Of a stretch of 64,000 bases of DNA, positions 1-64,000 are shown in pieces. Numbering within the stretch: position 1 is the stretch's first letter; each line of letters starts with the position of its first letter. A model generated the notes under the pieces. That model was not told where the DNA came from, did not search any database, and worked only from the letters and a program-made list of their open reading frames with translations. The stretch spans positions 4,265-68,264 of the forward strand of contig CAIOTT010000049.1 in assembly GCA_903861305.1 (NCBI GenBank), written 5' to 3'. The position numbers were made by a program, and so were the translations under genes. Origin of the DNA: Candidatus Omnitrophota bacterium (GTDB taxonomy: Bacteria; Omnitrophota; Gorgyraeia; Zapsychrales; Fredricksoniimonadaceae).

Positions 1-225
1 AATTTGCGATTCGACGGGGATCTCAAGATCATTGATGCCAGGGGCCAAATGCTTGAGGAGGTGCCGTTGCAAAAGATCATTGTATTTACGAAGAATTCGC
101 GTATCTTAAAGATAAAGCTGAGCAAGGTGGCCGATCCCGGGAATTATATTGCAAGGATAAATTTTAAATCATCAGAGGAACATTCAAAGGCTGGCATAGC
201 TTATGAAGCTAAGTTCACCTTATGA
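1..225 (+). CDS. 3' end of an upstream ORF (partial, function unknown)
   Basis: Frame 1 is open from the window edge to TGA at 223-225. The track start at 4 is an internal TTG. No recognisable motif. Confidence 0.4.
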   Translation, partial: NLRFDGDLKIIDARGQMLEEVPLQKIIVFTKNSRILKIKLSKVADPGNYIARINFKSSEEHSKAGIAYEAKFTL

Positions 226-3200
226 AAAGTATGCGAATTTAAGATTATTCTTCATCATCAATTTTTTAACACTGCTGCTGGCATCCGCCTGTGCCGCGGC
301 AGAGAACAAGCCTGCCTCCAAAGAAGAGAACACCTGGGAGATCCCCGCCAAAGGGGGAACGGTGTCCACCAGCATCGCCGCGTTCCAGTTCCAGGGACGC
401 CGGCCGAGCCAGCAACTCAATATCACCGATCTTGATATTTATATTTCAGATAAAAAGAAAAGGCTGGTCCCTTTGCTGCGGATCCTCCGGGCCATCAAAG
501 CCTCTGGCACGATCAAGGATAACACGGTCAGTTTTAAGTTCGAGAAGATGGGATCCGGGTCGATCGATATCTCCCAGAAGATCCTTGAAGCCGGAGGTAA
601 GAATATCCCCATTGATATTGTCAGCGGGATATCCGACATGACGCGGATGGGCGAGATCTATGTGTCGGAAGAGATCCTGAGCGAGGGGCTGGGCCTGAAG
701 TATGTGTGGGATGATGAACTGTTCCAGTATTCCATCAAGACCGACCAGGAGCTCGATCTTTTTAAAAGGGACGACAAGTATGGCAGCAGCTTGTTCGTCG
801 CGGATGTGAAGGAGGTTGCCGAGCCTTTGCTGGAGACCGAGCCTCTGGCCCAGCCGGGGAAAAAATCATTCTTACAGTATATGCAGATCGAATCGCGCAC
901 GGATGTTGACCAGCGCTGGCAAAACCGGACCCGCCAGCAAACGATCTATGAAGTGCCGGCGCTGACCGCATGGGGCAACGCGTTCAACGGGGATTACCAG
1001 GTTAAACTCCAGAACAGGTTCCAGTATCCGAACACGGAATTCCCGGGGATGTTCAATTATATCGACCGTGCGTTCTGGACCTCCAGAAGGGACGACCTTC
1101 TGGTCCAGGTGGGAGATACCAACCTGGGATTGAACGATATTGTGGCCCCCTCGGCCAGCATCCTGGGGATGAATTTCAAATGGTTCCCGCTGGCCGCGAA
1201 GAATAAAAGTGTGGGCGACGCGTTCTTTAACAGTTACAGGTCAAGTTTCCTTTCGGTCGGGGTCTTTGACGGCAAGGCACCGATGGGGGCCACCGTGGAA
1301 TTATGGGTGAACAATCGTCTGCTGGCGACAGATACGATCGACGAACGGCATAATCCAGAACAAGGGTATGGCTATTACAAGTTCGAGGGCATTGGCCTGA
1401 TGGACCAGTCCATGAACGATGTCAGGATCGTGGTCAAACGCACCGACGGGAAGATCGAAGAGGTGCATAAGGAAGTGCTGGGGGTCAACCAGCTCCTGCC
1501 GGCCGGGCAGATGAGCGTTACCGGCGGCGCCGGCACCCAAAAGCAGATGGTCGACGGGCAGGTGACCGCGCGGGGAAAGATCGCCGGCGCGGAGGTGCTC
1601 TACGGGCTGTCCAACAAGCTGACCGCCGGATTCTCCCTGGCCACGCAGGATAAATTCGCTCAATTAAAAGATGATCTGGGCAATTATTACGCGGGGAGCC
1701 AGCAGTATTTTCTTTCCCAGGAGGCGCGGTGGCAGGCATCCAGCAACCTGTTCTTTAAACAGATCGTCGGGATGAGCATGGAGCCGGACACGAACCGCAA
1801 GGCTGTGGCTTCCATCTATGATATGGAATACTATTTCAGGCAGGCAAAAGGGAAGGTTACTTCCCAGCTATTCTCCTTTGCTCCGGGATATTCCAACGGG
1901 ATCAATTCGATTGCGGACCGCCAGGGGTACAATTTGATCGGCAGGTATGAGCTCAATAAACAGGTCAACCTTAAAACAGGCCTTTTGCATATCAGCAATA
2001 ACCTGAATAAGAGCCTGGCGGTCACGGAAAGGGAAGATTTCCTGACATATGGCGTTAACATCCTGCAGTTCATCCCCAGATCCAGTTTGGGCCTGCTGGC
2101 CGGGCGTATGGACAGGGTGGATAGTTCTGCAAAGATGATCAAGGGGGATATCTTCAGCGCGGACCTGAGGAGCCGCCTGACGCGCAAACTTAATTCACAG
2201 CTCCAGTATACGCTTGGGAAGAATGTGGACACGTTGTCTTCCAGCAACCTTAAATACGGGCTGCCTGTGGAAGGCGCGGGTTACTTTTATAATTACGGCT
2301 GGACACTGTCGGCCGATTACGCGTTGACGGATAACCATACGTTGTCGGGCAGTATGTATCGATCGAATTACAGGCGGGCTGTTGAGCTGAATTCATATTA
2401 TAACCACCAGGGAGGATGGCCCTGGCGCTCTCGTTTTCAGGTCAACAGGGACCTGATCACTTTCCGGCATACCTTCCATGAGTACCTTGATTTTAATATG
2501 GACAAGAACGGCTACAACAAATGGGGGATCAAGGCGGGTTATGAAGAAGAAGGGCGTAATTTTGACATTGGGTTTTATGTCACGATCAAGGATTTTTATT
2601 TCTTCAATAAGGGGAAATTCAAGAAAGCCTCGCTGAAAGGCATGTCGCCTGAACGTGGCGCTATCGACGGGATGGTCTATCTGGACCTCAACTGCAACGG
2701 GCACCGTGATGCGAAGGAGCCGCCGGTGCCGGATATCGATATCATGGTTGACGGCAAGCCGACAGGCAAGTCCGGGAAAGACGGAGGGTTTGTAGTACCG
2801 CGCCGGGGGCAGAAGGAAACGGTGAGCGTCAGCCTTGATCGGGCCGCGCTGCCTGCCATTTATGTCCCGACCCAGGGGGCCCAGCAGGCCAACTGGCAGG
2901 AGGGAAAACTGACCAGTGTAAATCTGGGGGTTTTTGTCCCGGGTTCTGTATCAGGGGCGCTGAAGGCTGTGCAGGAAGGCGGAGCGTTGATGGCGGTCAC
3001 CGGCGCCAGGGTCCTGCTCCTGGAGAAAGACGGCAAGACCATTGCCTATGATTCCGTGACGGCGGATGACGGGTCATTTTATATCGGGCAGATCAAACCG
3101 GGGCAGTATTATCTTTCGGTAGATACGGCCACGATCGAAGAGCGTTACAAGAACAGCGTCCCGCAGCAGGCGATCACGATCAAGACAGGGTTAAAGCCGC

Positions 3201-3238
3201 ATGACATAGAGAACCTCGATATCACCCTCAAGCCATGA
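203..3238 (+). CDS. Large secreted or outer-membrane-associated protein with C-terminal Ig-like (Cna-B/SdrD-B and CarboxypepD_reg-like) domains; function unknown
   Basis: 1011-aa ORF with an N-terminal hydrophobic signal-like segment (LRLFFIINFLTLLLASACAAA). The long middle region has beta-strand-like alternating segments. C-terminal repeats include YLDLNCNGHRDAKEPPVPDIDIMVDG..DGGFVV and VLLLEKDGKTIAYDSVTADDGSFYIGQIKPGQYYLSV. Confidence 0.6.
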   Translation: MKLSSPYEKYANLRLFFIINFLTLLLASACAAAENKPASKEENTWEIPAKGGTVSTSIAAFQFQGRRPSQQLNITDLDIYISDKKKRLVPLLRILRAIKASGTIKDNTVSFKFEKMGSGSIDISQKILEAGGKNIPIDIVSGISDMTRMGEIYVSEEILSEGLGLKYVWDDELFQYSIKTDQELDLFKRDDKYGSSLFVADVKEVAEPLLETEPLAQPGKKSFLQYMQIESRTDVDQRWQNRTRQQTIYEVPALTAWGNAFNGDYQVKLQNRFQYPNTEFPGMFNYIDRAFWTSRRDDLLVQVGDTNLGLNDIVAPSASILGMNFKWFPLAAKNKSVGDAFFNSYRSSFLSVGVFDGKAPMGATVELWVNNRLLATDTIDERHNPEQGYGYYKFEGIGLMDQSMNDVRIVVKRTDGKIEEVHKEVLGVNQLLPAGQMSVTGGAGTQKQMVDGQVTARGKIAGAEVLYGLSNKLTAGFSLATQDKFAQLKDDLGNYYAGSQQYFLSQEARWQASSNLFFKQIVGMSMEPDTNRKAVASIYDMEYYFRQAKGKVTSQLFSFAPGYSNGINSIADRQGYNLIGRYELNKQVNLKTGLLHISNNLNKSLAVTEREDFLTYGVNILQFIPRSSLGLLAGRMDRVDSSAKMIKGDIFSADLRSRLTRKLNSQLQYTLGKNVDTLSSSNLKYGLPVEGAGYFYNYGWTLSADYALTDNHTLSGSMYRSNYRRAVELNSYYNHQGGWPWRSRFQVNRDLITFRHTFHEYLDFNMDKNGYNKWGIKAGYEEEGRNFDIGFYVTIKDFYFFNKGKFKKASLKGMSPERGAIDGMVYLDLNCNGHRDAKEPPVPDIDIMVDGKPTGKSGKDGGFVVPRRGQKETVSVSLDRAALPAIYVPTQGAQQANWQEGKLTSVNLGVFVPGSVSGALKAVQEGGALMAVTGARVLLLEKDGKTIAYDSVTADDGSFYIGQIKPGQYYLSVDTATIEERYKNSVPQQAITIKTGLKPHDIENLDITLKP

Positions 3239-3354
3239 CCTTGGTGCTAAATATTTACCCTTGGTGTGCCGCGTGTATACTTTTTCCTGTTTTTGTTGAA
3301 TTTGATGGTAAATTATCTACAATAACTGGTAATAACCTAACTAGACTGGTGAAT

Positions 3355-4140
3355 ATGATCAGGAATATACTTTTAGCGGAAGATGACAGAGGGACCGCGC
3401 TTTTGACCAAGACCCAGCTCGAGCGTTATGGATATCAGGTCCATTCGGTCGGCAACGGGGCTGAGGCGCTCGAGATCCTCCAGGACGAGCGGGTGGACCT
3501 TATCGTGACGGACGTTGTCATGCCTGAGATGGACGGTGTCGATCTTTATATGGCCCTCAAGCAAGACAAGTACCTGGCCAATATCCCTGTCATCATTGTA
3601 ACGGACAAGGCGACCTTCCTTGAGGCTTTTTCCGCTTTAGGGGTGAATCATTTTCTGCCCAAGGCCTCTGACATCAAGGATCTGATCGAGAAGATAAAAA
3701 CGATCGATTCCCAGGAGCCGGACCAAAAGCCTCTGTTCAAGGTCCTTATCTGCGGCGAGAACGACACGGTCGTGAAACAGATGAAGGTCGCCCTGCAGCG
3801 CAAGGGGTGTCTTGTTGTTGTTACGGAGAATTCTCCGGATGTGATCCCCAAAGCCATTGAAATGACCCCGCATCTCATTATCCTGGATGCCATGATGAAG
3901 AAGCATATGACCATCCAGGAACTGGTCCGTGCGCTCAGGGCGTTCGAAACCCTTCGGCGCAGCTCGATCCTGTCGTACGTGGATTTTGATCCTGACACCG
4001 TCCGGATCCAATCCGGCATGATGGATGTCATCGAGGGGCAGGTCAAGGCGAGCCTTGAGGCGGGTGCCGACAAATATATCGGACGCTACAACCGGCTCAC
4101 GTTCCTTGACCAGCTTAAGGATTTTGCGTTTTCCGAATAA
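3355..4140 (+). CDS. Response regulator with two tandem receiver domains and no recognisable output domain
   Basis: NILLAEDD..DLIVTDVVMPEMDG..K is a canonical REC. A second REC-like half follows (KVLICGEND..LIILDAMM). The internal ATG at 3355 is preferred over the track start at 3235, whose N-terminus has no homology-like features. Confidence 0.8.
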   Translation: MIRNILLAEDDRGTALLTKTQLERYGYQVHSVGNGAEALEILQDERVDLIVTDVVMPEMDGVDLYMALKQDKYLANIPVIIVTDKATFLEAFSALGVNHFLPKASDIKDLIEKIKTIDSQEPDQKPLFKVLICGENDTVVKQMKVALQRKGCLVVVTENSPDVIPKAIEMTPHLIILDAMMKKHMTIQELVRALRAFETLRRSSILSYVDFDPDTVRIQSGMMDVIEGQVKASLEAGADKYIGRYNRLTFLDQLKDFAFSE

Positions 4141-4214
4141 TGTGCTGCGATCTTTCAGCTATGGTTTTGGAGTGACCATCCTTATTTCCAGTACCAGCAC
4201 AATTTTTTATTGAA

Positions 4215-4247
4215 AAAGACCTTCATCCCGTACGGGAGGAGGTCTTT
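4215..4247 (+). terminator. Possible hairpin terminator downstream of the response regulator
   Basis: AAAGACCT (4215-4222) pairs with AGGTCTTT (4240-4247), with an inner CCCG-TA-CGGG stem. It is followed only by a weak T-rich stretch (TTTCCTGTGTT). Confidence 0.3.
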
Positions 4248-4400
4248 CCTGTGTTCGGGATCATTGTTTCCGGCGATCATCGTTCACATCCTGACAAATC
4301 TTGCCGGGTTGCTGATGATCATGCGGGCGCGCGGTTAGCGTAAAGTTCCTTCGCGGGACGGGTGCGGGTGTAGTAAAATAAAAAAACACAGCAGGGGTTC

Positions 4401-4856
4401 ATGGGGAACCGGATGATGAAGCCGTTAAAAATAAAAGAGGTCCTGCTGGCGCTGGCCATCATTCTCATGGGTATCGCGGGCAGTGAGGCCATTTGTTTTG
4501 AGTTCGTGCATTTTTTTCCGCAGGAAGGGTCCCGTATCATTTATATGCTGGCATTCCTGGAGCCTGTATTTGCTATCATTATTTCGATGTCCGGGTTTTT
4601 TATTTTGCGCCAGCGCCTCGTGGTAAGCCGGGAGGCTTTGCGCGAGCGCAATGAAGCGTTGCAAAAGGCGTTAAAGGAAAAACAGGAACTTGGCGGTTTG
4701 CTTCCCATGTGCCCGGTCTGCAAGAAGGTCCGTGACGATGCGGGTTACTGGAAGCATATCGAGGAGTTTGTCGAGGCCCGTTCCAAGGCGCGTTTTACGC
4801 ATGGGATCTGTGAGGAATGCCTGTCGCAGATCGAACAGGAGGGTGACGTCGCATGA
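4401..4856 (+). CDS. Small membrane protein with coiled coil and a C-terminal CxxC-x29-CxxC module (paralog 1)
   Basis: Hydrophobic N-terminal helices are followed by a charged helix (RERNEALQKALKEKQEL), then LLPMCPVCKKVRDDAGYWKHIEEFVEARSKARFTHGICEEC. Confidence 0.7.
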   Translation: MGNRMMKPLKIKEVLLALAIILMGIAGSEAICFEFVHFFPQEGSRIIYMLAFLEPVFAIIISMSGFFILRQRLVVSREALRERNEALQKALKEKQELGGLLPMCPVCKKVRDDAGYWKHIEEFVEARSKARFTHGICEECLSQIEQEGDVA

Positions 4857-5449
4857 GGGTTCTGTGGACTTTCGCGCTGCGGCTCATCATGTATTTCAGC
4901 GTTCTTGTAGAAGGGGGCCTTGTTTTCGGGTTTGACCCCTTCACGCCGTTGCGGCTGGCGGGTTTTGTGCTGCTGGCGTTCATGTGGGCTGCGATGCTCG
5001 GCGTTTTTGAGGACAAGGCCAGGCAGATCACCGGCTTGCACAGGGACACCCTCGCGTTGACGACCGGCGTGGTGTCCGGCGTCTGCGTCGTCAATTCGGC
5101 CGTTTTCTTGATACTTTTCAAGAGCGCCGCTGTCCTGGACGTGATCCTGGTGACAGTGGTCTGCAGTGGTTCGCTGGGGGTGCTGATCCTTTTCATCATG
5201 AAGGGCTTGCTTGGAAAGATCGAAAATGAAGAGCGGCAGCTGCGCGATGTCAACCAGCGCCTGGAACAAACGCTGGAAGACATAGACGAATTAAGCGGGA
5301 TACTGCCGATCTGCGCGTGGTGCAGGAAAATGCGCAGCGACAGCGGCTATTGGATGCAGATCGAAAAATATCTTGAGACCCATGCGAAAGCGCAGGTGAT
5401 GAGCAGCCTGTGCCATGAGTGCGAAAGAAAAAGCCATCAGGAGGCATGA
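4853..5449 (+). CDS. Membrane protein with coiled coil and a C-terminal CxxC-x29-CxxC module (paralog 2)
   Basis: 4-nt overlap with the previous gene. Several TM-like helices and a coiled coil (ENEERQLRDVNQRLEQTLEDIDEL) precede ILPICAWCRKMRSDSGYWMQIEKYLETHAKAQVMSSLCHEC. Confidence 0.7.
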   Translation: MRVLWTFALRLIMYFSVLVEGGLVFGFDPFTPLRLAGFVLLAFMWAAMLGVFEDKARQITGLHRDTLALTTGVVSGVCVVNSAVFLILFKSAAVLDVILVTVVCSGSLGVLILFIMKGLLGKIENEERQLRDVNQRLEQTLEDIDELSGILPICAWCRKMRSDSGYWMQIEKYLETHAKAQVMSSLCHECERKSHQEA

Positions 5450-5452
5450 CCC

Positions 5453-5653
5453 ATGACCAGCGGATCGACGTCGATCGATGACATCCTTAAAGCCCGCGGC
5501 CTGGACAACGGCGACCTTGTCAAGGCGTCCACCGAGCAGCTTACCTTCAAACAGGTGCAGAAAGCGCGGAGTGGCCGCCCTGTGTCGGCCAATATTCAGG
5601 GCAAGATCGCGCGGGCGTTGAAGGCGTGCGGCGGCGACAAGAAGCCCGCATGA
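5453..5653 (+). CDS. Small protein, possibly a degenerate XRE-like helix-turn-helix
   Basis: 66-aa ORF starting 3 nt after the previous stop. The pattern ILKARGLDNGDLVKAS..TFKQVQKARSGRPVS..IARAL resembles a Cro/C1-type HTH. Assignment is weak. Confidence 0.4.
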   Translation: MTSGSTSIDDILKARGLDNGDLVKASTEQLTFKQVQKARSGRPVSANIQGKIARALKACGGDKKPA

Positions 5654-6255
5654 ACCATCCCTGTTTCACGCACTTAAGGCGCCAGATCGACACGGCGATC
5701 ACCTGGAATGACCTGGACGATGCCCGGCGGCGGATCGCTGAAGGCCTGCGGCTTGCGCAGGAAAAAGAATGTCCGGGCGAGCTGATGTATTTTCGCGCCC
5801 AGGCGGCGATCGTGGACGGGTGTTTTGCCGAGGCGCTTGATTGGCTGCAGCGCGCGTTGACGTTCAACCCGCAGGACGGGGCGGCTTACAACGACATCGC
5901 GCTGTGCCTGGTCGAGCAGGGGCGTATCGACGGGATCGTCGAGATATTTGACAAGGGGATAGCGGTGGAGCCCGGCTACGCGACGATCCATCACAACAAG
6001 GGGTGGTTCCTCAACAAGATCGGAAAGCCTTCCGCAGCACTCGCTTGTTTTGAACAGGCACTGGCGCTGGAACCGCGGCGCGTGGTCACCTGGGAGAACA
6101 TGGCCGACGCTTATGAAGAGCTGGGGCGGGTCCCGGAAGCCCTTGGGGCGTACCGCAACGCGCTGGCTTTTTTTGATGGGCCTGCCACGGGGATCAGGGA
6201 ACAGCTTCAGGCCGAGATAGCGCGGCTTGAACTCAAAGAGAGCAGGAAAGAATGA
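5650..6255 (+). CDS. TPR repeat protein
   Basis: ATG at 5650 overlaps the upstream stop (ATGA). Repeated A..Y...A/G..L motifs occur (ALTFNPQDGAAYNDIALCL, AVEPGYATIHHNKGWFL, ALALEPRRVVTWENMADAY). Confidence 0.75.
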   Translation: MNHPCFTHLRRQIDTAITWNDLDDARRRIAEGLRLAQEKECPGELMYFRAQAAIVDGCFAEALDWLQRALTFNPQDGAAYNDIALCLVEQGRIDGIVEIFDKGIAVEPGYATIHHNKGWFLNKIGKPSAALACFEQALALEPRRVVTWENMADAYEELGRVPEALGAYRNALAFFDGPATGIREQLQAEIARLELKESRKE

Positions 6256-7067
6256 TGAGCGTTGAAGGCGCGGGGGGAAAGAAGCATCCTTTGCTGGAAT
6301 TCAGTGATATAACGGTCGTCCGTGGCGCCCGCAGGAAAATATTGGATGGCATATCCCTCAAGATCCATGAGGGAGAGAATCTGGCCATACTGGGGCCGAA
6401 CGGGGCCGGTAAATCGTCCTTGATCAAGATCATCACCCGGGAATATTATCCGCTGCCGGGAAAAAAAGACCCTTCCTTCAGGATCCTGGGCCAGGACAGG
6501 TGGGATGTGTCCGACCTGCGCCGCTTGCTCGGCATCGTTTCCAATGACCTGCAAGCCACGTTCAACCGGGATATCACGGGCCTGGAGGTGGTGTTGTCGG
6601 GGTTTTTCAGCAGCGTGGGGCTGTTCCGCGAGCGGCCGGGGCCAGGGATGAAAAAGAAGGCGGCCCGGATCATGGCATTCCTGGAGATAGAGCATCTTCA
6701 GGACAGGAAAATGAACACCCTTTCCACGGGCGAGGCCCGGCGTTTCCTGATCGGACGGGCTTTGGTCCATGACCCGAGAGCGCTTGTCCTGGATGAACCG
6801 ATGAACGGGCTTGACCTTCACGCGCTGCACAGGATCAACACGGTCCTGCGCAAGATCACGGCGGCGGGGACGAGCATCATCATGGTGACGCATGACCTCT
6901 CCGACATCATCCCGGAGATAAGCAGGGTCATTTTGATGAAGAACGGAAAATTCTTCAAGGACGGCCCGACAGAGGATGTCCTGACGGATAAAAATATCAG
7001 CGCCTTGTTCGCGACGGCCGTTAAGATAGAAAAGAACCGGGGTTATTATTACGTTTTAAGGGCGTGA
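6252..7067 (+). CDS. Stand-alone ABC-type ATPase (ModF/YlmA-like) with no adjacent permease
   Basis: Walker A GPNGAGKSS, signature-like LSTGEARR and Walker B LVLDEP. 4-nt overlap with the TPR gene. Confidence 0.8.
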   Translation: MMSVEGAGGKKHPLLEFSDITVVRGARRKILDGISLKIHEGENLAILGPNGAGKSSLIKIITREYYPLPGKKDPSFRILGQDRWDVSDLRRLLGIVSNDLQATFNRDITGLEVVLSGFFSSVGLFRERPGPGMKKKAARIMAFLEIEHLQDRKMNTLSTGEARRFLIGRALVHDPRALVLDEPMNGLDLHALHRINTVLRKITAAGTSIIMVTHDLSDIIPEISRVILMKNGKFFKDGPTEDVLTDKNISALFATAVKIEKNRGYYYVLRA

Positions 7068-7130
7068 AGCCCCGGGGACGCGCGTGTTCCCGCGCCGCAG
7101 GTCCTTGTTCAACCATAGAGTTCCCTTCAT

Positions 7131-8561
7131 ATGCTGTTCAATTCTTTCCAGTTCGCCGGGTTTTTTGTAATTGTTTATCTTCTTTATCTGGTCCTCAATT
7201 ACAGATGGCAGAACAGGATGCTGCTCGTGGCCAGCTGCATTTTTTACGCCTGCTGGGACTGGCGGTTCCTTTTTCTTCTGTTCGCCAGCATCAGTGTCGA
7301 CTTTTTTTGCGCCAGGAAGATCCATGCGTCGGATGATGCCAGGACCCGCAAGAATTTCCTGATCCTCAGCGTGGCGGTGAACGCCTCCGCGCTGGCGTTC
7401 TTCAAGTACTTCAACTTTTTTATCCAGAACTTCCAGGCCTTCTGCGCGCACATCGGGATCAACCTGCCGATCCACGCGCTGAACATCATTTTACCTTTGG
7501 GGATATCGTTTTATACCTTCGAAGCCATCAGCTATGTCTGGGACGTTTACCGCCGCAAGATGGCGCCGACCCCGCGTTTCGCGGACTACGCCCTTTTCGT
7601 GACCTACTTCCCGCATCTTATCGCGGGCCCGATCATGCGGGCCAAGGACCTTTTGCCGCAGATCTGCGCACCGCGCAAATTGAGCCGCGAGTTGTTCTTT
7701 GAAGGCGTTTATTTCATTACCTGGGGGCTGTTCGAGAAGGTCGTCATCGCCGACAATCTGGCCGGCATTGTCAATCCGGTCTTTGCCGGAGGGCCTCCTT
7801 ACGCCGGGGCAGAGGTCCTGTTCGCCTTGTACGCGTTCGCGTTCCAGATATTCTGCGACTTCGACGGTTATTCCAATATGGCCCGCGGCCTGGGCAAGTG
7901 CATGGGGTTTGATATCATGTTCAATTTCGATCTCCCCTATTTTGCCACAAATCCGCGCGAATTCTGGCAGCGCTGGCACATCAGCCTGTCGACCTGGCTG
8001 AGGGATTATCTGTATATTCCACTCGGCGGCAACAAGAACGGGGCCGTGCAAATGTACCGGAACCTTTCGGTGACCATGCTCCTGGGCGGGTTGTGGCACG
8101 GTGCGTCCTGGACTTTTGTCCTCTGGGGTTTTTATCAGGGAACACTTTTGGTCATCCATCGGGCCTTTTCACCCTGGCTGGCCATGATCATGCCCAACCC
8201 GCGGACCGGCCTGCGGCAGGTATGGCACGCGTTAAGGATCATTTTTTTCTTTCACGTGGTTTGCCTGGGCTGGTTGTTTTTCAGGGCGCAATCGCTACCC
8301 CAGATCATTCAGATGCTTCAGGCGCTGGGCGGCATGTTCCATACGTTCCAGGCAGCGGCCTTTATTGGCGGCGGCGTCCAGTTGCTGCAGGTCATATGGT
8401 TCCTGCTGATCTTCCAGGCCGTTCAATTCGTGAAGAAAGACAGGGTGTTCATCCTGAAAGAGCACTGGCTCCTTCAGGGCGTGGTTTACGGCCTGATCGT
8501 CGTATTTATCATGGTGCTGGGAGCGAACAGCGGAAAGGAATTTATTTATTTTCAGTTCTAA
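7131..8561 (+). CDS. MBOAT family membrane O-acyltransferase (AlgI/DltB-like)
   Basis: N-terminus MLFNSFQFAGFF is typical of AlgI/DltB. It is polytopic and has the conserved His region WHISLSTWLRDYLYIPLGG. Confidence 0.9.
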   Translation: MLFNSFQFAGFFVIVYLLYLVLNYRWQNRMLLVASCIFYACWDWRFLFLLFASISVDFFCARKIHASDDARTRKNFLILSVAVNASALAFFKYFNFFIQNFQAFCAHIGINLPIHALNIILPLGISFYTFEAISYVWDVYRRKMAPTPRFADYALFVTYFPHLIAGPIMRAKDLLPQICAPRKLSRELFFEGVYFITWGLFEKVVIADNLAGIVNPVFAGGPPYAGAEVLFALYAFAFQIFCDFDGYSNMARGLGKCMGFDIMFNFDLPYFATNPREFWQRWHISLSTWLRDYLYIPLGGNKNGAVQMYRNLSVTMLLGGLWHGASWTFVLWGFYQGTLLVIHRAFSPWLAMIMPNPRTGLRQVWHALRIIFFFHVVCLGWLFFRAQSLPQIIQMLQALGGMFHTFQAAAFIGGGVQLLQVIWFLLIFQAVQFVKKDRVFILKEHWLLQGVVYGLIVVFIMVLGANSGKEFIYFQF

Positions 8562-8562
8562 C

Positions 8563-9687
8563 ATGACAGGACATATCGGATCGCTGAAGTCCAGCCGCGC
8601 TTTTATCGTGGCGCTGGCCATGCTTGGCGTATTGAATTTCGGCGCGTACAGGATCGCTGATGTTGCCGAGGACGGGACCAAGCAGGTCGTCAGGTGCAAA
8701 CGGCAATGGGCCCAGGGCGACTGGATCGCGAAGGAGGCCGGCGGCAGGGACATTGTCCTTTTTCTGGGCAACAGCAAGGTTTCCGCCGGGATCGTTCCGG
8801 AGCTTTTTGACCGCGCTAATGGCGGCAAGGTCATCTCCTTTAACATGGCCCTGCCCGCGTTGCCGCTGGGGCCGCATTATTTCCTGCTGAAAGAATATCT
8901 TCGGCACAATCCAGCGCCGAAATACATCGTGATGACACTGTCCCCCGGGGGCTTAAAACACGAGCTCATGCCGTATTACGCCCCCATCAACGCCGGTCTC
9001 GACGAAGTGGTCGCGTATTCATTCCTGAGGAAAGATGTCGATATCCTGATCAACCGCCTGTTCCCGCTAAGGTTCTACTGGCCGGAAATACGGAGATATT
9101 TTACCGGCAAGACGCTGGCTTTTATTTCGCAGAAAGTGAGCGAGCGCGAGCGCCGGGAATACGCGGGCGGTTCAGGAAAGAAAGAAACGTTCCGTCATGA
9201 CTGGGACCGCCTGTTCCATCTGAAGTATCTGGATTTTGAAAAGACCGCCCATCACAGGGAGGAACTGCTCAAGTCCAACAGGGGATACTATTTTATTGTT
9301 GAGCAGGCTGTGGTCGGCGGAGCACTGCCGGATGATTTTGAGGCGCAACGCGCACCACCGCGCGAGGCAGCGGGGGCGCCTGCCGTTCAGGGGGGCGGGG
9401 AAGAAAATGATCCGTTCGTGGCCAGGTTCTTTGATCTTGCGGCGTCGAAGAACATCCAGGTGATCCTTGTCGCGGATTATGTCCTTTCGGCCGCAGACCG
9501 CGGCCCCGGGGTCCTGCCGGATGAGTGGCGGCAGGCGCGCACCAGGTATCCCAATGTGACGTTCGCCCGGTTCGCGCCGCATTATTTTCCACCCCGGTTC
9601 TTTTCTGATCCAGGGCATGTCAATCCTATGGGGGCGGTCCGCTACACGTTAGAGATCGCGGCCGAGTTCAAAGCGTGCGCGCGCTAG
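8563..9687 (+). CDS. MBOAT-associated protein, SGNH/DltD/AlgJ-like (DUF1574-like) accessory acyltransferase
   Basis: Starts 1 nt after the MBOAT stop. It has an N-terminal TM/signal anchor and the block IVLFLGNSKVSAGIVPELF, which resembles SGNH block I. Position is typical for MBOAT partners. Confidence 0.45.
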   Translation: MTGHIGSLKSSRAFIVALAMLGVLNFGAYRIADVAEDGTKQVVRCKRQWAQGDWIAKEAGGRDIVLFLGNSKVSAGIVPELFDRANGGKVISFNMALPALPLGPHYFLLKEYLRHNPAPKYIVMTLSPGGLKHELMPYYAPINAGLDEVVAYSFLRKDVDILINRLFPLRFYWPEIRRYFTGKTLAFISQKVSERERREYAGGSGKKETFRHDWDRLFHLKYLDFEKTAHHREELLKSNRGYYFIVEQAVVGGALPDDFEAQRAPPREAAGAPAVQGGGEENDPFVARFFDLAASKNIQVILVADYVLSAADRGPGVLPDEWRQARTRYPNVTFARFAPHYFPPRFFSDPGHVNPMGAVRYTLEIAAEFKACAR

Positions 9688-9918
9688 CCCCGTTCCTGCG
9701 CCGCCATGCGCTGCTGGCGGCGATCATTGTTTGTTCCTTCCTGCCCGTCCTCAGGGAACGCGCAGCGGAGGCGGCATCAAACAGCTTGTCTTTTTAAGCG
9801 TTGATCAGTATTATAACAATATAGAAATACAGTAATCAGCTGCCCGATAATATTATTCAGGTCACAGAAGGCCGAGATATCATGGAAAGATCAAAAGCAT
9901 TGGCAGTAAATCGTTTAC

Positions 9919-10566
9919 ATGCGCGGGGGGGGGGTAAAGATGGCACCGCGGGTGGTGTTCTCCGTCGTCAGCCGTGTTGCTGATAAATTGACCCGCGTCT
10001 ATAACAAGGCGTTCGTTTCTCCCGAAGCGATCCGGGTTGATTTTCATAAAGAGCAGGGGTTCGCGTATTTCAGGCAGGGCGATTATGTCAAGGCCAGGGA
10101 TGCGTTCTTTCATTATCTCGGTGAGGTCGAGAGCCGCGACACCAGCATCCTTTACATGCTGGCCATGTGCTACAAGAACATGGATGAAGACAAGGAGGCT
10201 GCCGAGTTCCTGAGGAAAGCGGACCGGATCGCGAAGAACGATCCCCAGATCATTAATGCCCTCGGCGAGTCGTTGTACCACATTGAAGAATATCCCGAGG
10301 CGATCACTTTACTTATGAAAGCGGCCAGGCTCGATCCGCTCGACGCCGGTATTTATTACCGCCTCGGCGTTTGCCATGAAAAGATCAAGGACCATCAGGA
10401 GGCCGAGCGATTATACAAAAAAGCCATTGCGCTTGATGCCAGCCGGGTCGAATACCATCAGACGCTCGGGTTCCTTTACAAAGCCCAGGACCGGCACAAG
10501 GACGCGATCCAGTGCCTCAGAAAGGCGCTGGATGCCCAGTGGCGCCAAAAAAGGGCAGCAGGCTGA
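9919..10566 (+). CDS. TPR repeat protein
   Basis: TPR-like repeats occur (FAYFRQGDYVKARDAF, ILYMLAMCYKNMDEDKEAAEFLRKA, AGIYYRLGVCHEKIKDHQEAERLYKKAIALD). The true start may be ATG 9940, with the G-run acting as an SD-like element. Confidence 0.75.
   Translation: MRGGGVKMAPRVVFSVVSRVADKLTRVYNKAFVSPEAIRVDFHKEQGFAYFRQGDYVKARDAFFHYLGEVESRDTSILYMLAMCYKNMDEDKEAAEFLRKADRIAKNDPQIINALGESLYHIEEYPEAITLLMKAARLDPLDAGIYYRLGVCHEKIKDHQEAERLYKKAIALDASRVEYHQTLGFLYKAQDRHKDAIQCLRKALDAQWRQKRAAG
9925..9934. repeat. Homopolymeric G10 tract at the 5' end of the TPR gene
   Basis: Ten consecutive G read directly. The tract lies between candidate starts ATG 9919 and ATG 9940 and downstream of an out-of-frame ATG at 9882. 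Confidence 0.95.
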
Positions 10567-10617
10567 TCGTTCCAGCGGCACAGGACGACCGTTGAGATGA
10601 TCGCGGGAGGATGGGCC

Positions 10618-11226
10618 ATGGAAATACGATATTACCGGATGATCGTTCTTTGTGTCATGTTCGCCGCTGCGGCGCTCGCCGCGCGGGCTATGCTCGTGCC
10701 GTCATCCCCTCCTTTTTACATTTACCAGGACAAGAATTCAAAGAATCATTTCACGCCGTCGGGCTATATGCCTGATGGCCGCTGCATCACCATGGATGAT
10801 GCCTGGAAATTTAATGTAAAAGATGGCCGGACCTGCATACGTATAATGTATGATACGGAATGCTCCAGGGACAGGGAGAAATGGGCCGGGGTTTACTGGC
10901 AGAACCCTCCCAATAACTGGGGCTCTGTCAAAGGCGGGTTTGACCTGAGAGGGGTGCACAAGCTTGTATTTTGGGCGAGGGGTGAAAAAGGCGGCGAGCG
11001 TATCGCCGAGTTCAAGGTCGGCGGCATCGGGTCCGATCAGAAGTACCCGGATAGCGTTGCGGCCAGCCTGAGCCAGGTGGCGCTGACGCGGGAGTGGAAA
11101 GAATATGCCATTGACCTCCGCGGCAAGGACCTGTCCTATATCAGCGGCGGGTTCTCCTGGAGCGCCAGCATGGATGAAAATCCGCATGGCTGCGTTTTTT
11201 ATCTCGACGATATTCGCTTTGAATAG
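10618..11226 (+). CDS. Secreted protein with a probable beta-sandwich (carbohydrate-binding-module-like) domain
   Basis: GGGAGG lies 7 nt upstream of ATG 10618, and a signal-like segment is present (MIVLCVMFAAAALAARA). The fold call from VYWQNPPNNWGSVKGGFDLRGVHKLVFWARG..YLDDIRFE is inference. Confidence 0.5.
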   Translation: MEIRYYRMIVLCVMFAAAALAARAMLVPSSPPFYIYQDKNSKNHFTPSGYMPDGRCITMDDAWKFNVKDGRTCIRIMYDTECSRDREKWAGVYWQNPPNNWGSVKGGFDLRGVHKLVFWARGEKGGERIAEFKVGGIGSDQKYPDSVAASLSQVALTREWKEYAIDLRGKDLSYISGGFSWSASMDENPHGCVFYLDDIRFE

Positions 11227-11285
11227 AACGGGGCCGGACAGGACGAACGGGTTTGTTGATGATCATGACAAGGAGAGGCGAGAAA

Positions 11286-11600
11286 ATGAAAAGAATGACA
11301 TTGTTGTTGCTGGGCGTGTTCTTTTTGACTACGGCATCCTTTGCCGCAACGATGGAAGATCTGCAGGCTTTCCTGCGGCATCAGCAGGAAGAACGGGTCG
11401 CTTTTGACAAGCAGCAGCAGCAGGAGAGAGAAGTTTTCATGAAACAGAATCCCGACATTGCCGCCACGCTGGAACAGCAGCGTAAAGATGCCAGGGCCCG
11501 GGCTGAGGAGCGCGCCGCCAGAGGGCCGATGGATCTCAGGACGCCCGGGTCATCTCCTGCGCCATCGAAGGCCGATACGTCGGCAAAGGCAGGCAAGTGA
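11286..11600 (+). CDS. Small secreted Gln/Glu-rich coiled-coil protein
   Basis: AGGAGAGG lies upstream of ATG 11286. The signal peptide MKRMTLLLLGVFFLTTASFA is followed by a low-complexity QQQQERE region. Confidence 0.5.
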   Translation: MKRMTLLLLGVFFLTTASFAATMEDLQAFLRHQQEERVAFDKQQQQEREVFMKQNPDIAATLEQQRKDARARAEERAARGPMDLRTPGSSPAPSKADTSAKAGK

Positions 11601-11626
11601 TCGGGGGCCGTAACATTCGGGAAAAA

Positions 11627-14600
11627 ATGACCGTCAACCAACCTTCACATAAAACATCGCATTCTCACCTGCCCTTGCAGTTCACCAGCGGGGTGTTCCT
11701 TGCCATGTCCCGGGACATGCGCCGCTGGCCATGGATCCTTCTTGCCGCATTCAGCGTGAATCTCATCTTTTACTTTTTTCATGCCCAAAAGCCATGGGTC
11801 GGTTTCCTCTTCTTCAGCGGCATCGGCATCATCATGTCGTTGATCTGGTCCGAGCGCTCCAAAGCCGAGGCCGTGGCCCGGGACAGCCGCCAGCGGCTTG
11901 AGCTGGCTGTTAACGCCGCCCAAATGGGCACGTGGTCGTATGATTGTGTCAATGACAAACGTTTCTTTGACACGCAGTCCTGCCATGTCCTGGGCATTGA
12001 TCCGCTGACATTCGCCGGACATTCCCAGGAGTTCTTCCAGGTCATCCATCCTGATGACGTGCAAGAGGTCAAGGCGGCTATCGCGCACGCCCTGGAGCAA
12101 AAGGTCCCTTATGAAGCCGAGTACCGGGTCGTCCTTGAGGACGGGAATTTCAGGCATGTCGTATCCCGCGGGCGCGTTGTGTGCGACGGGCATGGCCGTC
12201 CGACAGGGATCAACGGCGTGGTTTGGGACGAAACGGACCGCAAGCACAGGGAAGTCCGCCAGAAATTGTTCATCGAGATCCAGCAGAGATTGAATTTTTC
12301 CAGCGACACCCCGTCATTGGTGCACGACATCGTAACCATGATCAAGGAGAGGTTGGGGGCTGACGCCGTGGGGTTGAGGATCGGCCTGGAAGGGGATTTC
12401 CCTTATTTTTCCCAAAGTGGTTTTCCGGATGATTTCATCAAAAAGGAACAGTTCCTGTGCGCGCGAGGTTTCGACGGGAAAGAGGTGTTGGATCAGAAGG
12501 GGCTGCCTGTCCTGGAGTGCGTCTGCGGCCATGTCATCGCCGGACGGGGTGATCCCCAGAAGCCGTTCTTCACCAGGGGCGGAAGTTTCTGGACCGGCCA
12601 CGCCGCACAGCTGGCGGCGCTCGCGCCGGACGGCAGCCTTGGCATCAATCCCCGCCTGCAGTGCGTTCGCTTCGGTTACCGTTCGATCGCCCTTGTCCCG
12701 GTCCGGGCCGGTGAGAGGATCATCGGCCTTCTTCAGGTCAACGCGCACAAGGAAGGGATGTTAACCCTTGAACTTGTCACGTTCCTGGAGGGGTTGGCCT
12801 GGAGCATCGGCACGGCGCTGGACAGCAAGCGGGTGGAGAACACCTCGCGCGAGACCGAGCGGCGCTTCGGGGCCATGTTCCACGCGAGCCGCGTTTCCAT
12901 CAGCCTTACATCCGTTGTGGATAGCCGGATGGTGGAAGTGAACGAGGCGTTCCTGAAATTGCTGGGCTATTCGCGTGACGAGGTGCTTGGCAAGACAGCC
13001 ATGGAGCTGGGCCTGTGGGCGTATCCTCCCGACAGGGAGAAGATGATCGACATGCTGAAGGCGAACAAGAAGACGGAAGGTTTTGAAACACAGTTCGTTG
13101 CGAAGACCGGCGAGCTCAAGGATGTGATCTTTATCGCCGAGCTGATCCATTCCGTCAAGGAAGAATATGTCCTGGGCATGGTCTACGATATCACCGAGCT
13201 CAAGCAGACCAAGCAGGCCCTGGCCAGGGAAAAGAACCTGCTCAGGACCCTCATTGACAGTATCCCCGACACGATCTATGCGACGGACATCAACGGGAGC
13301 AAGATCCTCGCGAATCCGGCTGACAGAAGGTTTTCCGGGAACTCCGACGCGGGCTTCACGGCGGACGACAGGACGGTCCTGGAACAGGGCCGCGCGGTCA
13401 TCAATCAGGAGGAGCTTATCGCGGATGTTTCAGGGGTCCAGCGCTGGATGCTGACGTCAAAGCTGCCGATCAGGGACAAGGACGGGCGGATCAGCGGGCT
13501 TGTCGGCATCGGGCGCGACATCACGGAACGGAAGCTTCTGGAGAGCAAGCTTGTCGTTATGGCGCAATACGACGCATTGACCAGCCTTCCCAGCCGCACG
13601 CTCTTTCTGGAGCGTGCCAACACCGGCCTGGCCCAGGCCCGGCGTCAGGGGGCCGTGTGTGCCATTCTTTTTGTCGATCTTGATCATTTCAAGAGCGTCA
13701 ACGACACGCTGGGCCACTCTGTAGGTGATGAGCTTCTGCGGGACAGCGCGCTCAAGATCAACGAGTGCGTGCGCGAGGTGGATACCGTGGCCCACCTGGG
13801 AGGCGACGAGTTCATTATTTTCCTTAACGGCCTTGATACCCCGCAGAGCGCCCAGGCCATTACCGAGCGCATCCGCGAAAAATTCAACAGTTCACGGCTG
13901 GTGGCCGGCAACGACCTTTTTATCACGGTGAGCATCGGCATCGCGGTTTATCCATATGACGGGGAGAACCTTGAGGATCTCCTGAAGAATGCCGATGCGG
14001 CCATGTACGCGGCCAAGGAGACCGGGCGCAACGGTTTTTGTTTCTTCGATGCTGTTATGAACCGCAAAGCCGTTGCCAGGATGCAGATCGAGCGCGGCCT
14101 GCGCGACGCCCGGCAACGCAACGAATTGAGGCTTTATTACCAGCCTATCGTGGCTGCGGTGGACGGACGTGTCCGCGGCTTTGAAGCGCTCCTGCGCTGG
14201 GCGCGTACGGAAGGCGGGATGGTGTTCCCTGACGAGTTCATCCCCGTGGCGGAGGAGACGGGCCTGATCATCCCCATAGGGGTGTGGGTCCTGGAGCAGG
14301 CGTGCTCTTTCAACAAGAGCCTCATTGATGCCGGGTTCGGGGACCTGGTCATGTCCGTCAATATATCTGTGGTCCAGCTGCGGCGCAAAAGCATCGTGGA
14401 TGTGATCCGTAAGGCGCTGGCTGACAGCGGCCTGCCGCCTGAATTGCTCGAGATCGAGGTCACGGAAAGCATCTGCATCAATTCTTTCGACGCTGCGATC
14501 GAGGCCCTTGAAGCCATCCGCGCGCTGGGTGTCAAGGTCTCGCTCGATGATTTCGGCACAGGATTTTCTTCCTTGAGCCATCTGCAGCGCCTGCCGATCT

Positions 14601-14863
14601 CCCATCTGAAGATCGATCGCGGGTTTGTCGGCGCGATGAAACCCGAGGGTGAAGGTTCGGACCTGATCCCCGCGATCATCATGCTGGCCCATCAGCTGAA
14701 ACTGCGCGTTGTCGCCGAGGGCGTCGAGAGCCGCATGCAGCTGGAGCGGCTGGTAAAGGAAGGGTGCGATTACTGTCAGGGGTATTTTTTCAGCCGGCCC
14801 ATGCCTCAGGACAGTGTCGTGCCTTTCCTGAAAGAGGCCAATGCGAAGGCCCCGCGCGGCTGA
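11627..14863 (+). CDS. Membrane-anchored PAS/GAF/PAS multi-sensor diguanylate cyclase-phosphodiesterase (GGDEF-EAL)
   Basis: TM segments are followed by PAS-like, GAF-like and further PAS blocks. The GGDEF motif is intact (HLGGDEFIIF) with an RxxD I-site (REVD) 5 residues upstream. The EAL motifs are intact (EALLRW, EVTES, DDFGTGFSS, QGYFFSRP). The start is uncertain (GTG 11597 or ATG 11627). Confidence 0.9.
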   Translation: MTVNQPSHKTSHSHLPLQFTSGVFLAMSRDMRRWPWILLAAFSVNLIFYFFHAQKPWVGFLFFSGIGIIMSLIWSERSKAEAVARDSRQRLELAVNAAQMGTWSYDCVNDKRFFDTQSCHVLGIDPLTFAGHSQEFFQVIHPDDVQEVKAAIAHALEQKVPYEAEYRVVLEDGNFRHVVSRGRVVCDGHGRPTGINGVVWDETDRKHREVRQKLFIEIQQRLNFSSDTPSLVHDIVTMIKERLGADAVGLRIGLEGDFPYFSQSGFPDDFIKKEQFLCARGFDGKEVLDQKGLPVLECVCGHVIAGRGDPQKPFFTRGGSFWTGHAAQLAALAPDGSLGINPRLQCVRFGYRSIALVPVRAGERIIGLLQVNAHKEGMLTLELVTFLEGLAWSIGTALDSKRVENTSRETERRFGAMFHASRVSISLTSVVDSRMVEVNEAFLKLLGYSRDEVLGKTAMELGLWAYPPDREKMIDMLKANKKTEGFETQFVAKTGELKDVIFIAELIHSVKEEYVLGMVYDITELKQTKQALAREKNLLRTLIDSIPDTIYATDINGSKILANPADRRFSGNSDAGFTADDRTVLEQGRAVINQEELIADVSGVQRWMLTSKLPIRDKDGRISGLVGIGRDITERKLLESKLVVMAQYDALTSLPSRTLFLERANTGLAQARRQGAVCAILFVDLDHFKSVNDTLGHSVGDELLRDSALKINECVREVDTVAHLGGDEFIIFLNGLDTPQSAQAITERIREKFNSSRLVAGNDLFITVSIGIAVYPYDGENLEDLLKNADAAMYAAKETGRNGFCFFDAVMNRKAVARMQIERGLRDARQRNELRLYYQPIVAAVDGRVRGFEALLRWARTEGGMVFPDEFIPVAEETGLIIPIGVWVLEQACSFNKSLIDAGFGDLVMSVNISVVQLRRKSIVDVIRKALADSGLPPELLEIEVTESICINSFDAAIEALEAIRALGVKVSLDDFGTGFSSLSHLQRLPISHLKIDRGFVGAMKPEGEGSDLIPAIIMLAHQLKLRVVAEGVESRMQLERLVKEGCDYCQGYFFSRPMPQDSVVPFLKEANAKAPRG

Positions 14864-14923
14864 TAGCATTAGCTCCCCATGGGGCGGTTTAAGCCGCAAG
14901 ATCGCGGAGACGATAAAAATAAG

Positions 14924-16057
<1,134 letters not shown>

Positions 16058-16122
16058 CGGATATTCTGGAAAGCCTGAGATCAGAGGTTAAGGACCTTGT
16101 TTTTTAGTGCCCTGACTTTCAA

Positions 16123-16171
16123 CACCACTCCCTGTTAACAGATGTTCATTAACAGGGAGTGGTGTTTTTTT
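16123..16171 (+). terminator. Rho-independent terminator of gap
   Basis: A perfect 16-bp stem pairs CACCACTCCCTGTTAA (16123-16138) with TTAACAGGGAGTGGTG (16149-16164). It has a 10-nt loop and is followed by T7. Confidence 0.85.
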
Positions 16172-16379
16172 GTCGGCAGGTTTTTTGCCATTATGGCGCA
16201 CAGGTTGCTTGCGGACACGCTGCTTTTCAGTAATGAGGTGGGCATGCCAGGCCGGGCATTTTGATCTGTCCGAGGGATTGATCGAGAAGGTCCTCTCCAT
16301 GTGAACGCCGTAGATCTCTTTTCCATCTTGCTTATAAGGATCTGGTCGATCAGACTAAAACAAACATAGGTAGGTAACA

Positions 16380-18089
16380 ATGGCACACGATCAGGAAGTC
16401 TCACGCCGTCGAATATTGTTGATAAAACTTCCGTGTGTTGCGTTCCCGGACGCAAAGGCCGGGGGCGATCGGGATTTTCACCGAAAGTCCGGTTATACGA
16501 CGGAACTCCCGCTGGGGCTTGCCGTCCTTGGGGCTTTTATAGACAAGTATAATAAACTGGACCTTCAGCTTAAAGCCGTTGATATTAATATCCTTGGGTA
16601 TACGGCACCGGGAAAGGGCGTTGATGAAGCATTGTTCAAGCCTCTGCTTTTGAAGACCATTGAAGAAGGCGCATATGATGTCCTGGCGCTGCAATGTGTT
16701 TTTGTATTTAATCATAAGTGGGTCCAATGCGCGGTGGAACATTCGAGGCGCTTTCATCCCAAAGCCAAGATCGTGCTGGGCGGCGGATATCCTACCCTTT
16801 TTCCCGAAAAGTGCTTAACGGATTATGATGTGGACCATGTGGTCATCGGGGAAGGCGAATCGGCTTTTTTGCATATTCTGAACGGTTATAACGCATTCCA
16901 GGATGATGCCTTTAGTGAGAAATTCCCGTTTGACGGGTATGGTTTGAAGCAATCAGATGGAAAGGCCCTGATCGTACCCAAGAAGCAATTTCTTCCGGGC
17001 GCCGAGATCGTGTCACCGGCGTGGCACTATTTCGATATCGAGACATATTTCAGGAACAGCGGCCGCAGGTCCATAACGGTGGAAGGCTGCCGGGGGTGTC
17101 CCTATCTTTGTACTTACTGTTCAACAGGATCGGCCTGGGGGAGAAATATCCGCTATAAACAGGTTGGTCAGCTTCTGGAAGAGATCAGGAGCATCGTCGA
17201 ACGCTATCAGCCAGATGAGCTGCTGTTTCCTGATGACAACATTGCTTTTGACGGGGCGTGGTTCAAGGGATTGTTGAACGGTCTTATTGCGCTCAAGCTC
17301 CCGGTAAAATTGAATTTTCTTCATTTTTCAGTAAAACATTTGAATGAAACAGTGCTTGATCTGCTGAAAGCAGCTCATGTTGAGCGCATTTGTTTCGCGG
17401 TTGAAACTGGCTCTCCGGAAGTTCAAAAGAGCATTCGTAAAAATCTGGATCTTGACCAGGTCAGGAAAGTGATGACTATGATCAAGGCCAGGAAACTGTA
17501 TACGCAGATATGCTGGATGATCGGGTTCCCACATGAAACGCTGGAGCAGGTCAAACAGACCCTTCGGCTGGTAAAAGAATTACGGGCAGAACACAATATG
17601 TTTTCACTGGTTGTTCCGTATCCCGGCACGGCCATGTTTGAGAGCGCGAACAAAGACGGTTTGCTGTCATTTGCTGATGACAGCCTGGATAATTATGACC
17701 GGCGCAAAGGCGGCCTTGTCCGTTCAGAGCAATGGACGCAGGCAGGGTTGCAGAACATGGCGTATGAAGTGAATATCGACGTTAATTTCCTTAACAATAG
17801 TTACTTGGATTCAGAGGAAGGCCGTGCTCATTTCCTGTTCGAGCTGGAAGGACTGACGGCTCGCCTGCCGGACCATGTGATCGTCAAGATCGTCCTGGGG
17901 CATTTGTACGGGCTTAAGAAAGACGAGCCGAAGCGCTCAGCCTGCTACGCCGCCGCGGCGAATTTGTTAAGAAGGGAAGATCTGCGGGATGTTTTCGGTA
18001 AATATTTTGAATGGGACCATCCGCTTATAAAAGAATTCCACGCTGCCAGGCCGGGCCTGGAACGCCCCAGCCCTGAAATTTTGAAATGA
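16380..18089 (+). CDS. Cobalamin-binding (class B) radical SAM enzyme
   Basis: The N-terminal B12-binding-like domain includes VVIGEGE. The radical SAM cluster motif is CRGCPYLCTYC (CxxxCxxC). Confidence 0.8.
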   Translation: MAHDQEVSRRRILLIKLPCVAFPDAKAGGDRDFHRKSGYTTELPLGLAVLGAFIDKYNKLDLQLKAVDINILGYTAPGKGVDEALFKPLLLKTIEEGAYDVLALQCVFVFNHKWVQCAVEHSRRFHPKAKIVLGGGYPTLFPEKCLTDYDVDHVVIGEGESAFLHILNGYNAFQDDAFSEKFPFDGYGLKQSDGKALIVPKKQFLPGAEIVSPAWHYFDIETYFRNSGRRSITVEGCRGCPYLCTYCSTGSAWGRNIRYKQVGQLLEEIRSIVERYQPDELLFPDDNIAFDGAWFKGLLNGLIALKLPVKLNFLHFSVKHLNETVLDLLKAAHVERICFAVETGSPEVQKSIRKNLDLDQVRKVMTMIKARKLYTQICWMIGFPHETLEQVKQTLRLVKELRAEHNMFSLVVPYPGTAMFESANKDGLLSFADDSLDNYDRRKGGLVRSEQWTQAGLQNMAYEVNIDVNFLNNSYLDSEEGRAHFLFELEGLTARLPDHVIVKIVLGHLYGLKKDEPKRSACYAAAANLLRREDLRDVFGKYFEWDHPLIKEFHAARPGLERPSPEILK

Positions 18090-18110
18090 GCTGTTCATTC
18101 CGGTTTATTA

Positions 18111-20093
18111 TCAGTGGGTCGAAAAACCTGATCGTTGGAGCACCGGCGCAATGGCTTCATTAACATAATAGGATGAGCCTGCGCGTGTCAAATGAGTTGC
18201 ATCCCAAAGCAAAAGCTTCGGGGCCCCGTCCTGGATCCTGACCATCGGACAGCGATCGTCCTGACAAGCCATTGAGAGCAATGAAATATATTTGATGCCC
18301 TGGCGCTCGGCGAGGTTCTTTAATGTCTGGTCAATACTGGCCAGCGCATACAAGGAGCTGTTAGAGATCAGGATCAGGTCGCCTTTTTGGGCTGATAAAG
18401 CCTGCGGCCTTAAGGACAGCAGATAGGGTTTTGGCAGGAAATATGATTTTGGGGTGTCATGGAAAAGGACTTGCGGCCCGACCAGGACCACGGTCTTGGT
18501 TTCGGGCTTGATCGCTTCGATCGTCTTGTTGAGCGCGGCTATAAAATCATGTTCCTGGATATAAGTGAACCAGCGGGCGGATATGATAATGGTATCCGGT
18601 TTATTGATCCTGATCCTGGAAAGGATCCGGGTGTTAATGCTGCTGCACTGTGATGAGTTGGCGCTGAAGCCGATCAGCGGGGCACAGGAGGCCATAGTAT
18701 ATTGTGATACATGCCTGTCAGGGTCTACGACCGATCCTTTCAGGCCCCAATACAGATCCGCCGCGTTTGAATCTCCCCAAAGGAACATCTCTGGTTTCCC
18801 ACCGGCCTGGCAGGCAGGCGCAAAATCGTTGGATAGAGGTTCTTTAAGGAAACACAGGTCTTCTCGATAAAATTCCTTCTCGGCACTGGATTCTGCCAGC
18901 TGATCTTGTGAGATCTGGGTTTGAAAGTTTGTCAGCCCGGCATTCGATGGGTGCATTGAGGGCAGAAAGGCAGTGGCCCCGCCAATAATGAGCGTTATCA
19001 ACGCCAATGTGACCAATACCCTGGACACTGTTCTTAGGGGGAGTTTTCGCAGCGGCACTTCAAGATAAAGATAGCAGAGCGTTGCGAGGATGAACGCTAA
19101 CCCGACGGCACCAAATTTAAATATGTGCCAAAGGCGAACGGTTTCAGGTTCATAGATATTGACGTAGACCAAAAGCGGCCAATGCCATAAATAGAGCGCA
19201 TAACTGATGAGCCCGATGAACACCGCGACCCGGTTGGAAAGAAGGTGGCGGTTGATCCAGGTCATGGGTCCGGCGGCAATAATAAGAGCCGCCCCGATCG
19301 TAGGTGCGAGCGCGGGCCATCCCGGGAAAGGCGTTTTTTCGTCAAAGAAAACGATCGCTATAACAATAAAAGCAAGGCCGAGGCATGATGCTGCATTGTC
19401 CAGTTTGTTCTTGTTGTTCGGCAAGAAAACGCCCTTGGCAGGGGGAGCCTCCTGCCTTGTTTTGACAGCAAGAAGGGATCCGGCCATCAATTCCCAGGCG
19501 CGCGTCCAGGGTGCATAGAATGCATGGGAAATGTCAGACCTTATAAAAAAGATATTCAGTGCAAAAGAGAAAGCCGCGATCGCGGCAATAAAATAGACAG
19601 GTTTTTGCCGTGTTTTCCATATAACCCACAGCGTGACCGGCCAAAGCAAATAAAACTGTTCTTCGATCCCGAGCGACCATAAATGCAGCAGTGGTTTGAG
19701 CAGCGAGTCCCCGTCGAAATAACCGGCTTCGCTCCATAAAAGAAAATTGGATGAGAACAATGATCCGGCGACAACATGCCGTCCCAGGCGCGCAAGGGTG
19801 TCAGGGACCAAAAACAAAGGCGCTGTGGCAAGAATGCTGGCCAGGACCAGTATCAGTGTAGGGAAGATCCGGCGTATGCGGCGTTGATAGAAGGTCTTGA
19901 AAGAAAATATGCCGTTTTCGATCTCGGCAAGGATGATGCCGGTTATCAGGAATCCGGAGATCACAAAAAAGATATCTACGCCGACAAAGCCGCCTTTTAT
20001 GTATTTAGGCGATAAATGGTAGCCGATGACCGCAAGTATGGCGATCGCCCGAAGTCCGTCAATGTCCCGGCGATAGAGGAGGGTTTTACGCAT
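18111..20093 (-). CDS. OafA-like O-acyltransferase (acyltransferase-3 membrane domain fused to SGNH domain)
   Basis: AT3 motifs DIDGLRAIAILAVIGYHL and VDIFFVISGF, about 10 TM helices, and a C-terminal SGNH block (LWGDSNAADL). Confidence 0.85.
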   Translation of the reverse strand: MRKTLLYRRDIDGLRAIAILAVIGYHLSPKYIKGGFVGVDIFFVISGFLITGIILAEIENGIFSFKTFYQRRIRRIFPTLILVLASILATAPLFLVPDTLARLGRHVVAGSLFSSNFLLWSEAGYFDGDSLLKPLLHLWSLGIEEQFYLLWPVTLWVIWKTRQKPVYFIAAIAAFSFALNIFFIRSDISHAFYAPWTRAWELMAGSLLAVKTRQEAPPAKGVFLPNNKNKLDNAASCLGLAFIVIAIVFFDEKTPFPGWPALAPTIGAALIIAAGPMTWINRHLLSNRVAVFIGLISYALYLWHWPLLVYVNIYEPETVRLWHIFKFGAVGLAFILATLCYLYLEVPLRKLPLRTVSRVLVTLALITLIIGGATAFLPSMHPSNAGLTNFQTQISQDQLAESSAEKEFYREDLCFLKEPLSNDFAPACQAGGKPEMFLWGDSNAADLYWGLKGSVVDPDRHVSQYTMASCAPLIGFSANSSQCSSINTRILSRIRINKPDTIIISARWFTYIQEHDFIAALNKTIEAIKPETKTVVLVGPQVLFHDTPKSYFLPKPYLLSLRPQALSAQKGDLILISNSSLYALASIDQTLKNLAERQGIKYISLLSMACQDDRCPMVRIQDGAPKLLLWDATHLTRAGSSYYVNEAIAPVLQRSGFSTH

Positions 20094-20253
20094 AAGACCG
20101 TTCGTTCGAGAAAGAGGCCATTGAGATCCCAGGGATGTTTATTGAACCTCAATATTCAGGGAAATTATAGGGTCTCAACCCGTATTGTCAATTAGAAATT
20201 TGAGTGGCCGGCTTTAAGGTCTTGCGCTGTCCCGCGCGGCAGGTTATGAACTA

Positions 20254-20271
20254 TTTATGGATTTCCATAAA
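20254..20271. promoter_or_regulatory. 8-2-8 perfect inverted repeat in the divergent acyltransferase/metF intergenic region (candidate operator)
   Basis: TTTATGGA-TT-TCCATAAA read directly, about 80 nt upstream of the metF ATG. Confidence 0.4.
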
Positions 20272-20352
20272 TAAGGTATGGTATCATTGAGTTCAAAATA
20301 TTAATTATTTGCAGTCATGTCAATGAGAATGCTCTTATTCGAAAGGTAACGC

Positions 20353-21219
20353 ATGGAAAAACTTACCGATATTCTTGCCACGGAACCACGTACTTTTTCG
20401 ATCGAGATATTCCCCCCGAAGACCGACAAGGGGATGGAAGCTTTGGAGGCAAACCTTGCCGAGCTGGCCAGGCTCAAGCCTGACTTTGTTTCCGTGACCT
20501 ACGGGGCCGGCGGGTCGAGCCGCGACAGGACCTTTGATCTTGTCCGCCTGGTCCAGGAGAAATACCGGCTCATCGCGATGCATCATTTCACCTGTGTCGC
20601 GCACACGCGCGGTGAGATCAGGGAAGTCCTTGACCGGCTCAAGGCCCATGATATCCGCAATATCCTTGCCCTGCGCGGCGATAATCCTATAGATTCGCCG
20701 GATTGGGTTCCCGGGCCGGATAACTTCCGTTACAGTTCTGAACTGGTAAAGTTCATCCGTGATTCTTACGGAGATTTCTTTGCCGTTGGCGTTGCGGGGT
20801 TCCCCGAGGGGCATCCTCTGGCGGCTGACCTTGCGGCCGATGTTAATGTTCTCAAGGCCAAGGTTGAGGCAGGCGGGGAATTCGTGATGACGCAGCTTTT
20901 TTTCGATAACGCGTTGTATTTTGATTATGTCAGGCGGCTCAAGGCGGCCGGTGTCAACGTGCGTGTTATCCCGGGTATATTGCCGGTCACCAGCTATGAG
21001 GCGGCGATCCATTTTTGCAAGGGGTGCGGCGCGTCGGTCCCGCAAAAGGTCCATGATATTTTCGCTCCCCTAGCCCAGGACAGGGAAAAGACCCTCGCGG
21101 CCGGCATCGCCTTTGCCGTTGAGCAGTGCCGGGAACTCCTGGCCGGCGGCGCTCCGGGGCTGCATCTGTATACGCTCAACAAGGCCGAGCCGGTGGCAAC
21201 CATCCTTCGGTCGTTGTGA
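20353..21219 (+). CDS. metF: 5,10-methylenetetrahydrofolate reductase
   Basis: FSIEIFPPKT, VTYGAGGSSR, ALRGD and FPEGHP are MetF signature blocks, and the length of 288 aa fits. Confidence 0.9.
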   Translation: MEKLTDILATEPRTFSIEIFPPKTDKGMEALEANLAELARLKPDFVSVTYGAGGSSRDRTFDLVRLVQEKYRLIAMHHFTCVAHTRGEIREVLDRLKAHDIRNILALRGDNPIDSPDWVPGPDNFRYSSELVKFIRDSYGDFFAVGVAGFPEGHPLAADLAADVNVLKAKVEAGGEFVMTQLFFDNALYFDYVRRLKAAGVNVRVIPGILPVTSYEAAIHFCKGCGASVPQKVHDIFAPLAQDREKTLAAGIAFAVEQCRELLAGGAPGLHLYTLNKAEPVATILRSL

Positions 21220-21236
21220 TCCCGGCAGGGAACGGC

Positions 21237-22292
21237 ATGCTTGCCAAAGACCATACCCTCGCCACGGTCAGGGGCCTGGCCATCATCCTTGTCATTTACG
21301 GCCATGTCATCCAGCGCAGCATCCTCGCGGCGGGCGGCGATTTCTTTGCCAGCGCGGCGTTCAAGGCCGTTTACGCCTTCCACATGCCGTTGTTCTTCTT
21401 CATCAGCGGTTATTCGATCGTTTTCAGTCTGGGCAGAAAAAGCATTCTTGATGTCTTCAAGGCCAGGTGCCGGAGCCTGCTGGTCCCTTATGCCATCTGG
21501 GGTGCTTTGGGGGTCATGACAATGTCGCTGCTGGATGTGATCGCCGGGAAAGCCGTGAACATCCTGCACTGGCCCGTGGCCCTGGCAGATGAATTGCTGT
21601 GGCATCCGGTCATCTGGTTCCTGTTCACCTTGTTCGCGGCCTGCGGCCTTTTGTTGAGTTCCATCAAGCTGCAGGAACGCCTTGGCCTTTGGGCTTTTGC
21701 GCTGGTTTACCTGGGCCTGATGGGCATCGCGTCGAATCAAAGTTTTGCGCTTTACTATGTTCAGTGGTTCTATCTTTTTTATCTGGCGGGATATCTTTTC
21801 AACAGGTACGGCCCGGTGACGCGGGATTGGCGGATGCGCCCGGTGGTCTTTGCCGGCGTCTTGTTTGCCTTCACGGCGCTGGTATTGCTCTGGGGCAAAA
21901 ACGATTATATCTATGTCAACAGGATGATATTCACCCGCGAGCAGTTCGGTGTCCAGGCCCTGCGGCTTGTGTACCGCTATTGTGCGGGCGGGCTGGGGAT
22001 CGCGTTGATATTCCATATTGGCGCGTATCTGGCGCGGACCAGGGTGCAGGCTTTTTTGATTGAGATCGGCGTTTATTCGTTGGGCATTTATCTGCTTCAG
22101 CGGTATATTGTTGAGGGCCTTTATGCGAGGCTGGCCGGCAGGATGCCTGTTGGTCTTATGGCAGATACGTGGTCATTGGCCTGGTTCCTGGCGCCTGCGG
22201 CCACGCTGGTCTTTGTTTGTTTGTGCTGGTCCCTCGTCAGGGCTCTGACGCGGCGGGATCCCGTTTTGGGAGCGGTGTTGTTCGGACGGTGA
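21237..22292 (+). CDS. Acyltransferase-3 family membrane O-acyltransferase
   Basis: VRGLAIILVIYGHV and FHMPLFFFISGY motifs in a polytopic protein. The internal ATG 21237 is preferred over the track start 21126, which overlaps metF by 94 nt. Confidence 0.8.
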   Translation: MLAKDHTLATVRGLAIILVIYGHVIQRSILAAGGDFFASAAFKAVYAFHMPLFFFISGYSIVFSLGRKSILDVFKARCRSLLVPYAIWGALGVMTMSLLDVIAGKAVNILHWPVALADELLWHPVIWFLFTLFAACGLLLSSIKLQERLGLWAFALVYLGLMGIASNQSFALYYVQWFYLFYLAGYLFNRYGPVTRDWRMRPVVFAGVLFAFTALVLLWGKNDYIYVNRMIFTREQFGVQALRLVYRYCAGGLGIALIFHIGAYLARTRVQAFLIEIGVYSLGIYLLQRYIVEGLYARLAGRMPVGLMADTWSLAWFLAPAATLVFVCLCWSLVRALTRRDPVLGAVLFGR

Positions 22293-22298
22293 GGTGAA

Positions 22299-23699
22299 AT
22301 GCAGGAAGATCTGGCCAGATATTATGACGCCCTCGCGCCCCGCCGGGACCAATTCCGCCGGGCGCACGGGTATTATTACCGGACGCTGACGCGGTTGTAC
22401 CGTTATTTTGTCCCCGAGGGAAAGAAGGTCCTGGAGGTGGGCACGGGCACGGGGGAGCTGTTGAACGCGTTGAAACCTTCGGCCGGTGTGGGGGTGGACC
22501 TGAGCCCTGCCATGGTCGCGATCGCCCGCAAGAAATATCCGCATTTGCGTTTTGAGGCCGGCCCGATCAGCACGGCGGCGGATGCAGGGACCTTTGACCA
22601 CATCATCCTGCCGGGCGTCCTTGGCGAGGCCGAGGATATCCAGGCCTTGTTCACGTCCCTGCGCGGGTTTTGCACGCGCGACACGCGGATCGTCATCGAG
22701 TACTACAGTTATCTCTGGCAGGTGATCCTGCGCGCGGCCGAGAAGCTCGGGCTCAAGATGCCCCAGCCCGAGCAGAACTGGCTGACCGCGGATGATATCG
22801 TGAATTTTCTGCGGCTTTCGGGGTATGAGGTGATCCGCAAGGAACGCGCGATACTTTGTCCGGTCAACCTGTGGCTGGTGAGCGACTTCATCAACCGTTA
22901 CCTGGCGAAGCTTCCTTTCTTCAACGCCTTGACCCTCAATCACTTTATCATCGCGCGGCCGGTGTTTGCCGGTGCGCGGGAACTTTCGGTCTCCGTGCTG
23001 GTCCCCTGCCGCAACGAAAAGGGGAATATCGAGGCGGCTGTGACCCGCACGCCCTCCTTCGGCGCCAGCCAGGAATTCATTTTTGTCGAGGGGCATTCGA
23101 AGGACGGGACGTATGAAGAGGTCGAGCGGGTTATCAGCAAGTATCCGCAGAAGAATATCCGTCTCTACAAACAGCCCGGCAAAGGCAAGGGGGATGCCGT
23201 GCGCTTCGGTTTCAGCCTGGCGCAGGGCGATGTTTTGATGATCCTTGACGCGGACCTGACCGTGATGCCCGAAGACCTGCCCAAATTCTATGAAGCCCTT
23301 CGTGACGGGACGGGAGAGTTCATCAACGGCTGCCGCCTGGTCTATCCTTTGGAAAAAGAGGCGATGCGATTGCTGAACCTCATCGCGAACAAGCTGTTCG
23401 GCCTGTTCTTTTCCTGGCTCCTGGGCCAGCGGTTCAAGGATACGCTCTGCGGTACCAAGGTCATGCTCCGGCGGCATTATCTGGAGCTTGCGGCCAACCG
23501 GCATTATTTCGGCGACTTTGATCCATTCGGGGATTTTGACCTTATTTTCGGTGCGGTGAAATTGAATTTAAAGGTCATTGAACTGCCCGTGCGCTACAAG
23601 AGCCGCAGTTACGGGGAAACACAGATCCAGCGCTTCCGCCACGGCCTTCTGCTGGCGCGCATGTGCCTGTTCGCGATGAGGAAGATCAAATTTATATGA
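22299..23699 (+). CDS. Fusion of a class I SAM methyltransferase with a GT2 glycosyltransferase (polyprenyl-phosphate sugar synthase-like)
   Basis: N-terminal VLEVGTGTGELL (SAM motif I). The C-terminal GT2 part has VSVLVPCRNEKGNIE, GKGDAV and ILDADL (DxD), followed by C-terminal hydrophobic segments. Confidence 0.8.
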   Translation: MQEDLARYYDALAPRRDQFRRAHGYYYRTLTRLYRYFVPEGKKVLEVGTGTGELLNALKPSAGVGVDLSPAMVAIARKKYPHLRFEAGPISTAADAGTFDHIILPGVLGEAEDIQALFTSLRGFCTRDTRIVIEYYSYLWQVILRAAEKLGLKMPQPEQNWLTADDIVNFLRLSGYEVIRKERAILCPVNLWLVSDFINRYLAKLPFFNALTLNHFIIARPVFAGARELSVSVLVPCRNEKGNIEAAVTRTPSFGASQEFIFVEGHSKDGTYEEVERVISKYPQKNIRLYKQPGKGKGDAVRFGFSLAQGDVLMILDADLTVMPEDLPKFYEALRDGTGEFINGCRLVYPLEKEAMRLLNLIANKLFGLFFSWLLGQRFKDTLCGTKVMLRRHYLELAANRHYFGDFDPFGDFDLIFGAVKLNLKVIELPVRYKSRSYGETQIQRFRHGLLLARMCLFAMRKIKFI

Positions 23700-24835
23700 A
23701 GAAGTATCATGCTATTGTCATCCACGCGTTGGCTGCGGCCATTTTCCTGTTCGGGCTCGCGTCAGGGTTTTCTGTCGCCGTAAGGAAACCGCTCTGGAAT
23801 GACGAGATATATTCCCAGGTGGCTAATATCGACGGGTTGAGCATGTCCGCCATTTGGCGCGGCGGCGTGCAGGAAGGCAATAACGCGCCATTGTTTTACG
23901 CGTTGCAGAAGGGGCTGTGTTCTCTCCTTCATTATTCCGCCGGGGATCTTTGGCACAAGCAGCCCTTTGAGGCGAGGATCATCCTGCGTATCTTGCCTGT
24001 CATGTTCATGGCACTGGGGCTGGCCATAAGCTTCTGGGCCTTTGCAAGGATGTACTCGATCGCTATAGGCGCGGTGGCGTTCCTGGCCGCGCTGAGCACG
24101 TATCTTGTCTGGGGGTATATCGCTGAGGCCAGGCCTTACGCGATGGTATTCTTTGGCAGTGTGCTGCAGGCGGCGGTCCTTTTAAGGGCGCTGCGTTCAA
24201 AGGATACTGCCCGGGGCTGGGGGCCCGTTGCCGCGGCACATCTGTTCCTGGCGGTCACGAGCCCTTTGAGCGTTATCCAGGTGACGTCGGCAGGGGTGGC
24301 TTTGTGGGGTTTTGGTTACCGCCGGCTTTGGCCTTTGCTGGCCATGATCGCTTTGCCTCTGGCCGTGGGGCTTGGGTACCATCAGCTTTACAGGGAACAT
24401 TACCATTTCTATTTTGCTTCTTACGGCCAGCCGCTGGAGCTCGTCAAAGCGGCGATCCCCGAAGGGCGGCTGCAGTTCCTTATTGTCCTTCCTTTTGTTC
24501 TTTGGGCGTGGGCGCGTCGCAGCGGTGAGAAGGTCGGCATGAATGTATGGCTTTTTCTTGGCTGGGCATGGCTGACGATCCTGGGTTACGGTGTTCTGCT
24601 TGGTTATTTGTGGCTGCACCGCAATGATCCAGCGGCAGGCGCGACATTCGAGGTGCCCAATCGCTATATGATGGCCCTGGCGGGCGTCAGCAGTGCCGCC
24701 ATGGCTGTGCTTTGCGCGGAACTTGTCCAGAGGCCGAAGGTGGTGTGGCTGCGCGTTATTGTCTGGAGCGGCATCCTTGTCCTTATCCTGCCGCGGGTCG
24801 TTAAGGTTTTTCGCTGGGCGGCAACGCTGAATTGA
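23696..24835 (+). CDS. Polytopic GT-C-type glycosyltransferase (ArnT/PMT-like)
   Basis: ATG 23696 overlaps the upstream TGA. About 10 TM helices, with an acidic motif in the first loop (PLWNDEIYSQ) as in the GT39/GT83 families. Confidence 0.55.
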   Translation: MKKYHAIVIHALAAAIFLFGLASGFSVAVRKPLWNDEIYSQVANIDGLSMSAIWRGGVQEGNNAPLFYALQKGLCSLLHYSAGDLWHKQPFEARIILRILPVMFMALGLAISFWAFARMYSIAIGAVAFLAALSTYLVWGYIAEARPYAMVFFGSVLQAAVLLRALRSKDTARGWGPVAAAHLFLAVTSPLSVIQVTSAGVALWGFGYRRLWPLLAMIALPLAVGLGYHQLYREHYHFYFASYGQPLELVKAAIPEGRLQFLIVLPFVLWAWARRSGEKVGMNVWLFLGWAWLTILGYGVLLGYLWLHRNDPAAGATFEVPNRYMMALAGVSSAAMAVLCAELVQRPKVVWLRVIVWSGILVLILPRVVKVFRWAATLN

Positions 24836-26246
24836 TCTTCGTCGACAAGGAACGTAAACGGTTTGTAATCTTATTAAGCAGGGTGCTTAGACCTTGTGTT
24901 TTTACCGTGTAGAAGATGTAGTAGAAGATTTTCAGATGGATAAGGTCATACATAAAATAATAATTTTCGACCTCACGTTTGGCTTCGGCGATCGCCATGC
25001 GGGCTTCATGTTCAGGCATTGTCGTTAAGTTCAGGTTAAAATCAGAGATCATGCTCCGGTCTAGGTCCATAAGGTACGCTTTTTCATCCACGATGTTCCC
25101 GTTGGCTTTGGCCGTGTCGTACAGTTCCGTCCCCGGGAAAGGGGTCGCATAAAAGAAAGACGGCCGCAGGCCCAGGCGTTTGCAGAAGTCCACGGTTTCG
25201 CGGAGGGTTATCCGGTCTTCGCCGACGTAACCCAGGATGATCGAGGCCTGGATCTCGTTGAAATATTTTTTCGCCAGATGCACCGCGCGCAGGCTTTTTT
25301 CCGCTGTGACGTTCTTCTTCATGATCTTGAGTATCCGGTCACTGCCTGATTCAAGCCCGAACGAGATGATGGTGCAGCCGCTTTCTTTTAACCATGCCAT
25401 GCGTTCCGCATCGATCGTGTCCACCCGTGATGTTACCCGGTATTTTACTTTCAGCTTGCTGTCGGTCAAGGCGCGGGTGAAGTCGCGCACCCAGCTTTTG
25501 GACATCGTGATGCATTCCCCGGTCAAGGCGAACAGCGTTATCTTGTCTTTGTACTTGTTCTTGAAATACACCATGTCATCGACGACATGCTGGGCGGGGC
25601 GATAACGGACATTCTTGCCGACCACCCGGAAGGCATTGAAACAAAACGTGCAATTGGAAGGGCACCCGCGCTGGACGTGGAGCTGAAAGACGCCGCTGGT
25701 GGTTTGAAGCAGGTCTTCCATGGGAAAACGTGTGTCGTCGAATCGCAGCAAATGGTCAAGGCCCGGCATTAATCCGCGCTGAGGCGTAAAAAGGATTTTT
25801 CCATCAGCCTTATAGGCAATGCCCTGGACCCGGGAAAGATCCCGTCCGCCACAGATCTCTTTGAGCAACTCAACGACCGTGACTTCCCCTTCACCGATAA
25901 CGATGCCATCGATATCCAATTCGTCAAAACAGCGCTCTTTCAATGATGACGCCAGCGGGCCTCCAAGGATGATGGTGCATGACGGCTTGATCTTCCTGAT
26001 CTGAGGTACCAGCCATGTCAGGTAAGGGTAAACCGTTACCAGGCCGCCAATGGCGATGACCTCTGCCCGGGACTTATGGATCGTTTCACATACGTGCTCC
26101 CGGGAGTAGCGGTACGCGTCAATATCCAGAAGTTCGACTTTATGCGCGTTTTGTTCCAGAACCTGAACAATGAAATCTATGCCGAACGAGGGGAATGTCG
26201 GCTTTCGATTAATGACCATTGGAGGGTTGATGACCAGGACATCCAT
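24801..26246 (-). CDS. Cobalamin-binding (class B) radical SAM enzyme
   Basis: N-terminal MDVLVINPP..VIGEGE B12-binding-like domain and cluster motif RGCPSNCTFC. Its 3' end overlaps the convergent GT-C gene by 35 nt. Confidence 0.8.
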   Translation of the reverse strand: MDVLVINPPMVINRKPTFPSFGIDFIVQVLEQNAHKVELLDIDAYRYSREHVCETIHKSRAEVIAIGGLVTVYPYLTWLVPQIRKIKPSCTIILGGPLASSLKERCFDELDIDGIVIGEGEVTVVELLKEICGGRDLSRVQGIAYKADGKILFTPQRGLMPGLDHLLRFDDTRFPMEDLLQTTSGVFQLHVQRGCPSNCTFCFNAFRVVGKNVRYRPAQHVVDDMVYFKNKYKDKITLFALTGECITMSKSWVRDFTRALTDSKLKVKYRVTSRVDTIDAERMAWLKESGCTIISFGLESGSDRILKIMKKNVTAEKSLRAVHLAKKYFNEIQASIILGYVGEDRITLRETVDFCKRLGLRPSFFYATPFPGTELYDTAKANGNIVDEKAYLMDLDRSMISDFNLNLTTMPEHEARMAIAEAKREVENYYFMYDLIHLKIFYYIFYTVKTQGLSTLLNKITNRLRSLSTKINSALPPSEKP

Positions 26247-26373
26247 AGTGTCTCCGTGCTATATTTCAACAGCTTTTTGCTGGCGAGCGGCAAAAATCAT
26301 AACATTAAATTTCTGTTGAATCAAGAAGCATGTCCATGTTTTGATCTTCGGGCTGAGAGTGGGTGAAAAGGGC

Positions 26374-26396
26374 ATAAAATACTGCCTGTATTTTAT
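26374..26396. promoter_or_regulatory. 9-5-9 inverted repeat in the divergent control region (candidate operator)
   Basis: ATAAAATAC-TGCCT-GTATTTTAT read directly, 38 nt upstream of the -35 element. Confidence 0.4.
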
Positions 26397-26433
26397 TTAT
26401 ATTCGTTTTAAAGCATAATAATCACAATACGTT

Positions 26434-26461
26434 TTGACAATAAGATTTCCTTTGCTATAAT
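26434..26461 (+). promoter_or_regulatory. Consensus sigma70-type promoter heading the regulator/protease/glycan gene array
   Basis: Perfect TTGACA (26434-26439), a 16-nt spacer, and perfect TATAAT (26456-26461), within an AT-rich intergenic region. Confidence 0.65.
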
Positions 26462-26501
26462 CGTTCATTCTTTGAACAGTCGATGGGTCCGGGGCTTCGT
26501 T

Positions 26502-27076
26502 ATGGATGAGCGGGAATTTGAATTGATCAACATTATCGGAGGGGAATTGGGCGCCAGCCAGCGCGATATTTCCCGCCAAATGAACCTTTCTTTGGGCATG
26601 ACCAACATGCTCATCCACCGGCTTTTGACCAAAGGCCATATCCGCATCAAACAGCTTAATAAAAAGAAAGTTGAATACCTGTTGACGCCCAAGGGGTTTG
26701 CTGAAAAGATGCAAAAATCTGTTAAATACACGCTTAAGACATTGAACTCCATCGGGTTAGTTAAAAAGAACATAGAAGGATTGCTTGCGCGTTTGCACGC
26801 CGCGGGTGCGCGTAAATTTTATGTGCTGGGGGCTTCGGACCTCGCGGGCCTTATCGAGATGGTCCTTGCGGAAGAATTCCCCGGTCAGTATGAATTGTTG
26901 CTGATCGAAGAAGTCCAGGATGTCCCGTCTGACGGGATCATCCTTATATGCCGGGAAGGGGTTGTTGTTCATGAAGGCGTCCGCGCAGTGCAGGTGATCG
27001 ATGAACTTGCCAGGGATGAGGCCTTCCTGACGCAAAGCCTGGTTGAAGACAGGATTCTGGCACAAGGGGGTGTGGC

Positions 27077-27080
<4 letters not shown>
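26502..27080 (+). CDS. Winged-helix (MarR-like) transcriptional regulator with a C-terminal Rossmann-like domain
   Basis: N-terminal wHTH pattern ASQRDISRQMNLSLGMTNMLIHRLLTKGHIRI..YLLTPKG. ATG 26502 is chosen because TTG 26472 would lie at or before the predicted transcription start site. Confidence 0.7.
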
Positions 27081-28854
<1,774 letters not shown>

Positions 28855-28875
28855 CGCATGGATCGGTGAAGGCCT

Positions 28876-29763
28876 ATGAAAAAGATCATTTTGCCGCAGG
28901 ACTATGATTACGTCGGGATCTATTTGACGGACAAGTGTTTCCTCAAGTGCCCGTATTGCATCACGAGCCATCATGGATCGCGCTTTATCGGACGTGAGGG
29001 CTCGGCCTATTTGTCGCCGGAAGAATGGGTCCGGGGGCTGAACCGGCTTGTGCTCCCCAAGGATGTGCCTGTTTCCCTGCAGGGGGGGGAACCGTTCCTT
29101 TACAAGGGGATATGGCAGATCCTTGAGAATATTGAGCATAAGGTCGATATCATGACCGCGCTGCCGCCGCACTTGACGCGGGAACATTTCCTGAAATTAA
29201 AGACCCTTCAATGGAACCAGCGTCAGGCGCCGTACCCGACCATCCGTGTCAGTTTTCACAAGGGGCAGAATGATTTCAAGCAGCTCATCGAACGCATCGC
29301 GGGTCTGAATGACATCCTCAGCATCGGCCTTTATTACCTGACGCACCCCTCGGTATCGCAGGAAGAGATAAACGCCATGAAGGCCTGCGCGAAGGAAAAA
29401 GGCGTTGAGTTCAGGGCCAAGGATTTCCTCGGGTTTTATGAGGGGAAGATGTACGGTGAGCTGAAGTATCCCGGGTCCGTGGACGGAAAAAAGCAGGGTG
29501 TCATGGTGGCGTGCCGCAACACCGTCATGCCTGTCGGGCCTGACGGCGCCATTTACCTTTGTCATTCCGACCTTTATTTCAACCGCAGGGACCGGGCTTT
29601 AGGCCATATCCTTGATGAAACATTCGAGTTCCCGAAGGAACATGTGCCGTGCGAAAATTTCGGGCTTTGCAGCGAATGCGATGTGAAGATCAAGAACAAT
29701 CATTACCAGCAGTTCGGCTACACATCCGTTGATATCAAGGTTGCCCAGGAGGCGTCACGATGA
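28876..29763 (+). CDS. Radical SAM enzyme with C-terminal auxiliary Cys cluster (SPASM/twitch-like)
   Basis: LTDKCFLKCPYC (CxxxCxxC), a GGEP motif, and C-terminal ACRNTVMPVGPDGAIYLCH and CENFGLCSEC. Confidence 0.75.
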   Translation: MKKIILPQDYDYVGIYLTDKCFLKCPYCITSHHGSRFIGREGSAYLSPEEWVRGLNRLVLPKDVPVSLQGGEPFLYKGIWQILENIEHKVDIMTALPPHLTREHFLKLKTLQWNQRQAPYPTIRVSFHKGQNDFKQLIERIAGLNDILSIGLYYLTHPSVSQEEINAMKACAKEKGVEFRAKDFLGFYEGKMYGELKYPGSVDGKKQGVMVACRNTVMPVGPDGAIYLCHSDLYFNRRDRALGHILDETFEFPKEHVPCENFGLCSECDVKIKNNHYQQFGYTSVDIKVAQEASR

Positions 29764-30704
29764 TTCTGAAGAAACACAAGGTCCTTATCATCAAGGTCGG
29801 CCATTCCGAGACGCTTGACGCCGAGATCAGCAATATCACCAGTTACGGGGACGTGCTCCGTTCGACCGTTCTGCTCAACTTGTACAAGAACGACCACGTA
29901 ACCTGGCTGGTGGACGAGAAGGCGCTTCCGATCCTCAAGGGCAATCCGCATATCGACCGTATCCTGATCTATAACCTGACGTCGGTCCTGCAGCTGCAGG
30001 CGGAGCATTTTGATACGGTCATCAATCTGGAGAAGGTCCCGGGCCTGTGCGCCCTGGCGGATTCGATCAATGCCTGGCGCCGTTACGGCTTTCGTTTTGA
30101 TGTGCGCACCGGCGAGGCCGAAGCGTATGACAGGTCGGATGTCGTCCTTGAGGTCTGCCGCAGCATTGAAAAAAAGCGGAATCGCAAAGCCTGCTGGCAG
30201 GAAGGCCTTTTTGAGATGGTCGGGGCCGCGTGGGATGGCGAGGAATATGTTTTTGGCTATACGCCCAAGACAAAAGAGGTCCATGATATCGGGTTCAATT
30301 ACCAGGTGGGCAATAAATGGCCGCTCAAGGGGTGGCCGATGCCGTATTGGAAGAAGCTGGAGAAGCTGATCGGCAAGAAATATTCCGTTTCCTGGCAGCA
30401 GGGGCTTGAGGATATGGAAGATTATTTCGACTGGATCAATTCCTGCCGGATGCTGGTCACCAATGATTCTTTCGGTATGCATATCGCCCTGGCCCTGAAG
30501 AAAAAGGTGGTCACGATATTCGGACCGACGCAGGCCTGGGAAAATCATTATTACGGGCGCGGGGTAGCGTTATATTTCAAGGAACTTGACTGCCCGGATC
30601 ACCCCTGCCGCCGTTCCGATTGCGGTCTTTTCAAGGACGGGTGCATCACACAGGTGTCGCCCGGTGACGTTATGGCGGAGATCTCGCGCCGATTGGGGAA
30701 ATAG
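29760..30704 (+). CDS. GT9 family (heptosyltransferase-like) glycosyltransferase
   Basis: N-terminal KVLIIKVGHSE..GDVLRSTVLL..WLV and C-terminal NDSFGMHIALALKKKVVTIFGPT are typical GT9 blocks. Confidence 0.65.
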   Translation: MILKKHKVLIIKVGHSETLDAEISNITSYGDVLRSTVLLNLYKNDHVTWLVDEKALPILKGNPHIDRILIYNLTSVLQLQAEHFDTVINLEKVPGLCALADSINAWRRYGFRFDVRTGEAEAYDRSDVVLEVCRSIEKKRNRKACWQEGLFEMVGAAWDGEEYVFGYTPKTKEVHDIGFNYQVGNKWPLKGWPMPYWKKLEKLIGKKYSVSWQQGLEDMEDYFDWINSCRMLVTNDSFGMHIALALKKKVVTIFGPTQAWENHYYGRGVALYFKELDCPDHPCRRSDCGLFKDGCITQVSPGDVMAEISRRLGK

Positions 30705-30705
30705 G

Positions 30706-31773
30706 ATGGACAAATTCAGGATAGACGGGCACAAGCTGTTGTATCACGTCCCGCGGGTCAATGACTGGATGGAGGGCAAGAACACGTATCCGATCTATAT
30801 GGAGATCAGCCCGGCGGGTAATTGCAACCACCGGTGTGTTTATTGCGGCCTGGATTTCATGAAATACCAGAACCGCCGCCTGAAGACCGAGGTCCTGCGC
30901 GAACGCCTGGCGGAACTCGGGCGGCTGGGCCTCAAGAGCATCATGTATGCCGGGGAAGGTGAGCCGTTCCTGCACCCCGATATGCCGCTGATTACCGAGC
31001 TCACCCGCGCGGCGGGTATCGACCCGGCCTTTACGACCAACGGGGTCCTTCTGGATGAAGCCCGCGCGGCAAGGGTCCTGCCGGTGACATCCTGGATCAA
31101 GGTCAGCATAAACGCGGGAACAAAGGCGACGTATGCCGCTGTCCATGGCTGCAAGGAAGGCGACTTTGATACGGTCCTCGGCAATATGCGCCGCGCCGCC
31201 GCGTTGCGACGCGCGACAAAAGTGCCCTGCACGCTGGGGATGCAGATCCTGCTGCTGCCCGAGAACAGCCGCGAGGTGACGACGCTCGCCGGGATCGCGC
31301 GAGACATCGGGATGGATTATCTCGTCGTGAAGCCCTATTCCCAGCACCCCCAGAGCGAGACGACCAAGTATGCCGGGATCAGCTATGAGCAGCACGCCCC
31401 CCTGGCGGATGAGCTGGCGGCGTATGACACAAAGGATTTCCAGGTCATTTTTCGCATGCAGGCCATGCGCCGGTGGGATGCGGCGGGCAAGCGTTACGGT
31501 TGCTGCCTCGCTTTGCCGTTCTGGTCTTATATCGACGCGGGCGGCGGCGTGTGGGGCTGCAGCGTTTATTTGAGCGACGACCGTTTTTATTACGGCAGCA
31601 TTTACGAGAACACGTTCGAAGAGATCTGGACCGGTGAGCGGCGGATGAATTCGCTCGCATGGGTCCGTGAAAAGCTTGATATTTCCCAATGCCGCGTGAA
31701 TTGCCGGATGGACGCGGTCAACCAGTATTTGTGGGAACTGAAAAACCCTCCGGCGCATGTGAATTTCATCTGA
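30706..31773 (+). CDS. Radical SAM enzyme, SPASM/twitch-like (paralog of 35808-36878)
   Basis: ISPAGNCNHRCVYCG cluster motif, GEGEP, and C-terminal Cys-rich region (CCLALPFWSYIDAGGGVWGC, CRVNC). ATG 30706 lies 1 nt after the upstream stop, and the track extension from 30586 is rejected. Confidence 0.75.
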   Translation: MDKFRIDGHKLLYHVPRVNDWMEGKNTYPIYMEISPAGNCNHRCVYCGLDFMKYQNRRLKTEVLRERLAELGRLGLKSIMYAGEGEPFLHPDMPLITELTRAAGIDPAFTTNGVLLDEARAARVLPVTSWIKVSINAGTKATYAAVHGCKEGDFDTVLGNMRRAAALRRATKVPCTLGMQILLLPENSREVTTLAGIARDIGMDYLVVKPYSQHPQSETTKYAGISYEQHAPLADELAAYDTKDFQVIFRMQAMRRWDAAGKRYGCCLALPFWSYIDAGGGVWGCSVYLSDDRFYYGSIYENTFEEIWTGERRMNSLAWVREKLDISQCRVNCRMDAVNQYLWELKNPPAHVNFI

Positions 31774-31776
31774 CCT

Positions 31777-32607
31777 ATGGACAACCTGGCATTGAAGGCA
31801 CAACAGATCCGCAAGGACATATTCAAGACCATCTGCAACGGGGGCGGGGGGCATACACCTTCCGCGCTTTCTATCGTTGAGATACTGACGGTCCTTTATT
31901 TTGAGATACTGAATGTGGACCCGAAGGCGCCCCGGCACCCGGACCGCGACCGTTTCGTGCTGAGCAAGGGGCACGCGGGTGTGGCCCTTTATGCGGTGCT
32001 GGCGGAAAAAGGCTTCTTTGACAAAGCGTTGCTTGGAACTTTCGGAAAACCCGGGACGATGCTCGGCGGGCATCCGGATATGCACAAGGTCCCGGGGGTC
32101 GAGGCATCTACGGGCGCCCTGGGGCACGGGTTCCCGTTCTCTGTCGGGCTCGCCCTGGCGGGGAAGATGGACAAGCGGCCTTACCGGGTCTTCACGATCG
32201 TGGGGGACGGTGAGTGCCAGGAAGGTTCCATCTGGGAAGCGGCCCTGTTCGCGCCCAAGCATGGGCTGGATAACCTGGTGTGCATTGTGGACCATAACAA
32301 GTTCCAGGCCATGGACCATCTGGATGAGATCATTCCCATGGCCCCCTTCGCGGACAAATGGAAAGCGTTCGGCTGGGCGGTGCACGAGGTGGACGGGCAC
32401 GACATCCCGGCGCTCAGGGATATTTTTTCCCGGCGGCCCATCGCGCCCGGGAAGCCTGCCGTTATCATCGCGCATACGGTCAAGGGCAAGGGCATTTCAT
32501 TCATGGAGAACGTGCCGATCTGGCATTACCGTATGCCGGGCCCGAAGGAACTTGAAACAGCGGCGGCAGAGCTTGGCCTGGTCCTTAACAACGGGGTGCT
32601 CTCATGA
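31777..32607 (+). CDS. Transketolase, N-terminal (ThDP-binding) subunit
   Basis: GGHTPSALS, SKGHAG, GALGHG and IVGDGECQEG..DHN are ThDP-binding motifs of split transketolases. Confidence 0.9.
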   Translation: MDNLALKAQQIRKDIFKTICNGGGGHTPSALSIVEILTVLYFEILNVDPKAPRHPDRDRFVLSKGHAGVALYAVLAEKGFFDKALLGTFGKPGTMLGGHPDMHKVPGVEASTGALGHGFPFSVGLALAGKMDKRPYRVFTIVGDGECQEGSIWEAALFAPKHGLDNLVCIVDHNKFQAMDHLDEIIPMAPFADKWKAFGWAVHEVDGHDIPALRDIFSRRPIAPGKPAVIIAHTVKGKGISFMENVPIWHYRMPGPKELETAAAELGLVLNNGVLS

Positions 32608-33548
32608 GGAATGCTTATCTGCAGGCGATGCACGAACTGGCGGGCCGGGACCGCAATATACTGGCGCTTATTTCCGACAACGGCGCGGTTGTCTATGACA
32701 AATACCGCAGCGCGTATCCAGAGCAGTATTTCAATATGGGCATTTCGGAGCAGAACATGGTCAGCGCGGCGGCCGGCCTCGCGTCGTGCGGGAAGATCCC
32801 GTTCGCTTACACGATCTCGAATTTCCTGGTTTACCGGGCTTTCGAACAGATACGCAATGACGTGTGTTTGCAGAAAATGAACGTGAAGCTGGTGGGGATC
32901 GGGGTCGGGTTTGTTTACAGCAACCTTGGCCCGACGCACCACGGCACGGAGGATATTGCGGTCCTGAGGTGCCTGCCGCATATGACGATCTTTTCTCCCG
33001 CGGACCCGCTGGAGACCCGGAACGTCACCCTCGCGGCCGCGGCGATCAACGGCCCGGTGTATATCCGCCTGGCCACAGGGGGTTCGCCGGCCATTTATGA
33101 GAAGGATTATGATTTTGTCGTCGGCAAGGCTGTCGTCCTCCGGCCGGGCAGCGACATCACGGTCATGTCAACCGGCAGCGGGGTCCATGAAGCGCTCCAG
33201 GCGGTCCAGGAGCTTGCCGCCCAGGGCATTGCGGCGCGTCTTGTTAATTTTCATACGATCAAACCCATTGACCGTGAGGCCATCGTGAGGGCGGCCCGAG
33301 AAACGGGCAAGGTCCTGGTCGTGGAAGAACAGAATACCAGCGGCGGCCTGGCCGGCGCGGTCGCCGAAGTGCTGATGGAAGAAGGCATGGGCGGCATCAA
33401 GTTCCGCCGGATGGGGCTTAAGGACAGCTTTGCGCAGGGGTATGGTTCGTATCACGACTTGCAGGAGATGAATGGCCTTTCCAGGCGGTACATTATGGAA
33501 GCCGCTAAAAGCATGGTTGCTGATACCGTGCCGGAAGGCCTCTCATGA
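32604..33548 (+). CDS. Transketolase, C-terminal (pyrimidine-binding/C-terminal domain) subunit
   Basis: GISEQNMVSAAAGLA, GPTHHGTEDIA and the downstream C-terminal domain. 4-nt overlap with the N-terminal subunit gene. Confidence 0.9.
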   Translation: MRNAYLQAMHELAGRDRNILALISDNGAVVYDKYRSAYPEQYFNMGISEQNMVSAAAGLASCGKIPFAYTISNFLVYRAFEQIRNDVCLQKMNVKLVGIGVGFVYSNLGPTHHGTEDIAVLRCLPHMTIFSPADPLETRNVTLAAAAINGPVYIRLATGGSPAIYEKDYDFVVGKAVVLRPGSDITVMSTGSGVHEALQAVQELAAQGIAARLVNFHTIKPIDREAIVRAARETGKVLVVEEQNTSGGLAGAVAEVLMEEGMGGIKFRRMGLKDSFAQGYGSYHDLQEMNGLSRRYIMEAAKSMVADTVPEGLS

Positions 33549-35134
33549 GAACGCTCATTGTCCTTCCTGATTTTCAACAACAGCAGGCCTATCATTTTCC
33601 TTTGGGCATCCCGTATGTTTCTTCTTATTTAAAAAGCAAGGGGCATGACATTACGGCGTTCAATGCGAATCATTATGCAGCGTCACAACTGGATGAAGTT
33701 CTTTCCCGGGGCGGCTTTGATGTGGTGGCGACGGGAGGATTGTTCGTCCATGCAGCGGTCGTTAAAAGCCTTGTCGATCGCGTCCGTGAAAAAAGCCCGC
33801 GGTCAAAGGTCGTTTTAGGAGGTGCGCTTGTCGCCGGAGATCCTGAATATGTTTTTGACGCACTCAAGCCCGATCATATGGTCCTTGGAGAAGGCGAAAC
33901 AGTAATGGAAGAGCTGCTCAAGACCCTGGCGCATGGCGGCGACCTCGCGGGTGTTGCCGGGATCGCGTATAAAGCGAACGGCCGTTTCGTGCGTACGGAG
34001 GCGGCGCCTTTGATCGAGTCGCTGGATTCCCTGCCGTTCCCGGATTATGAAGGATTTGAGTTTGGCCGTTTTCTGGATTCAGCCCCGAAGCGGATCGCTA
34101 ATATTATTTCGAGCAGGGATTGTGTCAGCAAATGCACGTTCTGCTTCAGGATGATGGGTGGAAAGTTCCGCCTGCGCTCACTGGCGAACCTGATGGGGGA
34201 GATCCATTACCTGCGCGACAAATATCAGATCAAAGAGGTTGGCCTTTTGGATGACATGTTCGCGGCAGACAAGAACAGGGTCATGGAATTTTGCCGCCTG
34301 ATCAAGCCGTTGGGCATTCCATGGACGTGTCAGCTGCGCGTTAACATTGTTGATGATCAGTTGCTGAGCCATATGAAAGACGCGGGGTGCCACTTTATCA
34401 GTTATGGTTTTGAAAGCGGCAGTTCGAAGGTCCTCAAGAGCATGAGGAAGGGGGTCACGCCCCAGCAGATCGATCATGCGATCCAGGCGACCCTGAAAGC
34501 AAACATAACCATTCAGGGCAATTTTATTTTTGGAGACCCGGCGGAAGATCTTAAGACGGTGGAAGAGACCATCCGCTTTACCAGGAAATTCAGCAAATTG
34601 AATATTGGGTATGGGCACATCATCCCGTATCCGGGAACAGTTTTGTACCATGATCTTGTCCGCAGGGGGGGCATCAAGGACCGCTGGGCGTTCTTTTTGA
34701 ACCCAACCGGAGCGCAGTACAACATGACGTCTCTTTCTGATATCGATTATGCCTATTTGAAAAGGAAGGTTTTTGTTGAGGGGCTCTGGCGCCGGTGCCA
34801 GGGATCGGGGAGGATCGTAAAGTTCAAGAAGATCCGGCCTGATGTTTACGACCTGTCGATCCGCTGTCAGCTTTGCGGGACCGTTCATGTGTTCGAGAAA
34901 TTCAACCGCGATCAGGAGTGCAGCCATTTTATTTGCAAGAATTGTTATCAAAGGGTCTTTTGGGATGAAGGGGACCTGAGGTTCATGGATATTGCATGTA
35001 TACGGCACAGGTTTGTCGGCCTTTATATTTGGGGTTTTATCTGTTCTTCACCTGGCCTTCATCGCTGCATTGAGCCGATCCTCATGGGTATAAAAAAGAT
35101 CAACTCCGTGGTCAAGAAAACATTGAGAGGCTGA
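33545..35134 (+). CDS. Cobalamin-binding (class B) radical SAM enzyme
   Basis: N-terminal B12-binding-like domain (MVLGEGE), cluster motif SRDCVSKCTFC, and an additional C-terminal Cys pairs region (CQLCG..CKNC). Confidence 0.8.
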   Translation: MRTLIVLPDFQQQQAYHFPLGIPYVSSYLKSKGHDITAFNANHYAASQLDEVLSRGGFDVVATGGLFVHAAVVKSLVDRVREKSPRSKVVLGGALVAGDPEYVFDALKPDHMVLGEGETVMEELLKTLAHGGDLAGVAGIAYKANGRFVRTEAAPLIESLDSLPFPDYEGFEFGRFLDSAPKRIANIISSRDCVSKCTFCFRMMGGKFRLRSLANLMGEIHYLRDKYQIKEVGLLDDMFAADKNRVMEFCRLIKPLGIPWTCQLRVNIVDDQLLSHMKDAGCHFISYGFESGSSKVLKSMRKGVTPQQIDHAIQATLKANITIQGNFIFGDPAEDLKTVEETIRFTRKFSKLNIGYGHIIPYPGTVLYHDLVRRGGIKDRWAFFLNPTGAQYNMTSLSDIDYAYLKRKVFVEGLWRRCQGSGRIVKFKKIRPDVYDLSIRCQLCGTVHVFEKFNRDQECSHFICKNCYQRVFWDEGDLRFMDIACIRHRFVGLYIWGFICSSPGLHRCIEPILMGIKKINSVVKKTLRG

Positions 35135-35135
35135 T

Positions 35136-35798
35136 ATGGGACAGTTGATGAATATCATCACACCTTTGCACACACGCTCAAAGCGTGAATACCTTGCCCG
35201 GATGGTCAATGACAAGGTGCATTGCTCCGAAGTGGCGCGCAAGTTCGAGGCTGATTTCTGGGACGGCGAGCGCAAGTACGGTTACGGCGGGTATAAATAT
35301 GATGGGCGCTGGGTGGCGGTCGCGCAGGCGTTGATCGACCAATACCGGCTGTCCCCCCATGCCCGCATCCTTGATGTGGGGTGCGGAAAGGGGTTCCTGC
35401 TTCATGAATTAAAGAAACTTCTTCCCGGGGCTGCTGTCGTCGGGATCGACATTTCGGATCACGCTTTGCGCGGGGCTAAGGAAGAAGTGAAGCCCTTCTT
35501 GTCTAAGCAGCGCGCGCAGGACCCGTATCCTTTCAAGGACAAGGAGTTCGATCTTGTTTTTTCAAACACGACGCTGCATAACCTGCCTGTGCAGGAACTT
35601 GACCCTGCGTTGCGGGAGATCCAAAGGGTCGGCAAGCGGTCGTATATTTGCGTGGAAAGTTTCCGCACGGTCCAGGAACTGTTCAATGTGCAGTGCTGGG
35701 CGCTGACCTGCGAAACTTTTCTCAGGCCCGAGGGGTGGCAGTGGTTGTTCCAAGAGGCCGGGTACACCGGGGACTATGAATTCATCTATTTTGAGTAA
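35136..35798 (+). CDS. Class I SAM-dependent methyltransferase
   Basis: SAM motif I ILDVGCGKGFLL and motif II-like DLVFSNTTLHN. Confidence 0.8.
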   Translation: MGQLMNIITPLHTRSKREYLARMVNDKVHCSEVARKFEADFWDGERKYGYGGYKYDGRWVAVAQALIDQYRLSPHARILDVGCGKGFLLHELKKLLPGAAVVGIDISDHALRGAKEEVKPFLSKQRAQDPYPFKDKEFDLVFSNTTLHNLPVQELDPALREIQRVGKRSYICVESFRTVQELFNVQCWALTCETFLRPEGWQWLFQEAGYTGDYEFIYFE

Positions 35799-35807
35799 AA
35801 CAAAATT

Positions 35808-36878
35808 ATGGGTAATCTTTACACGAAATTAAAGATCTTTCATTTTCAGAACAAGCTTGATTCCCTGCCGCGGGGCGTGGATCAGGTCCTGGCGCCTGTG
35901 CACATCAGGATCAAGCCGACAAATATGTGCAATCACCGCTGCTGGTATTGCGCCTATCGGGCCGAGGACCTCCAGCTGGGCAAGGATATGGTCATCAAGG
36001 ACGTGATCCCGCAGGCCAAGATGATGGAGATCATCGACGATATTGCGGCCATGGGTGTCAAAGCCGTGACGTTCAGCGGCGGCGGGGAGCCGTTCTGTTA
36101 CCCGCACCTGGCGGCAGCGGCGAAAGCCCTGGCCGGGCACAAGATCAAGTTCGCCTCATTGACCAACGGCGCATTGCTCAGCGGTGAAGCCGCGGAGATC
36201 TTTGCGGCGCACGGAACGTGGGTCCGCATTTCCATGGACGGTTGGGATGATGCCCGTTACATGAAGTACCGTCAGGCGAAAGACGGGGAGTTTACGAGGA
36301 TCATCCGCAATATCAAGGCGTTCAAGGCTTATCGGGGCCAATGTCTCCTGGGCGTGAGCTTTATCCTGGATAAGGATAATTATCCTCATTTTTACGATCT
36401 TGCGAAGCAATTGAAAGATGTAGGTGTTGACAGCCTGAAGGTGGCCCCGTGCATTGTTTCCAATACATCGCAGGGGAACAATGATTATCATGGCCCGTTC
36501 TTCGACGCGGCGCAGGAGGTCATCGCCAGGACATGCGCGGATCTGTCAGATGCAACATTCGAGATATCCAACACGTACCATCAGCAGCAAACCAGTTTTA
36601 ACAAGAATTATGACTGGTGCCCCTATTTGCAGATACTTCCGATCATTGGGGCGGACCTGAATGTGTATTCCTGCCAGGACAAGGCTTACAACCTTGATTG
36701 CGGCCTGCTTGGGTCTATCAAAGATGTCCGGTTCAAGGATTTCTGGTTCTCTGATAAGAACAAGTTCTTTACGATCAACCCCGCGCGTGATTGCGGGCAC
36801 CATTGCGTGGCTGACGGGAAAAACAAGCTTGTGCTTGAATATCTCGAAGCTGACCCCGGGCATTTGGATTTTGTATGA
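35808..36878 (+). CDS. Radical SAM enzyme, SPASM/twitch-like (paralog of 30706-31773)
   Basis: IKPTNMCNHRCWYCAY, GGGEP, and C-terminal Cys region (WCPYLQILPIIGADLNVYSC, CGHHC). Confidence 0.75.
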   Translation: MGNLYTKLKIFHFQNKLDSLPRGVDQVLAPVHIRIKPTNMCNHRCWYCAYRAEDLQLGKDMVIKDVIPQAKMMEIIDDIAAMGVKAVTFSGGGEPFCYPHLAAAAKALAGHKIKFASLTNGALLSGEAAEIFAAHGTWVRISMDGWDDARYMKYRQAKDGEFTRIIRNIKAFKAYRGQCLLGVSFILDKDNYPHFYDLAKQLKDVGVDSLKVAPCIVSNTSQGNNDYHGPFFDAAQEVIARTCADLSDATFEISNTYHQQQTSFNKNYDWCPYLQILPIIGADLNVYSCQDKAYNLDCGLLGSIKDVRFKDFWFSDKNKFFTINPARDCGHHCVADGKNKLVLEYLEADPGHLDFV

Positions 36879-37792
36879 ACAACATGGACGTCGCCAATAT
36901 CAAAAAGATCGTGATCCTCGGGCACAGCGGTTTTGTCGGGGGGCATGTGTGGCGTGCTTTTGAGCGCCAGTTCCCCGGTGTTGAACGGATCGGCATGTCA
37001 TTCCCGGAGCTTGACCTGACGGCGCCTGAAAGTGTTTCGACGCTGGCGGGCTTGTTCGACAGCCATACGGCTGTGGTCTTGTGTTCTGCGGTCAAGCGGC
37101 AGTTCGGCGACACCCTGGATGCGTATCAGAAAAATGTGGCCATGTGCCTTAATGTGGCCCGGGCCATCGAGCTGGCGCCGGTAGCGCGGCTGATATTTTT
37201 CAGTTCCTCGGCCGTCTACGGCGAGGATATTCACAACAGGAACATTACGGAAACCACGCCGGTGTGCGTGCGTTCGTATTATGGTCTTGCCAAACATACC
37301 GGAGAATTGATCTTTGAACGTGTCTTTAGCCGTCTGCCGGGGGCCTTCGTTGCTGTTCGCCCGCCCCTTATTTATGGTCCGGGAGATCAGGGGCATACGT
37401 ACGGCCCCGCAGGGTTTCTTGCCTGTGTGCTGCAGGGGCAGGTCATCACGCTCTGGGGGGACGGGGAGGAGCTCAGGGAGTTCCTTTTCGTTGATGATGT
37501 CTGCGCGTTGCTCGGCCGTCTGCTGAAGGGCGATCACCGTGGCGTGGTGAACCTGAGTTCCGGCCAAAGCCGTACCTTCCGGGATGTTATGGAGATCCTC
37601 CGGGAACTGGCCCCCGGACGTGTCCGCGTCGATTCGCGCCCGCGTTCCAAAGACAAGGTTGACAATGCCTTCGACGGCAGCAGGCTCCAGCAATGGGTGG
37701 GCGGTTATTCTTTCATGCCCCTGGAGCAGGGTTTGCGCCGGATGCATGAGATCGAGGCTTCTGCTCCCCGTCCGCAGGAGGTACGTTCATGA
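36875..37792 (+). CDS. NAD(P)-dependent sugar epimerase/reductase (extended SDR)
   Basis: VILGHSGFVGG Rossmann motif and YGLAK (YxxxK). Confidence 0.75.
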   Translation: MNNMDVANIKKIVILGHSGFVGGHVWRAFERQFPGVERIGMSFPELDLTAPESVSTLAGLFDSHTAVVLCSAVKRQFGDTLDAYQKNVAMCLNVARAIELAPVARLIFFSSSAVYGEDIHNRNITETTPVCVRSYYGLAKHTGELIFERVFSRLPGAFVAVRPPLIYGPGDQGHTYGPAGFLACVLQGQVITLWGDGEELREFLFVDDVCALLGRLLKGDHRGVVNLSSGQSRTFRDVMEILRELAPGRVRVDSRPRSKDKVDNAFDGSRLQQWVGGYSFMPLEQGLRRMHEIEASAPRPQEVRS

Positions 37793-38985
37793 GAAAGTGC
37801 CGGGTCTGCCGTTCTGAGCATTTGACGCCCGCGATGGATGCCGGCCTTCAGCCGATCAGCAACCGTTACGTGCGCACACCGGAGGAAAGGGAAAACTTGT
37901 TCCCCTTGACCTGGGACCTGTGCGGCGATTGCGGCATGCTGCAGCTGGCGGGCTTGATCCCGCCGGAAGAGCTCCAGCCCAGGTTTGACTGGATCACGTA
38001 TAATGAGCCTGAGGACCATCTGGATGCCATGGTGGCAATGCTGGGCGGTCTTGCGGGCATGAGCGCGCAAAAAAAGATCCTGGGGATCAGCTTCAAGGAT
38101 GACACGACCTTGCGGCGGTTAGGGCACAAAGGGTTTAAGAACACCTACCGCCTGGATCCTTTGAAAGATCTCGGGATAACCTGTCCCGGTGCGGGAGCGG
38201 AAACATTGCAGTTAAGGATCGAGCCCCAAAGGCTGCGGGCCTTTGCGCAGTCCCATGGCCGCAGCGACATGGTCATCGTCCGCCATATCCTCGAGCACGC
38301 GCATGATCCCGCGGCATTCCTGGATGGGCTCAAGGAACTGGTCAACCCGGGCGGTTACCTTGTGATAGAGGTCCCTGATTGTTCACGCGCGATAAGGCGT
38401 CAGGATTACACCACGCTCTGGGAAGAGCATGTGCTGTATTTTTCTCCCGTAACATTTCAATGCTGCCTGCGTGAGGCCGGTTTCTCGCTGAAGCAGTTCT
38501 GTATTTATCCCTATGCATTTGAAGATTCCCTGGTTGGTGTGGTCCAGGCGGCTCCCGGGTCCGCGGCTGAGCGCGGCGGGCCCGATAGCCAGGCTATGGC
38601 CGATGTGCGGCGTTTTGCCGACGGCTTCAAGGATCACGGGGCCGCGGTGCGGCTGGCGTTCGAAAGAATGAGACGTGAGCATGGCAGGATCGCCGCTCTG
38701 GGGGCCGGACATCTGGCGAGTTCATATATTAATTTTTTTGACCTTGGCCCGCTGATCGAATGTGTGATGGATGATGACCCTCACAAGGAAGGACTTTTCA
38801 TGCCGGGATCGCGATTGCCGATCCTTCCCTTCCGGACATGGCCAGAGAACAATATCAAGGTTTGCGCTCTGATGATCAACCCCATGAGCGAGGACAAGGT
38901 GCTTTCACGGTACGCGTCTTTTCTTGAGCAGGGAGGGATGTTCGTGTCCATTTTTCCCGAAAGCCGTCTGGCTTTAAAAATCTAG
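37789..38985 (+). CDS. NDP-sugar C-methyltransferase-like enzyme (TylC3 family architecture) with N-terminal zinc ribbon
   Basis: CRVCRS..CGDCGMLQL zinc ribbon, a methyltransferase core (VRHILEHAHDP..GGYLVIEVPD), and a C-terminal Rossmann-like domain (ALGAGH). Confidence 0.6.
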   Translation: MRKCRVCRSEHLTPAMDAGLQPISNRYVRTPEERENLFPLTWDLCGDCGMLQLAGLIPPEELQPRFDWITYNEPEDHLDAMVAMLGGLAGMSAQKKILGISFKDDTTLRRLGHKGFKNTYRLDPLKDLGITCPGAGAETLQLRIEPQRLRAFAQSHGRSDMVIVRHILEHAHDPAAFLDGLKELVNPGGYLVIEVPDCSRAIRRQDYTTLWEEHVLYFSPVTFQCCLREAGFSLKQFCIYPYAFEDSLVGVVQAAPGSAAERGGPDSQAMADVRRFADGFKDHGAAVRLAFERMRREHGRIAALGAGHLASSYINFFDLGPLIECVMDDDPHKEGLFMPGSRLPILPFRTWPENNIKVCALMINPMSEDKVLSRYASFLEQGGMFVSIFPESRLALKI

Positions 38986-38994
38986 AGGTCCGTT

Positions 38995-39504
38995 ATGCCC
39001 TATAAGAAGATCAATGACGAGGTCTATTACGCCGAGGGGAGCATCGTCGAGTTTTCGGCCAAAGACTATGTTTTTCTCAAAGAGGCCGCGGCACGCAATC
39101 CGCGCCAGCGCTCCCGCCTTTGCGTGCATCCCGGCACGGACGCGCCGATCCATGAAATGTTCATCGTGCATCATCATGGCGCCTATGTCCGTCCTCACAA
39201 ACAGCTGGCCAAGAACGAGTCGTTGCAGATACTTGAAGGCGAAGCCGATGTCCTGCTTTTCGACGAAGCCGGCAAGCTGCTGCGTATCATAGAGCTCGGG
39301 GATATGGCGTCGGGCAAGACGTTCTTTTACCGGATGGAACACCAGGATTTTCATACCTTGAGGATCCATTCGCCGATAGTTTTTATCAAGGAAGTGACGG
39401 CAGGGCCCTTCCTTTTGAAGAACACGATCTTTGCCCCCTGGTCGCCCGACGAGAAAGATACCGCCGGGGTGGTGAAGTTCCTGGAACAGATACGGACCAT
39501 GTGA
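38995..39504 (+). CDS. WbuC family cupin-fold protein
   Basis: NPRQRSRLCVHPGTDAPIHEMFIVHHHGAYVRPHK matches my recollection of the WbuC family core. The size of 169 aa fits. Confidence 0.65.
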   Translation: MPYKKINDEVYYAEGSIVEFSAKDYVFLKEAAARNPRQRSRLCVHPGTDAPIHEMFIVHHHGAYVRPHKQLAKNESLQILEGEADVLLFDEAGKLLRIIELGDMASGKTFFYRMEHQDFHTLRIHSPIVFIKEVTAGPFLLKNTIFAPWSPDEKDTAGVVKFLEQIRTM

Positions 39505-39526
39505 TCCGGCAGAATAAAGGAAGATC

Positions 39527-40768
39527 ATGCTAAAGCCATACTATCAAAGGACAACATGCCGTTTGTGCGATTCGACGCGCGTGGTTTCGGGGGTCAAGTT
39601 CGAGGCGACGCCGCCCGGAGATATCTTTATTCCCCGCGAGGCGCTGGATAAACCGCAGGAGCGTTACCCTTTGGAGGTCATGCTCTGCGAGGATTGCGGG
39701 AGCATCCAGCTCTTGAATGTGGTCGATCCGCAGATCCTTTACGGCACATATCTTTATGAAACTTCATCCTCGCTCGGTTTGCCCGAGCATTTCCGCAGGT
39801 ATGCCCGTGAGGTCGTGGACCTGACCGGTGTGCTGGCGGGGTCGCTGGTCGTTGACATCGGCAGCAATGACGGGACGCTGTTGCGCTGTTTTCAGGAAAT
39901 GGGGATGCGGGCTTTGGGTGTTGATCCTTCGCCGATGGCGGTGGCGACGGCGCGTTCGCGGGGCGTGGAAACGATCCAGGCATTTTTTAACAGGGATATG
40001 GCCGCGGACCTGCGGGAGCGCCACGGCAGCATCGCGATCGTGACCGCGAACAACGTGATCGCCAATGTGGACGCCCTGGGTGATTTTGTCGACGGCATCC
40101 GTGACCTGATCGACCCGGACGGGTATTTTGTAATGGAAACAGGCTGCGGGAAAAGCCTGTTCGACAACAAGTTGATCGATGTGGTTTACCATGAGCATCT
40201 GTCGTATTTCACCGTTAAGCCGCTCGAAGCTTTCTTCCGCCGCCATGGCATGAAGATGATCGATGCCTGTCATATCCCCACCAAGGGCGGGTCGATCCGC
40301 TGTGTGGTGCAATCGGAAAGATCATCGCGCGTCCCGGAGAGGACGGTCGCGGCGATGATCGCCCTTGAAGAGGAAGGCGGCGCAGGTACATTGGCGCCGT
40401 GCCGTGAAATGACGGCGTTCATCAGGGAAAGGAAGGCCGGGCTGCTGTCGCTGCTGGACCGGTTGAAAGCGGAAGGCAAGACCGTCGCGGGGTATGGGGC
40501 ATCTGTCGGGGTGACGACGCTCCTGTATTTGATGGACCTGGACAGGAGGCTGGATTATTTGCTGGATGACAACCCGGTCCGTTTCGGGCTTTTTTCACCC
40601 GGGCATCATGTCCCGGTATTTGATTCGCGGGAAGTGGCCTGGCGCAAGCCGGACTACATCCTCATCCTGGCCTGGCGTTACAACGATCCGATCATGAAAC
40701 GCCATGGGGCATACACCGGCCGGGGAGGGCGTTTTATCACGTTCCTTCCTGAGCTCAGGGTCATATAA
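39527..40768 (+). CDS. NDP-sugar C-methyltransferase (TylC3 family architecture) with N-terminal zinc ribbon
   Basis: CRLCDS..CEDCGSIQL zinc ribbon, SAM motif VVDIGSNDGTLL, and a C-terminal domain (VAGYGASVG..LLDDNP). Confidence 0.7.
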   Translation: MLKPYYQRTTCRLCDSTRVVSGVKFEATPPGDIFIPREALDKPQERYPLEVMLCEDCGSIQLLNVVDPQILYGTYLYETSSSLGLPEHFRRYAREVVDLTGVLAGSLVVDIGSNDGTLLRCFQEMGMRALGVDPSPMAVATARSRGVETIQAFFNRDMAADLRERHGSIAIVTANNVIANVDALGDFVDGIRDLIDPDGYFVMETGCGKSLFDNKLIDVVYHEHLSYFTVKPLEAFFRRHGMKMIDACHIPTKGGSIRCVVQSERSSRVPERTVAAMIALEEEGGAGTLAPCREMTAFIRERKAGLLSLLDRLKAEGKTVAGYGASVGVTTLLYLMDLDRRLDYLLDDNPVRFGLFSPGHHVPVFDSREVAWRKPDYILILAWRYNDPIMKRHGAYTGRGGRFITFLPELRVI

Positions 40769-40798
40769 TCAACCAGTTGCCTGGTTTTAGGACATCCA

Positions 40799-42268
40799 AT
40801 GGCTAAAGAATTCAATGTTGTTCTCGTTGTGCCCAATCTTCGCTGGATCGATTCCGACATCAACGCGTTGTGGCACTATGTGCCCTACAATCTGTGCATC
40901 CTCGGTGCGATGATCGAGCCGCTATGCCGGGTTTCCATCATTGACGCGTACAAGCATGACATGTCCCCCGAGCTTTTCTCGGCGAAGATCAGGGAGAGCC
41001 GTCCGGATGTTGTCGGCTTGACCATCCTGATGGACCAATACGCTGAAGCGGGGCACCAGGCCGCGCGCCTGGTCAAAGCCGCTGTCCCCGGCGCGAAGGT
41101 TATCCTGGGGGGTGTTTACGCGACGATGAATCCGCTGAAGGCGGCAGAGGATGTGAATGTTGATTATGTCATGGTCGGGGAGGGCGAATACGCTTTTCGT
41201 GATCTCATCCTCCATTTCAAAGGCGAGAGGGACCTGCCTGAAAAGGGGTTGTGTTTTCGCCGTGACGGGAAGCTGGTGAACAGCGGGCGGGCAGAGTTCA
41301 TCAAGGACCTGGATGCTTTGCCGTTACCCGCCTATCATCTCATTGATTTCCTGTCGTATGCCAATGCGGCGGACAGAAAAAGTGTCGATGCCCCGCCGTG
41401 TTTTCCCTATGCGCGGCTGCTCACGTCAAGAGGGTGCCCCTACGGGTGCGTGTTCTGCCAGGTGGAATCCATCATGGGCAAGAAGTTCCGCAGCCGCAGC
41501 GCCGAAAATGTCCTCAGCGAGATCCGTTACCTGAAAGGAACATACGGCGTCCGGTCGCTCATGTTCGATGATGACAATCTATTTACGGACAAGGCGAGGG
41601 CCAAGGCGATCTTCCGGGGCATGATCGAACAGGGGTTGAGCATGCCCTGGCTGGCGATGTCAGTCGCGGTTTTCAGGCTGGATGAAGAAATGCTCGTGCT
41701 GATGAAACAGAGCGGGTGCGAATACATCAATATCGCGATCGAATCGGGCAGCAAGCGGGTCTTGACCGAGATCGTGCACAAACCGGTCGATTATGATCAC
41801 GCCAAGGAAATGGTCCGGCTGGCGAAACGCGAGGGGCTCTACGTGGCGGCAAATTTCATTGTCGGCTTCCCCACAGAAACATGGGACGAGATCCGCACGA
41901 CGGTGCGATTCGCGGAGGAACTGGGCATTGATTACATGAAGCTTTTTGCGGCCATTCCGCTTGAGAACACGCGCTTGTGGGACCTGTGTGTCAAGGAAGG
42001 GGCTTTTAAAAAGAATTTCTCGGAATCCGGGCGGCACTGGAGTTCAGGGCAGATAGAGACCAAGGATTTTTCATCGGCTGACCTGACCTTCCTCAGGGCG
42101 TATGAGTGGGACCGGGTGAATTTTTCGGACCCTGAGAAACGCCGCAAGACCGCGGCACGCATGAAGATCACCGAGGAGGAGCTCCTGCGGATCAGGCGGG
42201 GTACGCTCGATAACGCGAAGAACCGCGTTTATCTGGACCAAAAGGGCAAGCTGGAAAACAACACCTGA
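40799..42268 (+). CDS. Cobalamin-binding (class B) radical SAM enzyme
   Basis: N-terminal B12-binding-like domain (VMVGEGE) and cluster motif SRGCPYGCVFC. Confidence 0.8.
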   Translation: MAKEFNVVLVVPNLRWIDSDINALWHYVPYNLCILGAMIEPLCRVSIIDAYKHDMSPELFSAKIRESRPDVVGLTILMDQYAEAGHQAARLVKAAVPGAKVILGGVYATMNPLKAAEDVNVDYVMVGEGEYAFRDLILHFKGERDLPEKGLCFRRDGKLVNSGRAEFIKDLDALPLPAYHLIDFLSYANAADRKSVDAPPCFPYARLLTSRGCPYGCVFCQVESIMGKKFRSRSAENVLSEIRYLKGTYGVRSLMFDDDNLFTDKARAKAIFRGMIEQGLSMPWLAMSVAVFRLDEEMLVLMKQSGCEYINIAIESGSKRVLTEIVHKPVDYDHAKEMVRLAKREGLYVAANFIVGFPTETWDEIRTTVRFAEELGIDYMKLFAAIPLENTRLWDLCVKEGAFKKNFSESGRHWSSGQIETKDFSSADLTFLRAYEWDRVNFSDPEKRRKTAARMKITEEELLRIRRGTLDNAKNRVYLDQKGKLENNT

Positions 42269-42289
42269 GCAGCCAGCGCGAAAGCTTTT

Positions 42290-43354
42290 ATGCTACAGAA
42301 AAAGTTAAAGCTTGGTTTCATCGGCGCGGGGTTCATGGGGCAGCTGGCGCATATCGCCAATTATGCCCATATCCCCGGCTGCGAGCTTTTGGCCCTCGCG
42401 GAGTTGCGGCCTGAGCTGGGGCGGCGGGTCGCTTTGCATTACGGTATCCCCCGGGTCTATGATTCGCATGCCAGGATGCTCGCCGAGGCGGGGCTTGACG
42501 CCGTGGTCGCCGTCACACCCCGTTCAATGGTATTTGACACGGCGGCTGATTGCCTGCGGGCCGGGAAGCATCTTCTGACGGAAAAGCCCATGGCCTTAAG
42601 CCACGATGAGGCCAGCACCCTTGCGGGCATCGCGCGGGAAGGCGGGCTGATCTATGCTGTCGGGTTCATGAGAAGGTACGATGAAGGCATCCAGAAGGCG
42701 AAAGCCCTGCTCGACGCACTGGTGGCATCCAAAGAAATGGGGCGGGTGCTTTACGTGCGGGCGCACTGTTTCGGCGGGTACAATTACTGCAATATTGATG
42801 GCGCCATATCGACCGATGAGGCCATCCCGGGATATGTCCCGGACCGGGAGGTCGTTTTGGACTGGATCCCCGCGCCGCGCCGCGAGGATTACGCGCGCTT
42901 CGTGAATGTCTTTTCGCATAACATCAACCTGCTGCGGTTTTTGTTCGGCGACGGGTTTGCCATTGACCATGTTAACCTGTCGCGCCGGCATGCCGGCCTT
43001 GTTGTTTTAGACCGGGGTGAATTCCTGTGTGTCCTGGAAGCCGGCCATTACGAGAATCACGGCTGGTCGGAGACCCTTGACGTCTATTTTGAGCGCGGGC
43101 ATGTGAAGATCTATCCGCCGCCGGCCTTGCTGAGAAATGTCGCGGCCAGGGTCGAGGTGTACCATGGCGGGGGAAAGAACCAGACCGTGTGGCATGAGCC
43201 CGCGTGGTCGTGGTCTTTCAAGCGCCAGGCCGAAGCTTTTGTTGATGCGGCGCTCAGGCGGGCCCCCATGCTTTCAGCGGGCGAGGATTGCGTTGAGGAC
43301 ATGCGCATCATTGAAGCGATATGGCGCCGTGAGCTTGAAGGGCATGCCCTATGA
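42290..43354 (+). CDS. Gfo/Idh/MocA family NAD(P)-dependent sugar oxidoreductase
   Basis: LKLGFIGAGFMG Rossmann motif and the LLTEKP motif. Confidence 0.8.
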   Translation: MLQKKLKLGFIGAGFMGQLAHIANYAHIPGCELLALAELRPELGRRVALHYGIPRVYDSHARMLAEAGLDAVVAVTPRSMVFDTAADCLRAGKHLLTEKPMALSHDEASTLAGIAREGGLIYAVGFMRRYDEGIQKAKALLDALVASKEMGRVLYVRAHCFGGYNYCNIDGAISTDEAIPGYVPDREVVLDWIPAPRREDYARFVNVFSHNINLLRFLFGDGFAIDHVNLSRRHAGLVVLDRGEFLCVLEAGHYENHGWSETLDVYFERGHVKIYPPPALLRNVAARVEVYHGGGKNQTVWHEPAWSWSFKRQAEAFVDAALRRAPMLSAGEDCVEDMRIIEAIWRRELEGHAL

Positions 43355-44565
43355 ATGGCCTGGCAAAGGTATTACGGGCTCTGTGGCGCCGCAGCTTGTA
43401 TTTGTGGTTTATTCCGGGGATCCTGGCCGCGGTGATTATTTTCCTGATCCGGCCTTTGTGGTGCATTCGTTTCTGTATCGTGGGATTTGAAAGGATAGGC
43501 AATTTATACGTTGTCCTTTATTATTGGAATCTGAGCGCTGCGGGTGAGATAAGAAAAAGAACCACGAATATTTTTTATCTGACGCCTCATGTATCTTTTG
43601 TTGCCAACAGGCAGTGGCAGTTGATGATCACGCGTAAGACAAAGTTTTTTCCCTTGAACGGACTTTGCTGGGCGGTTGAAAGGGTGTTGTCGCGCTTGCC
43701 GCGCCCGGAAGCTCATCAAATCCCGGTTTTTCATCCCCCCACAGGGGATCTGTTGACGCTGATATGGCAGGCAAAGGCTCCGTTGCTGGAATTCACGGCT
43801 GAAGAACGGCGTTTGGGAGAGGAAGGCCTTCGCCGCCTTGGTGTCCCGGACCGGAATGAGTTTATTTGTTTTCATACCCGCGACGCGGCGTATTTGAACA
43901 ATGTGGGCAAGGGGAAGGACTGGACCTATCATGATTACCGGGACACGGGGATCAAGAATTATGTTGCTGCTGTTGAGCGGTATTTGATGAGTTCGGAACG
44001 TTATGCTTTGCGCATGGGGGCGGTCGTTGCGGAGGATGTTGCTATGTCCCATCCGCACATGCTTGACTATGCGACGACACGCGAGCGCGGCGATCTGATG
44101 GATATTTATCTCAGCGCCCGGTGCAGGTTTTTCCTGGGAACGGACTGCGGGATGACCATTTTCCCTGAAACTTTCCGCCGGCCGATGGTCTATGTGAACT
44201 GGGTTGCGGATACCCGTGTGCCGTATTACTGCCACAATGGCCGGGTTATTATGAAGAAATGGTATGACATCAGGGGGAAAAGGTTCCTGACCTTCTCCGA
44301 GATGTTCCGTCTTTTAGGGAACAGCAACATGGATATACGCGGGTGGGGCGTCGAGCTGGTGGATAATACACCGGATGAGATATTGGCTGTTATGGCGGAG
44401 ATCGACGAGGTGATCGACGGAAAATGGGATTGCACGAAGGAAGATGAGCGCCTCCAGGCGCGTTTTTGGGACCTGTGCGGGCGGGAAAAATGGCATTCGG
44501 CGATGTTCCGTGTCGGGCGGGAATTCTTGCGGGATAACGCGCCGGCGCTGGGGATCGGCCGATGA
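43351..44565 (+). CDS. Putative glycosyltransferase (TIGR04372-like), paralog A
   Basis: Shared blocks with 45449-47077 are FHTRD/FHVRE, RMG, and DIYLSARCRFFLGTDCG versus DVFLCARSRFFVGTSSG. The family name is from memory. Confidence 0.5.
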   Translation: MNGLAKVLRALWRRSLYLWFIPGILAAVIIFLIRPLWCIRFCIVGFERIGNLYVVLYYWNLSAAGEIRKRTTNIFYLTPHVSFVANRQWQLMITRKTKFFPLNGLCWAVERVLSRLPRPEAHQIPVFHPPTGDLLTLIWQAKAPLLEFTAEERRLGEEGLRRLGVPDRNEFICFHTRDAAYLNNVGKGKDWTYHDYRDTGIKNYVAAVERYLMSSERYALRMGAVVAEDVAMSHPHMLDYATTRERGDLMDIYLSARCRFFLGTDCGMTIFPETFRRPMVYVNWVADTRVPYYCHNGRVIMKKWYDIRGKRFLTFSEMFRLLGNSNMDIRGWGVELVDNTPDEILAVMAEIDEVIDGKWDCTKEDERLQARFWDLCGREKWHSAMFRVGREFLRDNAPALGIGR

Positions 44566-45461
44566 CGACAATGCCGCAAACAGCGATCATCGGCGCGACA
44601 GGGTTCCTCGGAAGGAACTTTTTGTCCGGCTACAGGAAATTGCGCCCGGACACTGTCGGGACCAGCCGCTCGGGCAAGGAAGGTCTTATTGACCTTGATC
44701 TGTTGTCGGCCGACATCAGGCCTTTAAAGCTGGCCGGGTGCAAGGAGGCCCTTATTTTTTCTTCCATGTGCGGGATGCTGGCGTGTGAGCAGGACCAGGT
44801 GTTGTCGCACAGGGTCAATGTCGAGGGCACCCTGCACCTGGTGCGCCAGCTAGCGGCGGCGGGAATAAAGCCGGTATTCTTTTCAAGTGAGATCGTTTTT
44901 GACGGGATGAGCGGCGGTTATGACGAGCGGGCATTGTGCAGGCCGTGCAATGCCTACGGCCGGCAGAAAGTTGAGGCCGAGGACGGCATCAAACAGATAT
45001 GCGCCGGCGGGAACTATCTTATTGTCCGTTTGTCCAAGATCTTTTCATTGATCAAAGGTGACGGGACCCTTTTGGATGAGATGGCTTCTATCCTGCACAG
45101 GGGTGGTGTTGTCCAGGCTGCAGCGGATCAAAAGATCGCCCCTACGCTTGTTACAGACCTGGTACAGGTCGTGGCCATGCTACAGATGAACAATGTCACA
45201 GGTGTGATCCATGTCAGTTCTTCGGAAGTATGGTCACGGTATGAGCTGGCGTTAGCCATGGCTGCGCAAATGAAGGTCGATCCTGCCATGGTCAAGAAAA
45301 TTTCGCTGGATGATCTCAAGGAACCTTATGCGCGGCCCAAGGATCCGAGTATGGATACAAGTAAATTGAAGAGCGTGATCGGTTATGATTTTACCTCGAC
45401 ACGTCAATGCATCGCGAACGTCGCGGCGAACTGGGAGGGAAGGTCGGTATGCCCGTGTTAA
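44562..45461 (+). CDS. RmlD-like NAD(P)-dependent sugar 4-reductase (SDR)
   Basis: AIIGATGFLGRN Rossmann motif and YGRQK (YxxxK). Size and layout resemble dTDP-4-dehydrorhamnose reductases. Confidence 0.65.
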   Translation: MTTMPQTAIIGATGFLGRNFLSGYRKLRPDTVGTSRSGKEGLIDLDLLSADIRPLKLAGCKEALIFSSMCGMLACEQDQVLSHRVNVEGTLHLVRQLAAAGIKPVFFSSEIVFDGMSGGYDERALCRPCNAYGRQKVEAEDGIKQICAGGNYLIVRLSKIFSLIKGDGTLLDEMASILHRGGVVQAAADQKIAPTLVTDLVQVVAMLQMNNVTGVIHVSSSEVWSRYELALAMAAQMKVDPAMVKKISLDDLKEPYARPKDPSMDTSKLKSVIGYDFTSTRQCIANVAANWEGRSVCPC

Positions 45462-47077
45462 AGAAGGGGGTTCTGTTCATTGACCGGAAAATAAGCCGTC
45501 TCCGCGAAGGCGGGCTGCGCTTTCTTTTATTAAAAGTTAAAACTTGCCTGAATGACCTGTGTTTGAATATTTTTGCTCCCCTCGCGGTCGTATTGCGCCT
45601 GGACTGGCCCTCTGCGTATTTTTTTGTGGGGAAGAAATTTGTAAAAAAGTTCAAGGGGGCCCTTGCCCAGGCCAAGCCCGATCTGAGGTTGTTCCGCGAT
45701 ACGCACGACAGGGCTATTGCCATTATGCAGCAGGCTGTTGCACGCACGCCGAAGTTGGATGAACTTCAGGAATGGCTGGATGCCAGCAAGCTCCTGCATG
45801 GGCTCTTGTGGATCAAGACGGAATTGGGGGCGTGCCGGAAAATATGCGACAGGATCGTGGATGTCCGGCGGGATCTGGCGGAAGCCCATCAACTGGACCG
45901 GATGAATATTGTCTTTTTGCCCAGGTTCCTGGCCTTTGGCGCGTTAGGCGCTTACGAGTATCTTTGCACATATATCAAGGCGGAAGAACTTAGCGGGGGG
46001 CCAGTCAAACAGAAAATCATTTTGGTCGACCCTAAGATCCCGGTCAACAATTATTCTTATTTGAATTATTGGCGGCGTTATGTCACGGTCATTACGGACC
46101 CGGCCCTTATCGATCGCTGTTGTGCGTTGGAGAAATGTTTGACGCTGCCGTTGAGCATGTTGATGCCTTTTCGGGGAAAGATGCGTTTGAGTAATTTTTT
46201 GTCGGTAGGGCTTATCAGGGAGTGCTGGGAAAAGGAAGGCCGGCCGCCTTTGCTGACGCTGTCCGCGGAAGATGCTGTGCGCGGCCAGGCGTGCTTAAGG
46301 GAACTGGGTGTCCCGGAAGGCGCCTGGTTTGTTGCGTTCCATGTCAGGGAGGGCAGTTCGAAAGATAAAGGTGGCCTGTCTGAAGATTTTCGCAACGCCG
46401 ACATTGGCAGCTATTTATCCTCCATGGCGGCAATAACCGCTGCCGGCGGCTGGGTCATCCGGATGGGTGATCCCGCCATGCAGCCGTTGACGCCGATGAA
46501 GGGGGTTATTGATTATGCGCACAGCTCTCGAAAGAGCGACTGGATGGATGTGTTTTTGTGCGCGAGATCGCGGTTCTTTGTCGGGACTTCTTCCGGGCCT
46601 TATACGGTTGCCATGGCTTTTGGTGTGCCGGTCGTCGCGACGAATTACATGTCTTCCTATACCATGTACTGTCTGACCAGCAAGGATATTGTGCTTCCCA
46701 GAATATGCTGGTCGAGGAGTGAGGGGCGCTATTTAAGTTTTCATGAATTGATCTCTCCGCCGGTGGGCATTGCTACTTCCCAAAGGATCTATGATGAGCT
46801 TGGCCTTGATATTATCCCTAATACGGCCGAAGAGATCACAGAAGCGGTGATCGAAATGTCAAGAAAGTGCGAAGGGAGCCTTCGCGACTCTGAAGAGGAC
46901 GCCCTTTTGCACCGGGATTTCAGGGCCTTCTCGGAAACATGCAGCCTGACCTATGGCGATGAAAAGATCCCTGTCAACGCAAGGGTCGGGACAGCTTTCC
47001 TGCGAAAACATGCCATGCTCCTGGATCCGGCGCGCCGCACGGGGCGTGTTGAGGGAGGAGGGAGTTCGTTATGCTAA
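45449..47077 (+). CDS. Putative glycosyltransferase (TIGR04372-like), paralog B
   Basis: GGGAGGGAAGG lies upstream of ATG 45449. The conserved blocks shared with 43351-44565 are listed there. Confidence 0.5.
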   Translation: MPVLKKGVLFIDRKISRLREGGLRFLLLKVKTCLNDLCLNIFAPLAVVLRLDWPSAYFFVGKKFVKKFKGALAQAKPDLRLFRDTHDRAIAIMQQAVARTPKLDELQEWLDASKLLHGLLWIKTELGACRKICDRIVDVRRDLAEAHQLDRMNIVFLPRFLAFGALGAYEYLCTYIKAEELSGGPVKQKIILVDPKIPVNNYSYLNYWRRYVTVITDPALIDRCCALEKCLTLPLSMLMPFRGKMRLSNFLSVGLIRECWEKEGRPPLLTLSAEDAVRGQACLRELGVPEGAWFVAFHVREGSSKDKGGLSEDFRNADIGSYLSSMAAITAAGGWVIRMGDPAMQPLTPMKGVIDYAHSSRKSDWMDVFLCARSRFFVGTSSGPYTVAMAFGVPVVATNYMSSYTMYCLTSKDIVLPRICWSRSEGRYLSFHELISPPVGIATSQRIYDELGLDIIPNTAEEITEAVIEMSRKCEGSLRDSEEDALLHRDFRAFSETCSLTYGDEKIPVNARVGTAFLRKHAMLLDPARRTGRVEGGGSSLC

Positions 47078-48891
47078 AAGTACTCAGGAAGACATTTGTT
47101 TTATTGACCATTGGAGAGACCGGCCGCCTGTATTGGCTGATCGCGGCTGTGGTTGTCATGGGGCTTCTGGATATGGTGGGGGTTGCTTCAATTTTTCCGT
47201 TCTTGAGCGTTGTTTCCAATCCCGATATGATCCAGAAAAGCAGTAAGTTGAAGCTGGTTTATGACCGGCTTGGATTTACAGACCAGGATACTTTCCTGAT
47301 TGCCTTGGGAGCATTCGCTTTTCTTGTTTTGCTTTTTGGAAATATCTGTCGTTCCGCGACAACTATGGCCATGGTCAGGTTCGGGCATCAGAAGCGGTAT
47401 ATAATATCTAGAAAGCTTTTGTCGCATTATCTTTATGAGCCGTATGTTTTCTTTCTCAACCGCAACAGTGCCGAGCTAGTCCAGTACCTACTCTCCGAAG
47501 TTGGGCGACTTGTGACGGGTGTTCTGATCCCCTGCATGCAGGTCTTTGCCCGGAGCATCGCGGTGATACTGATCATTATTGTCCTCTTCGTTGTTAATCC
47601 GCTGGTGGCGGTCTGCGTCATAGGGCTCGTTGGAGGAGGTTACGGGGTTATTTACGCGTTTGTCAGGAAAAGGCTTTCCAAGGTCGGGAAAAAACATTTG
47701 ACGTACAGCCGGCAGATCGTAAAAGCCCTGTATGAAGCTTTTGGCGGGATCAAGGACATCAAGCTTTATGGCAAGGAGCAGGTATTTATTGAAAGGTACT
47801 CGAGGCCGGCCAGGGATGTGATCGACTGCTATTGCTGGCAATTCTTTGTGGAGGTCTTCCCCCGGTACGCCTTCGAGACCATTTCGTTCGGAGCGATATT
47901 GTTCATAACAGTTTACACTGTTGTTATCCGGAAAGAGCATCAGCTGGTGGTGCCGCTGGTCGGTTTGTACGCCTTGGCCGCGTACAGATTCATGCCTTCC
48001 TTGCAGCAAATATACCAGGATATCACCAACATACGGGCTTCTTTGCCGTCACTGGAAATGGTTTACCGTGATTTTATCAATTGTTCAGGAAAATTTGAAA
48101 GTAAGGTTAAGCTCCCTGCACTGCCGATGCTTTTCGCGAAAACGATCGAATTGCGTGCGGCAGCATATCAGTATCCCATGGCCCAGAAACCCGTGATCGA
48201 GGGCTTAAGCCTGGTTATCCAGGCGAACACGACCGTGGGGCTCGTCGGGGGGTCCGGGGCCGGCAAAACCACTGTGGTCGATATTTTGCTTGGTTTGCTG
48301 CGCCCCCGGGAAGAAAGTCTGTGGGTCGATGGCCGTGTGATCAATGATGACAACCTGCATTTGTGGCAGGCCAATATTGGTTATGTCCCGCAGCAAATAT
48401 ATTTATGTGATGACACCGTGACGAACAACATAGCTTTCGGGGTGCCCGAGGAGGAGATCGATCACAAGGCGGTCCAGCGAGCGGCGACGCTGGCCAATAT
48501 CCATGATTTCATTGTCCATGAACTTCCCAGGGGGTATGAGACCGAAGTGGGGGAGCGCGGCATCCGCTTGAGCGGCGGGCAGCGGCAGAGGATCGGTATC
48601 GCCCGGGCGTTGTACCATGATCCTTCCTTGCTTGTATTCGACGAAGCTACCAGTGCTCTCGACGGGATCACCGAAGACATCATCCTGGAGGCGATACATC
48701 AGCTGGCGCACACGAAGACGATCATCATCATCGCCCACCGGATCAGCACGGTCAAGGAGTGCGATGTGATCTATATGCTGGAAAAGGGAAGGGTTGCGGG
48801 AGAAGGGACTTACGCGCAGCTCATTCAGAGCAGTGAGCAATTCCGTAAGATGGCCAAAGTCGATCTGGCCGGCCAGGCGCCGGGCCATTAA
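47071..48891 (+). CDS. Fused TMD-NBD ABC exporter (MsbA/PglK-like)
   Basis: Six TM helices at the N-terminus, Walker A GGSGAGKTT, signature LSGGQRQR and Walker B LLVFDEATSALD. Confidence 0.9.
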   Translation: MLKVLRKTFVLLTIGETGRLYWLIAAVVVMGLLDMVGVASIFPFLSVVSNPDMIQKSSKLKLVYDRLGFTDQDTFLIALGAFAFLVLLFGNICRSATTMAMVRFGHQKRYIISRKLLSHYLYEPYVFFLNRNSAELVQYLLSEVGRLVTGVLIPCMQVFARSIAVILIIIVLFVVNPLVAVCVIGLVGGGYGVIYAFVRKRLSKVGKKHLTYSRQIVKALYEAFGGIKDIKLYGKEQVFIERYSRPARDVIDCYCWQFFVEVFPRYAFETISFGAILFITVYTVVIRKEHQLVVPLVGLYALAAYRFMPSLQQIYQDITNIRASLPSLEMVYRDFINCSGKFESKVKLPALPMLFAKTIELRAAAYQYPMAQKPVIEGLSLVIQANTTVGLVGGSGAGKTTVVDILLGLLRPREESLWVDGRVINDDNLHLWQANIGYVPQQIYLCDDTVTNNIAFGVPEEEIDHKAVQRAATLANIHDFIVHELPRGYETEVGERGIRLSGGQRQRIGIARALYHDPSLLVFDEATSALDGITEDIILEAIHQLAHTKTIIIIAHRISTVKECDVIYMLEKGRVAGEGTYAQLIQSSEQFRKMAKVDLAGQAPGH

Positions 48892-48911
48892 TTCTAAAAA
48901 GGGGGGGATGG

Positions 48912-49889
48912 ATGGGTATTGACAGCATCATTCGTTCAAAGCCGGTCCTATGGAAAGCATCCGTCAGTGTGCTTATGTTCTTGCGCCGTTCAACGGTCGA
49001 TGCCGCGCTCTTTATCATGAAGGGGCTGGGGTGGATGTGCGAGGCCGTCGGCCGGGGCGCCAGGCTAAGGGTCCTTTTCGATCATTGGTGCGATGATTTT
49101 TACCTGCGCCGTGACAGGTCGCAGGCGCTCGCGGGGATATTGAAAGATAAAGTCGTGCACCTGGATGTCGGCGCAAGCGGGGGGCTGATGCCCGTTGCCA
49201 GGAAATACGCCGGGTTCCTCGATGTTATCCTGTGCGAGCCAGATGCCGAAGAGAGCGCCGCCCTTCGGGCCAAGGGATTTGTCACCATTGACAGGCCGTT
49301 GTACCGGGAGCCGCGAAAAGTACCGTTCTTTGAGACGAAAATGCTGGAAGGAAGCTCGATCTACAAGCCATTGGGGCCGTATATGGATTTTTATAATTCC
49401 GACCCCGCGTACCTTGATCTTTACAGGACGGTCAAGACGCATGAATTTGATTGTTCCACCATTGCCATCGAGCTGAAGCGCCTGGGGATCCCGGCACTGG
49501 ATTTCCTTAAGATCGACACGCAGGGGGCGGAGCTCGATATTGTAAAAGGCCTGGGGGACTATCGTCCGCTGATCATTTTTGCAGAGCTTCAATATCTGCC
49601 CATGTATGAAGGATGCCCGACGGCATTCCAGGTGTGCGACCATCTTTACGGCCTGGGGTATATCCCCGCATTTTTAACTTCCCATCCGACGCGCGCGAAC
49701 TGCACCGTATGGGGCGACGGCCTTTTCATGCCCAGCTGGGTCGACCCCCGGGGCGTCAACATGATATTGGCCCGTGAAGAGAAATATATCGCCCTCATGA
49801 TGATGTTCGGGCAGATCGAGGTGCTGAAATTCGTGGCTGAGAAACTTCAATTGAAGAATCGCGATTTTATTAAACGGCAGCGCATATAA
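48912..49889 (+). CDS. FkbM family methyltransferase
   Basis: LDVGASGG and FLKIDTQGAELDIVKG blocks are typical of FkbM. Confidence 0.7.
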   Translation: MGIDSIIRSKPVLWKASVSVLMFLRRSTVDAALFIMKGLGWMCEAVGRGARLRVLFDHWCDDFYLRRDRSQALAGILKDKVVHLDVGASGGLMPVARKYAGFLDVILCEPDAEESAALRAKGFVTIDRPLYREPRKVPFFETKMLEGSSIYKPLGPYMDFYNSDPAYLDLYRTVKTHEFDCSTIAIELKRLGIPALDFLKIDTQGAELDIVKGLGDYRPLIIFAELQYLPMYEGCPTAFQVCDHLYGLGYIPAFLTSHPTRANCTVWGDGLFMPSWVDPRGVNMILAREEKYIALMMMFGQIEVLKFVAEKLQLKNRDFIKRQRI

Positions 49890-49947
49890 GACAATCCATA
49901 TGCCCTCGGGGAAAGAAACAATAACAGAGTTATTTTAGGAAAAGAAA

Positions 49948-51486
49948 ATGAAAACGACCTTAAAGATCCTTCTGGTGAACCCGACAAGGGTGGGCGCTGA
50001 CTCTTACAGCACCCCGCCTTTGCATCTGATGTACTTGAAAACAGCGTTTGCCGGCGTTGCCGGGATCTCTTGTGAGATCTTTGACGCGAGTTACCAGACT
50101 ATCCGGAAGTTGGGGGTCGCGCGTAATTTGTTCGGAGAGGTGCTGCTCAATAAAAAGCACGAGATCGAGGAAGAGTTGATCCGGGAGATCTGTTCCAAAG
50201 ATTTTGACATTCTTGGCATCGGTGGCATTGTGCCGTGTTTTCATTTTGCGGAACGTGTCGCTGTGGCGGCGGCCAAAGTCAGGCCCGAGGCCTGGATCGT
50301 TGTCGGTGGCGGGCTTGGTCTGCCCCTCAAGGAATTATGGGCGGGGATGCCTGTTCATTTCCTGGTCGAAGGGGATGGAGAGATATCCTTTTCACAGGTT
50401 GTCCAGGCGTATCCTGATCCCCAGAAAGCCCGCGCGGTGCGCGGGGTGCACAGTCGGGATAACGGGTCCTGGAAAGGCTCGGCGCCTGAACTTCCGGCGA
50501 ATCTCGATTATATCGGTTTTCCTGACTGGGACGATGTGGACCATGCGTATTTTATTGACATCATGCGGGAGTGGATGTTCGTGGCGATGCCGCAAGAATT
50601 CCATCCTGAACTGCGCAACGCACGATTGCTGCCTGTTGTTTTTTCGCGGGGATGTTCGTACCAGTGCACTTTTTGTTTTCATTTCAACCGGTTGCACCGT
50701 AAACATTCGGTTGAATATGTGATCCGTCATCTGAAACATCTCAAGGAAAAATACGGTATCAACATGGTCAACACCTGGGACGAGCTGATCGTTGCTGACC
50801 GCCGCTGGTTCCTCAAGCTGTGCCAGGCGCTTAAAGAAGAGAATTTAGGCATACGCCTGTTCATGGCCGGAGGAAAGCCCAATCTTATAGACCGGGAGAT
50901 GGTCCAGGCCATGAAAGAGGCAGGGGTCGTACGGATCAGCTATGGCACAGAGTCAGGAAGCCCGCGGATGCTTAAGATCATGAAAAAGATGGTGACTGTC
51001 GAGGAGAATCGTGAGGCGGTGAAGATCTCGATGGCGGGCGGCGTTTTTACTCATTTGAATATGGTTATTGGGATGCCGGGCGAAAATGAAGGAACCCTCG
51101 CGGAAACGAGAGGTTTCTTGTTGCAATTGCAGAAGGAAGCGGGGATCTCATCGCAGAACGTTTCGTTCGCTTTTGCGACGGCTTATCCGGGCACGGAGCT
51201 GTTCGATCAGGCGGTCAAGGCCGGGCTTGTTAAGGACCTGCGTTCGTATGTGATGGAATGCCGGGGGGTCGTGAGTTATTACCTGGACCTGTGCGGCATG
51301 GGCGAGCGGCGTTTGTGGCGGTTTATCGATGGCATCCAGATCGAAATGAATTTTCATGAATATCTGAAGAAATTCAAATGGAACAAGCTGAGTTCGCTCA
51401 TGTTTGTCCGTATCCCGAAATTCATGGTCAAATATTACCTTCCGGAATCATGGGGAAAGTATTTGCGTCGTAAACTTGGCCGGTAG
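49948..51486 (+). CDS. Cobalamin-binding (class B) radical SAM enzyme
   Basis: N-terminal KILLVNP..VEGDGE B12-binding-like domain and cluster motif SRGCSYQCTFC. Confidence 0.8.
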   Translation: MKTTLKILLVNPTRVGADSYSTPPLHLMYLKTAFAGVAGISCEIFDASYQTIRKLGVARNLFGEVLLNKKHEIEEELIREICSKDFDILGIGGIVPCFHFAERVAVAAAKVRPEAWIVVGGGLGLPLKELWAGMPVHFLVEGDGEISFSQVVQAYPDPQKARAVRGVHSRDNGSWKGSAPELPANLDYIGFPDWDDVDHAYFIDIMREWMFVAMPQEFHPELRNARLLPVVFSRGCSYQCTFCFHFNRLHRKHSVEYVIRHLKHLKEKYGINMVNTWDELIVADRRWFLKLCQALKEENLGIRLFMAGGKPNLIDREMVQAMKEAGVVRISYGTESGSPRMLKIMKKMVTVEENREAVKISMAGGVFTHLNMVIGMPGENEGTLAETRGFLLQLQKEAGISSQNVSFAFATAYPGTELFDQAVKAGLVKDLRSYVMECRGVVSYYLDLCGMGERRLWRFIDGIQIEMNFHEYLKKFKWNKLSSLMFVRIPKFMVKYYLPESWGKYLRRKLGR

Positions 51487-51496
51487 CGGAGAGGTT

Positions 51497-53650
51497 ATGG
51501 CAGACAGATCGAATAAAAAACGTATGTTGATCACCGGCGTGAGCGGCCTTCTGGGGAGCAACCTGGCGTTCTTTTTCAAGGACCATTATGACGTCGTTGG
51601 CGTTTTTCATGAACACGCCGTGGCGATGGAGGGCGTTGTGATGGCGCGTGCCGATCTCTGTTCATCGGCCGCTGTAAAAGCCCTGATCGTCCGCCATGAC
51701 CCTGACATTGTGATCCATTGCGCGGCGCAGGCGAATGTGGATGCCTGTGAGGATGACCCGAAGGCGGCACAACGGCAGAATGTGAGGATGACGGAGCATA
51801 TTGTTCAGGCTTTAGGCGGTAAAAGAACAAAACTTGTTTTTATTTCAACAGACCTGGTTTATGGGACTTCTTCAAGGCCGCATAAGGAAGATGAGCCCCT
51901 TTCGCCTTGCAACGAGTACGGGCGCACAAAAGTTTTGGCTGAAAAGGCGGTCCTTAAAAGGAAGAACTCTCTTGTTTTGAGGACCAACTTCTTTGGATGG
52001 AGTGTCGGTGAAAAAAAGAGCCTCGGAGAATGGGTCATTGAGTCGTTGAGCCGTAATGATCCTATCCGCGGTTTTACCGACGTTCATTTCTCCGCGCTTT
52101 ACACGTTTGATCTGGCGAATATCCTGGACCAGTGTTTGAAGCAAAATGTATCGGGAGTATATAACCTTGGCGCTAGAACATCATTGTCCAAATACACGTT
52201 CCTCGAGAAGATCGCCTCGGCGCTGGGACTGGATGTGTCGCTGATCAACAAGATATCGGTGGACGATTCTCCGTTGCGGGCGCCGCGTAATAAGAACACG
52301 GTCCTTGATGTTCACAAGATCTCATCAGCCCTCGGCATTGTATTGCCGACCGCGGAGGATTCTTTGACAAACTTTGTTGCCCATTATCGCAAAGGGATGC
52401 ACCGCGTCCTGACGGGGAGGGAGGCTTGCTATCCTCAGCTCGATCATATCCCTTATGGCAGGCAGTGGATCGATGATGATGATATTGACGCGGTGGTTCA
52501 GGTCCTGAAATCTCCCAATCTGACCCAGGGCCCCAAGGTCATAGAGTTTGAATATGCCCTTTCGCAGCATGTGGGTGCGGGGTATGCCACGGTCTTTAAT
52601 TCCGGCACCTCAGCGCTTCATGCCGCTTGCCTTGCTATCGGCATAGGGAAGGGGGATGAAGTCATTACGACCCCCAATACTTTTGTGGCTTCGGCGAATT
52701 GTGTTTTATATTGCGGGGGGACACCGGTCTTTGCGGATATCGAGACCGGAACTTATAATATTTCTCCTCGCGAGATCGAAAAAAAGATCACTCCCAGGAC
52801 AAAGGCCGTCATCCCCGTGCATTTTGCGGGCCAGAGCTGTGACATGCAGCGGCTGCAGGCTGTGGTACGCAGGAAAGAGGCTCAATACAACACCAGGATC
52901 TATATCCTTGAGGACGCGTGCCATGCGGCGGGATCTTCTTATAAGGGATCTCCCGTGGGCGGGTGCCGGTTCTCGGACATGGCTGTTTTCAGTTTTCATC
53001 CGGTTAAACAGATGACAACGGCTGAAGGCGGCGCTTTGCTGACGAATAATAAGGATATCTATCGCAAGGCCTGTTATTTCCGGTCTCACGGGATCACGGG
53101 TTTTCCCGAGGAGCTCGTTGACAAGCAAGAAGGATTTGAAGAAGTGCACGGGCACGGGCTCATGAAAAAGCTGTGGTATTACGAGCAGCTTCACCTGGGA
53201 TATAATTACCGCATGACCGATATCCAGTGCGCTTTGGGAATATCCCAGCTTCGTAAATTGGGCATGTTCCAGGAGCGGCGCCGGGAGATATGGAATGTGT
53301 ATAATCGCAGCTTTGAAAAGATCAAAGGGGCCAGGATCCCTTATGAAAGGCCGGATTGTGACAGCAATTTTCATCTTTATGTGCTTTTGATAGATTTTGA
53401 AGGTTTGGGCAGGACCCGGACCGAGGTCATGCTGGCCCTGAAGGACAAAGGTATCGGGACGCAGGTTCATTATATCCCTGTTTACAGCCATCCTTTTTAC
53501 AGCACGTATTCTTCCGCGTGCGTGCGGGACTGTCCGCAGATGGAGAAGTACTATAAAAAATGCCTTTCGCTGCCGCTTTTCCCGGCGATGACAGATAAGG
53601 ATGTCAACAGGGTGGTCGCGGCGGTCCACGAAGTCCTGGAAGGGCGTTGA
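51497..53650 (+). CDS. Fusion protein with an N-terminal RmlD-like sugar 4-reductase and a C-terminal DegT/PseC-type PLP sugar aminotransferase
   Basis: The N-terminal half has MLITGVSGLLGSN and YGRTK. The C-terminal half has IPYGRQWIDDDDIDAV, NSGTSALH and the PLP-Lys block SFHPVKQMTTAEGG. GGAGAGG lies upstream of ATG 51497, and the track extension from 51404 is rejected. Confidence 0.8.
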   Translation: MADRSNKKRMLITGVSGLLGSNLAFFFKDHYDVVGVFHEHAVAMEGVVMARADLCSSAAVKALIVRHDPDIVIHCAAQANVDACEDDPKAAQRQNVRMTEHIVQALGGKRTKLVFISTDLVYGTSSRPHKEDEPLSPCNEYGRTKVLAEKAVLKRKNSLVLRTNFFGWSVGEKKSLGEWVIESLSRNDPIRGFTDVHFSALYTFDLANILDQCLKQNVSGVYNLGARTSLSKYTFLEKIASALGLDVSLINKISVDDSPLRAPRNKNTVLDVHKISSALGIVLPTAEDSLTNFVAHYRKGMHRVLTGREACYPQLDHIPYGRQWIDDDDIDAVVQVLKSPNLTQGPKVIEFEYALSQHVGAGYATVFNSGTSALHAACLAIGIGKGDEVITTPNTFVASANCVLYCGGTPVFADIETGTYNISPREIEKKITPRTKAVIPVHFAGQSCDMQRLQAVVRRKEAQYNTRIYILEDACHAAGSSYKGSPVGGCRFSDMAVFSFHPVKQMTTAEGGALLTNNKDIYRKACYFRSHGITGFPEELVDKQEGFEEVHGHGLMKKLWYYEQLHLGYNYRMTDIQCALGISQLRKLGMFQERRREIWNVYNRSFEKIKGARIPYERPDCDSNFHLYVLLIDFEGLGRTRTEVMLALKDKGIGTQVHYIPVYSHPFYSTYSSACVRDCPQMEKYYKKCLSLPLFPAMTDKDVNRVVAAVHEVLEGR

Positions 53651-54522
53651 TCATGCCGCGCCTGGCCCTTGGGACCGTACAGTTCGGCCTGGATTACGGC
53701 GTGTCCAACAAGCGGGGCAGGATCCCGGCCGATGAAGCGTTCGCCATCCTCGACGAGGCCGGCCATGAGCATGGCCGGGTACTGGATACGGCTGCGGCTT
53801 ACGGGACGAGCGAAGATGTCCTGGGGGAGTATTTAGGCCGTCGGGAGACAGGGTTCAAGGTGGTTTCAAAGTATGCCGCTGAAAGGTCTGTTCCCGGAGG
53901 GTTGTTACAGCAGCTGGAAAGAACGCTGGAGCGGCTTGCCCAAAAAGACATTTACGGATACCTGCTGCACAGTTTTTCGGACCTTGAAAAAGTTCCTGGT
54001 GTGTGGGAAGAGATGATCCGCGTCAGGGAAACAGGCCTCGCGCAGAAGATAGGATTTTCTCTTTATTCTCCTGAAGAACTTGAAAGCCTTTTTCAAAAGG
54101 GGATATTGTTTGATATCGTCCAGGTGCCGCACAGTGTTTTTGACAGGAGGTTCGCCCCGTTTTTCGGGCGGTTGAAGGATAAGGGCGTGGAGATCCATAC
54201 GCGTTCGGTTTTTTTGCAGGGGCTTGCGTTCATGGGACCCAAAGGCTTGAGCGGCGTGCTTCAAGGCGCCGGGCCGGCGCTGGGTTCGCTTGCGGCGGTC
54301 GCCCGGGCAGAACGGATGACGGTGCAGGAACTTTGTCTGAGGTTCAGCGCCTCTGAGCCGCTGATCGATGAAGTGGTCGTAGGTGTTGACGGCCTGAAGG
54401 CATGGCAGGAAAATGTCAGATGTTTTTCTTCGGGGCCGTTGAGCAAGGGTATAGTGGCATCATTGGGAGCTGCGGCGATCAATGATGAAGAGATCTTACT
54501 TCCTTTTAGATGGGGAAAATGA
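53647..54522 (+). CDS. Aldo/keto reductase
   Basis: LALGTVQFG and LDTAAAYG..SE motifs. 4-nt overlap with the upstream gene. Confidence 0.8.
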   Translation: MIMPRLALGTVQFGLDYGVSNKRGRIPADEAFAILDEAGHEHGRVLDTAAAYGTSEDVLGEYLGRRETGFKVVSKYAAERSVPGGLLQQLERTLERLAQKDIYGYLLHSFSDLEKVPGVWEEMIRVRETGLAQKIGFSLYSPEELESLFQKGILFDIVQVPHSVFDRRFAPFFGRLKDKGVEIHTRSVFLQGLAFMGPKGLSGVLQGAGPALGSLAAVARAERMTVQELCLRFSASEPLIDEVVVGVDGLKAWQENVRCFSSGPLSKGIVASLGAAAINDEEILLPFRWGK

Positions 54523-55841
54523 GGCGTGTTATGACCAAAGGAACTGACTTGTGGAACAAGGCCAAGAAGATCATTCCCGGCGGGAATCAGCTTTTGTCAA
54601 AACGGGCTGAGATGTTCCTGCCGGAACACTGGCCCGCGTATTTCGAGAAGGCTAAGGGGGTTGTCGTTACGGATCTTGACGGCAAAAGTTATATTGACAT
54701 GAGCATCATGGGTATCGGCGCCTGCGTTCTGGGTTATGCCGAGAGCCGGATGGAGAAAAAGATCATCGATGCCGTGAAGCGCGGTGTCGCCAGCACGTTC
54801 AATGCGCCTGAAGAGGTGGCGTTGGCCGGGGAGTTGATCGCGTTACACCCGTGGGCCGGTATGGCCCGGTTCGCAAGGACAGGCGGCGAGGCGAATGCCG
54901 TGGCCGTGCGCATCGCGCGGGCGTTCACGAAGAAAGATAAGGTGGCGTTTTGCGGATATCACGGTTGGCATGACTGGTATCTTGCCGCCAATCTCGCGGA
55001 TGAAACAAGTCTTGATGGGCAGCTTTTGCCTGGGCTGAAGCCTGCGGGGGTCCCCCGCGCCTTGCGCGGCACTTCCATGCCTTTTACTTACGGGGACCTG
55101 GAAGGGTTTAAGAAGATCGTTGCCGCGCATCGTGATGAGCTTGGTGTGGTGATCATGGAGGTGGCGCGTCACGGTGAACCTGACCTTGCATTTCTCAAAG
55201 GTGTGCGGGATGCCACTCACGGGATCGGGGCAGTGCTGATCTATGATGAGATATCGTCGGGATTCCGCGTTAACATCGGCGGGATCCATATGAAGTACGG
55301 CCTTGAACCGGATATGGCAACTTTCGGCAAGGCTTTGGGCAACGGATACGCGATCGCGGCGATCCTGGGCCGCAGCCACGTGATGGAGGCGGCGCAGGGG
55401 TCATTCATCAGTTCGACGAATTGGACCGAAAGGATCGGTTTTGTCGCGGGGCTTGAGACCATTCGCCAGTACAAGGCGTACGGGGTCGCGGACGCCCTTG
55501 TGCGCACGGGGTTGGACATCCGCAAGAAACTGGGGGTCGTTATCGCGCGCAGCGGCCTGGATATCAGGGTCATCGGCCTTCCGTCGATTATCACACTGGT
55601 CATCAAGGAGCAGGAGTCTTTGCTCATCAAGACCTTGATCACCCAGGAAATGATGAAGCGGGGCTTTCTGGCGTCGAATATCATCTATGTGACCAGGGCG
55701 CACACGCCGCGGGTCGTCAACAGTTACGTGAATGCGCTGGGCGATGTGCTGATGGAAATAGCCGGAGCGGTCAAACAGGGAACGGCCCGGCAACTCCTCG
55801 AAGGCCCGGTGTGCCATTCGGGGTTTGCACGGCTGAATTAG
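54510..55841 (+). CDS. Class III PLP aminotransferase, glutamate-1-semialdehyde aminomutase-like
   Basis: GGEANAVAVRIAR, the YDEISSGFR motif, and the PLP-Lys block TFGKALGNGY. The start could instead be ATG 54531. Confidence 0.8.
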   Translation: MGKMRRVMTKGTDLWNKAKKIIPGGNQLLSKRAEMFLPEHWPAYFEKAKGVVVTDLDGKSYIDMSIMGIGACVLGYAESRMEKKIIDAVKRGVASTFNAPEEVALAGELIALHPWAGMARFARTGGEANAVAVRIARAFTKKDKVAFCGYHGWHDWYLAANLADETSLDGQLLPGLKPAGVPRALRGTSMPFTYGDLEGFKKIVAAHRDELGVVIMEVARHGEPDLAFLKGVRDATHGIGAVLIYDEISSGFRVNIGGIHMKYGLEPDMATFGKALGNGYAIAAILGRSHVMEAAQGSFISSTNWTERIGFVAGLETIRQYKAYGVADALVRTGLDIRKKLGVVIARSGLDIRVIGLPSIITLVIKEQESLLIKTLITQEMMKRGFLASNIIYVTRAHTPRVVNSYVNALGDVLMEIAGAVKQGTARQLLEGPVCHSGFARLN

Positions 55842-55871
55842 CTTTTATAGTTTGTTTGAAGGGGGTTGAAC

Positions 55872-56453
55872 ATGGCGATCATGGGTGATGTAACGGGAGA
55901 CCGGATACGTTTGTCAGCGCTTGATCCGGAACGCCTTTCACCGGAGTACGCCCTCTGGATGAAGGATCCGGATGTCCTGCAGTTTCTGGCGGAACCCGCC
56001 GGAGATTATTCTCCCGGCGCGTTGCGGGAATATGTTCGTCGCATGAACGCGAGCCCGGCGGATCATTTTTCGGGAATATTCCTTAATGCCACAGGAGAGC
56101 ATATCGGCAATATCAAGATCGGCAGCGTGCATCCGTATCACCGTCGTGCCGATATCGGGCTTCTTGTCGGAGCCAAAAAAATGTGGGGGCAGGGGTTCGG
56201 GACCGAGGCGCTTTTTCTTGCCACGCGTTATGCCCTGGCAGAGCTTGGATTGAACAAGCTTTACGCGGGGATCCTGGTCACGAATACAGCATCACGCCGG
56301 GCATTTTCCAAGGTAGGCTACCGCGAAGTTGGGATCTATGAACGTCACTGGCGCCTGGGCGATGAGTACGTTGATGCGGTCCTTGTAGAATGCTGCGCAC
56401 CTTTCCGGGCGGAGCTTTCTAAGAGGCCGAAGGAAACGGGGGGAAGGCCATGA
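55872..56453 (+). CDS. GNAT family N-acetyltransferase (PseH/RimL-like)
   Basis: The acetyl-CoA binding-like block is WGQGFGTEA within a RimL-type layout. ATG 55872 is preceded by GAAGGGGG, and the track start 55866 is TTG. Confidence 0.7.
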   Translation: MAIMGDVTGDRIRLSALDPERLSPEYALWMKDPDVLQFLAEPAGDYSPGALREYVRRMNASPADHFSGIFLNATGEHIGNIKIGSVHPYHRRADIGLLVGAKKMWGQGFGTEALFLATRYALAELGLNKLYAGILVTNTASRRAFSKVGYREVGIYERHWRLGDEYVDAVLVECCAPFRAELSKRPKETGGRP

Positions 56454-57205
56454 TCGGAGCGGTGATCCAGGCAAGGATGAATTCCAGCAGGCTTCCAGGG
56501 AAAGTGTTGCGGAAAGTTGCAGGCAGGCCTTTATTGGAGTTCTTACTGGAACGGCTGGCGGCATCGCAACGCATTGAAAAGATCGTTCTCGCTACGTCAC
56601 TGGAGCATGATGACAATGAGATCGCCGCTTGCGGCGGTTCGTTTGGTGTTCCTGTTTACAGAGGTTCCCAGGAAGATGTTCTGGATCGTTTCTACCAGGC
56701 GGCACAGAAGCATGATATGGAACATGTTGTGCGCCTTACGGGAGATTGCCCTTTGATCGACCCGGGCATATGCGACAGGCTTATTGACTTTTATTTGGAC
56801 CGAAAGGTTGATTACGCGGCATTGTCTCCAGGATTTGCGGAAGGATTGGACTGTGAAGTCGTGTCATTTGCAGCGCTTGCGCGATCGCATCGCGAGGCTG
56901 AATTGCGCTCTGAGCGTGAGCATGTGACCTTGTATGTCCGCAATCACCCTGAATTCTTTTCTTCGCTTCGACTTGAGAATAATGTGGATGACAGCAGGTT
57001 TCGGGTGACGGTGGATGACCCTGAAGATCTTGAGGTAGTATCGGCGGTAATAAGCCATTTTGCGGCCTTGAGCGGGCGGTGTGACGCGCCGTGGCAGCAG
57101 GTAAAGGCTTTCCTGGCGCAGCATCCGCATATCGCGGCGATCAACGCCCATATTGAGCGCAATGAAGGGTTGAGAATATCGCTGGCTAACGATGGGAAGG
57201 CGTAA
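56450..57205 (+). CDS. Sugar cytidylyltransferase (SpsF/acylneuraminate cytidylyltransferase family)
   Basis: MIGAVIQARMNSSRLPGKVL N-terminal motif and a RLTGDCPLIDP block. Confidence 0.75.
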   Translation: MIGAVIQARMNSSRLPGKVLRKVAGRPLLEFLLERLAASQRIEKIVLATSLEHDDNEIAACGGSFGVPVYRGSQEDVLDRFYQAAQKHDMEHVVRLTGDCPLIDPGICDRLIDFYLDRKVDYAALSPGFAEGLDCEVVSFAALARSHREAELRSEREHVTLYVRNHPEFFSSLRLENNVDDSRFRVTVDDPEDLEVVSAVISHFAALSGRCDAPWQQVKAFLAQHPHIAAINAHIERNEGLRISLANDGKA

Positions 57206-57208
57206 CAC

Positions 57209-57979
57209 ATGAAGCAGCTGCGCGTCGGCCTCAAGGTCTGGTCGACCAATCTCCAATTGGCCGATGATATAGCCCGGGGCTTTGACAAAGGGCTGTTCGA
57301 TTATGTTGAACTTTATGTTGTTTCAGGGAGCCTGCACAATACTCTGGAAGTGTGGCGTTCACTGGGGCTTAAATTCATCATCCATTGCCCGCATATGTTC
57401 AACGGCTTTAATCTTGCGGATCAGACATTGCGTTTGAGCAACCAGGAGAAATTCGCTGAGGCCCGTCTTTTTGCGGATGCTTTGTCGGTTGACACGATCA
57501 TCGTGCATTCGGGCAACGGCGGGCCGCTGCAGGAGGCGGCGGAACAGATGCGTTTATTGTCCGACGGCCGCATCTGTGTCGAGAACAAGCCCAAACTCGG
57601 CCATAACGGCGCGGTCTGTTTAGGGGCCACTCCGGATGAAGTGAAGGCGATTATGGATGGTGCCGGTATCAACGGGTTTGTCCTTGATTTCAGCCACGCG
57701 GTTTGCGCGGCGAATGTTCTGGGTGTCGACCTTATGGGGTTGTTAAGGGGTTTCATGTCGCTTAAACCGCGCCTCATGCATTTGAATGACGGGCCCCGGG
57801 ATGCTGTCCAGGACAAGCATATGAATTTAGGCCATGGATCTTTTGATCTGCGTGCTTTTGTCAGGATGATCCCTGATGGCGGCAGCGTTTCATTGGAAAC
57901 ACCGAATCAGCCCGGATCAGGGCTCAGGGATTTTTACGCGGACCGCCGATTCTTGTCGGGACTTCTGGAGGAGGGATAA
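57209..57979 (+). CDS. Xylose isomerase-like TIM-barrel protein (sugar phosphate isomerase/epimerase family)
   Basis: The pattern of conserved H/E/D-containing strands (IIHCPH, IIVHSG, VENKP, LDFSH, HLND) is consistent with the AP_endonuc_2 fold. Specificity is unknown. Confidence 0.5.
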   Translation: MKQLRVGLKVWSTNLQLADDIARGFDKGLFDYVELYVVSGSLHNTLEVWRSLGLKFIIHCPHMFNGFNLADQTLRLSNQEKFAEARLFADALSVDTIIVHSGNGGPLQEAAEQMRLLSDGRICVENKPKLGHNGAVCLGATPDEVKAIMDGAGINGFVLDFSHAVCAANVLGVDLMGLLRGFMSLKPRLMHLNDGPRDAVQDKHMNLGHGSFDLRAFVRMIPDGGSVSLETPNQPGSGLRDFYADRRFLSGLLEEG

Positions 57980-59056
57980 ATGCCGGATCATATTTTTTTG
58001 CAGGGACAGAAGGTCGGCAAAGGGTGCCCATGCTATGTTATCGCCGAGATCGGTTCGAACCATAATCGCGACATAGGCACAGCCAAGAAACTTATTGACG
58101 CCGCTAAAGAGGCGGGATGCGATGCCGTGAAGTTCCAGTCGTATACCGCCGAAGGCCTGTATTCTGTGTATACCCCGCGGCCTTCTGAAATAGAAGGCCG
58201 GAGCCATCCGGGTGAACGGCTGTATGATCTTATCAAAAGGATCGAGATGCCGGTGGCGTGGCACCGGCCGTTGAAAGAGTATTGCGATCAGGCGGGAATA
58301 TCGTTCTGCTCCACGCCTTTCGATGAGGGCATGGTTGATGTCCTGGAGCAGGTGCAGGTCCCTTTTTACAAGGTTGCATCATTCGAGATAACACATTATC
58401 CAATGCTCAGAAGGATCGCCAGGACGGGTAAGCCGGTCATCCTGGCTACCGGTAACAGCGGGCTGGATGACATTGAACGTGCCGTGGCCTGCCTGAAGGA
58501 TGCTGGCTGTTCGGACCTGGCGCTCCTGCATTGCGTCAGTCAGTACCCGGCACGGGAAGAGGACATGAATTTGAGGTGCATGGCCACATTGGTCCAGGCG
58601 TTTGACTGTGTGGTGGGGCTTTCAGACCACACGACAAACAGCCTGTCCGCAGCACTGTCGATCGTGTTGGGCGCGGCGATCATTGAGAAGCATATCACAT
58701 TGGATAAGGCGGCTTTCGGCCCGGACCATCCGTTTGCTCTGGAACCGGACGAATTGAAAGAGCTGGTCACCACAGTACGCCGGTCCGAGCGGATACTGGG
58801 CAGCGCTGTCAAGGCTGTCCGGTCAAGTGAGGCAGAGAACCATAAGATCGGCCGCCGGAGCCTTGTGGCAGCGCGTGATATCGCGGCCGGGGAATTGCTG
58901 ACCGAGGACAAGATCGCTGTTAAGCGGCCCGCGTTCGGCCTGCATCCGAAGTATTTGCCGGTATTGGAAGGAAAAAGGCTGGTCCGGGATATAAAAAAAG
59001 ACCAATGGTTGACCTGGGATCATTTTTTGAATGGAAAGGACAACGATGTTTCCTGA
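57980..59056 (+). CDS. Nonulosonic acid synthase (NeuB/PseI/LegI family) with C-terminal SAF domain
   Basis: CYVIAEIGSNHN..AKKLIDAAKEAGCDAVKFQ, the LSDHT motif, and a C-terminal SAF-like region (RRSLVAARDIAAGELLTEDKIAVKRP). Confidence 0.85.
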   Translation: MPDHIFLQGQKVGKGCPCYVIAEIGSNHNRDIGTAKKLIDAAKEAGCDAVKFQSYTAEGLYSVYTPRPSEIEGRSHPGERLYDLIKRIEMPVAWHRPLKEYCDQAGISFCSTPFDEGMVDVLEQVQVPFYKVASFEITHYPMLRRIARTGKPVILATGNSGLDDIERAVACLKDAGCSDLALLHCVSQYPAREEDMNLRCMATLVQAFDCVVGLSDHTTNSLSAALSIVLGAAIIEKHITLDKAAFGPDHPFALEPDELKELVTTVRRSERILGSAVKAVRSSEAENHKIGRRSLVAARDIAAGELLTEDKIAVKRPAFGLHPKYLPVLEGKRLVRDIKKDQWLTWDHFLNGKDNDVS

Positions 59057-59975
59057 AAAAATAAAGGCCAAACATGGAAAGCACCGGGTCGTGGTTGATG
59101 CCCGGTGGGGTTATGCGCGCCTTGACCCGCTCCCTTCTGAAAAAGAGATAGGGGAGTTTTATAAAAAGAAGTATTATGCGCTGATCAAGAAGGGCGGCCG
59201 CGCTCCCGAGTTGCGGCGGCAGATGGGGCCTGAGAAAGAACGCGATCTGGAAAAGAAATGGCTTCAGGAGACCTTGTATAAGGACATTAATTTTTTTCTG
59301 GGGGAATTGAGCTTTCTTAAAGGACGCCGCCTGATCGATGTCGGATGCGGGACCGGGCAGCTGATCGCAGGCATGCGGCGTTTGAAGTGGGATGTCGCGG
59401 GGATCGAGCCTTTTGAAGACAAGAACGTCATGCATGCGCAGGGAGTCTCAAACATATATACCCAGACGCTGGAAGAGTTCATTGCCGCGCATCCGGACCT
59501 CCTGGGCACGTACGATGTTGTTACGCTCATGAGTGTTCTGGAGCATTTGCTGGATCCGATCGCGGAATTGGAGAAGATCCGCAAGCTGGTCAGGAAAGAC
59601 ACGGGTGTGGTATGCGTCCGTGTGCCGAATGATTTCAATCCCCTGCAGTACCACGCGCAGAAGAAGAACCGCAAAGCCCCGTGGTGGGTCGCGGCGCCGG
59701 ACCATTTGAATTATTTTGATACGGTTTCTTTGCCTCGGATCCTTTCCCGCGTCGGATTCGAACCGCTTCTTGTTACGACGGATTTTCCCATGGAGCTCTT
59801 TTTGCTGATGGGTGATGATTACGTTGGTGATCAGCGGGTGGGCCGGGAATGCCACCGCAGGCGCGTGAATTTTGAACTTTCAGTGCCGGGTGAGCTAAGA
59901 AGGGGCCTGTATCGCTCATGGGCGCAGATGGGGCTTGGCCGGGACGTGATGGTGCTGGCCCGCAGGGTGCGATAG
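59046..59975 (+). CDS. Class I SAM-dependent methyltransferase
   Basis: SAM motif I LIDVGCGTGQLI and the downstream block VVTLMSVLEHLLDP. Confidence 0.75.
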   Translation: MFPEKIKAKHGKHRVVVDARWGYARLDPLPSEKEIGEFYKKKYYALIKKGGRAPELRRQMGPEKERDLEKKWLQETLYKDINFFLGELSFLKGRRLIDVGCGTGQLIAGMRRLKWDVAGIEPFEDKNVMHAQGVSNIYTQTLEEFIAAHPDLLGTYDVVTLMSVLEHLLDPIAELEKIRKLVRKDTGVVCVRVPNDFNPLQYHAQKKNRKAPWWVAAPDHLNYFDTVSLPRILSRVGFEPLLVTTDFPMELFLLMGDDYVGDQRVGRECHRRRVNFELSVPGELRRGLYRSWAQMGLGRDVMVLARRVR

Positions 59976-59983
59976 GAGAGACG

Positions 59984-60955
59984 ATGAATATCCTCATTAC
60001 GAGCGCTTCACGGAAGGTCTGGCTTGTCAGGGCTTTTCAGGAGGCCTTGCGGATGCGGTCCGGGACAGGCCGTGTTTTGACGGCTGATATGGACCCTTGG
60101 TCTGCGGCGCTGTACATTTCTGACGGGCACGTCCTTTTGCCTAAAATATCGGACGAGTCTTATGTCGGGACTATCATGGAAATATGCGAGCGTGAGGATG
60201 TGAAGCTTGTTGTTCCCACCCGTGATGAAGAGCTGCGGGTATTTTCCGGCCAGCGGGAGTATTTCAGCAAGCGCGGCGTTTCAGTCATGGTCAGTGATCA
60301 GGCGGCCATTGCCACATGCAGGGACAAGTATCAATTTCACGGGTTTTTAAAAGCCGCGTCTTTCCCGGCCCTGGGATCATGGCTGCCGGGGCAGGAGCCA
60401 TTGACATCATTGCCGTATCCTTTGTGTGTTAAGACACGTTTCGGCAGCGGGAGCAAACATGTTTTTAAAGCTGAAGATCCTCTTGAAGCCGAATTTTATG
60501 CGGCACGGGTCCCTGATCCCATGGCCCAGGAATTCCTCCAGGGCAAAGAGTATACGGTCGATGTTTTTGTGACACGTGGCGGGAAGGTTGTTTCGGCCGT
60601 TGTGCGTGAAAGGGTTGAGATCGTCGCAGGAGAGTCCTACAAATCGATCACGGTAAAAGATGACCGGATCCAGGCCCAGGCCGTGGCCCTTGTCGAGCGC
60701 CTTGGCCTGGCGGGTCATGTGACGGCCCAGTGCATCAAGTCGGAGCGGGGTATTTTTTTTATTGAGATCAATCCCCGTTTTGGCGGAGGAGCCTCGCTGG
60801 GTTTCAAGGCCGGGGCGCACACACCGTGTTTTTTATTGCAAGAATTGGCAGGGGAAGCGTTCGCAGGGCCTCTTGTCGCTTATGAAGAGGGCCTCGTATT
60901 ATTGAAGTATACAAGTGACTTCTTTCTCAGGGCAGACGGGATCTCCGGGAATTAG
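59984..60955 (+). CDS. ATP-grasp ligase
   Basis: MNILITSASRKVWLVRAF..VVPTRDEEL pre-ATP-grasp layout, and C-terminal EINPRFGGG. GGAGAG lies upstream of ATG 59984. Confidence 0.7.
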   Translation: MNILITSASRKVWLVRAFQEALRMRSGTGRVLTADMDPWSAALYISDGHVLLPKISDESYVGTIMEICEREDVKLVVPTRDEELRVFSGQREYFSKRGVSVMVSDQAAIATCRDKYQFHGFLKAASFPALGSWLPGQEPLTSLPYPLCVKTRFGSGSKHVFKAEDPLEAEFYAARVPDPMAQEFLQGKEYTVDVFVTRGGKVVSAVVRERVEIVAGESYKSITVKDDRIQAQAVALVERLGLAGHVTAQCIKSERGIFFIEINPRFGGGASLGFKAGAHTPCFLLQELAGEAFAGPLVAYEEGLVLLKYTSDFFLRADGISGN

Positions 60956-60974
60956 ATACCAGGTGAAGGTGACG

Positions 60975-62600
60975 ATGACACAAGAGATCCAGAAGAACAC
61001 AGTTGTCCTTTTTAAAGGAAAATCTTATCCTGACGACAGCCTCCGGGATCAGCGGCGCACTGCCATTATTCCGAACGCTCTGATAGCCATAGCGGCGCCG
61101 TTGCGGGATGCCGGGTGGCGCGTGGAGATCGTTGATCAGCATGATCCTGTCGAAAAGGTGTATGCCGCTCTCAAGCCCATTCTGGGGCGGGCCGTTTGCG
61201 TCGGGATCTCTGCGTTGACCGGCCATGAGATCGCCGAGGGGCTCCGGCTGTCGCGCCTGATCAAGGAAAGCCATCCGGAGTTGCCGATCATCTGGGGTGG
61301 GTGGCATGTTTCCATTTTGCCGGATGAATCGATCAAAAGCGCGTGCGTGGATATCGTCGTGCGGGGCCTCGGCCAGATCGTTTTCCCTAAACTTGTGAAC
61401 GCGCTCGCGAACGGGCAAGACCTGGCGGGGATCCCGGGTGTCCTTTTCAAAAAAGACAGCCGGGTGATCAGGACCCAGGAGGATAAGTCGGCAGGTTTGG
61501 CGGATGTCCCCCTTCCGGCGTTCGATCTTTTGGACCTTGATTTCTATCGTGAACAGTCATTGATGCTCAGGCGCAAGCCTGTTATCAATCAGATCCCGAT
61601 AACGGGTTATCTTTATTATGTAACGAGTTTTGGGTGCCCCTGCCAATGTGCTTTTTGTTGCAATGATGTGCTGTTCCAGCGCCGGTCCTATGCCTATCCG
61701 GTGGAAAAGGTGGTGGACCAGCTTAAATGGCTCGTCGAAGAAAAGGGGTTTAATTCGATCGGGCTTATTGATGCGAACTTTTTCGTCAACATTGAAAGAG
61801 TTAAGCGTTTTTGCCAGTTGATCATTGAAAAAAAGATCCCTTTTGTCTGGGACGCGCAGATGCATGTTGATGATATATTGCGGTATGAAAAGAAGGGTGT
61901 CCTCAAGCTCCTGAAGGATAGCGGTTGTTACCGTGTTAATGTCGGGTCAGAGAGCGGGTCTCAGGAGATCCTGGATTATATCCGCAAGAACATCACGGTC
62001 GAGCAAACAATCGAGTCGGCGCGTCTGCTGAAGAAGTACGATATTGAGGCGGCGTACAACTTTCTTTTCCGCCTCCCGAAGGTCGAGGAGCACCGGCATT
62101 TGAACGAAAGCTTCAGGCTGGCGCAAGCCCTTAAGGAGATTGATCCGGAGATATCCCTTCCGGTTTCCTTTTATGTTCCGTTCCCGGGAACTCCGATGTA
62201 TCGCGATGCCCTGGCGCGAGGCCTTCAAATGCCGGATACGCTTGAGGGGTGGGGGGATTTTGACAGCAATTATGACCGGGCCAGCCGCCAATCGTTCGCC
62301 TGGAGATCGGCCGAAAGAGAAGACCTGATCACGCGTGTCATGATGTTTTACATCCCCTTGGCGGTCCCCGGGAACATGCATCGCGGGACCCTGGTGCGCG
62401 TGCGGGATAAGATGAAGACATCAAAGTTCAGGGTTTTTATTTGGGCGGGGCATTGGCTTGCGAAACTACGGTTGAAGTATGCGTTCTTCGGTTTTCCGTT
62501 CGAGATCGGCATTTACAAGTTCTTTCATAATTTACGAGGCGGGCAGGAGTATGTCCCTGGCGGGAAATGCGATGTGGGGAAGCCGGCTGAATCGGATTGA
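60975..62600 (+). CDS. Cobalamin-binding (class B) radical SAM enzyme (divergent)
   Basis: N-terminal Rossmann-like B12-binding-type domain and cluster motif SFGCPCQCAFC. The GEGE motif is replaced by VRGLGQ. Confidence 0.7.
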   Translation: MTQEIQKNTVVLFKGKSYPDDSLRDQRRTAIIPNALIAIAAPLRDAGWRVEIVDQHDPVEKVYAALKPILGRAVCVGISALTGHEIAEGLRLSRLIKESHPELPIIWGGWHVSILPDESIKSACVDIVVRGLGQIVFPKLVNALANGQDLAGIPGVLFKKDSRVIRTQEDKSAGLADVPLPAFDLLDLDFYREQSLMLRRKPVINQIPITGYLYYVTSFGCPCQCAFCCNDVLFQRRSYAYPVEKVVDQLKWLVEEKGFNSIGLIDANFFVNIERVKRFCQLIIEKKIPFVWDAQMHVDDILRYEKKGVLKLLKDSGCYRVNVGSESGSQEILDYIRKNITVEQTIESARLLKKYDIEAAYNFLFRLPKVEEHRHLNESFRLAQALKEIDPEISLPVSFYVPFPGTPMYRDALARGLQMPDTLEGWGDFDSNYDRASRQSFAWRSAEREDLITRVMMFYIPLAVPGNMHRGTLVRVRDKMKTSKFRVFIWAGHWLAKLRLKYAFFGFPFEIGIYKFFHNLRGGQEYVPGGKCDVGKPAESD

Positions 62601-62642
62601 CGGGACCCCGGGGGGTTTTGTCCGGTCCGGCGATGGGAGAAT

Positions 62643-63329
62643 ATGGTGATAACGCGCGCGCTCCGGCCCCTCAGGGCGGTTATTTTTGACATGGACGACA
62701 CACTGTTTGATGAAATGCAGTTTGTGTCCGGTGGATTCAGGGCTGTTTCTGCGTTAGTTGCTGAGGCATGCCAAACGCCGGCGGAGCAAATTTATGATCG
62801 GCTTCTGGCGATCTTGTCGCGGCATGGACGGGGGCGGACGTTCGATCTTCTGTTGCAAGAGTTTCATCTGGAAGGAAAGATAAGTGTTGATCGTCTCGTT
62901 AACGTGTACCGGTCGCATGTTCCGCGGTTGACGCTTTATGACGATGCGCGCTGTTTATTGGGAGCTCTCAAGCGTGAGCGCTACCGCCTGGGCTTGCTTA
63001 CAGATGGTGATGCGCGTGTTCAGCGCAGCAAATTCTCAGCTTTGGGGCTTGAGGCTTATTTGGACGGCGCTGTTTTTTCTGATGATCACGGTTGCTGTAA
63101 ACCCAGCGCCGTGCCATATCTGGCCGCAGGAGAAAAATTAGGGGTGCCTTTATCCGAATCAGTTTATATCGGGGATAATCCCCATAAGGATTTTGTGACA
63201 GCGCGCAAGCTCGGCATGTTCACGATCAGGGTGCTGCGGGGGCCGTACAGGGAGGTCTGCCTTGAGCGGTCTTTCGAGGCGGATGCGCGGGTTAATGTGC
63301 TTGAGGAAGTTCTTGATGTCATTTCTTAA
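62643..63329 (+). CDS. HAD superfamily hydrolase/phosphatase
   Basis: Motif I VIFDMDDTLFD, motif II LGLLTDG, and motif IV YIGDNPHKD. Confidence 0.75.
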   Translation: MVITRALRPLRAVIFDMDDTLFDEMQFVSGGFRAVSALVAEACQTPAEQIYDRLLAILSRHGRGRTFDLLLQEFHLEGKISVDRLVNVYRSHVPRLTLYDDARCLLGALKRERYRLGLLTDGDARVQRSKFSALGLEAYLDGAVFSDDHGCCKPSAVPYLAAGEKLGVPLSESVYIGDNPHKDFVTARKLGMFTIRVLRGPYREVCLERSFEADARVNVLEEVLDVIS

Positions 63330-63373
63330 GCGGAGAGGGCCAGGATGCAAGGAGCAAACCGGAGGTTATCGTC

Positions 63374-63619
63374 ATGAATAACAGGGAAAAAATGTATAAG
63401 ATCTTGTCTGATGTCCTTGGTATTGATATCAATGCCATTGATGGGTCAACAGGCCTGGAAAATGTTGAGTCATGGGATTCTTTCAATGTCATTTTACTGG
63501 TATCGGAATTTGAACAGGCCTTTAACATAAAATTCACCATGCCGGAAGTCGAATGTTTCAAGTCTGTTAAAGATATCACTGATGTTTTGAAAAAAAGGAA
63601 CGTGGAGTTTCTGGATTGA
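63374..63619 (+). CDS. Acyl carrier protein
   Basis: 81-aa acidic helical protein with the phosphopantetheine-site context LENVESWDSFNVILLVSEFEQAF. Confidence 0.7.
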   Translation: MNNREKMYKILSDVLGIDINAIDGSTGLENVESWDSFNVILLVSEFEQAFNIKFTMPEVECFKSVKDITDVLKKRNVEFLD

Positions 63620-64000
63620 TGGGCCATAACCTGCTGAATGCCGATCTTGATGTTTTTGACAGCACCCGGGCCGTTTGGGTCGATGGTGACAAGAAGATAT
63701 TTCCACTGGATATCAAGCATGCCCTTGAAAAGATCGGCTTAAAAAAAGGCGATATTGTGATGTCGCATTTTGATCTGGGTGTTATTGGCAAACTGGGGGA
63801 TATCAAAGACGGGGATGAATTCTTTAATACCGTTATAAACACCATACTGGCTGTGGTCGGGTCCGACGGGGCGTTGATCGTGCCCGCCTTTTCGTATTCT
63901 TTTTGCAGGAATGAGGTTTTTGACATCGCCCATACGGTGCCGACGCTCGGACGTATGGCGCAGGTTGCTTTCAAGAGATACAAAGAGAACCAGGGCATGG
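63619..64000 (+). CDS. AAC(3)-fold (aminoglycoside 3-N-acetyltransferase-like) acyltransferase, 5' partial
   Basis: This ORF is not in the ORF track because it runs off the window. My translation from ATG 63619 (TGATG overlap with the ACP stop) is open for 127 codons. LEKIGLKKGDIVMSHFDLGVIG..ILAVVGSDGALIVPAFSYSF matches the Antibiotic_NAT N-terminal pattern. Confidence 0.6.
   Translation, partial: MGHNLLNADLDVFDSTRAVWVDGDKKIFPLDIKHALEKIGLKKGDIVMSHFDLGVIGKLGDIKDGDEFFNTVINTILAVVGSDGALIVPAFSYSFCRNEVFDIAHTVPTLGRMAQVAFKRYKENQGM

Follow-up and report, generated by a model that had tools for sequence, protein, structure and literature searches.

A gene island spanning 47 kb or more, rich in radical SAM (rSAM) enzymes and surface-sugar genes, was found in a MAG of an uncultured Candidatus Omnitrophota bacterium, within a 64,000-nt stretch of DNA (the window). 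We read this region as a surface-glycan biosynthesis island that is probably (probability of about 0.6) composed of portable cassettes for tailoring, each bringing rSAM enzymes of its own. The initial annotation had described nine rSAM genes interleaved with NDP/CMP-sugar enzymes, and this was borne out: each of the nine ORFs is intact, with a Pfam match and one canonical CxxxCxxC motif, and they stand among genes for PseB, an RmlD-PseC fusion, PseI/NeuB, a CMP-cytidylyltransferase, two TylC3-type C-methyltransferases, RmlD-like and epimerase proteins and a GFO oxidoreductase, as well as genes for assembly and export (two TIGR04372 glycosyltransferases and a PglK/MsbA-like ABC exporter) (Table 1). 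The arrangement is operon-like, with seven of the nine rSAM genes falling in a 37-kb array (26472-63619) of 35 genes, all on one strand, opened by a MarR-like gene and with a largest gap of 58 bp. Since this array is combined with gene neighbourhoods that are kept in other phyla, the arrangement is not due to chance. The end of the island had been placed at 62600, but it runs on past that point and past the window end; on the parent contig, the genes beyond the one for the acyl carrier protein encode FkbH-like, AAC(3)-like and methyltransferase proteins. Wzy, WaaL, an oligosaccharyltransferase or a target protein was not identified in the window.

Table 1. Features of the island, in window coordinates.
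Feature	Position	Strand	Details
Class B rSAM no. 1	16380..18089	+	569 aa; B12-binding domain and rSAM core; CPYLCTYC at residue 240 (Pfam)
AT3-SGNH O-acyltransferase	18111..20093	-	Pfam Acyl_transf_3 and SGNH
Methylenetetrahydrofolate reductase	20353..21219	+	Pfam MTHFR, E = 2e-90
AT3 acyltransferase	21126..22292	+	Pfam
Methyltransferase-GT2 fusion	22299..23699	+	Polyprenyl-phosphate glycosyltransferase-like, AglJ/ArnC-like (Pfam, NCBIfam)
Membrane protein	23663..24835	+	~8 TM segments (hydropathy analysis)
Class B rSAM no. 2	24801..26246	-	481 aa; Pfam; under all NCBIfam cutoffs
MarR-like, EPS-associated-type regulator	26472..27080	+	TIGR04176, 50.8 bits, under cutoff 88
Papain-family (C1) cysteine peptidase	27077..27808	+	Pfam, E = 4e-16
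PseB (UDP-GlcNAc inverting 4,6-dehydratase)	27823..28854	+	TIGR03589, 481 bits (cutoff 408)
rSAM a	28876..29763	+	295 aa; Pfam Radical_SAM only
GT9 (heptosyltransferase)-like	29760..30704	+	Pfam and NCBIfam, both weak, C-terminal region only
rSAM b	30706..31773	+	355 aa; rSAM and SPASM (28.3 bits; cutoff 21.5)
Split transketolase	31777..33548	+	N subunit 31777-32607, C subunit 32604-33548 (Pfam, NCBIfam)
Class B rSAM no. 3	33545..35134	+	529 aa; additional Cys-rich C-terminal tail
Class I SAM methyltransferase (MT220)	35136..35798	+	220 aa; Pfam
rSAM c	35808..36878	+	356 aa; twitch-like; Pfam Radical_SAM only
NAD-dependent epimerase/reductase	36875..37792	+	GDP-fucose-synthase-like
Two TylC3-type sugar C-methyltransferases	37789-38985, 39527-40768	+	Pfam Methyltransf_13, Methyltransf_14
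WbuC-family cupin	38995-39504	+	Between TylC3-type genes; TIGR04366, 116 bits (cutoff 42)
Class B rSAM no. 4	40799..42268	+	489 aa; anchor of widespread cassette
GFO/IDH/MocA oxidoreductase	42290..43354	+	Directly after no. 4
Two TIGR04372-family glycosyltransferases	43351-44565, 45407-47077	+	NCBIfam, 187 and 207 bits (cutoff 45)
RmlD-like reductase	44562-45461	+	Between TIGR04372 genes
Fused TMD-NBD ABC exporter	47071..48891	+	PglK/MsbA-like, lipid-linked glycan flippase type
FkbM-family methyltransferase	48912..49889	+	
Class B-like rSAM no. 5	49948..51486	+	512 aa; Pfam Radical_SAM; B12-binding sub-cutoff
RmlD-like domain fused to PseC aminotransferase	51497..53650	+	TIGR03588, 482 bits (cutoff 423.5)
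Aldo-keto reductase (AKR), class III aminotransferase, GNAT, CMP-cytidylyltransferase (KdsB/PseF-like), xylose-isomerase-like TIM protein	53647..57979	+	
PseI (nonulosonic acid synthase, NeuB family)	57980..59056	+	TIGR03586, 352 bits (cutoff 340)
Methyltransferase	59031-59975	+	
PylC-like ATP-grasp ligase	59918-60955	+	
Class B rSAM no. 6	60915/60975..62600	+	541 aa; nonulosonic-acid module component
HAD phosphatase	62643-63329	+	
Acyl carrier protein	63374-63619	+	

Six of the rSAMs (nos. 1 to 6) have an N-terminal B12-binding-type Rossmann domain, as the initial annotation had proposed, although in one of them it scores below the Pfam cutoff. Nos. 1, 2, 3, 4 and 6 matched Radical_SAM (PF04055) at 57-87 bits and B12-binding (PF02310) at 43-57 bits, against a cutoff of 32.1 bits for the latter, while no. 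5 matched Radical_SAM at 70 bits and B12-binding at 30.9 bits, marginally below that cutoff. The GEGE-type motif, also claimed for all six, is literal in four and reads GDGE in no. 5 and GLGQ in no. 6; an upstream GG strand motif is present in all of them, and a motif scan found DxHxxG in none. These N-terminal domains, with their GG and GEGE motifs, are strongly conserved, and pairwise identity among the six proteins is just 23-31%. None of the six reached an NCBIfam equivalog cutoff. The AprD4 model gave 59-87 bits (cutoff 500) and TIGR04014 gave 68-140 bits (cutoff 360); the best match of no. 1 was 109 bits (cutoff 360). HpnJ and BchE were among the best matches, and the other top models belong to lipid (ladderane-type, HpnJ/HpnR), RiPP (ApyD) and P-methyltransferase (Sden_1168, PhpK) families, all far under their cutoffs. 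Because no enzyme attains the cutoff of a characterised family, the reaction types are guesses.

Comparison with solved structures points in two directions. The cobalamin (Cbl)-dependent enzymes QCMT/MgmA (9ccb), TokK, CysS, TsrM and OxsB have the same fold and domain order as the window proteins, and phmmer alignments to them reach the N-terminal domain for nos. 1, 2, 3, 4 and 6, but at just 14-21% identity and with peptides, carbapenems, tryptophan or nucleotides as their substrates. The closest solved relative of no. 2 is QCMT (E = 3e-27). AprD4 (PDB 6fd2), the apramycin radical SAM 1,2-diol dehydratase, is the best phmmer PDB match for four of the six and, in both sequence and fold, ranks first or nearly first among solved relatives; it acts on a sugar and has a B12-like Rossmann domain, but binds no cobalamin (PMC12931638), and the alignments to it are limited to the rSAM core. 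AF2 models of no. 4 (pLDDT 90.5) and no. 6 (pLDDT 87), searched with Foldseek, confirmed the class B architecture at the level of predicted structure, led by AprD4 (TM-scores 0.73/0.78), TsrM, QCMT, CysS, OxsB and TokK for no. 4 and by TsrM, AprD4, QCMT, OxsB, CysS and TokK for no. 6. The predicted folds thus fit Cbl-free AprD4 just as well as the Cbl-dependent enzymes, and neither cobalamin binding nor methylation follows from the sequence: cobalamin use is plausible, as is C-methylation, but both are unproven. For no. 5, whose PDB sequence matches span the rSAM core only, the case for cobalamin, judged from sequence, is the weakest of the six.

The most serious alternative is that the class B proteins, in part or in whole, are radical diol dehydratases like AprD4 that work with a downstream reductase, or else rearrangement or cyclisation enzymes like HpnJ, OxsB and BchE, so that the sugars would be deoxygenated or ring-modified and not C-methylated. 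We consider this possible, if on the unlikely side. The ranking of AprD4 in both phmmer and Foldseek, the HpnJ and BchE matches and the sub-cutoff score of no. 5 all agree with it, as do the GFO oxidoreductase gene after no. 4 and the fact that relatives of no. 4 often lie within 3.5 kb of RmlD-like or Zn-ADH reductase genes (13 and 19 of the 80 best loci). AprD4 pairs with AprD3, and the reductase next to no. 4 recalls that pairing. According to a recent review, non-methylating class B enzymes are structurally indistinguishable from alkylating ones and the homologs of AprD4 and ArsL bind no Cbl, but C-methyltransferases are present in every class B group that has a characterised member (PMC12931638). 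The low AprD4 model scores, alignments that include the N-terminal domain for Cbl-dependent enzymes and not for AprD4, and the high conservation of that domain also weigh against this alternative.

The three remaining rSAMs (a, b and c) had been called twitch/SPASM-like. Their orthologs hold 5, 4 and 5 invariant C-terminal (non-motif) auxiliary cysteines (in 8/8, 25/25 and 18/18 sequences, respectively), and therefore the description stands. Such an rSAM core with one auxiliary-cluster cysteine set is also found in DesII, BlsE, BtrN and anSME, several of which act on sugars; the window proteins, however, meet no family cutoff. The best PDB matches were BlsE and DesII for rSAM b and DesII, anSME and BlsE for rSAM c, with DesII and BlsE as top but weak matches to both (E-values 1e-6 to 1e-7), and a solved relative was not found for rSAM a.

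All three lie in cassette A (28876-42268), together with a split transketolase, SAM methyltransferases, a WbuC cupin, two TylC3-type C-methyltransferases, keto-reductase/epimerase genes and two class B rSAMs, and this cassette recurs with conserved synteny in many phyla and in DPANN archaea, as a rule alongside genes for heptose-type activation. No. 4 has >3000 homologs, the best matches being 55-66% identical and spread across phyla. A genome scan confirmed 164 relatives, of which the best 80, DPANN archaea included, were retained as loci; the following counts refer to these 80 and were drawn from ORFs called crudely from stop to stop and from best BLAST hits. MT220 was the most frequent partner (35 loci, median identity 47%), rSAM b/c-like homologs occurred in 42, and orthologs of rSAM c (~51% identity) in 16; a second class B gene (22-37% identity) stood alongside in 16. 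Transketolase subunits (TK_C 29, TK_N 24), heptose-type genes (HldE-like 27, GmhA-like SIS 19), DegT (24), Zn-ADH (23) and RmlD-like (20) genes were also common; nucleotide-sugar enzymes dominate the neighbourhood of no. 4. For cassette A, the window lacks GmhA, HldE and any other gene that would activate an NDP-sugar. rSAM a travels with the GT9-like gene in six loci (L035, L047, L050, L058, L069 and L083), and the last three of these repeat the gene order of the window. At least three rSAM genes within 21 kb were found in 29 of the 80 loci, and 5-7 in 8, and the rSAM count is therefore less exceptional than the initial annotation had implied.

Module B (51497 to at least 63619) encodes a pseudaminic-acid-type pathway, which ties it to a nine-carbon sugar of the sialic-acid-like kind. 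As in the pathway of Campylobacter and Helicobacter (PseB, C, H, G, I, F), PseB, PseC and PseI are present and pass equivalog cutoffs, and a GNAT and a CMP-cytidylyltransferase accompany them. In contrast to that pathway, PseC carries a fused RmlD-like domain (a fusion also seen in locus L087), PseG, PseH and a PseF equivalog were not recognised in the window, the GNAT (PseH model, 35.5 bits vs 93.1) and the cytidylyltransferase being under the respective cutoffs, and there are seven conserved extras: the AKR, class III aminotransferase, TIM protein, methyltransferase, ATP-grasp ligase, HAD and class B rSAM no. 6. The last belongs to a small family (~30 orthologs at >=37% identity). Across 18 ortholog loci, from a Halobacteriota (archaeal) MAG, bacterial MAGs and metagenome contigs, it was accompanied by PseI in 12, the methyltransferase in 11, the ATP-grasp ligase in 11, the HAD in 10, and the CMP-cytidylyltransferase and class III aminotransferase in 8 each; the AKR, GNAT and TIM genes are syntenic as well, and loci lacking these partners are mostly short contigs. 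Synteny kept in both Bacteria and Archaea specifically ties the no. 6 family to the nonulosonic-acid module, of which it would be a dedicated component. The nonulosonic-acid link suggested earlier is thus supported for at least this one class B family. A glycan precedent was not found among characterised systems, as had been stated, and a literature search returned no work joining "radical SAM" with "nonulosonic".

That all nine rSAMs act in sequence on one nonulosonic acid, giving a single hyper-modified monosaccharide, is unlikely. The nine genes do share one island, and seven one array, the PseB gene is directly upstream of cassette A, and in two loci (L009, which also has MT220, and L017) the no. 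4 family and rSAM c are neighbours of PseB and PseC, with transketolase and heptose genes absent. However, cassette A and module B are found apart from each other: PseI or PseB homologs were found in only 6 of the 80 best no. 4 loci, compared with 19-27 for GmhA- and HldE-like genes, and module B loci hold one or two class B genes and zero cassette A genes. No. 5 is dispensable in a strain variant, whose contig runs from FkbM directly to PseC. The interpretation in the initial annotation is partly supported overall, but its single sugar with multiple radical C-methylations is not supported. Because the island is modular, one sugar modified nine times does not fit. The enzymes split into at least three separable cassettes that are independent in other genomes, and it is more likely that they serve a number of different sugars or side chains than that all of them process a single one.

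Less likely again is that part of the island (especially no. 1, no. 2 or cassette A) is only co-located with the sugar genes and has a product other than a glycan, for example a modified lipid, RiPP, phosphonate or small-alcohol head group: lipid, RiPP and P-methyltransferase models are among the top NCBIfam matches and some no. 4 loci have an APH-type kinase, an NTP-transferase and Zn-ADH, a set resembling Lic- or Fom-like small-alcohol activation, but those matches are far under cutoffs, the window showed neither a precursor peptide nor a gene for PEP mutase or lipid synthesis, no. 4 neighbours are mainly nucleotide-sugar enzymes, and the two examined orthologs of no. 1 (~85 orthologs, 38-47% identity) sit in PseB/DegT/CMP-transferase/ATP-grasp clusters.

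Within the reading as a glycan island of portable cassettes, the scheme that we infer for substrates, cobalamin use, reaction types and final acceptor is a conditional one. Cassette A would be a deoxysugar or higher-sugar tailoring unit acting on an NDP-4-keto-6-deoxy sugar, either the product of the upstream-encoded PseB or an NDP-heptose that is synthesised elsewhere. Module B would yield a CMP-activated pseudaminic-acid-type nonulosonic acid via PseB, PseC, PseI and the CMP-transferase, with the sugar or its N-acyl side chain elaborated by the seven extras, and nos. 1, 2 and 5 may add strain-variable decorations. The class B enzymes would most likely catalyse C-C bond formation (C-methylation) at unactivated carbons, or radical rearrangement/deoxygenation, and the twitch enzymes DesII/BtrN/BlsE-like redox, elimination or epimerisation. 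The sugars could then be joined on a lipid carrier by the GT2 and TIGR04372 glycosyltransferases, flipped as a lipid-linked glycan by the ABC exporter and O-acylated by the AT3 enzymes. The membrane protein encoded at 23663, with no Pfam or NCBIfam match, is a possible partner of the GT2, of GT-C or polymerase type.

The characterised class B enzymes GenK, GenD1/GntE, Fms7, MoeK5 and Fom3 (PMC12931638) also combine a Rossmann B12-type domain with a CxxxCxxC rSAM core, and GenK-type enzymes are likewise set among sugar-modifying genes, with methylation of unactivated sp3 carbons as the expected chemistry. In a comparison that for GenK, GenD1 and MoeK5 is by description and not by sequence, the window differs in having six class B enzymes in one locus, from six separate uncharacterised families with no equivalog, and in its context, a cell-surface glycan/nonulosonic-acid island and not a secondary-metabolite cluster. 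The cassettes of this island, with their so far uncharacterised chemistry, recur across many anaerobes and archaea, and in Anaerobaca cassette A adjoins FliD.

All nine proteins that the initial annotation had read as radical SAM (rSAM) enzymes matched Radical_SAM (PF04055) in a Pfam scan (38.8–86.9 bits versus a cutoff of 29.5), and each carries exactly one canonical CxxxCxxC motif, invariant in its orthologs, so that the count of nine was borne out. Six of them had been assigned to class B, the cobalamin type (here nos. 1 to 6), and the B12-binding domain (PF02310) scored above cutoff in nos. 1, 2, 3, 4, and 6 (43.5–56.6 bits versus 32.1) and slightly under it in no. 5 (30.9 bits); together with the structural models of two of the proteins, this agrees with the assignment. 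In their N-terminal domains, a beta-strand-GG motif precedes GEGE in four proteins, GDGE in no. 5, and GLGQ in no. 6, so that GEGE itself is present in four of the six. The DxHxxG motif was found in none of the six N-terminal domains, a combination that we take to fit the base-off/His-off mode of structurally known class B enzymes. The six proteins share only 23–31% pairwise identity and therefore represent six old families, which excludes a recent expansion of paralogues. Class B no. 3 has an extra Cys-rich C-terminal tail (residues 441–508; C441, C444, C459, C464, C467, C485, C500, and C508), which from its sequence may be a further site for a metal or an Fe-S cluster. The three remaining proteins (rSAM a, b, and c), described as SPASM/twitch-like, have five (8/8 orthologs), four (25/25), and five (18/18) invariant C-terminal cysteines, respectively, a predicted auxiliary Fe-S set that suits this description; rSAM b also matches SPASM (PF13186; 28.3 bits versus 21.5) and is homologous to rSAM c (25% identity, E = 1.5e-27). 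Gene starts in the sequence collection agreed with those first read for rSAM b (355 aa) and no. 6 (541 aa).

None of the nine proteins reached the cutoff of any characterized NCBIfam family. The class B models that stayed below cutoff were HpnJ, HpnR, BchE, PhpK, Sden_1168, QCMT/TIGR04014, KedN5, BzaD, TsrM-type, ladderane-type, and ApyD, the best relative score being that of no. 4 against the Sden_1168 P-methyltransferase model (197 bits versus 575). The closest analogues, GenK, GenD1, Fms7, MoeK5, and Fom3, which perform single C-methylations, are likened by function only, and no GenK/GenD1/Fom3-type model was among the NCBIfam matches of the window proteins. AprD4 (deoxygenation) is also a close functional analogue, but membership in its family fails (NF033070; 59–87 bits versus 500). 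DesII, BlsE, and BtrN are the corresponding analogues of the twitch proteins, which reach no family cutoff; among solved structures, the best relatives of rSAM b and c, all as weak matches, are anSME and two enzymes that act on sugars, DesII and BlsE; rSAM a has none.

Compared with solved structures, the class B proteins matched AprD4 (6fd2) and QCMT (9ccb; PMC12931638) best, followed by TokK, CysS, TsrM, and OxsB. Sequence alignments to AprD4 were restricted to the rSAM core. With the cobalamin-dependent enzymes, the aligned region included N-terminal domain sequence in five of the six proteins (nos. 1, 2, 3, 4, and 6), no. 5 being the exception. The AF2 models, made from ortholog alignments, were confident (pLDDT 87.1 for no. 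6 and 90.5 for no. 4); Foldseek ranked TsrM, AprD4, QCMT, OxsB, CysS, and TokK for no. 6, and for no. 4 AprD4 (TM-scores 0.73/0.78), then TsrM, QCMT, CysS, OxsB, and TokK. Therefore, Pfam, motifs, and modeling (the last for nos. 4 and 6) establish the class B architecture. Both folds fit the cobalamin-dependent TsrM, QCMT, OxsB, CysS, and TokK and the cobalamin-free AprD4 about equally. A review of class B enzymes (83,589 sequences, >100 groups, the biggest of them structurally unexplored) reported that AprD4 and ArsL homologs bind no cobalamin and that structure does not distinguish non-methylating from alkylating members (PMC12931638). Foldseek thus does not separate cobalamin-binding from cobalamin-free relatives, and cobalamin binding and methyl transfer are predicted functions of these proteins. 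In one related locus (L127, 9713–10738), a no. 1 ortholog is directly followed by DUF4430 and DUF6580 proteins, families presumably linked to cobalamin binding or transport, which is a weak hint of cobalamin use.

The GAPDH encoded just before the glycan island groups at 90% identity with proteins that, where named, all come from Candidatus Omnitrophota MAGs. The glycan island starts at ~16.4 kb, after a GAPDH gene and a PAS-GGDEF-EAL protein, and most of it is an array of 35 genes (26472–63619), all on the plus strand, with intergenic gaps of at most 58 bp and many starts overlapping the preceding stop by 4 bp. Within it, we refer to 28876–42268 as cassette A and to the pseudaminic-acid-type genes from 51497 to at least 63619 as module B. 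Past position 64000, the parent contig (174 kb) encodes an AAC(3)-like acyltransferase, FkbH-like and glyoxalase-fold proteins, a methyltransferase, a DUF4910 protein, and two unknown proteins (693 and 504 aa); with the ACP gene that closes the array in the window, they look like a glyceryl-ACP-type side-chain pathway, and therefore the island reaches past the window end. Within the window, no GmhA/HldE, PseG, Wzy/WaaL, or obvious glycosylation target was found. Minus-strand ORFs over 20335–23504 had zero Pfam matches and were dropped in favor of the plus-strand genes. The island that contains the MTHFR gene also holds six conventional SAM methyltransferases besides the six class B enzymes, and MTHFR may regenerate methionine/SAM for a heavily methylated product. 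A C1 cysteine peptidase is an odd member for a sugar operon.

Features of the window in sequence order (empty cells, no value reported)
Feature	Coordinates	Strand	Remark
1011-aa protein	203-3238		Upstream of island; N-terminal hydrophobic (signal-like) segment, C-terminal SdrD-B/CarboxypepD_reg-like domain
ABC ATPase, MBOAT, unknown 374-aa single-TM protein	6252-9687		Upstream of island; may be a polymer O-acylation system
PAS-GAF-GGDEF-EAL protein	11597-14863		Upstream of island
GAPDH	14996-16057
Class B rSAM no. 1	16380-18089		First gene of left part (16380-26246)
AT3-SGNH acyltransferase			Convergent
MTHFR	20353-21219	+	Pfam E = 2e-90
Second AT3
Methyltransferase-GT2 fusion, then unannotated 390-aa protein (~8 TM segments)	22299-24835	+	Fusion resembles polyprenyl-phosphate glycosyltransferases (ArnC/AglJ-like); pair may be a polyprenyl-phosphate-sugar synthase and a GT-C-type transferase
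Class B rSAM no. 2	24801-26246	-	Last gene of left part
MarR/EPS-associated-like regulator, papain-family C1 cysteine peptidase	26472-27808	+	Array opening; regulator match below cutoff
PseB		+
rSAM a	28876-29763	+
GT9-like protein		+
rSAM b	30706-31773	+
Split transketolase		+
Class B rSAM no. 3	33545-35134	+
220-aa methyltransferase		+
rSAM c	35808-36878	+
Epimerase/reductase, TylC3-type C-methyltransferase, WbuC cupin, second C-methyltransferase		+
Class B rSAM no. 4	40799-42268	+
GFO oxidoreductase		+
TIGR04372 glycosyltransferase, RmlD-like reductase, second TIGR04372 glycosyltransferase		+
PglK/MsbA-like ABC exporter, FkbM methyltransferase		+
Class B rSAM no. 5	49948-51486	+
RmlD-PseC fusion	51497-53650	+	N-terminal RmlD-like reductase domain
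AKR, class III aminotransferase, GNAT, CMP-cytidylyltransferase, TIM-barrel protein		+
PseI, methyltransferase, ATP-grasp ligase		+
Class B rSAM no. 6	60975-62600	+
HAD		+
ACP	63374-63619	+	Closes the array in the window

Three pseudaminic acid enzymes exceeded their NCBIfam equivalog cutoffs, namely PseB (481.4 bits versus 407.75), PseC (481.9 versus 423.5), and PseI (352.1 versus 340.25). The GNAT protein fell short of PseH (35.5 versus 93.1), the cytidylyltransferase, which is more KdsB-like, fell short of PseF (26.6 versus 205.7), and PseG had no match among the window proteins scanned; functional analogues of PseH, PseG, and PseF may be present in the window. The no. 6 family is small (~30 orthologs at ≥37% identity), and its 18 loci, from a Halobacteriota archaeon MAG, an ENA contig, a Desulfobacteraceae MAG, and fifteen metagenome loci, display the same module as window positions 51497–63329. 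PseI occurs in 12 of the 18, a methyltransferase and ATP-grasp in 11 each, HAD in 10, and the CMP-transferase and class III aminotransferase in 8 each; 7 loci each have the TIM protein, AKR, and RmlD-PseC. Most loci that lack module genes are contigs of only 2–4 kb. A 58%-identical ortholog (P0148) lies on a contig whose copy of the module comes with an ABC exporter and a pair of class B genes. As judged from these neighborhoods, one class B family, that of no. 6, is an integral part of a pseudaminic-acid-type module. The RmlD-PseC fusion is kept in distant module loci (e.g., L087, 700–2877).

Class B no. 4 has more than 3,000 homologs, and its top matches (55–66% identical) come from Omnitrophota, Nitrospirota, Desulfovibrionaceae, Syntrophia, Planctomycetota, Lentisphaerota, and other groups. 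A query of the genome collection with the single protein gave no match, whereas 164 relatives were confirmed by an alignment-based scan. For the 80 best of them, loci with 10 kb on each side were examined, and their ORFs were assigned to window proteins by BLAST, the remainder being clustered. Isolates among the carriers are Anaerobaca lacustris, Phaeospirillum tilakii, Arcobacter sp. YIC-464, Lachnospiraceae 47-T17, and Pseudodesulfovibrio karagichevae. Its most frequent partners were rSAM b/c-like genes (42 of 80 loci, 75 ORFs), the SDR dehydratase/epimerase group (40), and the 220-aa methyltransferase (35), followed by the transketolase C subunit (29), an HldE-like nucleotidyltransferase-kinase (27), the transketolase N subunit and a DegT aminotransferase (24 each), Zn-ADH (23), an RmlD-like reductase (20), a GmhA-like SIS isomerase (19), an E1-alpha ThDP protein (17), and an NTP-transferase and a second class B gene (16 each). 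PseI and PseB homologs were found in only 6 of the 80 loci each. A "dehydratase plus adjacent reductase" pairing was also sought and finds no support, the immediate neighbors being too variable and the ORF calls too crude.

Three deltaproteobacterial MAGs (L058, L069, and L083) keep the same set in near-window order (rSAM a, rSAM b, GT9-like, both transketolase subunits, an rSAM b-like gene, class B no. 4, and a no. 3-like gene), with a methyltransferase in addition in L058 and L083. In Anaerobaca lacustris (L005), the cassette consists of GmhA-like, rSAM, HAD, transketolase, methyltransferase, rSAM, class B, and RmlD-like genes; a 2825-aa TPR-glycosyltransferase and FliD come next (12422–21449). 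Flagellin lies inside the loci of a Hydrogenedentota MAG and a Lachnospiraceae MAG (L007, 2970–3797; L043, 20674–21384). These neighbors suggest flagellin glycosylation in those lineages. For the window itself, a flagellin glycosylation island was rejected, since flagellar genes and a Maf domain are absent and only these three related loci adjoin flagellin or FliD. The best 80 loci include Pacearchaeota and Woesearchaeota, and the DPANN orthologs of no. 4 (Pacearchaeota, Woesearchaeota, and Nanoarchaeia; 39–50% identity; L035, L039, L041, L047, L048, L050, L053, L062, and L070) indicate that the cassette was transferred between domains. Taken together, these comparisons show that conserved multi-rSAM cassettes form part of cell-surface glycan loci in numerous uncultured anaerobes and in DPANN archaea.

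The number of rSAM genes had been regarded as exceptional, and with nine in 46 kb the window does lie at the upper extreme. However, it is no singularity but part of a recurrent, wholly uncharacterized phenomenon: among the 80 no. 4 loci (~21 kb each), 30 have one rSAM gene, 21 have two, 12 three, 9 four, 1 five, 6 six, and 1 seven, so that five to seven occur in eight loci, and the DPANN loci L035, L047, and L050 have five to seven each.

Could the product be something other than a glycan? All lipid, RiPP, and phosphonate models were far below cutoff, and the ortholog contexts examined are sugar clusters. Class B no. 1 has ~85 orthologs; one, on a Cloacimonetes contig, lies among PseB-like, DegT, CMP-transferase, GNAT, ATP-grasp, HAD, and Asn-synthase-like genes, in a cluster with two more class B genes and one SPASM rSAM, and another adjoins PseB-like, DegT, and AKR genes. 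Families 1, 4, and 6, and by adjacency 3, are therefore sugar-cluster enzymes in the loci examined. The simpler idea that all the rSAM enzymes act on one sugar is unlikely, as cassette A and module B are each found without the other in other genomes.

Beside the observed architecture and synteny, we infer a mechanism with two branches. (i) Module B would yield a CMP-activated Pse-type nonulosonic acid; its ATP-grasp, class III aminotransferase, AKR, TIM, HAD, and methyltransferase proteins would make and attach an N-acyl or aminoacyl side chain of an unusual kind, a process in which the downstream ACP, FkbH, and AAC(3)-like acyltransferase would also take part, and class B no. 6 would modify the side chain or the sugar skeleton. 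(ii) Cassette A would tailor an NDP-4-keto-6-deoxy sugar, a substrate proposed because of the 4,6-dehydratase, TylC3-type C-methyltransferases, WbuC cupin, and RmlD/Fcl-like reductases. Here, the twitch enzymes may perform DesII/BtrN/BlsE-type redox, elimination, or epimerization steps, the class B enzymes C-methylation at unactivated carbons or an AprD4-like deoxygenation, and the transketolase may either be a source of sedoheptulose-7-P or a higher ketose or transfer a two-carbon unit. The product would be assembled on a lipid carrier by GT2 and TIGR04372 glycosyltransferases, with flipping by the PglK/MsbA-like exporter and O-acylation by AT3 enzymes; candidate acceptors are an LPS-like lipid, EPS, or a protein.

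A bolder reading, tentative at a probability of roughly 0.3, joins both branches into one widespread class of surface sugars, with radical C-C bond formation on a nonulosonic acid by the no. 6 family and a radically built higher sugar from cassette A. The no. 6 family would then be the first radical, probably cobalamin-dependent, C-C-forming enzyme acting on a nonulosonic acid, its hexose precursor, or its N-acyl chain, and its product a C-alkylated or >nine-carbon sialic-acid-like sugar common to Bacteria and Archaea. A higher sugar with a branch or an extended chain would come from the transketolase/twitch rSAM/class B cassette, and the "radical-tailored" cell-surface sugars of anaerobes would form an unrecognized class.

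To our knowledge, radical SAM tailoring of sugars is confined almost entirely to antibiotic pathways and proceeds one step at a time. Our literature search returned no work tying radical SAM enzymes to nonulosonic acids and no description of the transketolase/rSAM/class B cassette or of TIGR04372; searches on class B enzymes with glycans, on O-antigen with rSAM and B12, and on pseudaminic acid with flagellin and rSAM gave nothing relevant, and the Omnitrophota literature names rSAM only in passing. Thus, the kind of chemistry is known, and what is new is the conserved multi-enzyme surface-glycan cassettes with a class B family linked to nonulosonic acids. The lead is solid, its chemistry is entirely inferred, and uncharacterized class B families are plentiful. 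If the enzymes act as their families suggest, the surface sugars of these organisms would have C-methyl groups, branches, or deoxygenated positions new to glycobiology. This would matter for how phages and predators recognize the cells and for the attachment to hosts that is reported for Omnitrophota. It would also change how glycan and biomarker mass spectra are read, add enzymes to the toolbox for sugar C-H functionalization, and give functional handles on several of the >100 uncharacterized class B groups.

The island varies at the strain level: on a strain-variant contig, class B no. 5 is missing, with FkbM followed directly by RmlD-PseC, and the TIGR04372 glycosyltransferases differ in length. 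Variation of this kind in gene presence and length is typical of a variable surface-antigen locus. In another locus (L128, 19493–21317), bAvd and a reverse transcriptase, resembling a diversity-generating retroelement, lie with an ISL3 transposase just downstream of a homologous nonulosonic acid module.

Follow-up and report, generated by a model that had tools for sequence, protein, structure and literature searches.

The window, a 64,000-nucleotide stretch of DNA from a Candidatus Omnitrophota bacterium, encodes a two-subunit transketolase-like enzyme, here termed TK*, that keeps the catalytic machinery of transketolases, carries an altered substrate pocket and is co-inherited with two paralogous radical SAM genes and a methyltransferase gene. 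The eight-gene block containing it is proposed to be the core of a module, widespread among anaerobes, for remodeling a glycan sugar's carbon skeleton, with heptose as the most likely substrate. The features are collected in Table 1.

Table 1. Features of the eight-gene block and its surroundings in the window
Feature	Coordinates	Strand	Evidence
Promoter-like site TTGACA-16-TATAAT	26434..26461	+	12/12 matches, TG extension
MarR-family EPS-associated regulator-like HTH protein	26472..27080	+	TIGR04176 E=1.4e-13, below cutoff
PseB, UDP-GlcNAc 4,6-dehydratase (inverting)	27823..28854	+	TIGR03589 481 bits vs cutoff 408
rSAM1, small SPASM/twitch-class radical SAM, 295 aa	28876..29763	+	PF04055 E=1.4e-9, CFLKCPYC motif
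GT9-like (heptosyltransferase-family) glycosyltransferase	29760..30704	+	PF01075 38.8 bits vs cutoff 22
rSAM2, twitch-type radical SAM	30706..31773	+	Radical SAM domain, weak SPASM match
TK*-N, ThDP (PP-domain) subunit	31777..32607	+	Transketolase_N E=2.7e-39
TK*-C, Pyr and C-terminal domains	32604..33548	+	Transket_pyr and Transketolase_C
Class B (B12-binding) radical SAM	33545..35134	+	PF02310 50.8 bits, PF04055 61.7 bits
MT220, class I SAM methyltransferase	35136..35798	+	Domain match
rSAM3, twitch-type radical SAM, rSAM2 paralogue	35808..36878	+	Radical SAM domain
SDR, GDP-fucose-synthase-like epimerase/reductase	36875..37792	+	Profile matches
Sugar C-methyltransferase-like protein	37789..38985	+	Methyltransf_13 and Methyltransf_14 domains; co-conserved
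WbuC-family cupin (DUF6016)	38995..39504	+	TIGR04366 115.8 bits vs cutoff 42; recurrent module member
NDP-sugar C-methyltransferase	39527..40768	+	TylC3-type architecture; co-conserved

The open reading frames of the eight genes match exactly the coordinates and domains given in the initial annotation, and between neighboring genes there is either a 4-nt overlap or a gap of 1–21 nt. The block sits within a plus-strand operon of ~37 kb that also encodes PseB, PseC and PseI. With curated profile models PseC scores 482 bits (cutoff 424) and PseI 352 bits (cutoff 340), and PseB is the predicted source of a UDP-4-keto-6-deoxy sugar. PseG was not found in a search of the window operon for the pseudaminic acid pathway, and a GNAT protein and a cytidylyltransferase, the candidates for PseH and PseF, gave weak or generic matches only. 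The promoter-like site lies 10 nt 5' of the operon's first gene; homologues of the HTH regulator-like protein are fused to rSAM1 in other genomes (fusions P0443 and P0483).

The best PDB match of TK* (E=1.5e-78 and 1.3e-69) is the split transketolase of Carboxydothermus hydrogenoformans (6YAK/6YAJ). In common with this two-subunit enzyme and with canonical transketolases, TK* has an intact ThDP/Mg motif of the form GDG-x(25-30)-N (GDG143-145 and N174 of TK*-N), the cofactor-activating Glu (TK*-C E49, which aligns with the Glu of "AEQN") and the catalytic histidines. In E. coli transketolase the catalytic histidines are H26, H66, H100, H261 and H473; His26, His66, His99 and His250 of TK*-N are at least 97% conserved among 120 homologues, and H112 of TK*-C is retained within "PTHH". 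Residues H117, R252 and G90 of TK*-N are specific to its clade. A YerE-like or E1-like ThDP fold was rejected for TK*, as the best matches are to Transketolase_N, Transket_pyr and Transketolase_C, with E1_dh secondary.

The substrate pocket, in contrast, is altered. In an alignment with human transketolase, only Arg-318 of the phosphate-binding set is kept (R2 of TK*-C), whereas Ser-345, His-416 and Arg-474 are replaced by V29, G100 and T158, and the Asp that binds the acceptor C2-hydroxyl (human D424) aligns with L108. The equivalent E. coli residues are R358, S385, H461 and R520 for phosphate and D469 for the acceptor. The same changes are seen against the C. hydrogenoformans enzyme, where "DADLSKSTK", "ATHAG", "GEDG" and "RLGRSG" become "SDNGAVVYDKY", "GIGVG", "SNLG" and "RLATGG" in TK*. 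The loss of three of the four phosphate ligands and of the acceptor Asp sets TK* apart from canonical transketolases (EC 2.2.1.1). The changed pocket is common to loci L001-L021, and loci L022-L084 are canonical. Across the syntenic transketolase-like genes the D424 position is Leu, Gln or Ala, and in many pocket subtypes the R474 position is Lys; with R2 retained and Lys frequent there, the substrate may still be anionic, perhaps phosphorylated. The canonical triad is missing from all 44 transketolase-like HSPs in rSAM3 loci, which fall into several pocket subtypes; canonical pockets were found in 23 of the best 150 representatives of 50%-identity clusters.

These data bear on whether TK* might be an ordinary transketolase, either providing the sedoheptulose 7-phosphate from which heptoses are made or acting as the sole pentose-phosphate transketolase of the cell. 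Heptose-activation genes do adjoin in many genomes, as in L004, where an HldE-like gene, a GmhA-like gene and an SDR gene precede TK*, and TK*-N is highly conserved (64–73% identity across phyla). The replaced phosphate ligands and acceptor Asp make this explanation very unlikely, however, as does the finding that across 63 loci, spanning at least nine lineages, the transketolase-like genes syntenic with MT220 and rSAM3 orthologues are all non-canonical, with no canonical gene at this position. Canonical split transketolases also group apart from TK*, at no more than 47% identity. The view of the initial annotation that TK* has no pentose-phosphate role stands, with TK* as a dedicated glycan-pathway enzyme from a clade with a rebuilt pocket. 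The argument from the split gene does not: canonical split transketolases are common (L022-L084) and include the characterized and solved 6YAK, so gene splitting does not indicate a special role.

TK* could instead be a DXS- or E1-like carboligase that decarboxylates pyruvate, hydroxypyruvate or a longer 2-oxo acid and adds the acyl-anion equivalent to the sugar, giving an acetyl, hydroxyethyl or longer branch. The DXS model scores TK*-C at 178 bits, the newly conserved Arg-252 of TK*-N beside the catalytic His could bind a carboxylate, and E1-like and YerE-like genes occur within the L085 cluster; moreover, all known sugar-branching ThDP enzymes use 2-oxo acids (PMC12247030). However, DXS models also score canonical split transketolases, and every His that handles the donor C1-hydroxyl is retained in TK*. 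We consider a 2-oxo acid donor improbable, and it would be a variant of the C2 transfer preferred here and not a true alternative to it.

Of 20 genome loci, TK* is adjoined by rSAM2 and/or rSAM3 in 17 and by MT220 in 14. Its co-inheritance with both radical SAM paralogues and the methyltransferase across phyla supports the block proposed initially. The tightest partner of transketolase-like genes is MT220: a transketolase-like gene is present in all 18 rSAM3 loci whose MT220 homologue has at least 50% identity, and an MT220 homologue lies directly 5' of rSAM3 in 25 of the 40 rSAM3 loci with enough flank. Other recurring neighbors are rSAM2, the WbuC cupin, sugar C-methyltransferases and aminotransferases. 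In 46 loci compared, the gene immediately 5' of TktN encodes a twitch radical SAM enzyme 17 times and a dehydratase-like SDR 12 times, and either can yield a carbonyl. Sets of rSAM2, methyltransferase and rSAM3 without a transketolase also exist (L121, L123, L124, L134, L161 and L164), and TK* is therefore an add-on and not the heart of the pathway. Because TK* accompanies a methyltransferase and a pair of radical enzymes across many anaerobic lineages, an unusual branched or lengthened sugar is its most likely product. The literature search returned no paper on this module.

The nine radical SAM genes in the window raise the question of whether TK* disposes of their by-product 5'-deoxyadenosine, by converting 5-deoxyribose to 7-deoxysedoheptulose. 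A Synechococcus transketolase is reported to carry out such a reaction with a non-phosphorylated acceptor (PMC8102628). This explanation seems scarcely credible for TK*, as the salvage nucleosidase, phosphorylase and isomerase are absent nearby, TK* occurs in L004 with no radical SAM gene, and the tight synteny with the methyltransferase and sugar-nucleotide enzymes would be left unexplained.

The paralogy of rSAM2 and rSAM3 noted in the initial annotation extends over their full length (25% identity, E=1e-28). Both proteins have a CX3CX2C motif (NCNHRCVYC in rSAM2 and MCNHRCWYC in rSAM3), a GGE-type motif (GEGEP and GGGEP, respectively) and four C-terminal Cys residues (C267, C285, C329 and C333 in rSAM2; C271, C289, C329 and C333 in rSAM3) that are invariant in 20 rSAM2-family and 19 rSAM3-family members, and only rSAM2 gives a SPASM Pfam match, a weak one. 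These features place both enzymes in the SPASM/twitch subgroup with one predicted auxiliary cluster. The twitch sugar enzymes BtrN, a dehydrogenase, and HygY, an epimerase, likewise have CX3CX2C and one auxiliary-cluster Cys set, and the spacing C-x17-C-x43-C-x3-C resembles that of BtrN. BlsE and DesII, both sugar-nucleotide enzymes, are among the nearest solved relatives, by PDB sequence matches with E of only ~1e-6, and neither protein has a family-level NCBIfam match (best 72 bits, cutoff 380). The rSAM2 protein is a candidate sugar dehydrogenase or epimerase.

The third radical SAM enzyme had been counted as a paralogue of these two. Its fold class is the same, but no specific similarity to rSAM2 or rSAM3 was found. 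The Cys set of rSAM1 comprises C21, C25, C28 and five invariant C-terminal residues, and its AF2 model (pLDDT 92) best matches SuiB, EpeE and MoaA (TM 0.46–0.56), which suggests a SPASM/twitch fold. Together with the translationally coupled GT9-like gene, rSAM1 forms part of a lineage-specific "front end." The PF01075 match in the GT9-like protein is confined to residues 221–261; an NDSFGMH motif and, near the N terminus, a YGDV motif are readable, and the best PDB match is the GT9 enzyme 3tov (E=4e-8). The protein has no full-length heptosyltransferase equivalog match (TIGR02195 36 bits, cutoff 135), and of the features of heptosyltransferases the C-terminal nucleotide-sugar motif alone matches.

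In other genomes a different front end is found. HldE-like, GmhA-like or GSU2086 heptose-activation genes are present in 29 of 63 transketolase loci and an rSAM1 or GT9-like gene in 8 others, the window included; the two never occur together (p = 0.006; 63 loci). The associated genes match GmhA and both domains of HldE, although they score below the equivalog cutoffs of the ADP-heptose pathway and the two domains of the HldE-like protein stand in the opposite order. The window encodes no heptose-activation genes, and the heptose assignment consequently draws on other genomes and on the C-terminal GT9 family signature. The PseB product, a UDP-4-keto-6-deoxy-HexNAc, could be the real acceptor instead.

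Chain building might also come before activation, with TK* extending a free aldose or a sugar phosphate by C2 and the longer ketose then being isomerized, phosphorylated and nucleotidylated. The lincomycin octose pathway runs in this order, starting with the LmbR transaldolase and continuing through the GmhA-like LmbN and a kinase to a phosphatase and a nucleotidyltransferase. A GmhA-like isomerase and an HldE-like kinase/nucleotidyltransferase beside the transketolase-like genes of those 29 loci would suit it, as would the GmhA phosphate motif ISxSGxS retained by the isomerase (judged against an E. coli reference sequence), the retained R2 and the frequent Lys at the R474 position. We nevertheless regard this order as unlikely. 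The window, L002, L003, L167 and L168 have TK* with no isomerase or kinase within reach, presence of the transketolase tracks the methyltransferase subtype and not the activation genes, and the activation genes are the same in loci without it. In addition, canonical transketolases already take C3–C6 acceptors with an unmodified phosphate site.

The route we prefer, and to which we give close to an even chance, would have a nucleotide sugar, probably of the heptose type, as its starting point; the substrate, donor, step order and product of TK* within it are what we infer. In the window the heptose would be drawn from the cell's own nucleotide-heptose pool. A carbonyl would be made on the nucleotide-linked sugar by rSAM2 or rSAM3, or in other genomes by a 4,6-dehydratase-like SDR, and TK* would move a two-carbon unit (glycolaldehyde/hydroxyacetyl or a related ThDP-bound C2) onto it, giving a C2-branched or C2-extended sugar. 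MT220 would methylate the new group. Completion of the sugar would fall to the other twitch radical SAM enzyme together with the B12 radical SAM enzyme, the SDR, the cupin and the C-methyltransferases, and the GT9-like and/or TIGR04372 transferases may then install it beside the pseudaminic-acid-type sugar of the same operon. The sugar-remodeling idea of the initial annotation is kept in part, as TK* is dedicated to the glycan and co-inherited, without the split-gene argument and the close paralogy of rSAM1. A point against this route is that, to our knowledge, natural transketolases do not accept ketones.

For C2 branching or extension there is a precedent in print, itself a proposal. The Streptomyces miharamycin and amipurimycin clusters encode a split transketolase after an oxidoreductase that makes a keto-sugar, in a sugar-tailoring setting, and hydroxyacetyl branching by C2 ketol transfer to a sugar carbonyl has been proposed for them (PMC12247030); such actinomycete sequences were found by Krug et al. 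2024 (13/13 Streptomycetes). Unlike TK*, these enzymes, compared here by description, belong to actinomycete secondary metabolism and are not paired with a twitch radical SAM enzyme. YerE and ErwE carry out ThDP-dependent branching of CDP-4-keto-3,6-dideoxyglucose in O-antigen sugars (PMC12247030) and, as proposed for TK*, attach a carbon unit to a keto-sugar that is nucleotide-linked and destined for a cell-surface glycan. They are, however, single polypeptides of the decarboxylase (acetolactate-synthase-like) superfamily with 2-oxo acid donors, and the resemblance of TK* to them is functional only.

Thousands of metagenome genes labeled "transketolase" appear to form a radiation with rebuilt substrate pockets. 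More tentatively, and with the odds against it, anaerobic bacteria and archaea may share an unrecognized route to higher-carbon or C2-branched heptoses, in which a twitch radical SAM enzyme oxidizes a nucleotide-linked sugar using neither oxygen nor NAD, a diversifying transketolase-like family forms the C–C bond on the nucleotide sugar, and the pocket subtypes give rise to glycan diversity. If C–C bonds are formed on glycan precursors, this would explain exotic surface sugars of uncultured anaerobes (Omnitrophota, Planctomycetota, Nitrospirota, gut Lachnospiraceae and Methanoperedens), provide the first testable natural transketolases for the non-phosphorylated or ketone-type acceptors long sought by enzyme engineers, and correct a systematic annotation error that inflates the inferred pentose-phosphate capacity of MAGs. 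If the nucleotide-sugar route is true, TK* would become the first member of the transketolase superfamily shown to work on a nucleotide sugar.

The class B radical SAM enzyme reaches no equivalog cutoff, its best NCBIfam matches, HpnJ and PhpK, both falling below theirs. It is probably a C-methyltransferase, and its gene is a lineage-specific insert between TK*-C and MT220.

The block of eight forward-strand open reading frames had been proposed in the initial annotation, from sequence alone, to remodel the carbon skeleton of a sugar. All eight were found with exactly the coordinates and domains described there, and they are listed with other features of the window below. The genes of the block overlap by 4 nt or are spaced by 1–21 nt, and the block is part of a longer run, about 34 genes in the same orientation, that extends from 26472 to at least 63329. 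This glycan operon also contains a cysteine protease gene of the papain family (Peptidase_C1, E = 4e-16), which shares 4 nt with the MarR-like opening gene and has a homologue (30% identity) in locus L109.

Features of the window, with positions, strand where reported, and basis of assignment
Feature	Position	Strand	Basis or remark
Class B (B12-binding) radical SAM	16380-18089	+	
Class B radical SAM	24801-26246	-	
Sigma-70-type site	26434-26461		perfect; upstream of the 26472 gene run
MarR/HTH gene	26472-27080		opens the operon
Peptidase_C1	27077-27808		
rSAM1, radical SAM	28876-29763	+	domain match
GT9-like	29760-30704	+	GT9-family domain match
rSAM2, radical SAM	30706-31773	+	domain match
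TktN	31777-32607	+	Transketolase_N domain match
TktC	32604-33548	+	Transket_pyr + Transketolase_C domain match
Class B radical SAM	33545-35134	+	B12-binding + radical SAM domain match
MT220, class I methyltransferase	35136-35798	+	domain match
rSAM3, radical SAM	35808-36878	+	domain match
WbuC cupin (DUF6016)	38995-39504		
Class B radical SAM	40799-42268		
TIGR04372, first	43351-44565		187 bits
TIGR04372, second	45407-47077		207 bits
Class B radical SAM	49948-51486		
PseC fusion	51404-53650		748 aa
AP_endonuc_2	57209-57979		
PseI	57980-59056		
Class B radical SAM	60915-62600	+	

The split nature of the transketolase gene had been taken as a sign of a non-housekeeping role. This argument fails, because the closest solved relative of the enzyme, referred to here as TK*, is itself a split transketolase (C. 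hydrogenoformans, 6YAK/6YAJ) and a further 63 canonical split transketolases from Clostridium, Veillonella, and relatives were recovered in our scan; splitting is thus uninformative on function. The N subunit of TK* keeps the GDG...N motif and the four catalytic His residues. In the C subunit, the cofactor Glu, the first phosphate Arg, and the His of the 'PTH' motif are all retained. Alignment of the C subunit with human transketolase, in which the chain numbering equals the literature numbering, gives the substitutions S345->V29, H416->G100, D424->L108, and R474->T158, and identical substitutions are seen in the alignment with 6YAJ. In transketolases these four positions are ligands of the substrate phosphate and of the acceptor C2-hydroxyl. 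The N subunit also has clade-specific residues, such as Arg252, located two positions after the catalytic His. Judged by its pocket residues, the window transketolase is not canonical.

The C-subunit substitutions are common to all 21 best loci (L001-L021), one of which is identical to the window, and from L022 onward all are canonical. One of the substituted loci, L004, comes from the complete genome CP070797.1. The substituted loci include representatives of Sedimentisphaerales, Planctomycetia, Ca. Magnetobacterium, Omnitrophota, Lachnospiraceae, Methanoperedens, and a CPR bacterium. Among GTDB representatives, the best match to the window's TktC was at 63%. Searching the window genes against these loci gave a recurrent set comprised of rSAM2, rSAM3, TktN, TktC, and MT220, with the WbuC cupin, a DegT aminotransferase, C-methyltransferases, B12 radical SAM genes, and a TIGR04372 transferase as frequent companions. 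In the reverse test, rSAM3 served as the starting point in metagenomes, where 40 loci had at least 3 kb of sequence 5' of this gene; a homologue of MT220 lies directly upstream of rSAM3 in 25 of these, and a TK-like gene is present in all 18 rSAM3 loci whose MT220 homologue is at least 50% identical. The TK-like genes in rSAM3 loci fall into several pocket subtypes, none of them canonical, and the canonical triad occurs in just 23 of the 150 best 50%-identity cluster representatives. In some loci, rSAM2 and rSAM3 occur with a more distant methyltransferase but no transketolase, which makes the transketolase an add-on to an older pathway. A full-text literature search found no description of the module, and a PDB sequence search with the WbuC cupin gave no match. 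In a Margulisbacteria-type cluster (L085, 12875-14945 and 19216-20843) three ThDP systems lie together: a non-canonical transketolase, an E1 alpha/beta-like pair, and a YerE/acetolactate-synthase-like enzyme.

The description of the radical SAM genes as three paralogues holds for rSAM2 and rSAM3, which are paralogous over their full length (25% identity, E = 1e-28), but not for rSAM1, which has no specific relation to either. Both rSAM2 and rSAM3 have four invariant C-terminal Cys residues, and BlsE and DesII are among their nearest solved relatives. rSAM1 has five such residues and belongs to the same SPASM/twitch structural class as these two (model pLDDT 92), with SuiB, EpeE, and MoaA as top structural matches; a PDB sequence search gave no solved relative. 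Its family is small, and two members, of 485 and 489 aa and from other genomes (entries P0443 and P0483; L167 2226-3695), are fused to a MarR-type HTH homologous to the protein that opens the operon here. This fusion suggests that the "regulator" is functionally linked to the radical SAM enzyme. In L167, which is otherwise syntenic, CYTH, DUF4956, CotH, and VTC genes (3758-7866) are inserted between this fusion and the GT9-like gene.

Of 46 loci surveyed, 17 have a twitch radical SAM gene directly 5' of TktN and 12 have a 4,6-dehydratase-like SDR gene there; both enzyme types can put a carbonyl on a sugar. These upstream genes, the C-terminal Cys residues of rSAM2 and rSAM3, and the kinship with BlsE and DesII favor an order, with inferred substrate, donor, and product, in which a carbonyl would be made on a nucleotide sugar, TK* would then transfer a C2 unit in a ThDP-dependent step, and MT220 would methylate the result. 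YerE and ErwE provide parallels to this route, as do the split transketolases of miharamycin and amipurimycin, themselves still unproven. Competing explanations are that the chain is built on sugar phosphates ahead of activation, a scheme known from the lincomycin octose pathway, or that TK* uses a 2-oxo acid as donor. Roles in which TK* merely supplies sedoheptulose 7-phosphate or disposes of 5-deoxyribose fit poorly, and decarboxylation of a nonulosonic 2-keto acid was rejected because most TK* loci lack NeuB/PseI homologues. The observation behind the remodeling proposal is real, and its interpretation is supported in part, by better evidence than that originally put forward.

A link to heptose comes from 29 of 63 TK-like loci, in which one or more of three genes lie beside the module. 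These encode a 508–526 aa protein that matches both HldE domains in reversed order, a GmhA-like isomerase with its phosphate motif kept, and a GSU2086-family protein. All three are missing from eight loci, the window among them, which have rSAM1 and/or the GT9-like gene instead. Comparison of window positions 28876-30704 with L004, L006-L019, and others indicates that the two front ends are mutually exclusive beside TK-like genes (both, 0; rSAM1/GT9 only, 8; HldE/GmhA/GSU2086 only, 29; neither, 26; Fisher p = 0.006, with many contigs incomplete). Activation genes would be dispensable in a Gram-negative host that already has an LPS heptose pool, and the GT9 signature fits nucleotide-heptose use. 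The GSU2086-family protein (306–331 aa; NF052581, 407 bits) has a deoxyhypusine-synthase/ArgZ-like Rossmann fold and is 60–74% identical across Omnitrophota, Nitrospirota, and Methanoperedens; its gene, found in L004, L007-L009, L013, L016, L085, and many metagenome loci, always adjoins the HldE-like gene.

The window region is a surface-glycan island. Its host probably belongs to Omnitrophota, the best matches that carry a name being 94% for GAPDH and 82% for rSAM1. PseB, a PseC fusion, and PseI are encoded in the operon, each above its NCBIfam cutoff, together with a GNAT protein, a cytidylyltransferase, two TIGR04372 glycosyltransferases, an ABC exporter, TylC3-type C-methyltransferases, a WbuC-family cupin, several SDRs, aminotransferases, and an ATP-grasp enzyme. 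The GT9-like protein was considered as the missing PseG and rejected, since it has no PseG match and since L003 and L167 carry it but have no Pse genes. The window yielded no flagellar genes, which leaves a role in flagellin glycosylation unsupported here; flgM lies near the module in L168. Six class B and three non-B12 radical SAM genes in 64 kb are an unusually high density for a single glycan island and imply heavy anaerobic C-methylation or rearrangement of sugars. The PseC fusion joins an RmlD-like reductase domain to a full PseC aminotransferase (TIGR03588, 482 bits). PseI directly adjoins, with zero gap, a gene for a xylose-isomerase-like TIM-barrel protein (AP_endonuc_2), and in the deltaproteobacterial L168 (3191-5083) NeuB and AP_endonuc_2 are fused in a single 630 aa protein, which points to a further, unrecognized step linked to the nonulosonic acid synthase. 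The two putative TIGR04372-family glycosyltransferases have no Pfam match, and their homologues recur across related loci.
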